Made by a program: the position numbers and the translations under genes. The notes below the pieces were generated by a model. It was not told the origin of the DNA, made no database searches, and saw only the letters and a list, made by a program, of their open reading frames with translations. This document shows, piece by piece, positions 1 through 64,000 of a stretch of DNA of 64,000 nt. Numbering within the stretch: position 1 is the first letter of the stretch; the number at the start of each line of letters is the position of its first letter. This stretch comes from Chiloscyllium plagiosum. Its lineage: Eukaryota. The stretch spans positions 33,266,715 through 33,330,714 of the forward strand of contig NC_057737.1 in the NCBI RefSeq assembly GCF_004010195.1. The letters are read 5' to 3'.

Positions 1-2644
1 AGTGACGTAACCATGCAGAATTGCCTACTACCTTCATCCCAACTGGACTTCAAATCGGCACTACAACTGGCTTTGCCATTAGAAAATGTGGCAAATGGAG
101 CATGGGAGCTACAGTGCATCACAGTGGAAGTGAGATCTGCCACCTATCTGACTGAGCTTGGGGAAAACCAATTGAGTGTATGCAATTGCAGAACCTCAGA
201 CAGGGCATATCCTCAGCAGAGGGGACCTTAGGCCAGCCCACAGCACAACCACACTACAAAGTCAATCCTCAGCCAAGTGACTAAAAAGTTCTTCAGGATC
301 TGGGCTGGCAAGCCATTGTAATTGCTGCTGGAATGCAGACTCCGGAGAGCAAATGAGTCCTACAAGGCTTGACTTGAGTAAGAAACTTATAGGCTGGTAA
401 CCAGGAAAGTGCACAACGTAGAATGTCCCCCTACATGTGGGGTTGAACAATTAAATTGCTTAGGGGCATCCAAATCTGAACCGATTAAAATGAATGTTTG
501 GTTAACTGGTCACCCAATTCCCATGGAGATCATTACTGACACAGCTACATCTGAGGTTGCAGAATCTGTCTTTTACAAGATTCGCTTATAATCCTAAACC
601 TTAATTATGTGCAAGATCTCAGTCAGATTGAGAACATATATCGGGGAACTGTTGCAGATTAAGGCTACGCCTTTGGCTCCAGTCTCCTATGAGAAGCAGT
701 GTGGTGCAGTTACCACTGATGGTAGTAAAAGGCTTGGCCCCAAGCCTGTTGGGGCAGAATTGGGTAAGAAAGATTCACCTAGATTGGCTTAACGTGTTTT
801 GATTGGAAATGGCTGTCTCAATGATGTCCCAGTGAAATACTCAGGAGTTTTTCCAAGAAGTACTTGGACAATCAAAGGCACTTAACATTTTGACCAGGAA
901 GCAATTTTGAAATTTTGCAAGTCCTACTGGGGTGCCATTTGTCTTGCAGGCAGAAATCAGGAGGCTGGAGAACAAAGGTCTCATCAAACAAATACAGTTT
1001 TGCAGAATGGGCAGCACTGGTTGTACTGATTGTGAAGCCTAATGGCTTAGTTTGCCTTTATGAGGATTTTGAGCAAATGGTAAACCACTTCTCGCAGCTG
1101 GATAAATACCAAGTCCCTCACACAGAGGACTTGTTCACAAAGTTGGGGGTGGGTGGAGGCTGTCTTTTATGAAGCTGGACATAAGTCACGGCAATTCTCA
1201 GAAGTACGCAAAATTAATACCCATGAGGGTTTATATCAATATACAAGACTGTAATTTGGGGTATCACCAGCCTGTGCCCTTTTCCTATGGACCATGGAAA
1301 ACATTTTACAAGGTCCACTCTAGGTTACCATTTATCTGGATGTCATACTAATAACAGGTAAGACCAATAAAGAGCACTTGAAAAACTTGGACATAGTGCT
1401 TAAATATTTCTCCCAGTCAGGAGTGCACCTTAGATGGCAAAAATGTGTATTCCAGGCACCCCAAGTGACCTACTTGGGTTACAGAGTCGACAAAGCTGGG
1501 TTATACCTGTTAGAAGATAAAGTGAGCCCTGGCTCCCATATCTATACTGGAGCTGAAGTCTTTCCTTGGGTCAGTGAATCATCATGGAAAATTCATACAT
1601 AACCTGGCCTCCATCTTGGCATACTTACACCTGCTGTTGAAAAAGGGTCAGCCTTGAAAATGGTTATGTAGCCAAGAAGCAGCCTTTAGGGATGTGGCAA
1701 AACAGCTGTTGTCATCAAAGGTGTTGGTCCACCACGATCTGAAGTGAGAAGTTGTGCTGATATCCAAAGCCTCCCTGTATGGTGTTGGGGTAGTCTTGGC
1801 TCACTGGTGGCCACATGGAAAGAATGCACAATAACATTTGCTTCCTGAACTTTGGTTGATGCTGAATGCAACTATGCCCAGATAGATAAAGAAGGTTTTG
1901 TGGTCATCTTTAGAGTGAGGAAATTCCACTAGTACCTTTAAGAATGGGAATTTGGCATAATAACAGATCACAAACTTTACTAGGGCCACTGAAGGCAGAC
2001 AAGTTGGTGCCGCTCATAGCTTCCAGTAGAATTCATCTTTGGGCCCTTATTCTCAGCGGGTACAAGCACAAGTTAGAACACCATCCAGGAAGCCAAATGG
2101 CAAATGCAAATACCTTGAGTCTCCTACCACTGGCAGATACTCCACTGGTGATGCCTCCCCTGGAAGAGTCCTTTAGGTTTTAAACTTTCTGGACACCATT
2201 CCAGTCACCATTGACAATATCTGACTGTGGACACAAAAAGGTCTTGTCCTAGCAAAATTAAAACAGCTGGTGATAATGAGGGAAAGAGAGGGCCACGGCA
2301 ACCAGAATTGAAATCCTTCTGGACACGGCAAGACCAGAGGGCAGAATATTACTATGAGGAGCAAGGGTGATTGTCCTGAGTAAAGGTCACTGTCAGATGC
2401 TGACTCAACTCCACCATGATTATCCAGGGATTTCCAAGACGAACATACTAGCAAGAAGCTATGACTGTTCACCAGGTTTGGATGTTGCCATAGCTGCATT
2501 AGTTGGGCTGTGTCCAGAATGCCAACAAGGACAAAAATTGGAACCAGCAGCACCCCAATACTGTTGGGAATGGCTGGGTAACCCTGAACTTGTTTGCATG
2601 CCAACTATACCGGACCTTTCATGGGCTCAATTTTCCTGGTCATT

Positions 2645-2861
2645 TTGGGCAGGAGCAAGTGTTGGACCCGGGTAGATAAAGTTAAAAATCACACAACATC
2701 AGGTTATGGTCCAAAAGGTTTATTTGGAAACACAAGCTTTTGGACCGCTGCTCCTTCTTCAGGTGGTTGTCCTGAAGAAGGAGCAGCGCTCTGAAAGCTA
2801 GTGCTTCCAAATAAACCTGTTGGACTGTAATCTGGTATTGTGTGATTTTTTAACTTTGTCC
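2645..2861. mobile_element. Non-autonomous foldback element made of two tail-to-tail PLE family-B 3' ends
   Basis: 2677-2763 is the reverse complement of 2771-2858. Flanked by 12-bp TSD TTCCTGGTCATT (2633-2644 / 2862-2873). Arms match the 3' end of the PLE at 16020-16125. Confidence 0.88.
2769..2803 (+). ncRNA. Minimal hammerhead ribozyme motif (PLE family B)
   Basis: CUGAAGA-a-GGAGC-agc-GCUCU-GAAA-G-CUA-gug: catalytic core, helix II and a palindromic AGCU helix-III rudiment. Helix I is imperfect in this copy. Confidence 0.7.
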
Positions 2862-3741
2862 TTCCTGGTCATTATGGAGGCCCATTCAAAGTGATTGGAC
2901 ATGCATAAAGTTCATTTGGCAAACTTAGGGATGACAATTGAGAATCTGTGAGCACCATTTGCAATACACGGACTTCTGGGACCAATATGGGAGTATTGGT
3001 CACAGACAACGGGATGTCATTTGCCAACAGGGAATTTGAATATTTCCTAAAGTGCAATGGCATTTGTTACATAAGGACAGCTCCTTACCATCTATTTGTC
3101 CAATGGTCCAGTGGAAAGAACTGTTCAAACATTGAAGGCAGGCTTAAAGGAGCACCCCACATGCAACAATAGGGATTGCTCCAGCTGTGTTGCTAATGGG
3201 GAGAAGACTCCGGACCAGGCTAAGCCTGACATTTCTGGAGAGGGAAGCGTTAAACAGTAACAGGAATGCCAATGTCAATCACATGCCTCCTCTAAGCAAG
3301 AGAAACAGTTTAATTCAGGGGATGAATTTTGGTGCTGGAGCCCTGTGTGGGTTCAAAGCAAGGTTAACGTGAAGTCAGGTCCCATGACTTACAAGTTCAG
3401 GTAGATGATACTGTCCTGAACAAACACATGGATCACCTGAAAGCTATGATCTCTCAAATGTGGCAGAAGCAAAACATAACTGGCCCCTCAGAACATTCAG
3501 AAGGCTTGTCAAAAACTGTAGATTCTCCCCCTGCATCTAGTGTCGAGGAAACCTTTGAGTCCAAGATGGATGCATCCTATACCATCAATGCCAGAAGAAG
3601 AGGAGGATACCCTCCAGAGTTGCTCCAGATGCAAGAGATGGGCTACACTCTGGTACACGCCACCTGTGTCAGAGCCTGAATCAAAGGAACCGGACCAGGG
3701 GCTAAAACCTCACAGAAACCTTAAGGACTGATTCGGGATAG

Positions 3742-3831
3742 CTGAAAAATGTGTTGCTGGAAAAGCGCAGCAGGTCAGGCAGCATCCAAGGAGCAGGAGA
3801 ATCGTCGTTTCGGGCATAAGCACTTCTTCAG
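3742..3831 (-). mobile_element. 90-bp PLE family-C 3'-end fragment with hammerhead motif, inserted into the CR1
   Basis: 12-bp TSD GATTCGGGATAG (3730-3741 / 3832-3843). Matches 8370-8454 and 46697-46780. Confidence 0.88.
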
Positions 3832-4472
3832 GATTCGGGATAGTCAACATGGCTTTGTGCATGGGAAATCATGTCTCGCAAACTTGATTAAATTTTTTGA
3901 TGAAATAACAAAGAAGATTGATGAGGGCAGAGCAGGATATGTGATCTTTATGGACTTCAGTAAGGCATTCGACAAGGTTCCCCATGGGAGACTGATTAGC
4001 AAGGTTAGATCTCATGGAATGCAGGGAGAACTAGCCATTTGGATACAGAACTGGCTCAAAGGTAGAAGACAGAGGTGGTGGTGGAGGGTTGTTTTTCAGA
4101 CTGGAGGCCTGTGACCAGTGGATCGGTGCTGGGTCTTATACTTTTTGTCATTTACATAAATGATTTGGATGCGAGCATAAGAGGTACAGTTAGTAAGTTT
4201 GCAGATGACACCAAAGTTAGAGGTGTAGTGGACAGTGAAGAGGTTACCTCAGATTACAACAGGATCTGGACCAGACGGGCCAATGGGCTGAGAAGTGGCA
4301 GATGGAGTTTAATTCAGATAAATACAAGGTGCTGCATTTTGGGAAAGCAAATCTTAGCAGGACTTATACACTTAATGGTAAGGTCTTAGGGAGTGTTGCT
4401 GAACAAAGAAACCTTGGAGTGCAGGTTCATAGCTCCTTGAAAGTGGAGTCGCAGGTAGATAGGATAGTGAAG

Positions 4473-4611
4473 NNNNNNNNNNNNNNNNNNNNNNNNNNNN
4501 NNNNNNNNNNNNNNNNNNNNNNNNNNNNNNNNNNNNNNNNNNNNNNNNNNNNNNNNNNNNNNNNNNNNNNNNNNNNNNNNNNNNNNNNNNNNNNNNNNNN
4601 NNNNNNNNNNN
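4473..4611. other. Assembly gap (139 N) inside CR1
   Basis: Run of N. Confidence 0.99.
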
Positions 4612-4975
4612 TGGGTCGGAGAGTCCAGAACTAGAGGGCATAGGTTTAGGGTGAGAGGGGAAAGATATAAAAGAGACCTAAGGGGCAACGTTTTCACGCA
4701 GAGGGTGGTATGTGTATGGAATGAGCTGCCAGAGGATGTGGTGGAGGATGGTACAATTGCAACATTTAAGAGGCATTTGGATGGGTATATGAATAGGAAG
4801 GGTTTGGAGGGATATGGGCCGGGTGCTGGCAGGTGGGACTAGATTGGGTTGGGATATCTGGTCGGCATGGACGGGTTGGACTGAAGGGTCTGTTTCCATG
4901 CTGTACATCTCTATGACTCTAAATAGCTAAAAGAGAAAGATCAGGCCTATAACTCCAGACCTATCGGTTGAGAGA

Positions 4976-5454
4976 TGTAATGATTGGAACCAGTGGATCT
5001 CGATGACAATGAGGTCCTTGAATGGGATTGTTAACCTGGGCCAATCAGGAGGCACTGTCTAATCAATATTAACAGGAAACTTAAAAAAAGAGAAAAAAAG
5101 AAAAGGGAAAAAACAGAACGATCAGAGGTTCTGTTCACTCAGAGAGCTGGCTCTGTGGGAGCTGGACCAGTGTTGAAGGACTCTTCAGTTTGTGTTAAGA
5201 AGGGGACTGACCTTTCGGCTGTCTGTACCACACAGTGTGTTATTACTGCTGTTGGGTTTCCTACTGAGGAGGAGAGTTTACTTTGTTCTCTTCCCCCTGT
5301 TCCAAGAAGACTTAAACAAAAAATTAACAGGAAATTTGGAATTTCCTCAGTTCGGGAATTGGTTATGAGCTGGCTGGCCATAGCCAGTGTACTGTGAACA
5401 AGTACATAAAGAGTGACCAGGTAACAAAGTACTGGCCTCTATGCAGTTATTTCA
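4976..5454 (+). mobile_element. Probable 3' LTR of the Gypsy element
   Basis: Begins TGTAAT just after a purine-rich PPT-like stretch (ggttgagaga) and ends TTATTTCA, giving TG...CA termini. CCAAT at 5041. Lies just downstream of the integrase once the CR1 insertion is removed. Confidence 0.6.
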
Positions 5455-8206
5455 ATATGGAAGCAGCCAGTCACATGGAATTGTATAATATGATAGCACC
5501 AATTGACTTGGTGTACAGTTAGGCTTAAATATGGGATAAATGCCTAAAAGTCCTGGCAGTAGAAAGTACATCTGCTGCTGGTGACTGCACAATAGCAAGA
5601 GCACAGTGTCACAGAGGAGTAATGCGTACAAAATGAGGTGAGCAGTGGAAAATTGCATGAGATAACTTGCTAGAACTTGTAAAGAAACTGTCTATTAAAC
5701 TTTCTGAAATTGACAATAAATCAACCTTTTAGTAAGATTTAGTCTAGAGTCATTAAATCTCTAAAAGAAATTTAACAATCATTAAATTTACAATTGGTGA
5801 ATAACAAAAACATTGAAAAATTAAAGAAATAGAGGAAAAATATTAAAATTGATGTAATGCTGAGAAATACAACTGAACTTTCTTTAAAATATGACCTTGC
5901 AGTTTGCTGCCCTTAAGGGGCATTCTCAGCTCCTCGAGCATTCTCAGCTCCTTATGCATCATGGGCTTCATTTCCCCTGCGCTGTGTTGCAGCCTACCCA
6001 TCTTTGCATGTTAGAAGTTTCAGGGAGAGGCCAACATTAGAAGTTGGTCCATAAAATGCAGCTATCTGTAATGGGCAACTAAGTGAGTAGTTTTTTGGCA
6101 CTGGTCTGGTCAGAACTGACACTAAACAGAAATACTGAAACATGGCATCATCAAAACATTCTTCCGTCTCACTGAAAGCCAAATGAAAAATTGTGGCTTG
6201 AGTGCAGGTACCCAAAGAATGCCACTAGTCTTATCCTGGCGATTGAAATACATATCAGTTAGCTTTATTGTTGTTTCCTTGATCCCATCTAATTACCTAA
6301 TCATATCAATGTTACCTCTAGTTCCATTGCTTTCATATTTAAGGATAAATAGATCGTAACTAAATGTATATTTTATGCAATTGCACAAAATCAATACACA
6401 ATGCAATGATTAGAGTACCTTTTTGTTGAGTCAGTTGAGGGATTTTCATGTCAGAGCTATAAAATAATGTGGTGTCATCAGTTGTAGCCAAGATCTTGGG
6501 AAGGACATCAATGCAATAAAATTGATGGCCCCACCATTTGCAGTGATTCCAATGATGATGAATACAGAGTGTGCCAGTCATCTGACATTATTCCTATGCT
6601 ATATCCTGACTGATATTCAAGGTTCCACATAGCTGCCCGGCGTAAATATTATGGTAATGGTAAAAAAAACTATTAATTTTTGACTTCTATTGTACAATTT
6701 TAATAGCAAGGGCTTTTCCTTGACCATGTTGAGCCAAGTTCATGAAATAAATAATAATTAAGACCTAGTCTGAAATTAACATGTCATTAAAAGTATTTAA
6801 CCTCTTCATTCTCATCTGTATCTTCTGTTTAATTTGTACCTTTCTGGAAATTTCATACTTTGGGATCTAAGTTGCCAGCAGGTTGTCCAATTTAGGGATG
6901 ACAGTAAAACTAGACATACATAAATGAGATATTTCAGGCAACTGTTTTGAGGACACAGCAGAAGGAAAAAAATGGATTTGTAACAACAGAACTAGAAAGC
7001 TTTTTCTCTCACTGTTTCCCTTAGTCTCTCTCAAACTGTTCCCAAATATGAAGCAAACTGGAAAAACATCCAGTCAGCAAGAACTCAACAGATATCATCA
7101 TATTTGTGCAATGCTAAGGATTCAAGATATCAAGATGTGGTATGATGTAAAAAGCTAACACTTTAAGGACTTTAATGACTTATTTTGCAAATTGTCTACT
7201 TTCATCCACCTTTTTGTACAAGACACTTCCCTTTTTAAACTTTACATCTATGATTATGTGCATGTTTAATGTCACGTTAATTATAATTCCTAGGGATGGC
7301 AAGTAATTTCCGTTTCTTTCATGCAAGGATTGAGTAATTGGATTCTTAATTATGATGAATATTGTGTTTTAATCGAAGGGTTTTTATAGCTGTGTGCTAA
7401 AAATTATTAAAAATCTTTGTTATAGCCAACCAAGTGGGGAAGGAGTTAAAAAGGGAACCAATTTGTCCTTCCTCAGCTGGTCACACTATGAACTTGGTAG
7501 TCAAAGTTGAAGACACTTGTCAACTTCATAACCACAGAGAAAGAGAAAGGGAGAGAGAGCTGTAGACAGATGTGACTGCAGGTCCTCATCAATTGGTGAC
7601 AGAACTTCCCTAACTACTTCTTTGTGAACTATAGACTTCTTATACTTAGCTTCATATGAGTGTGTTTGTATAAACAGCATTATTTGTATGGTCTGCTGAA
7701 GGTAATATCTGATGGAGTCAATCCACCTGAAATGCCACTGTACTACTCTGTCCTCCATTCTGTCCTGTTCAGTTTCCTTTTATGATGACAAGCCTGCTCC
7801 AGGAAAATCTTACCTGTGTGCTTGGAAGGAATCATACTAATGTGCTCCTGGCGTAAAGTGACCATTTGACCATGTCAAGTTGCAGATATTGCAGAGAAAC
7901 CATGTCCTGTGTGGGGAAAACATTTAACTTTCGAAATCTAAACCACTTTTCACCAAGTATTTAGCTGAGAAGAAGAAAAGCCTGCCAAGATATTTGTCAC
8001 AGTTGTCAGACAATGATTCCAGCTCATCTAGTGTAGATAGTAAAATATTGGATGAAAATTTCAACCTACAGCATATTGACAATGTCAAGTATAAAGGAGA
8101 AAATTAATTTGTGATTGTTGCAATGACGACAGCAGAACAACAATATCAAAGAATATGAAGTGCCAGAGATATGGATGTTTCCTTTCAATGTTATGAGCTT
8201 CACAGA

Positions 8207-10871
8207 TGTTAGCAAGTTTTGAGAAGGTTTGCTGCTCGGGTTGAGGATCTAGATGTAAGTTTGCTCGCTGAGCTAGAAGGTTCGTTTTCAGTGGTTTCAT
8301 CACCTTGCTAAGTAGCATCATCAGTGAGGCAAAATTGAGGACTGCAGGTGCTAGAGGTTAAAGTCGAGCGTGTGGGGCTAGAAAAGTACAGCAGGTCAGA
8401 CAGCATCCGAGGAGCAGAGGAATCGACATTTCAGGCAAAAGCCCTTCATCAGGAATGAGGCTGTGAGCCAAAGGGCGGTGGGGCTGGGGGGAGGGTAGCT
8501 GAGAGTGTGACAGGTGGAGGAAAAGGTGATAGGTCAGAGAGGAGGATGTAGCGGATAGCTGGCAAGGAAGATGAACAGGTAGGACAGGTCATGAGAGCAG
8601 TGCTGAGATAGAAGATTAGAACTGGGATAAGTTGGGGGGGGGGGGAAATGAGGAAACTGGTGATATCCATATTGATGCCATGGAGTTGGAGGGTCTCGAG
8701 GCAGAAGATGAGACGTTCTTCCCCCAGGCATCGGGTGGTTAGGGAGTGGTGATGGATGAGGGGGAGTTGAAGTGTTTGGCCAATGGGGCGGTGGGGTTGC
8801 TTAGAGCGGGTGTCCCAGAGATGTTCATTGAAGCGCTCTGTGAGTAGGCATCCAGTCTCTCCTATGTAGAGAAGACCGCATTACATGCAATGGATACAGT
8901 AAATGACATGTGGAAGTGCAGGTAAAACTTTGATGGATATGCAAGGCTCCTTTGGGGCCTTGGACAGGGGTGAGGGGGGAGGTGTGGGCGCAGGCTTTGC
9001 AATTCTTTCGGTGGCAAGGGAAGGTGCCAGGAAGGGGGGGGGGGTGCTGTGCATCTGACGAGGGAGTCGTGGAAGGAATAGTCTTTGCGGAAAGTGGATA
9101 GGGTTAGGGAGGGAAATATATCCCTTGTGGTGGTGCCTGTTTGTAGGTGGAGGAAATGGCGGAGGATGATGCTATGGATATGGAGGTTGGTGGGGTGGCA
9201 GGTAAGGACGGGGGGTTCTGTACTTGTTGCGATTGGAAGGGTGGAGTTCAAGGGTGGAGGTGCGGGAAGTGGATAAGCTGCACTGGAGGGCATCATCAAG
9301 CAAGTGGGAGGGGAATCTGCGGTCTTTAAAGAAGGAGGCTATCTGGTGTTTTCTTTGGTGGAACTGGTCCTCCTGGGAGCAGATGCAGTGGAGGCGGAGG
9401 AATTGGGAATAAATGATAGCATTTTTACAGGAGGCAGGGTGGGAGGATGTGTAGTCCAGATAGCTATGGGAGGCAGTGGGTTTGTAGAAGATGTCAGTGT
9501 TGAGTTAGTCACCGTTGATGGAGATGGAGAGGTCCAGGAAGTGAAGGGAGGCGTCTGAGATGGTCTAGGTGAATTAAGGTCTGGATGGAATGTGTTAGTG
9601 AAGTTGATGAACTGTTCAACCTTCTCATGGAAGCATGAGGTGGCGCCGACACAGTCATCAGTGTAGCGGAGGAAAGGTTGGGGAATGGTGCTGGTGTAAC
9701 TGCTGAAGATGGACTGTTCCACAGGCAAAGCTGGGTCCCATGCAGGTGCCCATGGCTACCCCTTTCATCTGAAAGAAGTGGGAGGATTCAAAGGAGAAAT
9801 TATTGAGGGTGAGGACCAATTCAACCAAATGAATGAGAGTGTCAGTGGAAGGGTACTGGTGGGGACGTCGGGAGAGGAAGAAACAGATGGCTTGGAAGCC
9901 CTTATCATGGCAGATGGAGGTGTACAGGGACTGGATGTCCATGGTGAAGATGAGGTGTTGGGGGCCAGGGAAATAAAAGTCTTGGAGGAGGTGGAGGGTG
10001 TGGGTGGTGTTCCTGAACATATGTGGCGACCTGATATTTTAGAGTGTTGGTGAGTTCGTGGACCACCATGATGCCAAGAGGTCTGAGTAGTCTGGCAGTC
10101 ATCTCCGAGGTGTCTTTGTTATAGAGGAGAGTGGCTCGGGCTTCTGGGTGTGTTTTGTCTGCTTGTTTGGGTTTGTTGCTGAGAAATTGGCGGACTGTGT
10201 TCATTGGTACCTGTTTATTTTGAATGCGCTGTCTAGGTGATTCTCTTCTGCTCTTCATAGTTCCTCTGTGCTGCAGTGTATGGTGGCTCATTGAAATAAC
10301 GTTCTAATGCCTGCTAGACTACTCAGACCTCTTGGCCTCATGGTAATCAGCAACTAATGATTTGAAGGACCCTATACAGACAACAAGCAAAACTAATGTC
10401 ATTTACAAAATACCTTGCAAGAACTGTAACAAACACTGCATTGGACAAACGAGCAGTAAACCAGCCACCAGAATACATGAACATCAACTTGCCACAAAAA
10501 GACATGACCCACTCTCACGAGTATCCTTACGTATAGATGAGGAAGGACATCACTTCGACTGGGACAACACATCCATCCTAAAACAAGCCAAATAGAGACG
10601 AGTACGAGAATTTCTAGAAGCATAGCATTCCAACTGGAACTTTATCAACAAACATATTGACTCAGACCCCATTTACCAACCTCTGAGAAAAAGAAAAGGA
10701 AATGACATCACCACAGGAAATGATATCACCAACCCAAGGAAACCTGAATACATAAATAGAAAGCAGGTCACTAACACCAGTGTTTCACCAGAAGCTCGCT
10801 GATGGTGTTACTTAGTATGGTGACGAACCGTCGGAAAATGAACCTTCCAGCTCAGCGAGCAAACTTGCATC
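8207..10871. mobile_element. PLE family-A tail-to-tail insertion (minus arm 8207-8330 and 10025-10290; plus arm 10305-10871 with GIY-YIG), interrupted by a family-C PLE
   Basis: GIY-YIG peptide NVIYKIPCKNCNKHCIGQT...TRIHEH (10395-10483). Both ends are 3' ends of the element at 62570-62680 pointing outward. 9-bp near-TSD CTTCACAGA (8198-8206) / CTTCATAGA (10872-10880). Confidence 0.85.
8332..10017 (-). mobile_element. PLE family C, 5'-truncated (RT, GIY-YIG and hammerhead-bearing 3' end)
   Basis: Minus-strand RT motifs LIFTMDIQSLYTSI, FFQMKGVAMGTCMGPS and FLRYTDDCVG. Endonuclease HVIYCIHCM*CGLLYIGETG (~8850-8910). Hammerhead motif at 8424-8452. Confidence 0.9.
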
Positions 10872-11644
10872 CTTCATAGACTTGTTTAAGCTTACAGTAT
10901 ACCAGATCTCAATCCAAAAGTGGAACCCTCAGAGATATATTTAAGGTCTGAGAGGACAAATTAGTTCTTGCACAATGAAAAGACAGGACTGAAGATCTGA
11001 CATTCTTGTTAATTGTAACTAGTCGAAAGGGACTCAGAAAAAAACAAGATAAAGCCTGACTGGTAACCCTGTTTATGCCAGTTGACACCTATAATGTTTC
11101 GCAAGCCACTTCAATTGACAAACAACCAAATAAAGAGTGCTAGACAGGAAGTGTCTGACTGCAGGATTAAAAAGGAACTTGATTACAAAGTTAAAAAATG
11201 AAATGATTACTTTGCTGAGCATGGCTAATACTGGACAGCTAAAGAAAATGAAGGGAAGAACATAAGTCAGCAGAATCAACTGAGAAAATTTCGAAACAGA
11301 ACCAAACACCACATCATTCCACTCAGACGATATTGAAGGAAAAAACTGCTTACCACACGCAAGCCACAAGTGTAAAGAGACTGATTTTTAAAAAGTGACT
11401 AACAGGAAAAACTGTGAGCAAATGCATGAGAAGATTTGTTTGCATAATGGGTAACTTTTGATGTAAATGATAGTGCATGTATTTTTTTTACGAAGAGTGG
11501 GTTGTTTGATGAAAATTGTACCAATGTGCATCTGGCTTGCTATGGCCATGTGACCTCTGCTATTATGCACTCATTGCAGACAGCCATCTCACAAGCAGTT
11601 TTAATAAAGACTCAGTACAAGCCACATTGAACGTGTAACAGTAT

Positions 11645-11750
11645 GGTGAAAACAGATATTGTTGGAGAAACTCAGCAAATCTGGCAGCATCTGTGGGGAG
11701 AAAAGAGTTCCGGTGGCTCTTCATTAGAACAAGTTTCTGGTTTCTCTGCT
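11645..11750 (-). mobile_element. Short PLE family-D 3'-end fragment
   Basis: aaaacagatattgttggagaaactcagcaaatctggcagcatctgtgg is the reverse complement of 49070-49125 and resembles 33200-33237. Confidence 0.6.
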
Positions 11751-12089
11751 AAAATCAGTGAGCAGTAAGTCCACATTTTGTAAGCAATTTATTAAAATTA
11801 TAACTGAGAAAAGTTGTTCCCATTGCAGAAAACAAGTTAAAATTCTCAATTTTCTTTAGATTCATCAAGTTTATCTTTATGCTAGCAGTAGGAAGATGGT
11901 GGATTGGAGTGTTTAGTGGTGGTAGCAAATTGGGAAGGGAAACCACTTACATGTCTCTAGTTGCAAAAACACATTTACATTAATTAAATGTGGCAGTTAC
12001 ACCAAAAATGGTGTAAAAATTCTAAATAATTTTCGTTAGCATGATGAAAACTGTCTCATTTTGTCTGCTTATAAATATGAATATATTGG

Positions 12090-12320
12090 AAAAAATGGTA
12101 CAAGAGTTTCTAACGTAACCACCTCTTCAGCTACTCACTTCCACATCTTGTAATTTTGGAGATCTCTTCTGTACCCTCTGTTGTGCAATTACATCCTGTC
12201 TGTAATGAGGTGTCCAGACTCTGCACAGTACTCAATGTGTTCAAGGTAATGATTTATATAGATCTATCCTACCACATTGCTCTTGGATTATTTACCTCAA
12301 TACAGATGATATTCTTGTAC
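12090..12320 (-). mobile_element. Old CR1-type LINE fragment, continuing at ~16145-16490 after the PLE-B insertion
   Basis: Diverged similarity to the minus-strand CR1 text at 39170-39620 (ctctgtaccctc...gtccagactctgcacagtactc). Confidence 0.55.
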
Positions 12321-13374
12321 CTCAATTAATAAAGTTAAAAATCATACAATACCAGGTTATAATCCAAAAAGTTTATTTGGAAGTACAAACTTTCGAAGTG
12401 CTGTTCCTTCATCAAGTAGCTAGTGGGGCAGGATCATAGGACATAATTTATAGTAAAAGATGAGAGTGTCATACAACTGATGTGATGTATTGAATAAACC
12501 CAGGCTGCTGCCCTGGGCTTGACATGATTGCTCAAACTGTCAGGAAATGTGTAAATGCCAGATTCATCAACAGCACTTTCAAGTTAGAACAAAATATCAC
12601 CTGGTCACAACGCAACGCCATCTAAGCTCTCAAGACCAATCGCAACATCATCATCAAACCAGCAGACCAAAGAGGAGCTATTGTCATTCAGAATAGAATA
12701 GCCTACTGCAAGGAAGTATACTGACAACTAAACAACCAGGAACACTCCAGGCAATTACCAGCTGATCCAACCCAAGAACACACCTGTGAACTAAATACAT
12801 TGATCAAGACTTCTAATCCAGTCCTTCAAATTACCCTATGCACTTTCATCCCATGTACTTCTTACGTAGGGGACTTCTACTGCCTTCTGAACATGCGCAA
12901 AGCCAACACACCTGGACGTCCCATCGTATCAGGCAGTGGGACCCTGTGTGAGAACCTCTCTGGCTATGTCGAGGATATCTTGAAACCCATTGACCCATTG
13001 TACAGGGGACCTCCAGCTTCTGTCGCGACACTACAGAATTCTTACAGAGACTCAACACCCACGGACTGGTCAACCCAGGAACATTCCTTGTTACAACGGA
13101 TGTTTTGGCACTCTACACAAGCATCCCCCATGACAAAGGCATCGCTGCAACAGTCTGAGCACTCAGTACCAACAACTGCCAATCTCTAGGCACCATCCTA
13201 CAATTCATCCACTTCATCCTCGACCACAACGTCATCATCTTTGACAACCAGTTCTTCATCGAGAAAAGATGGAACAGCCATGGAGACCAAATTTGCATCC
13301 CAATATGCCAACATTTTCATGCACAAGTTTGAACAAGAATTCTTTGCTGCACAGCACCTCCAACCAATACTATA

Positions 13375-14306
13375 CAGAAGAACCTCGATTATCTGAATTT
13401 CGGATTATCCGAAGAAGTTCTCAAAGAGGTGTTTCAACACTGATTGAGTCTTTTGTTTACAATGATTAAAAATAAACTCGGTTTACTGAAATGCTGCCGA
13501 GAACCATCCTGGACATCAATGGGAGCCCAGGCAACTGTCAAATGACTGACTGCCCGCTCTTACTCTCTCTCTCACTCTTCTTCTCTGTTCCAACACTTTC
13601 CCTGCAGTTTTACACAGGGGTGTACCCTAAACCCCCCTTCCCAGATAACCTCTCCAGCAAAAGGTGGATCCTGTCAAGAAGTTGCAATGAAAAGTTGTGT
13701 GTGTGGCTGCGTGTGTGTGTGCTGTTTTGAGACTCACCCCACCCCCCCCCCCCCCTCCTTCCCCCCCCCAAAGGCAGCAGCAGTCTTACTGTTGGTGTCC
13801 AGTCCAGCTGCCCCGGAGAGGGGTTGGGGGCAGAAGGGGAAAGCTCACGGGGGCAGGGGAAGATGGCGGGGGGACAGTGTTGGACGGGGTTGGGAGGCGG
13901 GGTTGGGAGGGCAGATGGGGGTGGGGTGGGTTGGTCAGGGGGAAAGGATGGAGGCGGTCGAGGGGGCAGGGTCTCATGCGCTGTGTGCTGCTGCATAGTC
14001 TCCTAAACGGGGAGCTGACTTAGCAAGTGCTTACTGTGTCAATCCCATTCAACTGATGGGGTTAGGGAGGTGCGGGGGGAGCGGGAGGCTTTAGCAATCC
14101 TGCAGGTCCCTTACACACAAGTGTGTGTCTACTCAGAAACAAACCCTGAGACAGAGAGAGGGAACAAGGCAGGCAGAGCAAGGAGAAAGGAAACTTCAGA
14201 AAATTCCAAGACCTAGAGGAGAGGCATTGAATCAATTAACCGAATAATGAATAATCCGAATGAAATACTGCCCGTCCATCTTGTTTGGATAATCAAGGTT
14301 CCTCTG
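13375..14306. mobile_element. Tc1/mariner-superfamily (pogo/Tigger-like) MITE inserted in the PLE-B RT
   Basis: TIRs CAGAAGAACCTCGATTATCTGAA and TTGGATAATCAAGGTTCCTCTG, flanked by TA on both sides. Excision restores the RT frame QPILYSRYID. No transposase ORF. Confidence 0.88.
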
Positions 14307-15384
14307 TACTCCAGATATATTGACTAAATTTTCTTACTCTGGACCCATGGTGAGGACTCACTGAAACAACTACACAGTGATATCAACAAGTTTCATCCCA
14401 CCATCAGACGTACCAGGGACTACTCTTTAGAATCAGTCTCATTCTTGGACACACACATCTCCATCAAGGACGGGCACCGCAGTACCTCACTCTACCGCAA
14501 GCCCACAGATAACCCCATGATGCTTCACTTCTCTAGTTTCCATCTTAAACATATTAAAATAGCCATCCCCTAGGGACAAGCCCTACACACACACAGGATC
14601 TGTTCAGATGAGGAAGAACACGACGGACACCTGAAGGTGCTGAAGGACGCCCTGATAAGAACAGAATATGATGCTCAACTCATCAATCACCAGTTCCGAT
14701 GTGCCACAGTGAGAAACTGTATGACCTCCTCAGGAGATGGACACAGGATACGATCGATAGAGTACCCTTCGTTGTCCAGTACTTCCCAGGAGCGGAGAAA
14801 CTACACCATGTTCTTCGCAGCCTGCAACACATTATTGATGAGGATAAGCACCTCACCAAGATCTTCTCTACGCTTCCACCTCTCACCTTTAAACAACCGC
14901 CAAACCTTAGACAGACCATTGTTATCAGCAAATTGCCCAGCCTTCAGAACAACATCAAACATAACACCATAAACCCTGTCATGGCAACCACTGCCAGACA
15001 TATAAGATTGTTGACTTGCAAACTACCATTACACATGGGGACACCATCCACCATGTGTGTGGCAGGTACTCTTGTGACTCAGCCAACCTTGTCTATCTCG
15101 TACAATGCAGGCAAGGATGCCCTGAGGCACAGTATGTTGACAAGACCAAGCAGACACTACGACAATGGATGAATAGACACCACATAACAATCACCAGACA
15201 AGATGTTCCCACCCAGTGGGGAACACTTCAGTGGTCAAGGACTTTCGGCCTCGGATCTTTAGGCAACTGTCATCCAAGGTGAACTTCGGGCCTCACAATG
15301 CAAACTGAGCAGAGGCTGATAGCCAAGTTCGATACCCATGAGGATGTCCTCAACTCGGATCTTGGGTTCATGCCATACCCACTA

Positions 15385-15655
15385 TACTATACACTTCACA
15401 CATAAACTTGCACAGAAGCACACATATACACACACATATACACATACTCTTACACACGATAACACTCACACAGACCCTCTCTCATGCACATGCTCTCAGA
15501 CACACACCGTCTCACCGGCACATACTCTGTCACACGCACACATGCACTCTATCAAGCACGTGCACACACACATGCTCTTTTCCCCCTCTTTCACACACAC
15601 AGGCACACGCAAACACTCTCACTCCCTCACACACACACACATATATATCTATATA
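15385..15655 (+). repeat. Degenerate (CA)n/(CT)n low-complexity tract in the PLE-B 3' region
   Basis: Visible CA-rich tract that produces spurious His/Thr ORFs. Confidence 0.9.
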
Positions 15656-16524
15656 TGTCAATGGGATGAATTTGTATTTGCAGATACATCTTATTTTGTC
15701 CAAAAGCACATTATCTGTCGGCAGTTTTTCCATGTTATATTTTATCATTCCATGTTACATTTTATCAATTCCTACTTTGGAGATAGTACCAATCTGACTC
15801 AAGGTTGGGATACAGACAGACTCTAACCTAACACCTTTAATGTATTGTCTGAGCTGAGATGTCACTTTTTAAAAAATAAAACCTCAAGTTATCTCGGGAA
15901 TGTGACTTGAAAGAAGTTCTGTGATTTACATATTATCAATCGAAACCTGCAACCCGCATCAGTTGTATGATTATTTGATCTTTTACTTTTAATTGCGTCC
16001 TATGATCCTGGACCACTAGCTACTTGACAAAAGAGCAGCGCTCCAAAAGCTTGTACTTCCAAATAAACCTGTTGGACTATAACCTGGTGTCATGTGATTT
16101 TTAATTTTGTCCAACCCAGTCCAACTTCATATCATCTCAATTAAAAAAGGATTGGATTCGCTATGCCTTCTTAACCACTTTAACCACCTATGCTGCTACG
16201 TTCAAGGAAGTATGGGCATTCACTCCAAAGTACCTTATTTCTGATACAGCTCTCAGTATTCTCCCTTGTTTATTCCTTAGCCTTACTTCACCTCCCAAGT
16301 GCATCATTTCACCTTTTTCTGGCTGGCTGTCCAATTGAATAGCCCATTGCTTTCTTTGTACTGTATACAGCTATTCTTCTCACTATCAACTGCACAGCCA
16401 TTTTTTTTTGTCAACTGCAAATTCCTCGATCATGCCCCTTTACATTAATATCTATATTAATAATATATACCAAAGATAGTTGGGAACCCTGCCAAAACAA
16501 AATTCATACACAAATATCAATAAT

Positions 16525-17360
16525 TATAGGAATATAAGAACAGATGTAGGCCATTCGCCCCTAGAGTCTGCTCTGCCATTCAATAAGATCATTGCTGATC
16601 TGTGGCCTAACTCCATTTGCCCGCCTTAGACCCTTATCCCTTCATAACCTTGTTCAATAAAAAACAAATTCTCAGATTTAAATTTAACAATTGAATTAGA
16701 ATCAACTACTATTTGAGGAAGGGATTTCTAAACCTCCACTTCTCTGCTCCACCTCTCTTTGCATGTAGAAGTGCTTTCTAACATCTCTCCTGAATGGCTT
16801 GATCCTAATTTTTAAACTATGTCATCTGGTTCTAGAATCTTCAACCAATAGAAGCAGTTTATCTTTATCTACTCTGTCTTTCCCTGTTAGTATCCTGAAG
16901 ACCTCAATTAGATAGAGAATAAAGGACTAATTTGTCTAAATGGTCCTCATAACTTAACCCCAAAAGACCAGGTATCATCCTGGTAAACCTGCATTGAATT
17001 CCCTCCCGGGCCAAAACGTCATTCCTAAGGTGTCGTGCCCAGATCTGCTCACAGTTCTCTAAGTGGACTTAACTATGCTTTTGTATAACTGGAGCATAAC
17101 ATCTACATCCCTATACTCCAGCTCTTTAGATACAAAAGCCAGCAATCCATTTGCCTCCTTGACTATTTTCTGCACCGTTCATGGCATTTTTAAGAGCTGT
17201 GTACCTGAACCCAGAAATCTTGTTGGACATTCACTGTGTTTAACTTTGTGTCCTCTAAACAATACTGTAATTTTTCTTTGGTCTGAAATGGATAACTATA
17301 CATTTGCTTATATTAAAACTTATCTGCCACAGCTTTGCCCATTCACCAAATGGTGAATGA
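16525..17360 (-). mobile_element. Old CR1-type LINE 3' portion
   Basis: Starts with ataggaatataagaacagatgtaggccattc, typical of a CR1 3' end in reverse. Followed by diverged RT C-terminal sequence. Confidence 0.65.
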
Positions 17361-19206
17361 TCAATTTGGATCGTGCTTGATTGCATATTGTGGACATGGG
17401 CTCCAAATATTCAAAGATTTCACATTTTATAATTTTGTATTGTTTTTCAGTATTATTTAACATTGAAAATCAAAAGATTTTGATGTTAAAAGTAACTTTC
17501 TTTCCAGTGTGTATTGACTTGATAAGTTTTCCCATGCATAGATGCAGCCTTACTCAGATCATTCAGTGGTGGGTTTTAATGGTACATTTGTAACTTGTTT
17601 TGTGCTGGATGATGAAATATTCAGAGCAGTGCCATTGTCTGATACAACATCCCTTTTGCTAACAAAATTATTTTAAAGTAAAAATTGACTAAGGCATTTG
17701 TTTAATGGATCAGTTGCTATTGTGTTGTTTATTTGTAATTCCTCTATTTACGGTCATTTACATCTCTGTCATTCAGCAATTTTTTAAAAGATTAGTCACA
17801 TTAACATTGCAATTAGTGTTAAATCCTTTTGATTGTAATTGTTCTGCAGAAGTTGTAAGTTTTTACTTCTAGAACACTGCACTGAATGTCATCCCCACCA
17901 TTGTGCTCAAGGAATCTAGTTTTGCCACACCAAGTCCCAAGAATTTGAAACTGTAGTAGTCCGAATATTTGGGGCTCAACACTTGCTGAAACTATTTTGT
18001 GATGGAAAAACAATCAACTTGAATGTTATTTTATAAACTATATTTTTTATTTCTATTGGATTTTGAATTCCTTTATTAAAAATTCAGGTTGGGAATTGTC
18101 TGGTGCCTTGAAATATGATTTCAAGTGTAGTAACTAAGTCATATGTTTGTCTTGGCTTCTTCAGGTTCCTCATTAGAAGAATGCAAATGAAAAGACTCAC
18201 TCTGGTTTTTGTTACAAGTTGTTTGGAGTCTTGGTTAATGGCATAAAACTATGCTTGCCAGTAACAAGACATCATCAACTGTACAAACTCAAATTGCAAG
18301 TAGAATCTGTTCCACTACTTGCGTAGACCCAACCTTTTGGCTTATTTGCAAATGCTCAAATGGTTGAAGCCAAAAAGTGCCTGAGAAATAATTTGTACCT
18401 GACAGGCACAAATATATACAATTGTAATTTTTTGATAGTTGTTTACATTTCTACGTATATTTGAGTAATTGTGTGGTGTGATGACAGCATTTGGCTCTTT
18501 AACTACATTATTTTGAATCAGTGCATCTCAATTATCAACACTTTCTGAAAAATGTGTCCTGCAGCTCCTCTTGCAACATTTCATTTCTTTCTACAGTAGT
18601 CCATACTGAGGAAGTTGGTAAAATGTTTTCATTTTCTTGTGCAATAGTCTAACTCATTAGCAAGACTCCATTAGGAATCCTGTTCTTGTCTATTTGTTTT
18701 TTCATATCATTGAGTTTATCTGGAATATGATTGGGAAGTACAAGAGGTTTAACAAAATTTGGAAATCAAAATTGTTAAATTTCATTCACTTCAATCGCAC
18801 AAAGCATAATTTCAAGTATTACAATAATGCCATTTGATATTGCATAAGTTATATTAACATGCGGTTAACAATAGTGTAATCACATGAAACTGATCTAAAC
18901 TCATTCAGTAACATTTCACAATGATTAAATTTACATCATAAACCATGGACTTATTGTGGATGAATAAAATTTTATGTATTAAATATTTACACATATTTAG
19001 TTTGCTTTTAGTTAACATGTGATACATTCTGTCATTGATGTAGGCCCCATGGTTGGGCTATTATTAAATCTTTCATTGTATTTTTTGTGTAAAAGTACAC
19101 GTGACAATAAATTTCTATTTTATTCTATTCGCCCAATCTATAAATATCCTGCTGCAATTTTATGCTGTCGTCAACTCTATATAAAATGCTGTCTAATTTT
19201 GTGTCA

Positions 19207-19429
19207 AGGTCAGGAGTTACACAACATCAGGTTATAATCGAACAGATTTATTTGAAATCATAGGCTTTCGGAGTGCTGCTCCTTTGTCAGATGAAGTCAC
19301 TCCACTTGATAAAGGAACAGTGCTCCGAAAGCTACTGGTTTCAAATAAACCTTTTAGACTATAACCTGGTGTCATGTAACTTCTGACATTGTCCACCCCA
19401 GTCCAATACCAGCACCTCCACATCATGAC
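19207..19429. mobile_element. Second foldback element of tail-to-tail PLE-B-like 3' ends
   Basis: 19209-19292 is the reverse complement of 19303-19388. 12-bp TSD AATTTTGTGTCA (19195-19206 / 19430-19441). Degenerate hammerhead motif on each strand. Confidence 0.88.
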
Positions 19430-19441
19430 AATTTTGTGTCA

Positions 19442-19850
19442 TCAGCAAATTTGGATATTTGACTTTTTATGCCATTATCCAAGTTTTTAATGAATATTTT
19501 GAATAATTGAAGCCCCAACACAGATCCCTACAGGACATCACCAGCCTCGTTCTGCCAATTTGAGTACTTACCCATTAATCCAATTTTGTTTCCTGCCATT
19601 GAACCAATTTCTTAGCTATGTCAGTAATTTGCCCTCATTTCAATGGGCTTTTATCTTAGCTAACAGTCTGTTTTGTGGGGTTGTATCAAACACCATCAAC
19701 TTGCCTTTATTCACCACATTTGTCACCTCTTCAAACAAAAACTACGAGTTTTGTCAGACATGTCCTACCTTTCATGAATTCATGCTGACTCTCCCTGATT
19801 AACTTAAACTTTGAAGTGATCTTTTACCATATTCTTGATTATAGACTCCA
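19442..19850 (-). mobile_element. Old CR1 RT fragment (target of the foldback insertion)
   Basis: The reverse complement reads FADDTK (tttgctgatgacacaaaatt) and a QGSVLG-like motif. Confidence 0.6.
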
Positions 19851-19864
19851 ACAATAATTCCCTT

Positions 19865-21420
19865 TGAGTCATCAATCCCAGCTAATTGTAATACTAGTCT
19901 AGACAGATCCCAGACTGAAATTTGGATTGCTATACCATATTTTTTATTCTTCTTCATTTTCTTTCACCCTGGGGATAAGTCACTGAAAATATTCACAAGA
20001 GAATGTCATTGTACTTTTAACAAAAGAACAAAGTTCATTACATAAAAAGACACATTATATAAAACTCTAGTTAAGATCAATTGATTTACAAATATCAGAA
20101 AAAAGATAGATAGGATTTATCTTACCAATATCCTTCCAGACAGCCTGATTTCAGTGAAGATTGACCCCTAACTCCTCTTAATACTTCTTGCTCAGCTGGC
20201 ATGGCTGTAATCAGATTCCACTTGATAAGTTACTGCATATTCACTGGATGATATTACAAGTTTTGGCATTTTTAATCTAGTCTAGGTTTCATTGTTTATG
20301 CATCCATGTTTAAGTGTGTTTTGGCCAACTCTCACATTTTAACTTTTCCTGCTATGTTTAACATATGTTGGAAGTGTATTTTGAAATTTATTTGATATTT
20401 CTTCTTTAATTAAGTGACGGGATCCTCCCACCTTATGTCCATTATTTGTTTAAAATGACTGGATTCTGTGGACTCATTAGAGACTCATAACATGCAGTAA
20501 CAAGGAAATTCCTTTGTCGCAATCCTTTCTGACAATAAGCTGTAATCACAGTTCTTAAAGTTTGATTCCATTTTCTTAGTGCTTCTTGGGATCATAAGCT
20601 GAATACATAACTTGTTTGATTTCCAAACTATTCATTATTTCTGTGGATTTTTATGAGATAAACTTTTAACCTTGATCTGGTTGTATTTCCTTGGGTATCC
20701 ATATCTTGTAAAATATTGAAGTAACATCTGCACAAATATGTTTGCTGTAGCTTTTCCCAAAGGCCCAGCTTCAAGAAATCTTGAAGGATCCACAACTGCT
20801 AAAAGGTAGTGATTTCCCCTTCTAGTTTTAGATAGAGGTGTTAAACAATGTCTTAAGACAGTGCTAAGAGATCTTACCTTGATGGAATTGCCATCTGAAC
20901 CTGCCATTTGTTCCTCATCAGTTGATATTTGAGATGGCCTCCAATTCCTCATTAGCACTTTGTCATTTAAATAATAACTTTCAGGTATGGGTTCTGATTC
21001 AATTTCTGAGTACATTGTTTGATACAGTTCACTCAACTCAGAAGCTGTCTATTGTATTTCTGTTAAAGAAAATTGTTCAAACGTGTCAGCGTTTTTTTCT
21101 TCTCCCTCATTTTTACTTATGTTTTTGAACACAGTGTCAGATTACCAATTGACCTCATTATTTCTTCTTGCATATACTGTTCTTCCTGTCAGATTTTATT
21201 GGCCTGAAATGTAGTCATAACACAATCAAGAAACAATTCAAGATGTCCAACCTGCAACATTTCAATTTCTTTTAGTTCCATTGTTCATTCTAACAGACTT
21301 GATGAGGCTAATATTTTTAAACCATTCTATCATTCCCCAAAGTAAAATTGATACATTTTATAGAGATTTATTGTAGTACTACAATGACAACTTCGCCAAT
21401 TAGTAAATTACTCTTTAATC
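19865..21420 (-). mobile_element. Decayed Gypsy-superfamily (Gmr1-like) LTR element: integrase region plus probable LTR
   Basis: ORF 20635-21036(-): PESYYLNDKVLMRNWRP...PLSKTRRGNHYLLAVVDPSRFLEAGPL...FTRYGYP is an integrase-core N-terminus. No RT is seen immediately upstream of it. The LTR call for ~19865-20330 is weaker. Confidence 0.65.
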
Positions 21421-21504
21421 CAACTCTACAATCTATGCTTGTTAATCAGAGTTATGAATTCAATCACCTCCTGTTTCCCCATTACTTGTCCATTATCTGC
21501 AAGG

Positions 21505-21925
21505 GAAGTCAAGATAGAATACTCACTACTCGCTTCAATGAGTGCAGTTTTAACAACATTCAAAAAGGTTCATACCATCCAGGACAAAACATCACACTTG
21601 ATTGGTTTCCTATCCACCACTTTGTATATTCCCCCATTTCAGCATGATATACAGTGGCAGCAGTGTACATTATCCATAAGTTGCACTGCTTTAACTCACC
21701 AAGGCTCCTCCAACAGTACCTTCCAAACTCACGTAAAAGGACAAAGGTATCACCATCACCACCAGAAAGTTGTCCTTCAAGCCACACTCCACCATGACTT
21801 AGAACTATAGAGCCAGTCTTCCACTGTTGTTGGTTCAAATCGTGGAACTCCCCTTTTAATAGCACTGTGGGTGTCCCAGCACCTCAAGGACTGCAGCAGT
21901 TCATCAAAGTAGCTCATCATGCCGA
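21505..21925 (+). mobile_element. Old CR1/L2-group LINE 3' portion
   Basis: IEYSLLASMSAVLTTFKKVHTIQDKTSHLIG is RT C-terminal. Same family as 31680-32150, 34790-35200 and 35940-36840. Confidence 0.7.
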
Positions 21926-21954
21926 CAAGCCTTGATTAATCTAATTCTCTAATT

Positions 21955-22145
21955 TAAGCTGTTGTAGTATTGCTGCTGGACCAGTAATCCAGATACCAGG
22001 TTGTTGGTATTTACAACTCGAAAGCAGCTAATGAAATTTAAATTCAGTTAATATATTTGGACTATAAGGCTACTGTCAATAATAACGACCATGAAATTAT
22101 CACTGTATTTTTAAAAAAACTCATTGGTTAACTAACGTACTATGG
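21955..22145 (+). mobile_element. Degenerate tRNA-derived SINE fragment
   Basis: gtagtattgctgctggaccagtaatccaga...gaccatgaaatt, similar to the reverse complement of 35400-35600 and 63225-63305. Confidence 0.45.
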
Positions 22146-24054
22146 GGTGCATCAAAAACAGCATTGAAAGGCTGCTTGATAGAAACTTTGACTGGTCAAG
22201 CACCCAGCTCATTGCTTAGATTAAGCTACATTTCAGATCTACTTGCCTGCTCTCTAAACTGTGGTGCACTTAGTGCTTAACTTAGATGTTTACAGTATCC
22301 CTGCCTTGAATTGACTTGTTATACCAAGCCTGTTAGAGCATTAATACTTTAGCCTGAGTCTAAAGGCTATCAATACTGATGTACAGACATGTTCGTTTGT
22401 GAGGTAGGAATTTGTCTGAAGAAGGGACAACATGCTGTTGCATGCATTAAGACACCAATTGAGCATCTACAGCATCTGCCAGCTGCCTGCACAGCAAACC
22501 CATGTTTATACATTCAAATGGTCACATTGGAATGTAGGTGGAAAGTAGTCCTCATTCAATTCAAATGTGGATTGCTGTTGGTCAGGAGATTTGGTACTAT
22601 CAGTCATGTGCACAGAGCGCACACAATCCAGGATTTATCCATGGTCAGTTCACTGTTCAGGCCAGTCACAGGAGATATGTTCAACTATAGCCTGGGAGTG
22701 GGCAGTCCTGAAGGGCCATTGCAAGCGGTCAGGGAAATTATATATCATCTGTGGTAGTGCTGCAAAGACAGGAAGCTCATCAGTCATGTCTAGGGAATGT
22801 TTGTCAAAGTTGGTCAGAGGTCTGGAGCGAATATAGTCATAGAATCCTTGTGTTGTGCAGTAGGGAGAATGCAAGTGTGGCTTGTAGGGATAAAAGGGGG
22901 AACCCATTGCCAAAAGAAGTTCAGACTATCAAGACTTTGAGGGAAGGAAAGCAGTGGTTTTTTGAGTTGCGGAAGAGGATAACTGATGGATAAGTCAAGA
23001 TATAATGACGACATACAGTAAAATACTGGAGGGTATGGTGATCACCTCTGTGATCTATACTTGGAATTGTACAGGACGATGGTGCATATTAATAAGGTGT
23101 AAAGTCAAAGCTCAGGGCAAAGAAGAAAGTAGGAGAAAAAGTGCAATGTACAATTTAGTGGGGTCTGCACTTTTGGATAAGGGAATGACTGGAATTGGGC
23201 TGCTGGGGTAGTTTGCTGTAAACAAGGCATTGTTCTGCAGTGAGTATCTGGTGACCAGCTGCTCCTGCTGCTATCTGTGCTCACTGTGAGCCGCATTTTC
23301 TGCCATCAACTGTTGTTCACTAGATGCTAACTGCAAATGGAAGATGACTGGGGAAATGCCGAGAGTGAGTGGAGTCAGTGTCAGTTTCATGAGTGAAAAT
23401 GCAGGCTCCACATCTGTTGAACGCTTGTGTAATGAAGGGGCAAATATGAATGAGTTGGAATGCAGCAGGCACTCACTTTTTGCTGTCATGTGTGGTTTGC
23501 TCAGCCAGCACAGCACTTTGAGCTGAGGTGAAGCTGAATGAGACATGGCCCTGGTTATCAGGATGCTGTGTGTTGCACAACATGAAAGCCTTCATCTGCA
23601 AGGTATGTCACTACTGACTATTTTCGGAGCTAAGAACCTCTTTGGCTTCTTATGTTGCCAGTGTAGATCATTGCCAGTAAGAGTTGGATAAGTGAGATAT
23701 TGGTCACTATGTCTGCCTTCCTAAAAAAGGTGAAAATGGATGCTGGAGGATCATATCTGATAGGAAGCCCAAGAGCAGCAGCGAGAAGCATCGAGCTCAA
23801 GCAGAGGTCGCAGTTACAGGGCTCACCAGGATGCATTGTGTTCACAGGAGGATCTGAGATTTTCTCCCCAAGTCCATTTCCTGAGGTTGAACAAGGGGCA
23901 TTATCAGACAGGATCCATATGTCACAGGACGCAGATTATGACAGATGCTGGGACCTGAGGCCATCCTCCCTGGTGCCTCCCCAAATGCTATCTGTGCAAG
24001 ATCACATTGGTTCATTTTGTTTCCCATGATGAGGTCAGTACTGTAGCTCATCAG

Positions 24055-24480
24055 TAGGATTCAGAAACCTGCACATCACTTCATTAAAGTGAATTGCCAG
24101 TTTCCTAGTAGTTGCCATCCTACATCCTGGAGCACTCTCTCATACCTGGTGTTTTTGAGGTTTGGACTCTTACAAGGCTGATTATCGGGAAACAAGGGCT
24201 ACTTAGTGCAACCACGGCTGATCACACGATTGCACAATGCTCTGGCTGATGCAGATGTAATGCATCCCACGTTTTAGTCACAGCTGTGGTGGAGCAGACG
24301 GTAGGGCTGCTGATGATGCTGTTCAAGTACTTGGTTCAGCTGGGCAATGTGCCACAACATCTTAGTGTGCTATGCTCTGCACAATTGAAGCAAGCACTGA
24401 GGCAATGTCTTGAATACAGAGGAACTGCAGAATGGGGGCAATCTTTCAAGGAGGAGAATGCGTACACTGAGGAGGAGAAA
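24055..24480 (+). mobile_element. PIF/Harbinger transposase remnant (DDE_Tnp_4-like)
   Basis: VNCQFPSSCH..YILEHS and LSGNKGYLVQPRLI...ASHVLVTAVVEQTVGLLMMLFKYL resemble the Harbinger motifs PGSxHD, GDxGY and IExxIGxLKxRF. 23240-23900 may be the accessory Myb/SANT gene. Confidence 0.75.
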
Positions 24481-25199
24481 ACTCTTGTGCTTGGCAGAGC
24501 TAGGTTGAGTAGAATGCTTCAAGGTAATCAGGGTGATTTAACACCCAGTTTCATCAGGTATGAGCTGGATTCTGCAAGCAACTGTGGACTGTAAAATATC
24601 ATTGGTCATCATGCTAATATTTGATTTGCATTGTGGGGTCAAACTACAGCATCTATTTGTTTTGTTGTTTTTTTGTTGTCTGTAAATAAAGGCCCATCTT
24701 TGGAATTATCCAGTCGGAAGTCTGTATGTGATATTCCCCTACTGTCCATTGATAAGGTGCAGGCACCCAATGGGCATGAGGAGAGAATAGCTGTGACTTA
24801 GAAGTAGTGGTTACACAGGGTATAGCTAAAGACAAGTAACTGTGTGACCTGGTTGTTAAACAGATACTAGGATAAGAGATTGGAGGGTTTTTTTGTGTAA
24901 TGAAGTGTCAGCTGTGCCACCTATGAGTTACATGGTGTTGTGGCTGCTTTGCGATTATGTTGCCATTGAAAAGCAACATCGAAGTGCCATCATTTGTCTG
25001 AATGCATAGTAGCCTTTTAAAGATGGAATGCTGGTCTTTTGGCAGATATCTCGCAAATGGCAAGTAGGGGTGAGGCATGGTTGATAAGATGTAGCAAGAA
25101 ATCTCATGAGGCTTCATAGAGAGAAATCCTCCATGAAAACCACTGGAAACTGTCATTTAACCAAAAAAGTATGTTTCAGGCCATTGAGTTTACAATGTC

Positions 25200-26470
25200 A
25201 AACAGCAGCTTTTCTTTCCTGATTTGTCTTATCCTGTAAGTCTCTTTACATCCAGGGCCACTAGATATGGCTGTTCAAGCCTTTCTGTTTGTGGGAACAT
25301 GTTTACTCTGAACATCTTGCATCTCCCCCTTGAATGCTTCTCAGTGTGCTGACACCGATTTACATTCAAGTTGCTGTTGCCAGTCCATTTTTGCAGAAAC
25401 TCTCCTTATCTTAGTAAATTAACTTTGCCCCAATCTTTAGTCCAGTTATAACTTTTGTTTTTTTCCCTAATCATGTTAAAACTAACTGAATTATGAGCTC
25501 TACCACAAAAATGCTCACCCACTGCCAGTCCTTCCGTCTGCCCAGTTTCATTTCCTACTCACAACCAGATATCAAGAATTTTGCTCCTTCAATTTCTTTT
25601 ACACTGAGACTATCTCAGGATAGGAGGAGTAAACATCTTGTACTATTACTGCCCTGTTGGTTTGCAGTTCAGCAATTTGCCTCTGCATTTGCTCTTCTCT
25701 CTCCCTCTGACCATGTCTAGTAGTGCGACTGCCCTCTTTTTGTTCCTTAGCTGAATCCATATGACCTCATTTGATGATCCTTCGAACATATTATTTATTC
25801 CTCAAAACTGTTATTTTTTCTGTGACCAAAATTACTCCTCCTTTCTTCGCCACTGTCTATCTTCTCTGAAAATCCTATTTGGAAAAAATGTTAAGCTTCC
25901 ACTTCTGTACTTTTTTAAACCATGTTTCGGTAAAAACTGATACTATACTATCACATTCTATCTGAGCTGTCGCTATATCTGCCTAATTGGCTATATTCCT
26001 TGCAATTAAACAAATACCTGGAGTACTATGAATTTGTTTTCAATCTAGTTTTTGTTTCCTTTGTGTTTCAGACTCGTGAGCTAATTTTCTGCTTTCCGTT
26101 TTCATTCCTGATTTTATCCCAACTGAATTCATCATTTGGCCCTTGCCCAAATTAGTTTAAATACTCCCCAACAGTACAAGCTAAACATCCCATAAGCCAA
26201 ACACATTTTGGCTGTTTCAACTGAAATCTACCCTCCCTGTACAGGTCGCATCTCCCCCAGTCCTAAAACCTACTCTCCTACATGCAACAAAATTCTAGTC
26301 ATCCATCATAGTTTTAATTTCCTGCCCCTTACTCACTTGCAGGTGACAGTGGAAGTAATTTGGAAATTACTACTTTTGAAGTCCTACCTGCTAATTTCCA
26401 TATAGATCCCTAAATTCTGACTGTAGGACTACATTTTTGTTTTTTCATATGTTCTTAGTCCCAATGTGAA
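25200..26470 (-). mobile_element. Old CR1 ORF1-end/APE-region remnant
   Basis: Diverged similarity to the reverse complement of 41150-42450, for example ccatgtttcggtaa corresponding to the ITETW-type motif. Confidence 0.5.
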
Positions 26471-26550
26471 TAATAGTTGCTGTAGTTGAAGCAGCCCCAA
26501 CATTTCTTTATTTATTAGTCAATTGTTCTGCTGTTGAAAATGCTACAGTA

Positions 26551-27523
26551 TTAGCAAGTTTTGAGAAGATTTGTAGCTCAGGTTGAGGTTCTGGATGTAG
26601 GTTTGCTCACTGAGCTGGAGATTCATTTTCAGATGTTTCGTCACCATACTAGGTATCTGTGACCAAAATTCTGTGATCAAAATTACTCCTCAGTAAGCCT
26701 TCGGACAAAGCACTGCTGATGATTCCTGCTTTCTATTTATATGTTTGGGTTTCTTTGGGTTGGTGATGTCATTTCCTGAGGTGATGTTATTTCCTATGGT
26801 GATGTCATTTTCTGTTCTTTTTCTCACGGGTTGGTAAATCAGGTCCAAGTCAATGTGTTTGTTGATAGAGTTGGAATGCCATGCTTCGAGGAATTCTCAT
26901 GCATGTCTCTGTTTGGCTTGTCCGAGGATAAATGTGTTGTCCCAGTCGAAGTGGTGTCATTCTTTATCTGTATGTAAGGATACTAGTGAGAGAGGGTCAT
27001 ATTTTGTGGCTAGTTGATGTTCATGTATCCTGGTGGCTAGTTTTCTGCCTGTTTGTACAATGTAGTGTTTGTTGCAGTCCTTGCACGGTATTTTGTAAAT
27101 GACATTAGTTTTGGTTGTTGTCTGTATAGAGTCCTTCAAGTTCACTAGCTGCTCTTTTAGTGTGTAGGTGGGTTTGTGGGCTACCATGATGCCACGAGGT
27201 CTGAGTAGTCTGGCAGTCATTTCCATCCTTGTACAAGCCAAACAGAGACATGCACGAGAATTCCTAGAAGCATGGCATTCCAACTGGAACTCTATCAACA
27301 AACACATTGACTTGGACCCCATTTACCACCCCTGAGGAAATAAACAAGAAATGACATCACCATAGGAAATGACATTACCAACCCAAAGAAACCCAAACAT
27401 ATAAATAGAAAGCAGGAATCATCAGCAATGCTTCATCCAGAGGCACACTGAAGATGTTGCCCAGTATGGTGACGAAATGTCTGAAAAGGAACCTACCAGC
27501 TAAGCGAGCAAATCTACATCCAG
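26551..27523. mobile_element. PLE family-A tail-to-tail element (minus arm 26551-27222 with GIY-YIG; plus arm 27223-27523)
   Basis: Minus ORF contains NVIYKIPCKDCNKHYIVQTGRKLATRIHEH. 27223-27523 is the reverse complement of ~26590-26935. Imperfect flanking repeat CAGTAT. Confidence 0.9.
27445..27484 (+). ncRNA. Minimal hammerhead ribozyme motif (PLE family A)
   Basis: ca-CUGAAGA-u-GUUGCC-caguau-GGUGAC-GAAA-U-GUC-ug: core and helix II retained. Confidence 0.7.
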
Positions 27524-29029
27524 TTACCAGTATGAATAGATCTGGCCAATAAATTTTGTTGGTACTGATACATCCTACTAAATTTATTTAATTAGTTAAT
27601 GATTTAATAGTTTATACATGAAAGTAAAGTAATAGAAATGTGCAATTCCCTAGCTGACAAATAAAAACATTAATACTGGAGATTGATTTTAAAAGAAAGA
27701 TTGAGCCCCTCTTACCACTATACACTGAATTTCCTAATGAATGAATTATCTAATTCCACATTCTGTCTACATCTCACTCAGGTATAGGCTCCTGACCATG
27801 TGCCACTTACTGAACTTATGAAATAAAAGCTGTACTTCTTATATAGAACTTCTGCTGACTCGCTAACTACTTTAGCTTCTGCTACAATAATAAACAGCAA
27901 TTGAACCAACTACTTTCAACTGATTGTCAGACAACTACCATTACAAGACAACTCCTTCTTTAATCTGGATATTTAATTCACTTCAGAATTTTTAGTAATT
28001 TGAAAGTTGTTAGTTCTATGGTCAGAATCTGATCCATAATCCATACTTAAATTAGAAAAATACATATCAGATTTGACACATGAAACAAGTTCCCAATTCA
28101 GCACTCCATCTGTATGTCATGCAAGCATAGTTTTCTGAACATGTGCGCTTTACTGACTGGGTGATTTGAAAAACCACTTACCCAGAGCCTCTGATGAATA
28201 TTGTCCTCTTGTTCTTCTTCAAGTAATCTTTGTGAACAACTAGTTGAAACTGTTTGAAAACAGTAAATATTATGAATATCAAATGTTGAATAGTATTGAT
28301 ACCAAGCTAGGGAATTTAAATACATTACACATGCTGTCCCCACATTCAGCTCACAATTTCACAGCATTGAACAGAAATATCAAATCTTATTTTGGGGGAA
28401 AGAGCTTGAAGTACAAACATTGATGAAGGCATTAAGAGGCATTAAATTACTTAAATGGATGCATTCCATCATTTTATAAGATGCATTTATTATAGTTTGT
28501 TTAAAATCTCATTTGAAGTTAGGGATAAAGGAATTAAAACAAATTTGGAGAGCATTTTGCATCATTTGGAGGAACCAAGTGGTCCTACCGATCATTTGCA
28601 GCACAACAAGTTTACTTGATTAAAATTTGGTAAAAGTCACAAGATAAATGTTTATAATACAAAAATACTGATATAAAACTTGACAACAGTGGATAACAGA
28701 ATATTAAATTATGCAGACTGGAAATGCACACAAATGTAAGATTTATAATCATGTACATTAATAGAGAGAAATATATTGATGGAAAAACACATTTGTGGAG
28801 GCTTTTCAGCGTGTAGATGACAAGGCACAAGAATACCATTCAAGGGGAAAAAACAACATTTATACTGCATGAGAGGAGATCACTGTTGGTTGGCAAATGC
28901 AAAAAGGATCATGTAAATCTTGACAGAAGTATAACAACAGGAAGTCAGGTTATGCACACAGGAAATGTGCACATACGAATGTATTGCGAAGGCAAATGTA
29001 TGTCTTAGATGTGTAGAGAATTATACTGG

Positions 29030-29560
29030 CAAATAATTTAGGATTGTCCGTTGGCCTTGGTGCACATGCGTGCGCTGGAAACTACATATATTAATACACA
29101 GGGCCTGATTCTGTGTGTATAGAAATAACATACATGCACTGTGCCTGTTCCAACTCACCAAAATAGGTCAGAAGTCACCTGACACCAGGTTGTAGTGCAA
29201 CAGGTTTATTTGAAATTCTAGGCTTTTGGAGCACTGCTCCTTTGTCAGGTAAAGTGACAAAATATGAGACTGCCAATTTCTGGTTCATTCTTTGGATAAT
29301 GCCTTGTCCAATCAGAATCAGCCTGCCTGATTTAAATTTTAAACAAAGCTTGATGGCTAACTGTCAATCAACAATAGTGTGTTCATTTGCTATGGCAACA
29401 TTTCTCCCAATTACAATCCACTTGCCAATCAATCATCACAGACCTCTCATTCTGCATAAATGTTGATTTTAAACTTGAATTTGTAATCTTCTGAATTGTT
29501 CTCAAAGTGCAAGATGCAAGGCTTCAACAAACTTTGTCATTTAGCAGCAATACTCAAGTT
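29030..29560 (+). mobile_element. Old PLE (family E) 3' remnant, interrupted by a PLE-B arm at 29166-29257
   Basis: HMRALETTYINTQGLILCV resembles a GIY-YIG C-terminus (LEAxYI..P.L). The inserted arm matches 19207-19297 and has a 7-bp flanking repeat CAAAATA. Confidence 0.55.
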
Positions 29561-29721
29561 CTATGCTTTAAAATGACTATTCATATTATCAGAGAAATAT
29601 GTACAAATCTAGTTAGTGAGAAACTTCTTCAGTTTGCTTTAAAGAAATATGGAAACAGTATTTTTGGTACCAAATTTATATTGCATACAGACTTAGAAAT
29701 TTCAACTTTCTTACTCTTCAG

Positions 29722-30267
29722 AATGCTGCCATGCAGTCTTCATACCCTGTTGATGTTCTACACAGCAATGCAGCAGCCTGGCACTGCACTGCTACAGATG
29801 AATCCAAAAAGTCTGAAGTTAACTTGGAAACTGTCTTTCAGATAGTGGATGAATTAAGGGCATCTCCAAAACTTCAGTTGGTGAAAATGGATACTGTAGA
29901 GAATCCGACACAAATTCAACAATCACAGGGCACTCATCAGGCTACCAGCACTCCAACATATACAGACAATGCAGCAGCCACCGTTCAGTCTATTGAAATT
30001 GAGTCTCTCACCTCTACAGTCTCAGAGATTAAGTCATTTGTGGTAGCAGGAAACCGGCCGCTTACTTGTGCACTGCCTTCAGCAGCTGATAGTGTGCACT
30101 CGTCTACCAAACAGCCATCTGAAAGTACAACCACTATGAGCATTGTTCCAGAATCAGTTCCTTCTGAGCAGTGCCCACCAGAAGGAGAGATGCACAAGCT
30201 GTGTCACAATACATCTCTCCATCCTATAGTGTTTGTTGAGGATGGGCCGGAATCCAACTCTGAAAGA
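29722..30267 (+). CDS. Internal coding exon (546 nt, phase 0-0) of an unidentified host gene; Ser/Thr/Glu-rich, probably disordered
   Basis: Acceptor ttcaactttcttactcttcag|AAT and donor AGA|gtaagt enclose 182 open codons (NAAMQSSYPVDV...EDGPESNSER) in non-repetitive sequence. An alternative in-frame acceptor at 29841/29842 is possible. Confidence 0.8.
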
Positions 30268-30849
30268 GTAAGTTTAACAATAAACATATATTTATAATTG
30301 ATAAATAAAATAAGCTATATAGTGTAGCTAGCAAATAATGAACAGCTTTTATCATGTTCGGCAGCAGTAGATAGTCTAATAGTTAACATCCATACAGTGG
30401 TAAACTTTATCATCACAAGATATCATGAGAAAGCTATAAACGCAGTCATCTTTCATAATAAATGTTAATCTTGACGTTTTTGTTTGAAAAGATGAATATA
30501 TATTGTGCAAATACTAATCTGAACACAAGATCATGTGGGATATCATGAGAAATTGATAATCACTATGGTATTGAAGTCTGAAAGGACAGGATTAAATGAC
30601 TCTGCATCTTTATTGGTATTAGCAAAAATCAATGAAATACAAAAATAAAGTGTCACATTAACAGTGAAACAAAGTTGGCATTTAATTTCCCTCATTCAAG
30701 TTCTCACTCAACGTTTTCTTTGTAAGCCTAATTTATGGTTGTTGTGGTTCCAGTAATTAAGCAGGAAAGAACATCCAAGAGAGTACCTTCAGCTCATTCT
30801 ACAGATTAACATAATTAGGGTTAAAACAATTATCAGAAATAGTAGATGA

Positions 30850-32160
30850 ACAATTATTGTATTCATATGATTCCCTCATTTACCAAATGGAGGCATTCAT
30901 CTATTCAAAGTAAATTGGTAAGGTGATGTAAAAATGAATTCCCTTGACAGCAAGGCAATATATAACTAAAAGTGTGGCTTAGCTATCCTGAAGTAAATGG
31001 GAAGAGCCTCCACTTGTTGGAATCAAATTCAACACAAAGATAGTTTATTGTTTTTGTTAGAGGCCAATCATCTCATCCTGTGACATTGCTACAGGGAGCC
31101 CTCAGTAATATTCTGGCCCAACCATCTTCAGCTGTTTTACCAATGACTTTCCCACTATAATAAGATCATACATGAAGCTGTTTTATATGCAGTAGTACCA
31201 ATTATGAATCTGCAGATATTGGAGATTTCACGAGAAGTTAATAATTGCCTTGCTGTCAAAACCTCAAAGGATAAGATTAAGTGTCTTTCCATTCTATTCT
31301 TTAGTAATAAAAGCAGATAATAGCCTTGACACCTCATCACATGCAGCAAAAACCAAAATAACATCCAGGTTTGGGATGATGGGTGGCAAGCAAAATTTAC
31401 ATCACACAAGTACCAGAAAATGACTATCATCAGCAAGAGAAAAATCATTATAATTGTTCAGTCTTCTACCATCATCATCGTACTATTGACCTGAAACAGG
31501 CCAGAAATTGATCATATTAATATTCTGGGTAAAAACAAGGGCTGCAGATGCTGGAAACCAGAGTCTAGATCAGAGTGATGCTGGAAAAGCACAGCAGGTC
31601 AGGCAGCATCCGAGGAGCAGGAAAATCAATGTTAATATTCTGCCTGACTACCCAAAGCCTATTCACACAAAGGCACAAATTATGAGTGTGATGGCTCTCC
31701 ACTCGCTTTGATGAGTGCAGCTCAGACAGTGTTCAACCAGCTCAGCACGATCCAGGAAAAGGCAGCCCACCTGATCAGCATTCCATCTACCATCTTAAAA
31801 GTTCACTCCCTCCAAAACTGAGGCACGGGGCAGTGGTGTGTACCATCTCCAAGACATTGCAACAACTCACCAAAGCTCTTAGATAACACCATCCAAACTT
31901 CACAATTACTACCCCTTAGATGGCAGGGAACAGCAGAAACATTGGGACCCATCACCTACAAATCCCCTCCAAAATATACACCAACTGAACGTGAAAATAT
32001 AATTTCATACCGTCGCATCTTCCTTCTTTAAAGACTTTGGATCTACCTACACTACAGTATAGGGACTGCAACAGCGCAAAAAGATAACTCGCCATCACAT
32101 TCACAAAGTCAATTAGGAATAGGGAACAAATGCTGACTTCACTACTGATGTTTACTATGC
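30850..32160 (+). mobile_element. Old CR1/L2-group LINE (RT to 3' end), interrupted by a PLE-C fragment
   Basis: GPTIFSCFTNDFP (31115-31153) and TIQEKAAHLIS (31747-31780). Confidence 0.65.
31528..31631 (-). mobile_element. 104-bp PLE family-C 3'-end insertion
   Basis: 11-bp TSD TTAATATTCTG (31517-31527 / 31632-31642). Matches 8332-8430. Confidence 0.88.
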
Positions 32161-33074
32161 ATGAAGAAACTTAGTTCCATTACAAACAGAGTATTGCCAC
32201 AGGTGTAATATGGGTGTTCATCACTATCAAAGTGAACAGTAAAATTAAAAGAAGTGCAAATATTGAAAAACTAAAAGCAAAACAGGTAATGATAGTAAGA
32301 TGCAGGAGCATTGAATCAAACACAGCTATGTTACAGGTACATACCCTGCCCCAGAAATAAAACTAAAAATAATCCCATGTATATTTTCTACTTTTATTAT
32401 CTCCATCTCTGAATGTGGATTTCGTTGAAACTGTTGTACAAATAGCACATGGCTCAAAAAGATCTATCTTTGATGAAAAGCTGAATCCAGAGTAGGTAAC
32501 TAACAACTTTAGCTAGCCTCTACCTCTGAATGACCTTCATGTTGGACACTGAGCACCAACATCACAGCACACTGGCCACACACATACAGTCATATCCAAG
32601 GAGTTAGGCATCTGAAAATTGCCAGGTGTTAACTATCCTTATCGCATCTCTGATCTATGCACAGGATTCTTTTGCACTTCAGTGCTGCATCTCAGGCTGT
32701 ACCAGCAAAATTAATTATAATTCTGCAGTAATGTCACCAGCTCATGGACTGGACCAAGTTATATCTCCAGGCTCTTTGCTTTTTGTCAAAATGCACAGTT
32801 ATTCTGAGCTTACCTGGATGCTCACAGCATCCCTGCCATGCACTGCTTTGTCTTTTTATATTTGTCCCCTCAGCCAGACATACTAGGCTCATCTTACTTG
32901 TATGTTGCTTTGTGATACATAAATTAAGAAAACTCATAGTGGTTATTAGCAGCAGTCAAGTCAAGTGGGATAGCCTTTGCTTAGGGGATCTTGGCATAGA
33001 AAGTCTAGTCAAGTCTGACTCTAGTGTAGGGACTTAGAAATGATGCTCACAGTCAAATGCTCACCATGTGGAAA

Positions 33075-33312
33075 TGCTCAGCAGGTTTGGTAGCATCACT
33101 GTGCTTGAAACCCTTTTACAGCAATTTCTGTTTTTGATTCAGCTCTTCACTACTCATATGACGAGCATCTTGTTTGTGATCATCATCAGAAACTAAACCA
33201 AAAATTGCTGTAAAAGCTCAGCAGGTTTGGTAGCATCACTGAGCTTGAAACCCTTCTCCAGCAATTTCTGTTTTTGTTTCTGATTTCTAGCGTCTGCAGT
33301 CCTTTTGGTTTT
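33075..33312. mobile_element. PLE family-D mini-foldback (33195-33312) with a partial local duplicate (33075-33140)
   Basis: aaaaattgctg...cagcaatttct inverted arms. The same internal junction sequence occurs twice. Confidence 0.65.
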
Positions 33313-33676
33313 TACTGGGCACAGCTGAATGTTGGGCAGTCCATCACCCATCTTGAGTCTTTCTGCCCTATTTCGGTCTGCTTTCTTTGTTGAATAAGTG
33401 AGAGGTAGGTATTAGGGAGATGAAAGTCATTGGCACAGCTATTACTTCTGGTGCAGGCGGGAGGTTTCCTGAGTGAGGAGTTTGGCACCATTGAGGTGTG
33501 CAGAATTTGTGATGTCAAGGGTTGGTATGGGTAACAGCAAGTGGGGGAAAATATTGCAGGGATTAAAGTGAGTAGTAAAGCATGAGCCTTGGTAGGTGGT
33601 GGATATAGGAGCAGAGATAGAGTGTGAGGTATTGGAGAAGATGCTGACGAGGTGGAGAAGATCGGTGACCTTTTTT

Positions 33677-33987
33677 TTAGATTAGATTCCTTACAGTGTG
33701 GAAACCGGCCCTTCGGCCCAACAAGTCCACACCAACCCGCTGAAACACAAGCCACCCAGACCCATTCCCTTACATTTACCCCTCCACCTAACACTACTGG
33801 CAATTTAGCATGGCCAATTCACCTAACCTGCACATTTTTGGACTGTGGGAGGAAACCGGAGCACCCGGAGGAAACCCACGCAGACACGGGGAGTATGTGC
33901 AAACTCCACACAGCCAAGTCGCTTGAGGCGGGAATTGAACCCTTGTCTCTGGAGCTGTGAGGCAACAGTGCTAACCACCATGCCACC
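33677..33987 (-). mobile_element. HE1/V-SINE-type tRNA-derived SINE
   Basis: Minus strand shows an A box (TGGCATGGTGG), a B box (GGTTCAATTCC), the V-domain TGTGTGGAGTTTGCAC...GGGTTTCCTCCGGGTGCTCCGGTTTCCTCCCACAGTCCAAA and a CR1-like 3' tail. Confidence 0.9.
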
Positions 33988-34784
33988 TTCTTCTTAAAGT
34001 GCAGTGAATTCCTTAAAGTGCTTGATGTAATGCAGCCCAAAGTTATAGAACGTTAACCAGATAAGGAAAAGTCTCAAGAAAGAGCTGTGTATCTGTAATA
34101 ATGTTGAGTTAACTGTATGGCAGACTCTTGTATTTCTTTCTCTTGTATTTCCCACTTTAATTTGTTGTGCTTAATTTACAAATATGGCCTTCTGTGCTTA
34201 CATTCTGTACAGGACAGAAAAACAGTTCAAATCTATTTTCACGATCCAAAACATTGCTTACCTATCATTTCTTCACAGATTTGATAGATATATAGTGTAG
34301 TTCCCACAGTTTCCATGTTATTTCACTGTAGTCACTGAAATCTTAGTAACATACCGACTCAAACAGAAGAAAACTTCTGTATGAAGTACCACTGCATAAG
34401 TTGTACTTTAAGCCTGCATAAACACAGTGTTTACTTAATGCATTTCTAACAACACTAAATTTGATTAGTTGACAACTAATTGACAACAAGTTGAAGGAGG
34501 ACAATCAGTCCATAAAATTGAAACAAGTACCTGCTTGTTCAAAAAAAACGAAGTAGAGTCATTGCCTCATTCATTTAATATTAATACAATATTTCCTGCT
34601 TCAAATATTTATCCAATATCAATTTAAAGGTTGCTGTTGATTCTATATTAATTTGCATCTCCTATAAGATGGTACAAAGCAAATCCTGTGCACTCATTGT
34701 TAGCTGTGACATCATTAGCATTCTAACACCCATCGCATTCCTTCTGCATTTCAATCAACCTTTTCTTCTTAAATCCCAAATGTG

Positions 34785-35210
34785 GATGTTACTATCTCAG
34801 TGAGCATTTGTTGCCCATTCCTAATTTCCCTTGAGAAGGTGGTGACCTGCCTTCTTGAATGTTTCAGTCCATGTAGTATTAGTACACCCAGAGTACTATT
34901 ATGGAGAGTGTTTCAGGATTTTGGCCTAGCAGTGAAGGAATGACAGTATAATTTCAAGTCAGGATGGTGTGTGGCTTGGGAGTGAAACTTGCATGGTGAT
35001 GTTCCCTTATCTTTCTAGGTGGTGGAGGTCACAGCTATTCTGATGGCTTGTTGCAGTGCATCTTGTAGATTACATGCATTGCTACTGATTCATATCAGCG
35101 ATGGAGGAAGTGAATGTTGCAGATGTTGGATAGGGTACCAGGCAATGGGCCTCTTTGACCTGGATAATATCAAACTTCTAAATTGTCATTGGAGCTACAT
35201 TTATCCAAGC
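34785..35210 (-). mobile_element. Old CR1/L2-group LINE 3' end
   Basis: Reverse-complement similarity to 21505-21925 and 31680-32150. Confidence 0.6.
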
Positions 35211-35269
35211 AAACTGAGAGTATTCCATTGCACAACATGCCTTGGTTAATGCCAGTTGGGTTAATTCCT

Positions 35270-35605
35270 TTTATCAGGTTTTGTGGACATCACATACAAC
35301 TGACAGCTTTGGAAGGCCATTACAGAAGGCACTCAAGAGTCAAGCACATTTTTGTGGGCCTGGAATCGCATATTGTATCAACCAAGAAAGTGCATCAGAT
35401 TTTCTTCCCTAAAGGGCATTCATCTACCAGATGGATTTGTAACCATAATCAATGGTAACTGTCATGATCACCATTATCAAGACTAGTTTTATATTCCAGA
35501 TTAATTAATTGAATATAAGTTGCCATGATGGAATTTGAACCCATGTACTAAAATCTTTAGACTGGATGTCATGGTTACAAGTCTAAGGCATTGCCACTGC
35601 CACTC
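35270..35605 (-). mobile_element. Old tRNA-derived SINE (second family)
   Basis: Minus-strand B box GGGTTCAAATTCC (~35530-35543) followed by a body similar to 21955-22145. Confidence 0.55.
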
Positions 35606-35939
35606 CTTCTCTCCTACCATGCCACTCATATAAAGTTAGATTTCCAGTGATTCAATTAATTGTTTTATTGAAAATACCAACTAGGTGTTGACACATGTGA
35701 ATACAACAGCATAATCATGGACTTCTTTGTCACCAACACTAAAATCATCCATCCAACTACCTCTGCCACATCACTCCCTTTTCTTTGTACATCTAGCCAT
35801 ACCAATGCAATGATTTCTTCTTCCTCATTTTTTCCCCTATTCTGACTCTTCCCGATTCTTTGTTTATTTTTAATAACTCCCCATGTCCCTTTTGAAGCTC
35901 ACCTTGTTCATGAGTCAGTCATACAACATGGAAACAGGC

Positions 35940-36840
35940 CCTTTACAGTCCGCTGCACACTGCTGCTACTGCCCATTGATGGTGGAGGGAGTGAATATTT
36001 GCTTATGTGAAAAGCCAATGAAGCAAGATTTGTCCTGGGATGATGTCAGGCTTCTTGAGTGTTGTTGAATGCACCTGATTTGGGGAGTCAGAAGGTACGT
36101 TATTCACTGTCAGATTCCAAGCTTTTGACCTGGTCTGATAGCCACAGTATCTATATGGCAACTTCATAGTCAGTTAATCTAATTCAGCTTCTGGTCAGTG
36201 GTTAGCTTCAGAATGTTGATAATAGGGGACTCAATGATGGTGATGCCATTGGCATTCAATGGGAAATAATTAGATTCTCTCTTGTTAGAGATGGTCATTT
36301 TCAACTAGGAGAAAGTGAGGACTGCACTTGCCAGACATCGGTGTCATAATGTGTGGGACCCTCAAACCACACAGTTTCAATGTTGATTTCACCACTTTCC
36401 TCAAATCCCCTCCTCCCACCCTTCCCAGATTCAACACTCCAACTTGGTTCTGTCTTCTTGAACTGTCCATCTTCTTTCCCACCTATCCACTCCACCATCT
36501 TCATCTACCTATCTGATGCCCAGCTACCTACCCCCCACCCCATCTCCTTCCTATTTATCTCTCAGCCCCCTTGGACCTGCCCCACATTCCTGATGAAAAG
36601 CTTATGCTCGAAACATCGACTCTCCTGCTTCTTGGATGCTGCCTCACTGGCTGTGCTTTTCCAGCACCACACTTTTTGACTATGGTCATTTTCAACCCAA
36701 GCCAGATATTATCCAGGTCTTACTGCATTTGGGATGGACTATTTCTGAAGGGTCATGAATGGCATTGAACACTGTGTAATCATTAACAAACATCCTCACT
36801 TCTGACCTTTTAATTGGGGGAAGGTCATTGATAAAACTTT
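35940..36840 (-). mobile_element. Old CR1/L2-group LINE interrupted by PLE-C
   Basis: The reverse complement reads NDLPP-IKRSEVRMFVNDYTV, an RT FADD-equivalent (36770-36832). Confidence 0.6.
36306..36681 (+). mobile_element. PLE family-C 3' fragment with a short inverted terminal piece at its 5' junction
   Basis: 15-bp TSD ATGGTCATTTTCAAC (36291-36305 / 36682-36696). Hammerhead motif CUGAUGA...GAAAC at 36590-36617. gagaaagtgaggactgca at 36309-36326 is the element terminus inverted. Confidence 0.88.
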
Positions 36841-36879
36841 CTGCTCTCTTGGACCTATTCCCACTAAACTGGTGACTAT

Positions 36880-37690
36880 CTGTGGTGAAAAGTATGATTT
36901 ATGTATTAATAAATATTTGAAAATTAACTTGGTCAGTCTTTTCAAAATCACGATTTCAAACTAATATGTATCAGAGACCAAATGACTGCATGGACTCCTG
37001 GAAGGATAATGATAATTAATTTATATTGTGGGGCCTTATGACAAGAGAGAGAAAACATTGGCTTTACCAGAATCTAAGATGAACAATTTGTATTATTTAG
37101 TTAGTTTGTAAGATTTCAGTTTGAAGAAATTTTGACCAAAGCCAAATACAAGTATAGTCCTTCCTAGGAAAGGAGTTTATTAGACACAATTAAAGAAATA
37201 AGTTACTTTAGTGAAAGAGTTCAGTTTGTGAAACTTCCAGACCAGGAGTGTATGGTTAGAACTCTGCAAGTTATTATAAAACTGAGAAGGTCTAAGCTAT
37301 CAGTTGAGTGATGAGTCAGGGAAATGGCCTCACGGTTCAAAGGACTAAAACTGAGAAGAGGCAGTTACATCAAACCTACAGATATGATACAGAAGGGAAA
37401 TTTCTCTGGATTTTGATTAATTGAAAAATGATGGTGTTGAGGAGTAGATGAGATTTTGTTTTGCCACAGGTTTTGAATTTTTTCAAACTGTTATATTTCA
37501 TTAGTTTGTTTTAATTTATTATACTTTTATTTATTTTGTGTAATAAATTTTGTTTTATTGCTAAAACTAAATCTGCAGCTGTGTGTGCTTATACTTCATT
37601 GAAATGCCACCATATTGAATAAAAATAAAAACAAGGTATGAACTATCTATATTTCACTCAGAGATTTGACTTGTCTAGTATTCCCAAGTT
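36880..37690 (+). mobile_element. Probable solo LTR
   Basis: LTR-like composition with AATAAA (37542). Its 3' part loosely resembles the reverse complement of 19880-20050. Confidence 0.35.
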
Positions 37691-37994
37691 CCCTTCCTAA
37701 TCAGTATGGTGGCTAATATTTTTAATAGGTTAATGTTGTGAGTCAGGAACTGATAGTCAGCAAGTACCATAAGGTAGAGCTAAAAAGAACTTTGAAGAGA
37801 GAGTTCAAGAGGGCATGATATCTCCTCTGAACCAGCTCCATTGCACTTATATTCTTCCATAAATAGGAGAACAACGCTGCTTATGGTGTTTGAGATGTAG
37901 TTTCGAAAATGCCGCCTGTAACTGAAGCATAACATGCATTTTTTTAATGTTAAATTCCTTCTTTAAGAGCAGATAGCATTCCATTAGCCTTCTT

Positions 37995-38335
37995 ATAGCA
38001 TAAAGATGTACAGCACATTAACAGACCCTTCAGTCCAACTCACCCATGCTGACCAGATATCCTCACCCAATCTAGTCTCATTTGCCAGCACTTGGCCCAT
38101 ATCCCTGTAAACCCTTCAAATTCATATACCCATCCAGATGCCTTTTAAATGTTGCAATTGTAACAACCTCCACCACTTCCTCTGGCAGCTCATTCCATAC
38201 ATGCATCACCCTCTACTTGAAAAAGTTGCCCCTTAGGTCCCTTTTAAATTTTTCCCCTCACCCTAAACCACACCCTCTAGTTCTGGACTCCCCACCTTAG
38301 GAAAGAGGCATTGTTTATTTATCCTATCCATGCCC
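37995..38335 (-). mobile_element. CR1 3'-end fragment
   Basis: Matches 59095-59440. Confidence 0.85.
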
Positions 38336-38782
38336 GTAATATGCCACCTGCATATTAGCTTTTTTTGACTCATGCAGTAGAATCCATAAATCCCTCTGCA
38401 ATTTAGAGTTTCACACTTGTTCTCTCAGTAATTATCTGCATTTTTCTTTTTTCAGTCAAAGTAAACAACTTCACATTTTCCCAGTTATTCTGTATCTGCC
38501 AGATGTTTGCTCACTTATTCTACATCTGTCAACTCCTAAATCTTCTTCATAACATATTTTCTTACCTATCTGTGTCATTCACAAATTCAATTACCGTGCT
38601 TTTAATCTCCTCACTCACATCATTGATGTAAATTGTTAAAAACTGAGACACAGCAAAGGTATCTGCAGGATTTCACTGATCACATTTTGCCACCTATACA
38701 CACTTTATTTTCTGCCAACCAACCAATTTTCCATCCTTGCTAATATGTTAATCCCTGCACTTTACTCAATAGCCTTAGATGT

Positions 38783-39628
38783 CCCATTAGTCTGCATTTG
38801 GCCCCTATCTTGCTAAACCTTTCCTATCAATGTACCTGTCCAAGTGTCTTTTAAATATTGTAATTGAACTCACCTCTACCACTTAGTCTGGCAGCTTGTT
38901 CCATACATGCGTCACCCTATGTGAAAAAGTTGCAGCTCAGGTCTCATTTAAATCTTTCCCCTCTCACCTTAAACCTATGCCCTGTAGTTTTGGAATCCCT
39001 ATCCTGGGGAAAAGACCTCAATTATTCATCTTATCTGTGTCCGTCATGATTTTACAAACCTCTATAATGTCACCCCTAAGCTTCCTATGCACCAGGGAAA
39101 ATATTCCCAACCAATCAATCTTCTGCCTATAATTCAAACCTTCCTCAGTAACATTCTTGCAAATCTTTCTCACACCCTTTCCAGTTTAATACCATCCTCC
39201 CTATAGCAGGGTGACCAGAACTGTACATAGTAGTCCAAACGTGGCCTCACCAATGACTTGCACAGCTGTAACATGATATCCCAACTCCTGTGCTTAATGT
39301 TCCTCTGACTGATGAAGGCAAGCATGCCAAATGCCTTCTTCACCACTCTGTCTACCTGTGACCCAATTTTCAATGAACATTGTATTTGCACCTCTAGGTC
39401 AGTATGCTTGACAATACTCCCCAGGACCCCACCATTAATTGTATAAATCCTGTCCTGGTTTGCCTTATCAACATGCAACACTTTGCATTTATCAGCATTA
39501 AAATCCATCTGCCATTCCTCAGTCCACTGGCCCAGTTGATCAAGATCCTTTTAGATAACCTTCTTCAGTGTCCAGTATACCACCAATTTTGGTATCACCC
39601 ACAAACTTACTAACTAAGCCTCATTGAA
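38783..39628 (-). mobile_element. Intermediate-age CR1 RT/3' fragment
   Basis: MDFNADKCKVLHV...LVRPRLDYYVQFWSP (ORF 39170-39508). Confidence 0.85.
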
Positions 39629-39958
39629 ATCATTCATATCATAGAATCCCAATAGTATGGAAGCAGGCCAAATGGCCCAATGTGTCCACACTGACTCTCC
39701 AGAGAGCATCCCACCCCGACACACCCCTTTTTCCCTGTAACCCTACATTGGCCATATCCAATTCACCTAGTCTGCACATCTTTGGACTGTGGGAGGAAAC
39801 CAGAACACCTGGCGGAAACCAGAACACCTGGAGGAAACCCATACCGACATGGGGAGAACGTGTAAACTCCACATAGACAGTTGCCCGAGGGTAGAATTGA
39901 ACTTGGGTCCCTGGCACTGTGAGGTAGCAGTTCTGATCACTAAGCCACCTAGCCTCCC
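39629..39958 (-). mobile_element. HE1/V-SINE-type SINE with an internal 19-bp tandem duplication
   Basis: Same V-domain as 33677-33987. ggaaaccagaacacctgg is repeated at 39795-39831. Confidence 0.85.
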
Positions 39959-40725
39959 AGCCATCAGATAGAAACTAAACAGGGGAATTCCTGGCATGGA
40001 AGTCAGAGTGGTTGCCTGGTGATTCCAGTTTGCTGCTTGCTTCTCTGAACTTCCATCATTGACACCTGGCATTAACATCTGAAGGCACAATTCAAGAGTG
40101 ACACCTGCATAAACATCACGTCTGCAGATATTAATATCTAACATGTATCAGCCTCACTACATCATGGCACATCTCTGATCCATTTACAGCACACTTCTGC
40201 CCCTCAGTGTGACATTTTGACTGATATCTGCATAATTCTTCAACGGACTCCCTGGACTGGTTGCACTCAACCCACAGGGCTGACCATGCCCAACTGTCCA
40301 GACTATATAGGTTGGGCATGGTCAAAAGTCTGGTTGTTTATCATTTAGGGCTTCGGCGATGTTACTCAAGGGAATGGGCCATGGACAGTCCTCGAGGCAC
40401 AACCACTAAAAGGCAAAGGATGATTACCAAGGCACTGTTGTAGGAAGAAAATTGGGGAAATTAAGTGTGGTGATTGTAAGCAGTATCTTGGGATACAGAG
40501 AGAATTACATTTATCCAGTGGACAACTCAACACAAAATAAGAGGTAAAAGATAGAGCATTGAAGAGAAAGGGATAATGCGAAGGGGGTTGATCATCAACA
40601 GCAAGCAGCACCTTGTCTTCATTGGGGTGGGGGGGGGGGAAGCTAACTACTAAATCTGGCATGTTTATTCGAATATGCATGGGGCTGGGCAGTTAAAGTG
40701 GCTAAATGAAAATTTAGATAATTTT

Positions 40726-43700
40726 GGGTGGGGAGATGGGTTAACTCCAGGAAGGGTATGAGAGGTCGGCACCCAGGGCAGGAGTCTTTTGTGGATATAC
40801 CCATTTCAAACAGGTATGCTGTTTTGGAAAATGTAGGGGGTGATGGATTCTCAGGGGAACGTAGCACGAACAGCCAAGTTTCTGATATTGAGACTGGCTC
40901 TAATGCAACGAGGGGTACGTCGGCTTCCAAGAGATCAATTGTGTAAGGGGATTCTGCAGTCCGAGGTACAGACAGACGTTTCTGTGGCCAGCAGAGAAAA
41001 AGCTGAATGGTGTATTTCCCCGGTGCCAGGATCAAAGATGTCTCAGAGAGGGTGCAGAATGTTCTCACAGGGGAGAGGAGCCAGCAAGAGGTCATTGTCC
41101 ACATTGGAACCAACAATATAGGTGGGAAAAGGTTGCGATTCTGAAGGGAGATTACAGCGAGTTAGGCAGAAATTTAAAAAGGAGGTCCTCAAGGGTAGTA
41201 ATATCTGGATTACTCCCAGTGCTACGAGCGAGTGAGGACAGGAATAGGAGGATAGAGCAGATGACTGCATGGCTGAGGAGCTGGTATATGGGAGAAGGAT
41301 TCACATATTTGAATCATTGGAATCTCTTTTGGGGTAGAGGTGACCTGTACAAGAAGGACGGATTGCACCTAAATTGGAAGGGGACTAATATACTGGCAGG
41401 GAAATTTGCTAGAACTGCTCGGGAGGATTTAAACTAGTAAGGTGGGAGGTGGGACCCAGGGAGATAGTGAGGAAAGAAATCAATCTGAGACTGGTACAGT
41501 TGAGAACAGAAGTGAATCAAACAGTCAGGGCAGGCACAAAGTAGGACCAATAAATTAAACTGAATTTATTTCAATGCAAGGGGCCTAACAGGGAAGGCAG
41601 ATGAACTCAGGGCATGGTTAGGAACATGGGACTGGGCTATCATAGCAATTACAGAAACATGGCTCAGGGATGGGCAGGAGTGGCAGCTTAATGTTCCAGA
41701 TACAAATGCTACAGGAAGGATAGAAAGGGAGGCAAGAGAGGAGGGGAGTGGCATTTTTGATAAGGGATAGCATTACAGCTGTGCTGAGGGAGGATATTCC
41801 TGGAAATGCATCCAGGGAAGTTATTTGGGTGCAACTGAGAAATAAGAAAGGGATGATCACCTTATTGGGATTGTATTATAGACCCCCTAATAGTCAGAGG
41901 GAAATTGAGAAACAAACTTGTAAGGAGATCTCATCTGTAAGAATAATAGGTTAGTTATGGTAGGGGATTTTAACTTTCCAAACATCGACTGGGACTGCCA
42001 TAGTGTTAAAAGTTTAGATGGAGAGGAATTTCTTAAGTGCGTACAAGACAATTTTCTGATTCAGTATGTGGATGTACCTACTAGAGAAGATGCAAAACGT
42101 GATCTACTCTTCGGAAATAAGGCAGGGCAGGTGACTGAGGTGTCAGTGGGGGAGCACATTGGGGCCAGCGACCATAATTCTATTGGTTTTAAAATCGTGA
42201 TGGAAAAGGATAGACCAGATCTAAAAGTTGAAGTTCTACATTGGAGAAAGGCCAATTTTGACGGTATGAGGCAAGAACTTTCGAAGGCTGATTGGAGGCA
42301 GATGTTCGCAGATGAAGGGACGGCTGGAAAATGGGAAGCCTTCAGAAATGAGATAACAAGAACCCAGAGAAAGTACATTCCTGTCAGGGTGAAAGGGAAG
42401 GGTGGTAGTTATAGGGAATGCTGGATGACTAAAGAAATTGAGGGTTTGGTTAAGAAAAAGAAGGAAGCATATGTCAGGTAGAGACAGGATAGATCGAGTG
42501 AATCCTTAGAAGAGTATAAAGGAAGTAGGAGTATACTTAAGAGGGAAATCAGGAGGGCAAAAAGAGGACATGAGGTAGCGTTGGCAAATAGAATTAAGGA
42601 AATCCAAAGGGTTTTTACAAATATATTAAGGACAAAAGGGTAAGTAGGCAGAGAATAGGGCCCCATAAAGATCAGCAAGGCGGCCTTTGTGTGGAGCCAC
42701 AGAAAATGGGGGAGATACTAAATGAATATTTTGCATCAGGATTTACTGTAGAAAAGGATATGGAAGATATAGACTGTAGGGAAATAGATGGTGACATCCT
42801 GCAAAATGTCCAGATTACAGAGGAGGAAGTGCTGGATGTCTTGAAATGGTTAAAGGTGGATAAATCCCCAGGACCTGATCAGGTGTACCTGAGAATTCTG
42901 TGGGAAGCTAGAGAAGTGATTCCTGGGCCTCTTGCTGAGATATTTGTATCAACGATAGTCACAGGTGAGGTGCCGGAGGACTGGAGGTTGGCAAACATGG
43001 TGCCACTGTTTAAGAAGGACGGTAAAGACAAGCCAGGGAACTATAGACCGGTGAGCCTGACCTCAATGGTGGGCAGGTTGTTGGAGGGAATCCTGAGGGA
43101 CAGGATGTACATGTATTTGGAAAGACAAGGACTGATTAGGGATAGTCAACATGGCTTTGTGCGTGGGAAATCATGTCTCAAAAACTTGATTGAGTTTTTT
43201 GAAGAAGTAACAAAGAAGGTTGATGAGGGGAGAGCAGTATGGACTTCAGTAAGGCATTCGACAAGGTTCCCTATGGGAGACTGATTAGCAAGGTTAGATC
43301 TCATGGAATAAAGGGAGAACTAGCCATTTGGATACAGAACTGGCTCAAAGGTAGAAGACAGAGGGTGGTGGTGGAGGGTTGTTTTTCAGACTGGAGGCCT
43401 GTGACCAGTGGAGTGCCACAAGGATAGGTGCTGGGTCCTATACTTTTTGTCATTTACATAAATGATTTGGATACGAGCATAAGAGGTACAGTTAATAAGT
43501 TTGCAGATGACACCAAAATTGGAGGTGTTGTGGACAGCAAAGAGGGTTACCTCAGATTACAACAGGATCTGGACCAGATGGGCCAATGGGCTGAGAAGTG
43601 GCAGATGGAGTTTAATTCAGGTAAATGCGAGGTGCTGCATTTTGGGAAAGCAAATATTAGCAGGACTTATACACTTAATGGTAAGATCCTAGGGAGTGTT

Positions 43701-44418
43701 GCTGAACAAAAAGACCTTGGAGTGCAGGTTTATAGCTCCTTGAAGGTGGAGTCGCAGGTAGATAGGATAGTGAAGAAGGTGTTTGGTATGCTTTCCTTTA
43801 TTGGTCAGAGTATTGCGTACAGGAGTTGGGAGGTCATGTTGCGGCTATACAGGACATTGGTTAGGCCACTGTTGGAATATTGCGTGCAATCGTGTTCTCC
43901 TTCCTATCTGAAAGATGTTATGAAATTTGAAAGGGTTCAGAAAAGATTTACAAGGATGTTGCCAGGGTTGGAGGATTTGAGCTATAGGGAGAGGCTGAAC
44001 AGGCTGGGGCTGTTTTTCCTGGAGCATCGGAGGTTGAGGGGTGTCCTTCTAGAGGTTTACAAAATTATGAGGGGCATGGATAGGATAAATTGGCAAAGTC
44101 TTTTCCCTGGGATCGGGCAGTCCAGAACTAGAGGTTTAGGGTGAGAGGGGAAAGATATAACAGAGACCTAAGGGGCAACTTTTTCATGCAGAGGGTGGTA
44201 TGTGTATGGAATGAGCTGCCAGAGGATGTGGTAGAGGCTGGTACAATTGCAACATTTAAGAGGCATTTGGATGGGTATATGAATAGGAATGGTTTGGAGG
44301 GATATGGGCTGGGTGCTGGCAGGTCGGACTAGATTGGGTTGGGATATCTGGTCGGCATGGACAGGTTGGACCGAAGGGTCTGTTTCCATGCTGTACATCT
44401 CTATGACTCTATCTATGA
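40726..44418 (+). mobile_element. Near-full-length young CR1 LINE: ORF1 (SGNH esterase-like), ORF2 (APE endonuclease and RT) and 3' UTR; inactivated by a few stops and frameshifts
   Basis: ORF1 motifs GDSAVRG, FPGARIKDV, VHIGTN and DGLHLNWKG. APE motifs AITETW, LYYRPP, GDFNFP and SDHN. RT motifs PGNYRPVSLTS, GVPQG and KFADDTK. Tail CTCTATGACTCTATCTATGA. Confidence 0.96.
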
Positions 44419-44849
44419 CTTGAAGTTCAAAACCAATGGGGTTGATAGGGAGGGCTACAAAGAAAGGAATATTCACATTTTGGGATCTGTTAATGTTAAG
44501 AGGCTGATCCTGAAACTCACTGCTTGAGGAGTTATTGCTGTTTCCTACTGTTGTGCAGAAAATAACAGTGGAGGTGGAAATGATTGTGACCACACCTGGA
44601 ATATATGGGATAAACGTTTTGATCCATAAGGGACTAGCTTCAATTTCAAGCAATCTAGCATCCATCAACCGTCGGCATCATTACACACACACACCTATAT
44701 TAAAGCTGAGACTTCTGGATATTGTATGCTATTCAATTCTTAGGCATGACTGGCCCCAAGCACCCACATTCCATATCACCATTTCCTGCCAAAAGGAAAC
44801 TGGGCAATATAGTAACATTCAATACAAAGGCCAAACTCCTGGAAAATGC

Positions 44850-46610
44850 TGAACAACAGCAACTTTATTTAGTACTTTTGAAGTAATAACAAATCCCAAG
44901 AAGAATCACAGGAGATTTATAAAGCAAAAATTGATACCAGGCTACCAAAGGAGATACTAAGAATTGACAAAACTTGGTCAAAGAGCATATATGAGGAAGT
45001 ATCTTAGAGATGGCTAGAGCAATCTCAAGTGAGAATTCAAAACACAGGACTTTTTAGCAACAGATAACACAACTGCCAACGTACAATGAATAAACTTAGG
45101 AATTCCCAAATATCTGGAATTAGAAGAAAGCAGATTAAAACTGTGATATTATTTAACCAGGAGGTATTCTAAGTCTGCTAGCACATGGATGATGAATGAA
45201 TGGGATTTGACGCAATTAAAGATGTGGGCAGCACAGTTTTGCATGACTTCAGGTTTATGGAAATTAGAATGGTGGATGCCAGGTAGAAGTACTTTAGAAT
45301 AACGAAGACTCAATTTAATAAAGGTACAATGAGTGTTTACAACAATAGGTTAAAGTAAGGCTGGATCTGAGATGATGTTATTGAGGTAGAATGTTGTGGG
45401 TTATGCTGGGGTATGTCAAGAATCTCAGAATTATAAAGTATCTTGCTTGAGCACACATTCAGCTACATTTAAACAGTTGAAGAAAATAAAGAAGTCAGTG
45501 TAAGAGTGCAACAGAGAATTGAAAGCTGTACATATTGAGGAAATATGAGCGTTTGAGGAAGATGCCATAATCTGTATTTCGGTGTGGTGCAACTGCAATA
45601 CATTAAGTTCAGACAAGTATTTGACATCTTGTGCAGTGATGTATGAGGAGGTAAATGGATAGGGAATATACTTCGCATGCTTGGACTGGAAAATATTGGG
45701 AGAAAGAGCAAAAGTAGAGGTGATGGGGGACAATCCAGTGACTGTAGCCATACCTGCCACAGTGTACATTGAGAAGAATTATCTCAATTTCTACCATATC
45801 TCTGCAGCAGTTCCTCTGGACAGTATCACAGGCTATCTATTATTAGTTGCTTCACAATAATCTTCCCTATATCAGAAAGTAAGAAGTGAGTCTGTACACT
45901 AATATTTGCAGCGTTCAGCTTTAGACTGTGGTCTATCCTCCAGGTCTGGTGAAACCAGTCTGGGATTATAGGTGGGGAGACATCAGTCCAGGAGATGGAC
46001 TGCGGTCAGTCATGGCTGTCTTGCTAAAATGTCCTGTGTTTTGAATTCTCTCTTGTGATTGTCTAGCCATCTCTAAGATACTTCCTCATGTATGGCTCTT
46101 TGACCAAGTTTTGTCAATTCTTAGTATCTCCTTTGTTAGCCTGGTATCAATTTTTGCTTTATAAATCTCCTGTGATGCTTCTTGGGATTTGTTATTACTT
46201 TAAAAGGGGTGGGTTATGATCAGTCTTGGAGATTTGTTCACTAATTGTCAAGAAGCAGGCCATAGGCAGTGAGCAACTTTAAATCTGAGGATTGGCTTCA
46301 TTGTGCTGGGTCACTGAGGGAATGGTGATAGTGGACAATTGGGGATTGTAAGGTAGGAGCTCACAGTGAATGAGAGGGGATGGAAAGTTATGGAAGTGAA
46401 GTTCACACAGGTCATGGTGACTGTGAACTGTACTTAGGTAGCGTGTAGAGGCTACAAGGACCTGGGTCCTTGTAGTTATAGGTGCTCGGGATAATGTTGG
46501 GACATTGATTCAGACATGAATGAATAATAGTAACTGAAACAGAGGTAAAATTGAAAGGTCATAGGGGCCACAGGGACAGCCACTTGAAAGGGAACATAAA
46601 AGTTCGGGGG
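44850..46610 (-). mobile_element. Old L2-like LINE remnants (44850-45400 and 46206-46610) with intervening rearranged sequence
   Basis: L2-type 3'-end text at 44855-44915. The intervening 45500-45920 is a + strand RT fragment (ISAAVPLDS...). Confidence 0.45.
44876..46206. repeat. ~190-bp inverted repeat (44876-45060 vs 46021-46206)
   Basis: Direct reverse-complement match with few mismatches, e.g. ACAGGAGATTTATAAAGCAAAAATTGATACCAGGCTA / TAGCCTGGTATCAATTTTTGCTTTATAAATCTCCTGT. Confidence 0.92.
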
Positions 46611-46688
46611 GAGTTTTGTTCATGACAGGCAGTGTCTGCAAAGTCATTCATACAAGCAAAGTTGGAATCTTGATCTGTTGAAACAAAA

Positions 46689-46814
46689 CTGAAAACTGTG
46701 TTGCTGGAAAAGCGCAGCAGGTCAGGCAGCATCCAAGGAACAGGAGGATCGACGTTTCGGGCATAAGCCCTTCTTCAGGAATGATCTTCAGCATCTGCAG
46801 TCCTCACTTTCTCC
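46689..46814 (-). mobile_element. PLE family-C 3'-end insertion with inverted terminal piece
   Basis: TSD CTGTTGAAACAAAA / CTGTTGAATCAAAA (46675-46688 / 46815-46828). 46788-46814 is the element terminus in the opposite orientation. Confidence 0.85.
46747..46782 (-). ncRNA. Best-preserved minimal hammerhead ribozyme motif (PLE family C)
   Basis: Minus strand: uuc-CUGAAGA-a-GGGC-uuau-GCCC-GAAA-C-GUC-gau. Intact core, 4-bp helix II, GUC triplet and palindromic ACGU. Confidence 0.78.
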
Positions 46815-47549
46815 CTGTTGAATCAAAAGTGAACTTTGCATAACTAGACAAACTGGCTGATATAACATGAAAACTGGATTGAGTACGTTTCTACTTTTTT
46901 TTCCTCTGGGAGCAGTGTAAAACTTTTGGAATTTATGTCTCTGCTAGGAGCAGTTGCAGTAATCAGGCCTCCACTGATCCAGCAATGTCATTCATTTTGC
47001 TCAATTTGCATTTCATCCATACTTCGTTGAAAAATACATGAAAAATTATGGCCTCAGGCATTTGTAAACATTACATTGTGTGCACTAATTTCCTCCTTGT
47101 CATGTCAAATATGCCAACGTAATCAGACAAAGGCATTGAAAAGTAGCACCTGGTCTTTTTATTTCACAAACACATTCCATAGGTAGCATTGGAAGCCAAC
47201 ACTTTTTAGCTACCCCATTCACACACTGGCCTATAAGTCTGTTATAACATGGCATGTAATATAGAAGTGAGCTTTTTCTTTGGGGTTGGTAGAAGGGTAG
47301 CATTATTACTGACAGAATTCTACTGCCCCAACGTAGCATAAAAGCTGATTGTGCTACGTACATTTGAATAAGATGATGACATATCTCAAAGCTCCTTCTT
47401 GAGGAATGACAGTGACATCCTTAGGAACTCTCCATGCCACACCCTGTGAGGGCATAACATATGATTTTATTTTGATGGATGTGAGAACTCTTAAATTCCT
47501 TAAATAAAATTGTTATCTTTTTGACACTCCCCATGGATTATCTGCTTAC

Positions 47550-48760
47550 ACATCTCGCATGCAGATCACTGTGGCTGGAGTGCTGCTAGCTTTAATGCAA
47601 CTACAAATACATGAAGATAGCAATTACTACTACTCAACAAGACCAAGAAGAACAGCAACCTCCAGCAACTGCCACATAGCCTCCAGAGGGAAAAGCAGCT
47701 GGCAAAAATCTACCAAGGAGGCTGAGGAGATTGATGAGACTCAACATCTGCACACCTCGTTATCATTTTCGTCAACTTTCTGAAAAGAGCTCAGGTATTG
47801 ATTAAGGAAAGGACAGGCCATCATCACCAAAATGTGTAATCTGCAAGATCAGATGGATACAGAGGACGAGGTGGCAATTCTATCCCAGTGGCTATTAAGG
47901 TTACAGGTTTCTCCAGCTCCACAGGAACAGTTGTGTTCTTCTCAGGCTAAATTGAATATTTGCTCCTCATAAGGAGCAAGCAGCCTGAGGTCTACCATTC
48001 AGCCAGTTGTGGGCCAATATTTTCGCAAACAAATCAAAGGTAGGGACAAGTATGAAGAAAGAGGATGAAAGAGCAGTTAGTGGTAATGTGGGAGCAGAGG
48101 TGGTGTGTCCCAGTGAATAGAGAGAACAGAGGGTAGGAAGGGAGGATGAGGTGAGTTAAAAATTAAGGGGTCATAATGCATGCTGTTGTGAGAGTCGTCA
48201 TCCATGAGCCTCAGTGAAATACGTGCAGTGTTATGAGTCAGAGTGGTTGCACATGTTGTCATGAGCCACAGTATCAATGGGCCTTGTCAGGCCTCAGACC
48301 CTCAAATGCACCAGGTAGACAAGAGTGCCCCACATTTTATAAGTCATGGCAGCTACCAGTGTAGCAGACATGCAGCTCCAGGAATTGGTTATAGTGATCA
48401 CAGATCACCTAAAAATAAATTGAATAGACCCTCTCCTATTAATGAGCTTTACAGCAATGTGATATGGTCCTCTCAGTGCCAAGTGTGCAAACAATAGCAC
48501 CCCATACCTAGAAAAAAAAATCTAGGTTTCCAAATCATGCTGCTTGGGTTGAGGCACTAACTTTACACTGGGGGAGGGCAAAAACAAACCTTGTTACACA
48601 GGTGACTGTACTGATGGCATTGTGGCCATGCACGGATGAGGCCTCCTGTCACTCCCTGGAAGGAACCAGCCACATAGATGTTCAGTGCTGAGTGACCTCC
48701 ACAGCCATCGGGGGAGGGTTGTCTCCCACTCCATGGGAGTCACCTTACTCCAGGGCTTAC
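47550..48760. mobile_element. Harbinger transposase remnants in both orientations
   Basis: Plus strand ~47868-47905: GGNSIPVAIKVT. Minus strand ~48600-48712: AVEVT/ALNIYVAGSFQGVTG, resembling the Harbinger AVKVTAALNFYAxGSFQ motif. Confidence 0.55.
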
Positions 48761-48934
48761 ATTCATCATACTAAGGAAATGAGGGGGAACAGAAAATTCT
48801 GGGCTCCGACACATCCCACATATCCTAAGAAGGCCTGCAATAGCAATTTTTCCCTAAGATGAATGCTCCTTGTCTTCAGTGGCAATGCAATGAGACAAAG
48901 GTCCCCTGGTACACCTGTTGCTGAAAGTAATCGT

Positions 48935-49655
48935 GCAGGTGCAAAAACCAAATGGTACGTTGGCCTTCATAGCAAAAGAATGAGTATAGGAACAGGAATG
49001 TCTTGCTGCAGGGCCTTGGTGAAACCAGCCTGAGGAAGGGTCACTTGTCCCAAGACATTAGCTCTGATCTCTGTCCAGAGATGCTGCCAGATCTGCTGAG
49101 CTTTTTCCAGCAATTTCTGTTTTTGTTTCTGGAGTGTTGTGCGATTTTGAATTCTTTATCTGAGAAGGATGTTCTGGCTATGGGAGGGAGTACAACAAAG
49201 ATATACCAGTCTGATAACTGAAATAGCAGGATGGATACATGAAGAGAGACTGGATAGGTTAGGACTACATTCACTGCAGTTTAGAAGAATGAGGGAGGAT
49301 TTAATAGAAACCTATAAAATTCAAACAGGATTAGACAGGGAAAACTTGGGAAGGATGTTCCCGATGACTGGAGGAGTCCAAAGCCACAAATCACAGTTTA
49401 AGAAAACAGATAGACCATTTAGAACTAAGAGGAGGAGAAATTACTTGACCTAGAGAGAGTCACAGAAAGCTGGTTAGGCCAAACGTTGAATGTTTTCAAG
49501 AAGGAGTTAGTTATATAGTTCTTAGGACTAAAGAAATCAAAAGAATTGGGGAGAAAGCAGAACAGGATAAGGAGTTGATGAGCCACGATCATAATGAACA
49601 GTGGAGCTGGCTCAAAGGGTTGAATATCCAACTTCAGTTCCTATTTTCTATGAAA
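48935..49655 (+). mobile_element. Old CR1 3' portion, interrupted by a PLE-D fragment at ~49029-49128
   Basis: GVQQRYTSLI...ERLDRLGLHSLQFRRMREDLIETYKI. The insert carries a degenerate CTGAGGA-a-GGGTC hammerhead remnant. Confidence 0.8.
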
Positions 49656-51327
49656 AGGTCTAAATTGGACACAAAAGGAGCAAAAGCATTTCTTAAATCT
49701 CTAAACAGCAATCGGTAGCATTCCCTGCAAATGAGGGCTGAACACGCTTCACCACACAGTGAGACATACTGCACATGACTGACTAAAGACATGTCTGCAT
49801 TGGAAATCCACATTCCATCTCAGCATGAGCAGTAGTAACTTGCTAAAGGTGCCAAACCAGCTAAGTGAGCATCTCCCGTCAGCAAAAAAGGAGCACAACT
49901 CCATCCCTCCAATCTCATACTTGCATCAAACACTGAACTTCAAACTGCATTCAGCACAGATAATTGGTACACTTATATGACAAATGAGGATTCAAACTCG
50001 CTTGGCTCACATAATAAATGAGGACTTAAACTTGCGTGGCTCACATAAGACTGTTGGAGTTGAAACAAATAGTGGTTTCCATTTGCCCAGCGCTGGTGTT
50101 TTGTACCTTGATGCTAATTTCAACATTATTGAAATGCCTGGATCAATTTGCAAGTATGTAGTAACTCACCTTTGACGAGCATCTGCCTCATCTAATCATC
50201 CTCAATCTGAATGCACATGAAATGGGTGATGTAATGATTGCAAATCCAATATAACTGTACTTTGCAAATAGATACTTCAAGTTTTTATTGGTACAAATTA
50301 TTGTTGTTCAGCTAACATGAATTCCATACTTACAATCATCAAACTGACATACTGTCCATCCTGAGCACTGTTCTAGCTATTTTCTAGGAACACCTCACAT
50401 CTAGAGAAGGGAACACTATGGCTGGCAATGCAGATTGCACTGGATACCATTAGCACCAGGCCTCAGCTGGTCCCAAGTGACAGCCTATATGTCTCCTATT
50501 ACCTCACCTTCTGCCAAAAGACCATTTAAACCCACTCCCCAGTGTGGAGACCACCATATTGAACTTTGTTTCCAACTTTGTCTCTCCTTGCTTCCCGAAG
50601 CACAGCATTACTGACGCCCATCCTGTTCTTTTATGCTCCCCCTATGGTGGTCACAATGGTGGTTACAATCAAACCCTCGCCCATTGCCTACCATGCCCTC
50701 TGATGCTGTTTCAAACTCCCCCAGTCAACTTGAGTCTCCCCCATTACATTTTTTTGTTCATTATTATAAATGCATCTGCTTGCTTTCACCTCCTTGCCAC
50801 AGCCACCCCTCTGTCATGGATCCCCTTGATGTTCCTATAGGCCACCTCTAGAGCTGTACTGGAAGATCAATGAACAGATATCCAGGATGTATTCATACCA
50901 GATCCCTGACTAACTTTTATGAACAGCCCATAGACATGAATGAGCAAACCCTGACTACTGCATTTGCAGTTCCTTGAGAGTATCCTGATTTGTGCTGGCC
51001 CTATAGGACTGACCACTGAAAACTTCCCCAGACTGTATTGGGACAGATACCCGACTATGAAAGTATAAGCAGACAACTGACTATGTTGGAGTCCCTTGCC
51101 TTCATGCAGACTGCACCTGTGACAGTTGATACTGGGACCCCCTGACTAACAGAAGCCCCCACTTTGACTTAATGAAGAACTATCCTCCACCAATTTCCAA
51201 ATTAGCCATTGCTTCAATTAACATGAAGTGTGTTTGTCATGTAGGCAGCTAGCACATGCTGCATTGCACTTTGTATGTTATTCACCATTATGTTTCCACA
51301 TCCCCCAGGATCTTTCAGTACTAATGA

Positions 51328-52180
51328 GTGTAAGGACCATGTCTTTTTGTCTCTGTGCTTTTAAAAACTGAAATGAGAAAGAGTTGTTTTAAATAAAAAG
51401 TGTTTGAAAGAGTGGGTGCAGTTTAGAAAGTAAGCAAATTGACTCCTATTGCAGCCAGCATTCAAACAGTTGTTAGAACAAGCAGTAATTACAGTATAGT
51501 TGTCGATGATTTTTAGCCAAGGAGGCTTACTAATGCAGCTTTTATTAGCAACAAGAAGTTGACTAGTCTACGGACGAATGACATAGACCTTTATGCTTGC
51601 CAATAGCAATCTAATTATACCTCAGGTAACATCAGCTTGGAGCTGGGAACAAATTACAGAGTTTAGTTTATTTCCCAGCTCAGGAGCAACCTGCCCGTTC
51701 TGAAGAAAACCAGTTTACATGTCTTGCAACAGTTGTTGAAAAGTGTAACTTTTAACTGATAAGTCAAAGAGTTTTTATAAGGGAACTAGCCATCTTGTTT
51801 CTCTCACCAACCAATGGAAGCAACCATAGAAAGACTACTTATGTAACGTGCTGACCAGCAGAAGAGTTATAAAGATAATCTCAACAACTTTAGCTGGAAA
51901 GAAAGACTTTCTCCTCTGTCCAGAATCTGTCTGTTCTCCTCTGTCTGTTCGTCTGTGTGTGTGTATGTCAGAGTTTCTATCTGTTATAATTATTTAACTG
52001 TCACTAGAATCCAATAATGTTAAATAAATCATAGCTCTTGTTCGGTTCTTCCTACATTTTCTATTAACTTGGGGTGGAAAATCAGATAAATTGGGAACGT
52101 TTAAAATCTTTAACTTATGAGATGACTCTGGAAATAGCAGGGCCTGTTTTCCAACACTCTTCTCCAGTGAGTTGTAGCAC
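51328..52180 (+). mobile_element. Probable solo LTR
   Basis: TGTAAG start, AATAAA at 52023 and a GT-rich segment. Composition-based call only. Confidence 0.3.
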
Positions 52181-54291
52181 TAGCATGACAAGCAACCCAT
52201 CTGTGTTTTTGTGCTACAATGCCTCTTAAACACCAGCAGTGAAAGCCTTTGGCTCTGGCTGAGGAGCCAATGCATGGCAAGGCAAGGTAAGTTTTGCATG
52301 GGTGGTGCAAGCATGCAAGTTTTCACAAATGAAAGAGCACTAAAAGAGCATATGAGCAGCCCTGAAATGCAGCCTAGTCCATTTCTTGAGCTTGATTCTT
52401 GTCCATATGCATAAAGTATCTCTGCTGCAACTTTCTCAATGTTGGTTGCTGATGTGTCCTCCAATGCAAGTTTGTGCCTTATGAGCAGCCTCCAAATATA
52501 CTGGAAAGGTGCCATGATGGTAGTGATGGGTAAGATGGAAGGCTGAACATTAATGAGGCAAATTGTGGCATTAACAAGATATTTCACAAGTGTTAGTCCT
52601 TGTCAACTGATATCTCACCACTGTCTACCAAACATTTCACCACATTGCTTGTCAAAAGTACAAAAGACAGAGCAAGGTGATCTTGGCATAGAGTTAGGCC
52701 TCGCTGCAGTTGTCACCTGACTGTGCCACTCATCTCACCACTGCTCACATTGCTTAGATCACTATAAGATTCCACCCATTATCTCAACCAGCTATGGTAA
52801 CAGTTTCCAGGTAAGTTACAGGTAGGTATTACTTTCTAATAATACAGAAACAGGAGTCAGCTACAATAGGCTAAGATGACAGTCAATATTTTCCTGGGTA
52901 CATCCCATTATTAAAGGCAATGGAGAACTTGAGACAAACATATGCCAAATCTCATAGGTGTGCAGCTACATTAGTGAATGAGCTGGACCTTTGTAGTACT
53001 TCGACAGTTTTAATGGTTAGTTTTATGGTGCCAGCCCAATTTTGCATATTTTTGTCTATATGTAGGAGTAGGCATCTTTAGGAGTGAGACAGCCTCTTGA
53101 CCCACCAAGTCACCAGTTAAAGTGCTAATATACAAGTATTAGCTTTGAATACATCTTGACCAATCAAATCCCAAAACATCAATGCCCTGCTTTGTCTGAA
53201 CCTGCAGGCACATCAGAAGCCTGCAGACACTGTGAGGAGCAATGCAGTAACACCTTTAAGGCAGTGGGACAGCAAGTAATTTTGTTGAGGGGGAAGGTCG
53301 CGGGGAGATGAGTATTCACAGTTTGGGCGTCACTGGAAAAGGAGAGAGGCAAGGGAAAGAGTTGGCTTTCAGTAGCAACCCTGTTTCCCACCTCCATGCT
53401 AAACAGGGGTAAATCATCCCATCCCAAACTCAGTAGATAGGTCGTCCCGATTTGCTGGTTGGGTAATTTCCTCTTGCTCATTTGGTACAAGTTTAGTTAT
53501 GCCAGTGACAGGTTGAAGCCATTAAATAATTGATGATTGATCACTTAAGGGCCTTAATTGGCAGCAAATCAGGAAGGTCTATCATCAGTTTTCCTGCTCA
53601 CAATTGAATTATTTAAGTGGCAGGTATTTTCCTGTTACTGACCCACTTGATTATTTGCACTTCCAGCCATGGTTCTCGCCACTTCCAAGAAGGTGAAAAT
53701 TCTTTTGATTGAGTTTAATTCACAATTCGTCAAGGTAGAATTTGAACAGATTGCTGACTCAAAATTCTGTTGTAACTTACTATTTACCAAAAACAACAGT
53801 GTTATCACATTATCAAAGAGAAAGAACTGGAAAGAACCCAGAGTTTTAAAGTTAATTTGCTCATGGGATTTTGACATCGCTGAATAGTCCAGCACCTATT
53901 ACCCAAACCTAATTTCCTTTGGTAAGTACGCCGCAGAGGTGTTAGGAGAGGGAGTTCCAGATTTTGACATAATGACACTGAAGGAACAGCAATATAGCGC
54001 CAGGTCTGGATCATATATGACTTAGAGGAGAACCTGAGAGTGATGATGCTCTCACACATCTGCTGTTCAGTAGAGTCCTGATATCTTGATAATGCAATAG
54101 AATCATACCTAGATGCAGAAGTTAACCAGTAAAATTTCCTTCCTCTCCTATTCTATTCACACTGTTTTACCTCACTGGAACCCAAAATCAAGTTTTGCTA
54201 TTTCCAGATTCAGCACAAAATTTAAGGATTTTGCAGAAGTACACAAAATTTTATAGTATAACTGACAAACAGCACCAGGTTAAGAATTACT

Positions 54292-54825
54292 ACTTTGCTC
54301 AAGTAGTACTTTTGAGCAAAGTACTACTTTTGTACTTTGCTCAAAAACTGCACGCATTCATGTAGAACTCTGAGCTCAAAAACTGCATGAATTTATGTAA
54401 AACTCCGTTATCTCACTTTCTAGATTAGAATCAATCTAAACATCATGGCATAGACAGAGAACACAGGGGGCCAACACCTTCAACATATTGTCTAGCTATC
54501 ACCATTGTTAACAGCTAACCCGAGAATGCAACTTTTTAAAAAAAAGGTTTTGTGATTTACACATGAAAGAAGTGAAACTATCACTGTATTCTAACAGATG
54601 AAAGGCTTAACAGACAATCAATTTTTCAATGTATAATTTCAGTTACATCACACTGTAAATTTTTGCTATAAATTCTGTGTGTTAGGATTGAGCCCTGCAC
54701 TATCACCTGATGAAGGAGTGTCGCTCCAAAGGCTAGTGTGCTTCCAATTAAACCTGTTGGACTATAACCTGGTGTTGTGTGGTTTTTAACTTTGTACACC
54801 CCAGTTCAACACCGGCATCTCCAAA
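54292..54825 (+). mobile_element. PLE family-B-related 3' fragment inserted in a probable minus-strand solo LTR (~54140-55660)
   Basis: 12-bp TSD TTAAGAATTACT (54280-54291 / 54826-54837). 3' end matches 16020-16125. Hammerhead remnant cacCTGATGAaGGAG...CTCC at 54704-54738. Confidence 0.85.
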
Positions 54826-56845
54826 TTAAGAATTACTGTTAGTTACAAGTAAATAGACTCTAGCTGTACGAAAACAACAATGAACCATATGAATTATGAA
54901 CATAAGTTGAAACTCTAACCCCCTTATGAACTCCCCTTTACACATATACGCAGACAGAAAACAAAATAATGGGTGTTACAGATAGAGGGAAAATTGAGAA
55001 AACAGTTCAGTGGTCTCAATTTAGAGAATGTGCTGAGATGATTCTTGTGCTAATCAGAACACTGCTGCTTGACCTTTCTTCTCTGGATACTTTTGCTGAT
55101 TTGCAGGAGATACCAGATGGTTGCTTCACACGTATAAAAGATCTCTGACCAATTAATTAAAAGTTACAGTTTACAGCAACTGCTAATGAAAAAGAACTGG
55201 TTTTCTTCAAGTTTAAAGTAGCTTTTACTACAGAGAACAGAGAGCTCTCCTAAGCTGGTGGAGGTCTGATAGGTTCTCACAGCCCTGTTCACAGTCCCCC
55301 GCTGTTCAGCTTCCTGAGAATTAATTATCTATTTGTTTACAGGCTGATGGCTTTTGTCATCAATACTTGGTCACTTGTCCACGTGCCAATCAGCAACTTG
55401 TTGCTGGCTGAAATTTGTACACAATCGTCAGCTTCAGCTTATCTGCAAACTACACTTCAAATATTGCCTGAACAAATAGGTGTGTAAATGTTGCTTCGAC
55501 ATGAAAAAGAAGAAAATGGCACTTAGAATGAATGTCAGGTTATTTGCTTTTTAAATCTGCAGTAATCCTTCAGCAAGCCTTCATTGTTAAGACCGTTCTT
55601 TTCCCATTGCCCACAGTTGACAGTACAGAAAAACGAAATGACAATCTTTCAACATGCCCCACCTTACTTTCAATTAGTGCCTGATTTAGTGCCCTTTCAT
55701 CAAGGTGGCTAATATCTTGCACTGGGGTGTTAATAACCAAGTGTAGGAGGAAGCACTTACTAAAGTACTATAATTTGCAATGTTGTTGAGGCACAAGCCA
55801 GCTTATTAAGAAAAATAAGAATTAATGTTTTGTGAAACTATGATTTTTTCCATACGAAAATGTAGTACCAGAAAAGTAGGATAATGGTGAATATGAGGAA
55901 GACCTCAAAAACTTAGATTAATTGCTATTTCGCCAATCTCAGTCATATCAATATCTTTTACTGTTTCACAATAAATTGAACAAGAATCAAGAACCAAAGC
56001 CTTGTGTGAAGTTATAAAGTCACACATGACCTGGTGTTCTTACAATAACGATGTACACTGTTAGTGTGCAAACAGAGTATCATAGCACAAACTCAAACAT
56101 ATTTTAAACAATTCACTTATATTCCTCCCACTCTAAAACAAATACTTTTCCAAGAGGATTGCTAAATCATTATGGAGGCACTGCACAGTTAGAGCAGAAC
56201 TTTTGCGTCCCTGCAGTTGTGTTCTTCACCCGATAAGGAAATATTTTCTTCTCATTCTGTAACCAAGAAGCAAATGTTGTGGACTACATATTTTGTGGTG
56301 AAAAAAGTCAGCTTATGCAGAAGAGATGCCTGAAAAATTTTGCATATTTGCTATCTTCTATTTGGATTGCAATGTAAGTATTGATGTCGTGTTGTATAGT
56401 ATGACCTCCAGGGGATCTTCTTGAAGGGATTTGAAATAGTATACCCAAATCACCCCTTAAAGATCTGTCCACCAGGATCAGAAGTACTTCCTAATGTGAT
56501 AATACATATACACAAAGCAACTTCTCAGCCTTTCGTTTTATATATGTTAGATGTTAGCCTTTAGATGTTGCTAAATTGTTTATGGCTAAGTAGTATTGTG
56601 TACTGACAGCTGCTTGCATGTACAGTATTTAAAGTTACATGGAAATTTTTATTTGGTCTTTGAAATTCCTGATAGTTGTTTAATATTAAGGTGAATTGAA
56701 ATGAACTTTAAAACTGATTATAATGAAGAGTGCAATTAAAACAGTCAATTAACACTTATATAGTGGAGACCATTTGGTAGATAAGGACACTGTTTCATGT
56801 TTTAATGGTGTTAGGCTTTCTAAATTAACATCTTCATTCTTGCAG

Positions 56846-57038
56846 ACAGTACAGAGCACTGACTATCAGACTGGCTCTTTGGACTCTATCCAGACTACTG
56901 ACCGATCAAGAACCATTATTTCAGCATTACTTTCTGACTATGATATACCTAAAGATACAATTGCAGTGAATACTACTTCCTCTACCCCTATCAAATCCAG
57001 GCAACGACGAAGCAGTGGCCAGCAGACCAAGTCTCCAG
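56846..57038 (+). CDS. Internal coding exon (193 nt, phase 0-1), probably the same host gene
   Basis: Acceptor taacatcttcattcttgcag|ACA and donor CAG|gtaaga. Open frame TVQSTDYQTGSLDS...RQRRSSGQQTKSP. Phase-compatible with the exon ending at 30267. Confidence 0.78.
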
Positions 57039-57623
57039 GTAAGAAATTTTGAATTGTAGGCTATGCACAAATAAGTCATGTTACCGAATTTTTAAAGGCA
57101 ACTGAAATTTTTAACAAAAGAGGTAAACCATCAAAATAAAAAAATTGTTACAGTATTCATGATGTTCTTGATATTTTTGGTTTCAGGGTTAAGCACAGGA
57201 ATAGAAGATAATAAGATATTTTTTGCCATTATAAAACCAAATCAGAGCTTAGAATAATTAGTTGAAGTCCCACATGTTGTACTTCTGACCTGTGTTACTC
57301 TTGTTTTCATGGATTGGGCTTCCCCACAATCTACACTTAACTTCCCTTTCTGTTCCTTAAATAACAAGCAAGATTTTACAAAGAAATTACAAATTTATGC
57401 CATAGTATGAGCAGCAATTCATTGTGCTTTCTATATGGCAAATGTAAATTAAGTTATTATCCCAAACAGTATATTAATGATTTTATCTGAACTACTTGAA
57501 AGCTAGAGGACAGTATAAAATATTCCTTCAAATGCCTCAACAGATTTCTGTACATCCAAAGTGGTCACAGCTACAAAATGAAGATTTGGCTATCCCCCCT
57601 TAAGTTTCCTCTGCTAATTGTAT

Positions 57624-57941
57624 ATTAGATTACTGATAGTGTGGAAACAGGCACTTCGGCCCAACAAGTCCACACCGACCCTCCAAAGAGCAATCCACCC
57701 AGACCCATTCCCTTACATTTACCCCAGACTAATGCACCTAACACTACGGACAATTTAGCATGGCCAATTCACCTAACCTGCACATTTTTGGACTGTGGGA
57801 GGAAACCTGAGCACCCAGAGGAAACCCAGCAGACACGGGGAAGAGTGTGCAAACTTCGCACAGTTGCCTGAGGTGGGAATTGAACCCAGGTCTCTGGCAC
57901 TGTGAGGCAGCAGTGCTAACCATTGTGCCTCTGTGTCGCCC
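57624..57941 (-). mobile_element. HE1/V-SINE-type SINE
   Basis: A/B boxes and V-domain as in 33677-33987. Confidence 0.9.
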
Positions 57942-58189
57942 ATATATCACCACCTTGGACAGGGAAAAATGTTGTGCACCAAAGATATTATTTGCCAAAT
58001 AAATAGCCCTGAACAGGAAGTTCTGTGATTGAATTTTGAAGTGTTTAAAGGAAATGTTCATGTAAATCTAAAATGATACCCTGCCAATGCGACTATGTAT
58101 GACAATACCACTTAGTCGGGACAGAGTCTTAATGAGAATGGCTCTTTGGAATCATAGAAAGCAATGATACCATTGAAGCAAGATCTATA

Positions 58190-58462
58190 CAGATGAACCT
58201 TGATTATCCGAATGAGATGGGTGGGCACTATTTCTTTCGGATAATTGATTATTCGATTAATTGATTTCCTCTGGGGCTCGGAGTTTTCTGTGAAGTCTGC
58301 TCCCCGTTCAGGATTCTAGGGAGCAGCACACCATGTGCAAGCCCCCACCCCCCTGCCCTCCCAACCCTGTCCACCCATGCCCCCATCCTATCTGCCCCGC
58401 CCACACTGCAACCCCATCCACCCCCAACCACCCCGCAACCCCCCCACCATCCTCCAATGCCA
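58190..58462 (-). mobile_element. One end of the same MITE family as 13375-14306
   Basis: TA|CAGATGAACCTTGATTATCCGAA...TTAATTG matches the reverse complement of 14225-14306, followed by the C-rich internal tract. Confidence 0.8.
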
Positions 58463-58464
58463 TC

Positions 58465-61400
58465 TGCTCCCTGGAGAAAAACATAAAATTTCTATTGGCG
58501 CAATACACTAAAGCTGGCCCGAAAATGGGAAACGAATGCCATCCAACAGAGCGCAACCTGCAAAAAGCTGTACTTCCTGCACGAATGCCTAAGAAAACAG
58601 GTACTACTTAAATGTCTCAAATACAAACCTCCCCTCAACACTCCACTAACTAAATGAATAGCAGAGCAAAACGGCCACAAAATGCTTAGAGAAATGATTA
58701 ATGATGCCCACAACAGACTCCATAAATACAACCGGGAAATTTTGCACCAAAATATTTACTCACTTATGCAACAGACCATGAATGGACAAACCAAAGATGC
58801 AACAAACCAAAGATTTTAGATAGTGACAAACACAGAAAATGTAAAAAACTAGATCTGCAGAAAAAAAAACTAGACAAACTTAGACAAAGTAACAACACTG
58901 ACAACACAGAAGCAGGGATAAAAAAAGCTTATCTGACCGACCCTTAACAACTGAAAAGGCCATCTTCATAAGAAGATTAAATTACAACTTCCAGGATGCA
59001 GACAAGAAAATTTCTTAGCAGCTTTAGAAACAACACTAAAAGACAACCAACTTACAGAAGAAACCCAGCAAACTATCAGATAGGTAGTCATAGAGTCATT
59101 GAGATGTACAGCATGGAAATAGACCCTTCGGTCCAACTCATCCATGCCAACCAGATATCCCAACCCAATCTGGTCCCACTTGCCAGCACCCGGCCCATAT
59201 CCCTCCAAACCATTCCTACTCATATACCCATCCAAATGTCTCTTAAATGTTGCAATTGTACTAGCCTCCACCACTGTCTTTGGCAGCTCATTCCATACAC
59301 GTACCACCGTCTGTGTGAAAAAGTTGTCGATTAGGTCTCTTTTATATCTTTCCCCTCTCCACCCTAAATCTTTGCCCTTTAGTTCTGGACTCCCCCACCC
59401 CAGCGAAAAGACTTTGCCTATTTACTCTATCCATACCCCTCATAATTTTGTAAACCTCTATAAGGTCCTCCCTCCAGGAAAACAGCCTCAGCCTGTACAG
59501 CCTCTCCCTATAGCTCAAATCCTCCAACCCTGACAACATCCTTAAAAATCTTTTCTGAACCCTTTCAGGTTTCACAACATCTTTCCGATAGGAAGGACAC
59601 CAGATCTGCACGCAATATTCCAACAGTGGCCTAGCCAATGTCCTGCACAGCTGCAACATGACCTCCCAACTCCTGTACTCAGTACTCTGACCAATAAACG
59701 AAAGCATACCATACGACTTCTTCACTCTCCTATCTACCTGCGACTCCACTTTCAAGGAGCTATGAACCTGCACTGCAAGGTCTCTTTGTTCAGCAACACT
59801 CCCTAGGACGTTACCATTAAGTGTATAAGTCTTGCTAATATTTGCTTTCCCAAAATGCAGCATCTCGCATTTATCTGAATTAAACTCCATCTGCCACTTC
59901 TCAGCCCATTGGTCCATCTGGTCAAGATCCAGTTGTAATCTGAGGTTCCCCGCTTCGATGTCCACTACACCTCCAATTTTGGTGTCATCTGAAAACTTAC
60001 TAACTGTACCTCTTATGCTCGCATCCAAATCATTTATGTAAATGACAAAAAGTAGAGGACCCAGCACCAATCCTTGTCGCACTCCACTGGTCACATGCCT
60101 CCCGTCTGAAAAACAACCCTCCACCACCACCCTCTGTCTTCTACCTTCGAGCCAGTTCTGTATCCAAATGGCTAGTTCTCCCTGTATTCCGTGAGATCTA
60201 ACCTTGCTTATCCGTCTCCCATGAGGAGCCTTACTGAAGTCCATATAGATCACATCTACTGCTTTGCCCTCATCAATCCTCTTTGTTACTTCCTCAGAAA
60301 ACTCAATCAAGTTTGTGAGACATGATTTCCCATACACAAAGCCATGTTGACTATCCCTAATCAGTCCTTGCCTTTCCAAATACATCATTTCCCTCAGGAT
60401 TCCCTCCAACAACTTGCCCACTACTGATGTCAGGCTCACTGGTCTATAGTTCCCTGGCTTGTCCTTACCACCCTTCTTAAACAGTGGCACCACATTAGCC
60501 AACCTCCAGTCTTCCGGCACATCACCTGTGACTATCGATGATACAAATATATCAGCAAGAGGCCAAGCAATGACTTCTCTAGCTTCCCACAGAATTCTAG
60601 GGTACACCTGATCAGGTCCTGGGAATTTATCCACCTTTACCCATTTCAAGACATCCAGCACTTCCTCCTCTGTAATCTGGACATTTTTCAAGATGTCACC
60701 ATCTATTCCCCTACAGTCTATATCTTCCATATCCTTCTCCACAGTAAATACTGATGCAAAATACTCATTTAGTATCTCCCCCACATTAAGCAGGAAAAAG
60801 GCAATAGACTCAATACACAAGAAAGGAAAGCACTGGAAAGACTATAAAAAATCCTACCTGCAGACAAAGGATGCTTGACAGTAATTTTAAATCAAAGAGA
60901 CTACGGTGAAAAAGTGAATGCACTACTTGCAGTTACCAACACTTACCTACAAGTGGCGATTGACCCGACCTCACAACTAGAGAACCGAATCACAGCCTAC
61001 TCAAAAAACTTCAGAAATCTGGAGAAATAAATAAGACCAACTTCCAAAAAATGAAACCAGATGGATACAACACACCACACTTCTACGGATTACCCAAAAT
61101 ACACAAACCAGGAGCCCCCCCTCAGACCCATTGTCTCGCTACTTACAGATTGGAGCACCAACTTACAGATTGGCCAAAGAGTTATGCCAAAGACTAAAAC
61201 ACTTAGTAGAAGACTCACGCCACTTCATCCACTCCACCCAAGAATTCCTGAAGACCATCAAAGACACCAAGATAGAAGAGAATGAAATAATGGTCTCCTT
61301 TGAAATAACAGCCCTGTTTACATCCATCAACATCAACCTGACCAAGGAAACACTGACTACATTATTAGAAGACCCAAAGATACATACACCAAACACCACC

Positions 61401-62681
61401 AACTTCATCAGCAAGGACAGTATCGTCAAGCTAGTGGACCTATGACTTACCACCCACTTCACCTTCATCAACAAAACTTACAGACAAACCAATGGAGCAC
61501 TCATGGGATCTCTGATATCAGGATTCTTAGCAGAGGCAGTAATGCAGAGACTTGAACAAACAGCTCTGCCAACTATCCAACGCAAACTTAGGGTCCACTA
61601 AGGTGATGACATCTTTGTCGTCACTAAACAGAAACAAATTAGAGAAAACCTTCAAAACCATCAATAATACCCTTACTGTCATAAAATTCACTAAAGAGGA
61701 GGAAAACAACAACAAACTGCCATTCCTAGATGTCACAGTAGAGCCAACAGCCAACGTGGAACTTCAAACCGGCGCCTACAGGAAAAGAACACATATAGAC
61801 CAAATATTGAACTACAGAAGCAATCATCCCAACATCCACAAATGAAGCTCCATCAGAACATTACTTCAACTAACTACCACACACTGCAGCACAGAGGAAC
61901 TATACAAAGGCAGAGAAAAATTACCTATACAGTGTATTCAAAAAGAATGGGTACCCAATGAACACAGTCTCATGATTTCTCAGCAACAAACCCAAGCAAG
62001 CAGACAAAATGCATTCAGAAACCCCTAGCCACTTTCCCCTACATCAAATACATTTCGGAAATGACTGCTAGACTACTCAGACCCCTTGGCATCATGGTCA
62101 CCCACAAACCCACCAACACACTAAAACAGCAGCTAATGAACTTGAAAGAACCTATACAGACAACAGGCAAAACTAATGTCATTTACAAAATATCGTGGAA
62201 GAACTGTAACAAACACTATTTTGGACAAACGGACAGAAAACTAGCCACCAGGATACATGAACATCAACTAGTCACAAAGCGACGTGATCCTCTCACTAGT
62301 ATCCTTACATACAGATAAGGAAGGACACCACTTCGACTAGGGCAACACATCCATCCTAGGACAAGCTTCTAGGACGAGAATTCCTAGAAGCATGGCATTT
62401 CAACCGGGACTCTATCAACAATCACTATCTATCACTCCCTGAGAAAAAGAACAGGAAATGACATCACTATAGGAAATGATGTCACCACAAGAAATAACAT
62501 CACCAACCCAAGGAAACCCAAACATATAAATAGAAAGCAGGAATCATCAGCAGTGCTTCATCTGGAGGCTCACTGAAGGTGTTACCTTGTATGGTGACAA
62601 AACGTCTGTAAATGAACCTTTCAGCTCAGTGAGCAAACCAACATCCAGAACCTCAACCTGAGCTATAAATCTTCTCAAAAT
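58465..62681 (+). mobile_element. Near-full-length PLE family A (N-terminal domain, RT and GIY-YIG), decayed, split by a CR1
   Basis: N-terminus LKLARKWETN...FLHECLRKQVL. RT motifs FYGLPKIHKP, PLRPIVS, MVSFEITALFTSI, QTNGALMGS and KLPFLDVTV. Endonuclease NVIYKISWKNCNKHYFGQTDRKLATRIHEH. Mutated hammerhead at 62570-62608. Confidence 0.92.
59087..60783 (-). mobile_element. Young 5'-truncated CR1 LINE with a long open RT frame, inserted in PLE-A
   Basis: ORF 59342-60820(-), 492 aa, with full CR1 RT motifs. Nearly identical to 42707-44410. Confidence 0.96.
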
Positions 62682-63224
62682 ATGGTACAATTTCTAGGGC
62701 ATGTTCCTAACTGTCTACTTAAGTTTGTAAAACTATGAACTATGTCAAAACGAATAGCTAGGCCACCATTAACATAGAACGTACCCTTAATCTTTTTAAA
62801 CCTGGTTCACCAGTAATTAAGGGCCTTAAACTCCACCTCTTATCTCATTGAAAGATTTGCTTGCCTTTTCTCCAAAGTCACTTATTTCTTTTGATAAAGA
62901 AAAGGTGGCTTAGAGCACAAAATAAGCTATTGGTTTCATCCCTTGTTAAAACCAAAACATAAATCCTATTCAATCCAGAAAATGCCCACAGAAGCTTTTG
63001 GCACACCACTTTATGTTGGCTGCCAGTCTTTTTCTCATAGTTTCTCTTCACATTATCACATCCCGTCTGAACTATTGATATTCTTAATCCTTATTTTCCA
63101 CCTGACTCATCATAAGCACATTTTTCTTTCTTTACCTTCATTTATATCTCCTTTATCATCCATAGAATTATTAATGTTTTTGTTTGACCTTCCCCTTTTA
63201 AAAAAAATCTACAAGTTACATTGA

Positions 63225-63575
63225 TGGGATTTGAATCAGTGTCCACAGACCATAAATTTGGGCTTCTGAATTACTAGCCCAATGACATTATCACTGCAGC
63301 ACTGCCTCTCGCCTCCATAAGTAAAACTGTTTCCAGTGGTGTCCACACAGTATTGTACCAAAACCTTCTGCTTTTTGTGATATGTATTAACATTTTGGAG
63401 GGACCTTAGAGTGAATATCCATGGATCCCTGAAGGTAGCAGTACAAATCAATAACGTGGTCAAGAAGATATATGGAATTCTTTACTTTATTAGCAAAGAG
63501 GCTTTAGAAAGATTATTGTGAAATTGTACATATCATTAGTAAGATTGCAATGTCAGTACTATGTGCAGTACATGT
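63225..63575. mobile_element. Small old SINE head (minus, 63225-63305) and CR1 fragment (plus, ~63395-63575)
   Basis: gggatttgaatc...gggcttctgaattactagccc. RDLRVNIHGSLKVAVQINNVVKK is a CR1 RT C-terminal peptide. Confidence 0.5.
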
Positions 63576-64000
63576 ACAGAAATGTCTTCATTTAACTTAT
63601 GAATATATGGAAGTTAAAAGGATTGCTTAAAGTACATTAGCTCCTGAAACATTGGCTACTGTGGAAGCAATATATATAGAGTGACATCCTGAAAAGATGT
63701 GCACTAAAGTTATGTAGAGTAGATAGTTCTTTATTTTGAAATATATGCACAATGAAAGTGTGAGTGAGAATAGATCGTAGGTTGACTTTGTTGGCTTTTA
63801 ACCTTGCTCTAGAGAACGGAAATGTCTAAAGTAAATGAATAGATGCAAATAGTTAATATTCTGATTTTTAAAAAAATAAGAGCATATAAAGGAATTTGTC
63901 AGAGGAATAGTGTCTTGTAATTCAATGTTTTGTACAGCATGTGAAGATTTGAAAATTTTGGTTGTACATAATTCAAATATCAGGACATATAGGAATCTAT

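Follow-up and report, generated by a model that had tools for sequence, protein, structure and literature searches.

What does a gathering of hammerhead ribozyme motifs mean in a shark chromosome? What the hammerhead does for Penelope-like elements (PLEs) can be approached statistically, from the points at which copies start, in a genome with hundreds of thousands of copies. The window analysed here, a stretch of 64,000 nucleotides from Chiloscyllium plagiosum (contig NC_057737.1, positions 33,266,715 to 33,330,714), contains 19 hammerhead-like sites listed by an initial annotation. We conclude that it is not special and holds ordinary, mostly mutated leftovers of four Penelope-type families. 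In full, we estimate at roughly 0.8 the probability that four PLE families with a minimal hammerhead in their terminal repeat left the sites as 5'-truncated and mostly mutated insertions, with a life cycle as proposed below.

Family profiles, each built from 29 other genomic copies, recovered every one of the 19 sites (5 in A, 8 in B, 4 in C and 2 in D) at E-values of 2.6e-11 or better, and also matched a core-less C piece (31575-31633) and D/C tail pieces (33069-33241). Each listed site belongs to one of four families of dispersed repeats, and in every family the majority sequence forms a minimal type I hammerhead motif with predicted cleavage (Table 1). The patterns first described for A, B and C are the same as the majority sequences of genomic copies, and helix III is indeed a palindrome in these sequences (ACGU in A, C and D; AGCU in B). 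Family D had been called degenerate, which does not hold for the family majority: helix II there has 5 bp, the NUH triplet is GUU, and helix I pairs AGUU with AACU over 4 bp. Nor do the families end in their hammerhead, as homology extends ~95-140 nt beyond the first core base. The CUGANGA, GAAA and NUH core is present in the family majority sequences, and 4 of the 19 single window copies keep all core bases. Helix II, 4-6 bp long across families, has G10.1-C11.1 as its closing pair and a single extra base following A9 (U in family A, A in B, C and D), as observed in 57/57 descriptor matches from 120 slices and in the family alignments. An Rfam scan returned no hammerhead match at E up to 5. 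Judged by these sequence features, the motif is the already described min-HHR of Cervera and De la Peña 2014.

Table 1. Penelope-like copies and hammerhead motifs in the window.
Family	Feature	Positions	Strand	Remarks
B	Head-to-head pair, cores 2762 (-) and 2772 (+)	2645-2861	both	12-bp target duplication at 2633 and 2862
C	Stub beginning at first core base, NUH mutated	3742-3831	-	12-bp target duplication at 3730 and 3832
A	Stub, motif 8288-8327, GUC lost	8209-8329	-	
C	Element remnant (Neptune-like): broken RT, Cys linker, GIY-YIG, 3' UTR, hammerhead, tail	8370-10030	-	Hammerhead 8421-8456 (-), helix III U.G
A	3' fragment (Poseidon-like), 5' part inverted; motif 10796-10835, A9 mutated	10031-10872	+	
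D	Stub, heavily degenerate	11649-11730	-	
B	Copy, core at 12415 mutated	12329-12497	-	TATA-like box 37 nt upstream
B	3' end (Neptune-like): last ORF codons, CA-rich UTR, mutated core 16024, tail	15301-16125	+	
B	Head-to-head pair, cores 19290 (-) and 19306 (+)	19207-19429	both	12-bp target duplication at 19195 and 19430; G8 mutated in both cores
A	Inverted pair	26551-27523	both	Minus arm: core split by insertion (26693-26625); plus arm: motif 27445-27484, descriptor match, helix III U.G
B	Stub, mutated core at 29248	29165-29258	-	
C	Tail piece without CUGA half	31575-31633	-	Profile match; absent from the earlier list
C	Copy, helix II and NUH mutated	36586-36676	+	TATA-like box 38 nt upstream of core
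C	Whole stub: hammerhead and tail, inverted tail piece at 5' end	46683-46814	-	8-bp target duplication at 46675 and 46815
C	Minimal hammerhead, sole fully intact one in the window	46747-46782	-	Predicted cut between 46751 and 46750; helix I of 2 bp, then U.U mismatch, then 1 bp
D	Stub (Neptune-like), GAAA and NUH mutated	49026-49131	+	
B	3' UTR, motif 54704-54738 (G12, A15.1 mutated), tail	54330-54830	+	TATA-like box 40 nt upstream
A	Element remnant: broken RT and GIY-YIG, motif 62570-62609 (A9, G12 mutated), tail	60900-62680	+	TATA-like box 48 nt upstream of core

Family alignments bear out the fold by covariation, helix I showing double-sided changes between subfamilies in A and in C/D. In a set made of the copies nearest their subfamily majority, with controls that ignore relatedness and with the misaligned family B omitted, the A pair 2.3:1.3 reads UA in four, CG in three and GC in three of 10 copies, and 4 of the 10 C/D pairs are altered on both sides among 13 copies. 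All four families lie downstream of GIY-YIG endonuclease remnants. Family A is linked to RVT_1 (E 2.6e-12, locus L043) and to GIY-YIG at four loci (E 4e-4 to 0.02), and family C to RVT_1 (9e-4) and GIY-YIG (2e-3 and 6e-3), the Pfam GIY-YIG scores being near or below the curated cut-off except at one locus; the endonucleases of B and D resemble that of C (35% and 46% identity). At the level of predicted domains, the EN+ Penelope-like architecture, with an RT and then a C-terminal GIY-YIG upstream of the repeat, holds for A and C, while the endonuclease of B and D is assigned by similarity to C and their RT linkage is not certain. The Cys-rich linker CX2-5CxxC, which marks the Neptune clade when placed between RT and EN (PMC8557442), was found in B (L069), C (L205 and the window copy) and D (one locus, L299); family A has no Cys linker, and its ORF starts within the pLTR at helix II. 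These motifs, and not a tree, suggest the labels Poseidon-like for A and Neptune-like for B, C and D. The copies also show the truncated 5' ends, inverted 5' arms, partial tandems and tail expected of EN+ PLEs, together with target duplications. The original proposal of minimal type I hammerheads in Penelope-like pseudo-LTRs is supported for all four families by ORF linkage and helix I covariation. Among 30 frames of the window, Pfam detected only CR1-type LINE domains, in five of them, the PLE remnants being too broken; a 225-aa frame (29620-30297) had no PDB or Atlas match, and no host gene was identified. A CR1-type LINE piece also adjoins the C stub at 3742-3831 (-).

The descriptor search did detect hammerheads, with 3 matches in the window against 1 in 40 shuffled windows, and these three (27448+, 8452- and 46778-) are the only fits among the 19 sites, far from the announced "about 15" copies of the full motif. 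Two of them carry a helix III U.G from CpG decay, leaving 46747-46782 (-) as the only one with a Watson-Crick helix III; 2772+ keeps all core bases with helix I down to 1 bp, and the remaining window copies have lost core bases. The suggestion of an unusually dense locus did not hold either: judged by 120 other slices, 16.5 hammerhead-covering copies are expected where the window has 18, a number attained in 35% of resampled slice sets. It is the family mix that departs from expectation: A (4 copies where 1.1 are expected) and B (8 where 2.9 are) exceed it, and C (4 against 9.9) and D (2 against 2.7) fall short. Because core and tail change alike at non-CpG positions (42/654 and 187/2938, respectively; Fisher p 0.93), the copies decay neutrally, the core as fast as the tail. 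No same-family, same-strand pair occurs within 1.5 kb in the window; neighbours at this distance lie only on opposite strands and therefore place no double hammerhead in one transcript. Across 40 slices, 20 of 25 same-family neighbour pairs were likewise opposite-stranded. The copies in the window probably do nothing, and the hammerhead motif would likely be kept by selection in active master elements only.

The start points of the copies bear on the RNA from which they were made. Among 170 C copies, 75 have their 5' end at -10 to +3, 9 at -55 to -16 and 6 at +27 to +30, near the predicted cut, flanked by 4 at +22 to +26 and 7 at +31 to +37. The main group spreads over ~14 nt, with a shoulder to +9, and not on one base; simulated uniform truncation produced no such peak (24 true and 29 inferred ends of 175 at -10 to +3). 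The 5'-end result for B comes from 39 copies and 7 references, and D was excluded, its analysis being biased. The C pile-up lies ~30 nt below a TATA-like box, itself weak (TTTTATCT in young copies), and such a box was found at -31 to -38 in 10 of 14 long D copies and at -37 to -48 in 5 of 8 long window copies. Since stubs retain the whole core, the short copies were likely copied from uncut RNA, and the front edge of the motif likely marks where this RNA starts.

We propose that RNA synthesis in B, C and D would begin 4-8 nt upstream of CUGA, at a promoter of the TATA/initiator type. Priming by the element's reverse transcriptase would take place within the tail, ~95-140 nt further downstream, as has been demonstrated in vitro for PAc, an element of the anole (PMC11167929); from a start on the 5' repeat the enzyme would run off at the RNA 5' end, leaving a stub composed of hammerhead and tail. 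The predicted cleavage would be slow, proceeding as a double hammerhead or assisted by the element's protein, and its effect would be to shorten or inactivate the RNA and not to ready it for insertion. Activity of min-HHR in vitro is low (PMC4209133), and PAc insertion does not need cleavage (PMC11167929). We give slightly less than even odds to a wider reading in which, for the three Neptune-like families, the first hammerhead strand would be the very start of a TATA/initiator transcript, ~0.8 million stubs would record insertion from uncut RNA, the ribozyme would serve as a brake or decapping switch instead of making the template, and the genome would hold more intact minimal hammerheads (~100,000) than the published counts compared here. 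Single-cell poly(A) reads on locus L166 numbered 2038 in one run, on both strands and mostly 90-95% alike, with none in the other run; they do not pile up at the predicted cut (1864/1865), an end that such a library cannot map. Nine near-identical C loci, located next to assembly gaps, were not accepted as proof of current activity.

The same elements and motif could instead acquire their 5'-end pile-up at the insertion step, by nicking near ATT, fold-back priming or an RT stop at structure, and not from the RNA 5' end; this is the alternative we weigh most, though we consider it unlikely. The PAc endonuclease favours 5'-ATT-3' (PMC11167929) and C has ATT at -4 to -2, but D has AGTT and B no ATT there. 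The scatter of 5' ends over 14 nt and the prevalence of opposite-stranded neighbours are also compatible with it, and palindromic junctions of such kind have been read as self-priming (PMC3846280). However, the TATA-like box that B, C and D carry ~30 nt upstream points to an RNA start, and a structural stop would be expected where the enzyme first encounters the hairpin, at its 3' side.

It is improbable that the short copies form a separate non-autonomous retrozyme family, spreading via circular RNA from two hammerhead cuts. Elsewhere (L139 and 12 more of 30 loci), two near-intact C hammerheads do lie 270-380 nt from each other on one strand, and retrozymes are reported to average 363 bp in one chondrichthyan (bioRxiv 10.64898/2026.07.22.740005). 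Yet in the 30 loci the inter-repeat junction varies by locus and sometimes runs into the ORF start, as expected of partial PLE tandems; no array exceeds three units in these loci, which yielded no non-coding fixed-unit tandem array with a hammerhead per unit, as non-LTR retrozymes have, and few of the C copies analysed begin near the cut site. The natural tandem pairs could serve in assays. Folding of L139 gave -78.4 for the double hammerhead against a minimum of -95.6, a cost of 17 kcal/mol in a model without tertiary energy and accordingly weak. A functional cluster of host-co-opted ribozymes, acting alone or in mixed dimers to process a transcript of the host, is hardly credible, for the one intact motif (46747-46782), the two near-intact ones and the related copies in single-cell RNA reads of both strands are outweighed by typical density, the 16 of 19 copies failing the descriptor, tail-like decay of the core, missing same-family tandems, and helix I strands that differ between families, so that the C and A neighbours 8452/8324, 128 nt apart on the same strand, cannot pair them.

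The preferred reading, truncated insertions of hammerhead-bearing PLEs, finds its counterparts in known systems. Our literature search, which most subscription papers lay outside, found no shark-specific study of hammerheads in Penelope elements. Family A is like PAc, the Poseidon element of Anolis carolinensis (PMC11167929): its ORF starts in the hammerhead, at an AUG made of A9, the extra U and G10.1 in 17 of 19 loci read, and its predicted cut lies 28 nt after the A, compared with 26 in PAc, with tails similar in length. In family A the motif likewise contains the end of the preceding ORF: the stop is the core UGA in 6 loci and, in a shifted frame, a loop II UAG in 2, while the PAc paper makes no mention of "stop codon". 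Families B, C and D differ from PAc in being Neptune-like, with A as extra base. Animal non-LTR retrozymes (PMC7229834; bioRxiv 10.64898/2026.07.22.740005) share a PLE origin, hammerheads of type I and repeats, a few hundred bases long, on the same strand, whereas the families described here have minimal motifs, coding members and partial tandems with variable junctions. With the min-HHR of metazoan PLEs as presented in PMC4209133, the motifs share the type I core, the extra nucleotide between 9 and 10.1, G10.1-C11.1, a palindromic 15.2-16.2 without loop 3, a short helix I, and several families per genome, mostly as single dispersed copies with some opposite-strand pairs; helix II, of 4-6 bp here, is shorter than the 7-8 bp of Schistosoma. 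In scale, intact motifs extrapolate genome-wide to ~130,000 (97,000-172,000), or 55,000 if helix I needs 3 bp, against ~4,000 in the coelacanth and 9,000 in Xenopus tropicalis counted with a different descriptor (PMC4209133).

The hammerhead motifs of the window are real, their locus is ordinary, and the four Penelope-like element (PLE) families carrying them, A to D, are new members of a known motif class. The 3.56 Gb genome was searched with one window copy per family, and profiles built from 30 aligned loci per family, without the window's own copy, recovered 19/19 of the sites assigned to these families by the initial annotation (A 5, B 8, C 4, D 2), together with a few extra tail pieces. 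The family majority sequences of these alignments are minimal type I hammerheads. Taken as individual motif copies, the listed sites stood only in part: three fitted a descriptor comprising the full core, a helix II of at least 4 bp, a palindromic helix III and a helix I of at least 2 bp (3 window sites vs 1 match in 40 shuffled windows), while the other 16 failed, in most cases because of core point mutations, many of which affect CpG sites. An Rfam search of the window returned no hammerhead match.

Majority hammerheads of the four families, and coordinates of features in the window and at other loci of these families (L numbers, own coordinates)
Feature	Position	Strand	Detail
Family A majority			UCA, CUGAAGA, U, 6-bp helix II, GAAA, C, GUC, UGA
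Family B majority			CAC, CUGAUGA, A, GGAGC/GCUCC, GAAA, G, CUA, GUG
Family C majority			AUUC, CUGAAGA or CUGAUGA, A, GGGC/GCCC, GAAA, C, GUC, GAUU or GAAU
Family D majority			AGUU, CUGAGGA, A, GGGUC/GACCC, GAAA, C, GUU, AACU
Descriptor match	window 46747-46782	minus	only one of the three window matches with Watson-Crick helix III
Split family A core	window 26656-26693		splitting insertion contains a 14-bp tandem duplication
C/A neighbours	window 8452 and 8324	same strand	helix I strands unmatched; A copy without GUC
Family C element	window 8370-10030		broken RT, Cys linker, GIY-YIG; confirmed by related loci
Subfamilies absent from window	L045:1010-1076, L140:5249-5315, L159:9481-9547, L129:4815-4881		helix I and II letters changed
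Double C hammerhead	L139:2200-2640	minus	two intact motifs on one strand, 334 nt apart; natural double-hammerhead substrate
Nine C loci	L166-L173, L175 (about 1495-1960)		0-5/336 bases differ; common start base after assembly gap
CR1-type LINE copies	window 40904-44412, 59090-60841, 3832-4921, 37999-39950		about 90% alike; esterase-like, endonuclease and RT domains
Open frame in CR1-type LINE copy	window 59342-60841		499 codons
Inverted repeat	window 44875-45060 and 46021-46206		187 bp, 95% identity, about 1 kb apart
Open frame	window 29620-30297	plus	225 codons; no Pfam, PDB or Atlas match

Covariation, whose lack in the alignments would have spoken against these motif families, is present in A and in C/D, under controls that ignore relatedness. 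When 404 copies were clustered into subfamilies, the majority sequences changed letters and kept their helices. Scoring was performed on the real copies nearest their own subfamily majority, family B being left out as misaligned. In family A, pair 2.3:1.3 was UA in 4/10, CG in 3/10 and GC in 3/10 copies, for a score of 0.246 (0/500 shuffles as high, relatedness being ignored by this control). Both-sided changes affected 4/10 pairs in 13 C/D copies, with a score of 0.406 (0/500 shuffles as high, slid controls at most 0.14, relatedness being left in by both).

The hammerheads are linked to PLE reading frames. In family A loci, RVT_1 (E 2.6e-12) and GIY-YIG matches lie upstream of the hammerhead on its own strand and no Cys linker was found; judged on these motifs, this family is Poseidon-like. 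The Cys linker of family C is also present in B and D, and the endonucleases of B and D align to that of C at 35% and 46%, respectively. This linker is described as a Neptune trait in PMC8557442, and B, C and D may be called Neptune-like, a label drawn from the motif rather than from a tree. Target duplications of 8-12 bp were observed at 4/8 insertion sites checked, and inverted 5' arms occur among insertions. Family sequence continues 95-140 nt beyond the first core base, placing the hammerhead near the 3' end and not at it, as the initial annotation had proposed by describing families ending in the ribozyme.

The supposedly unusual density of the locus dissolved upon sampling of 120 slices of 10 kb at round coordinates on large contigs (1,150,733 called bases). 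These held 297 hammerhead-covering copies (258 per Mb), and the window's 18 copies, vs 16.5 expected, were reached by 35% of resampled sets. The slices contained 57 descriptor matches, 50 of them with a Watson-Crick helix III, including 21 with helix I of at least 3 bp. Scaled to 3.0 Gb, this represents about 130,000 (97,000-172,000) intact motifs, 55,000 meeting both helix requirements; the total number of copies extrapolates to about 0.8 million. In the first 40 slices and the window, excluding clusters below 10 copies and two clusters with a CpG-lost majority, differences from the subfamily majority were as frequent in the non-CpG core (42/654 cells) as in the tail (187/2938; p 0.93). Genomic copies are thus without detectable selection, unlike lineage majorities, which are under selection.

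Copy 5' ends, mapped with tail-only profiles and hence independently of the hammerhead, cluster at its upstream edge. Among the 170 family C copies whose tails scored at least 70 (from 201 mapped), counting from the first core base, 23 extended past -56, 9 ended at -55..-16, 4 at -15..-11, 75 at -10..+3, 20 at +4..+9, 18 at +10..+26, 6 at +27..+30 (predicted cut at +28) and 14 beyond +30, with one outside these bins. Simulated uniform truncation was recovered without a peak at -10..+3, and a smaller family B sample followed the same trend (16/39 at -10..+3, 2/39 at -55..-16); family D was left out. The commonest C ends were -4 and -3. In C and D, position -4 holds the A within TCATTC or TCAGTT, a setting that we take to fit the initiator consensus. 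TATA-like boxes occur at -31..-38 in 10/14 long D copies and at -37..-48 in 5/8 long window copies. Earlier reports describe a TATA box with initiator in a rotifer pseudo-LTR (PMC3846280), an internal, TATA-less promoter in Drosophila Penelope (PMC2377424), and, in vitro, internal priming in the tail with insertion from uncut RNA (PMC11167929). A promoter would sit upstream of the motif, reverse transcription would prime internally, and the template would be uncut RNA; we infer that the stubs, short copies with hammerhead and tail, are run-off copies of its 5' end.

Cleavage itself may be slow and dimeric or protein-assisted, as published work indicates (PMC4209133, PMC11167929). Within the window, same-family neighbours at most 1.5 kb apart comprise only two head-to-head B pairs. 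Outside it, near-intact C hammerheads form same-strand pairs 270-380 nt apart in 13/30 loci, with variable junctions, and constitute natural test substrates for cleavage. In computed folding, the nested double hammerhead of L139 lies 17 kcal/mol above the minimum fold. The nine near-identical C loci reflect a very recent burst or an artefact of gap filling. Elsewhere in the window, the 187-bp inverted repeat is possibly a DNA transposon, and the 225-codon frame possibly a host exon.

According to PMC4209133, the motif class, its pseudo-LTR location, several families per genome and opposite-strand pairs were already known. No shark-specific study of Penelope hammerheads was found in the literature searched, of which supplements may list such families, and a retrozyme preprint covers a single chondrichthyan (bioRxiv 10.64898/2026.07.22.740005). 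In family A, the endonuclease frame stops at the core UGA in six loci (L033, L038, L043, L045, L050, L051) and passes the core to stop in loop II in two others (L042, L059), the stop within the core probably reflecting tight packing. The core could be anchored in 19/30 family A loci; the frame from A9 starts with Met in 17/19 of these and continues as a family-wide peptide. In having a frame that starts within the hammerhead, family A is like PAc, the Poseidon element of Anolis carolinensis.
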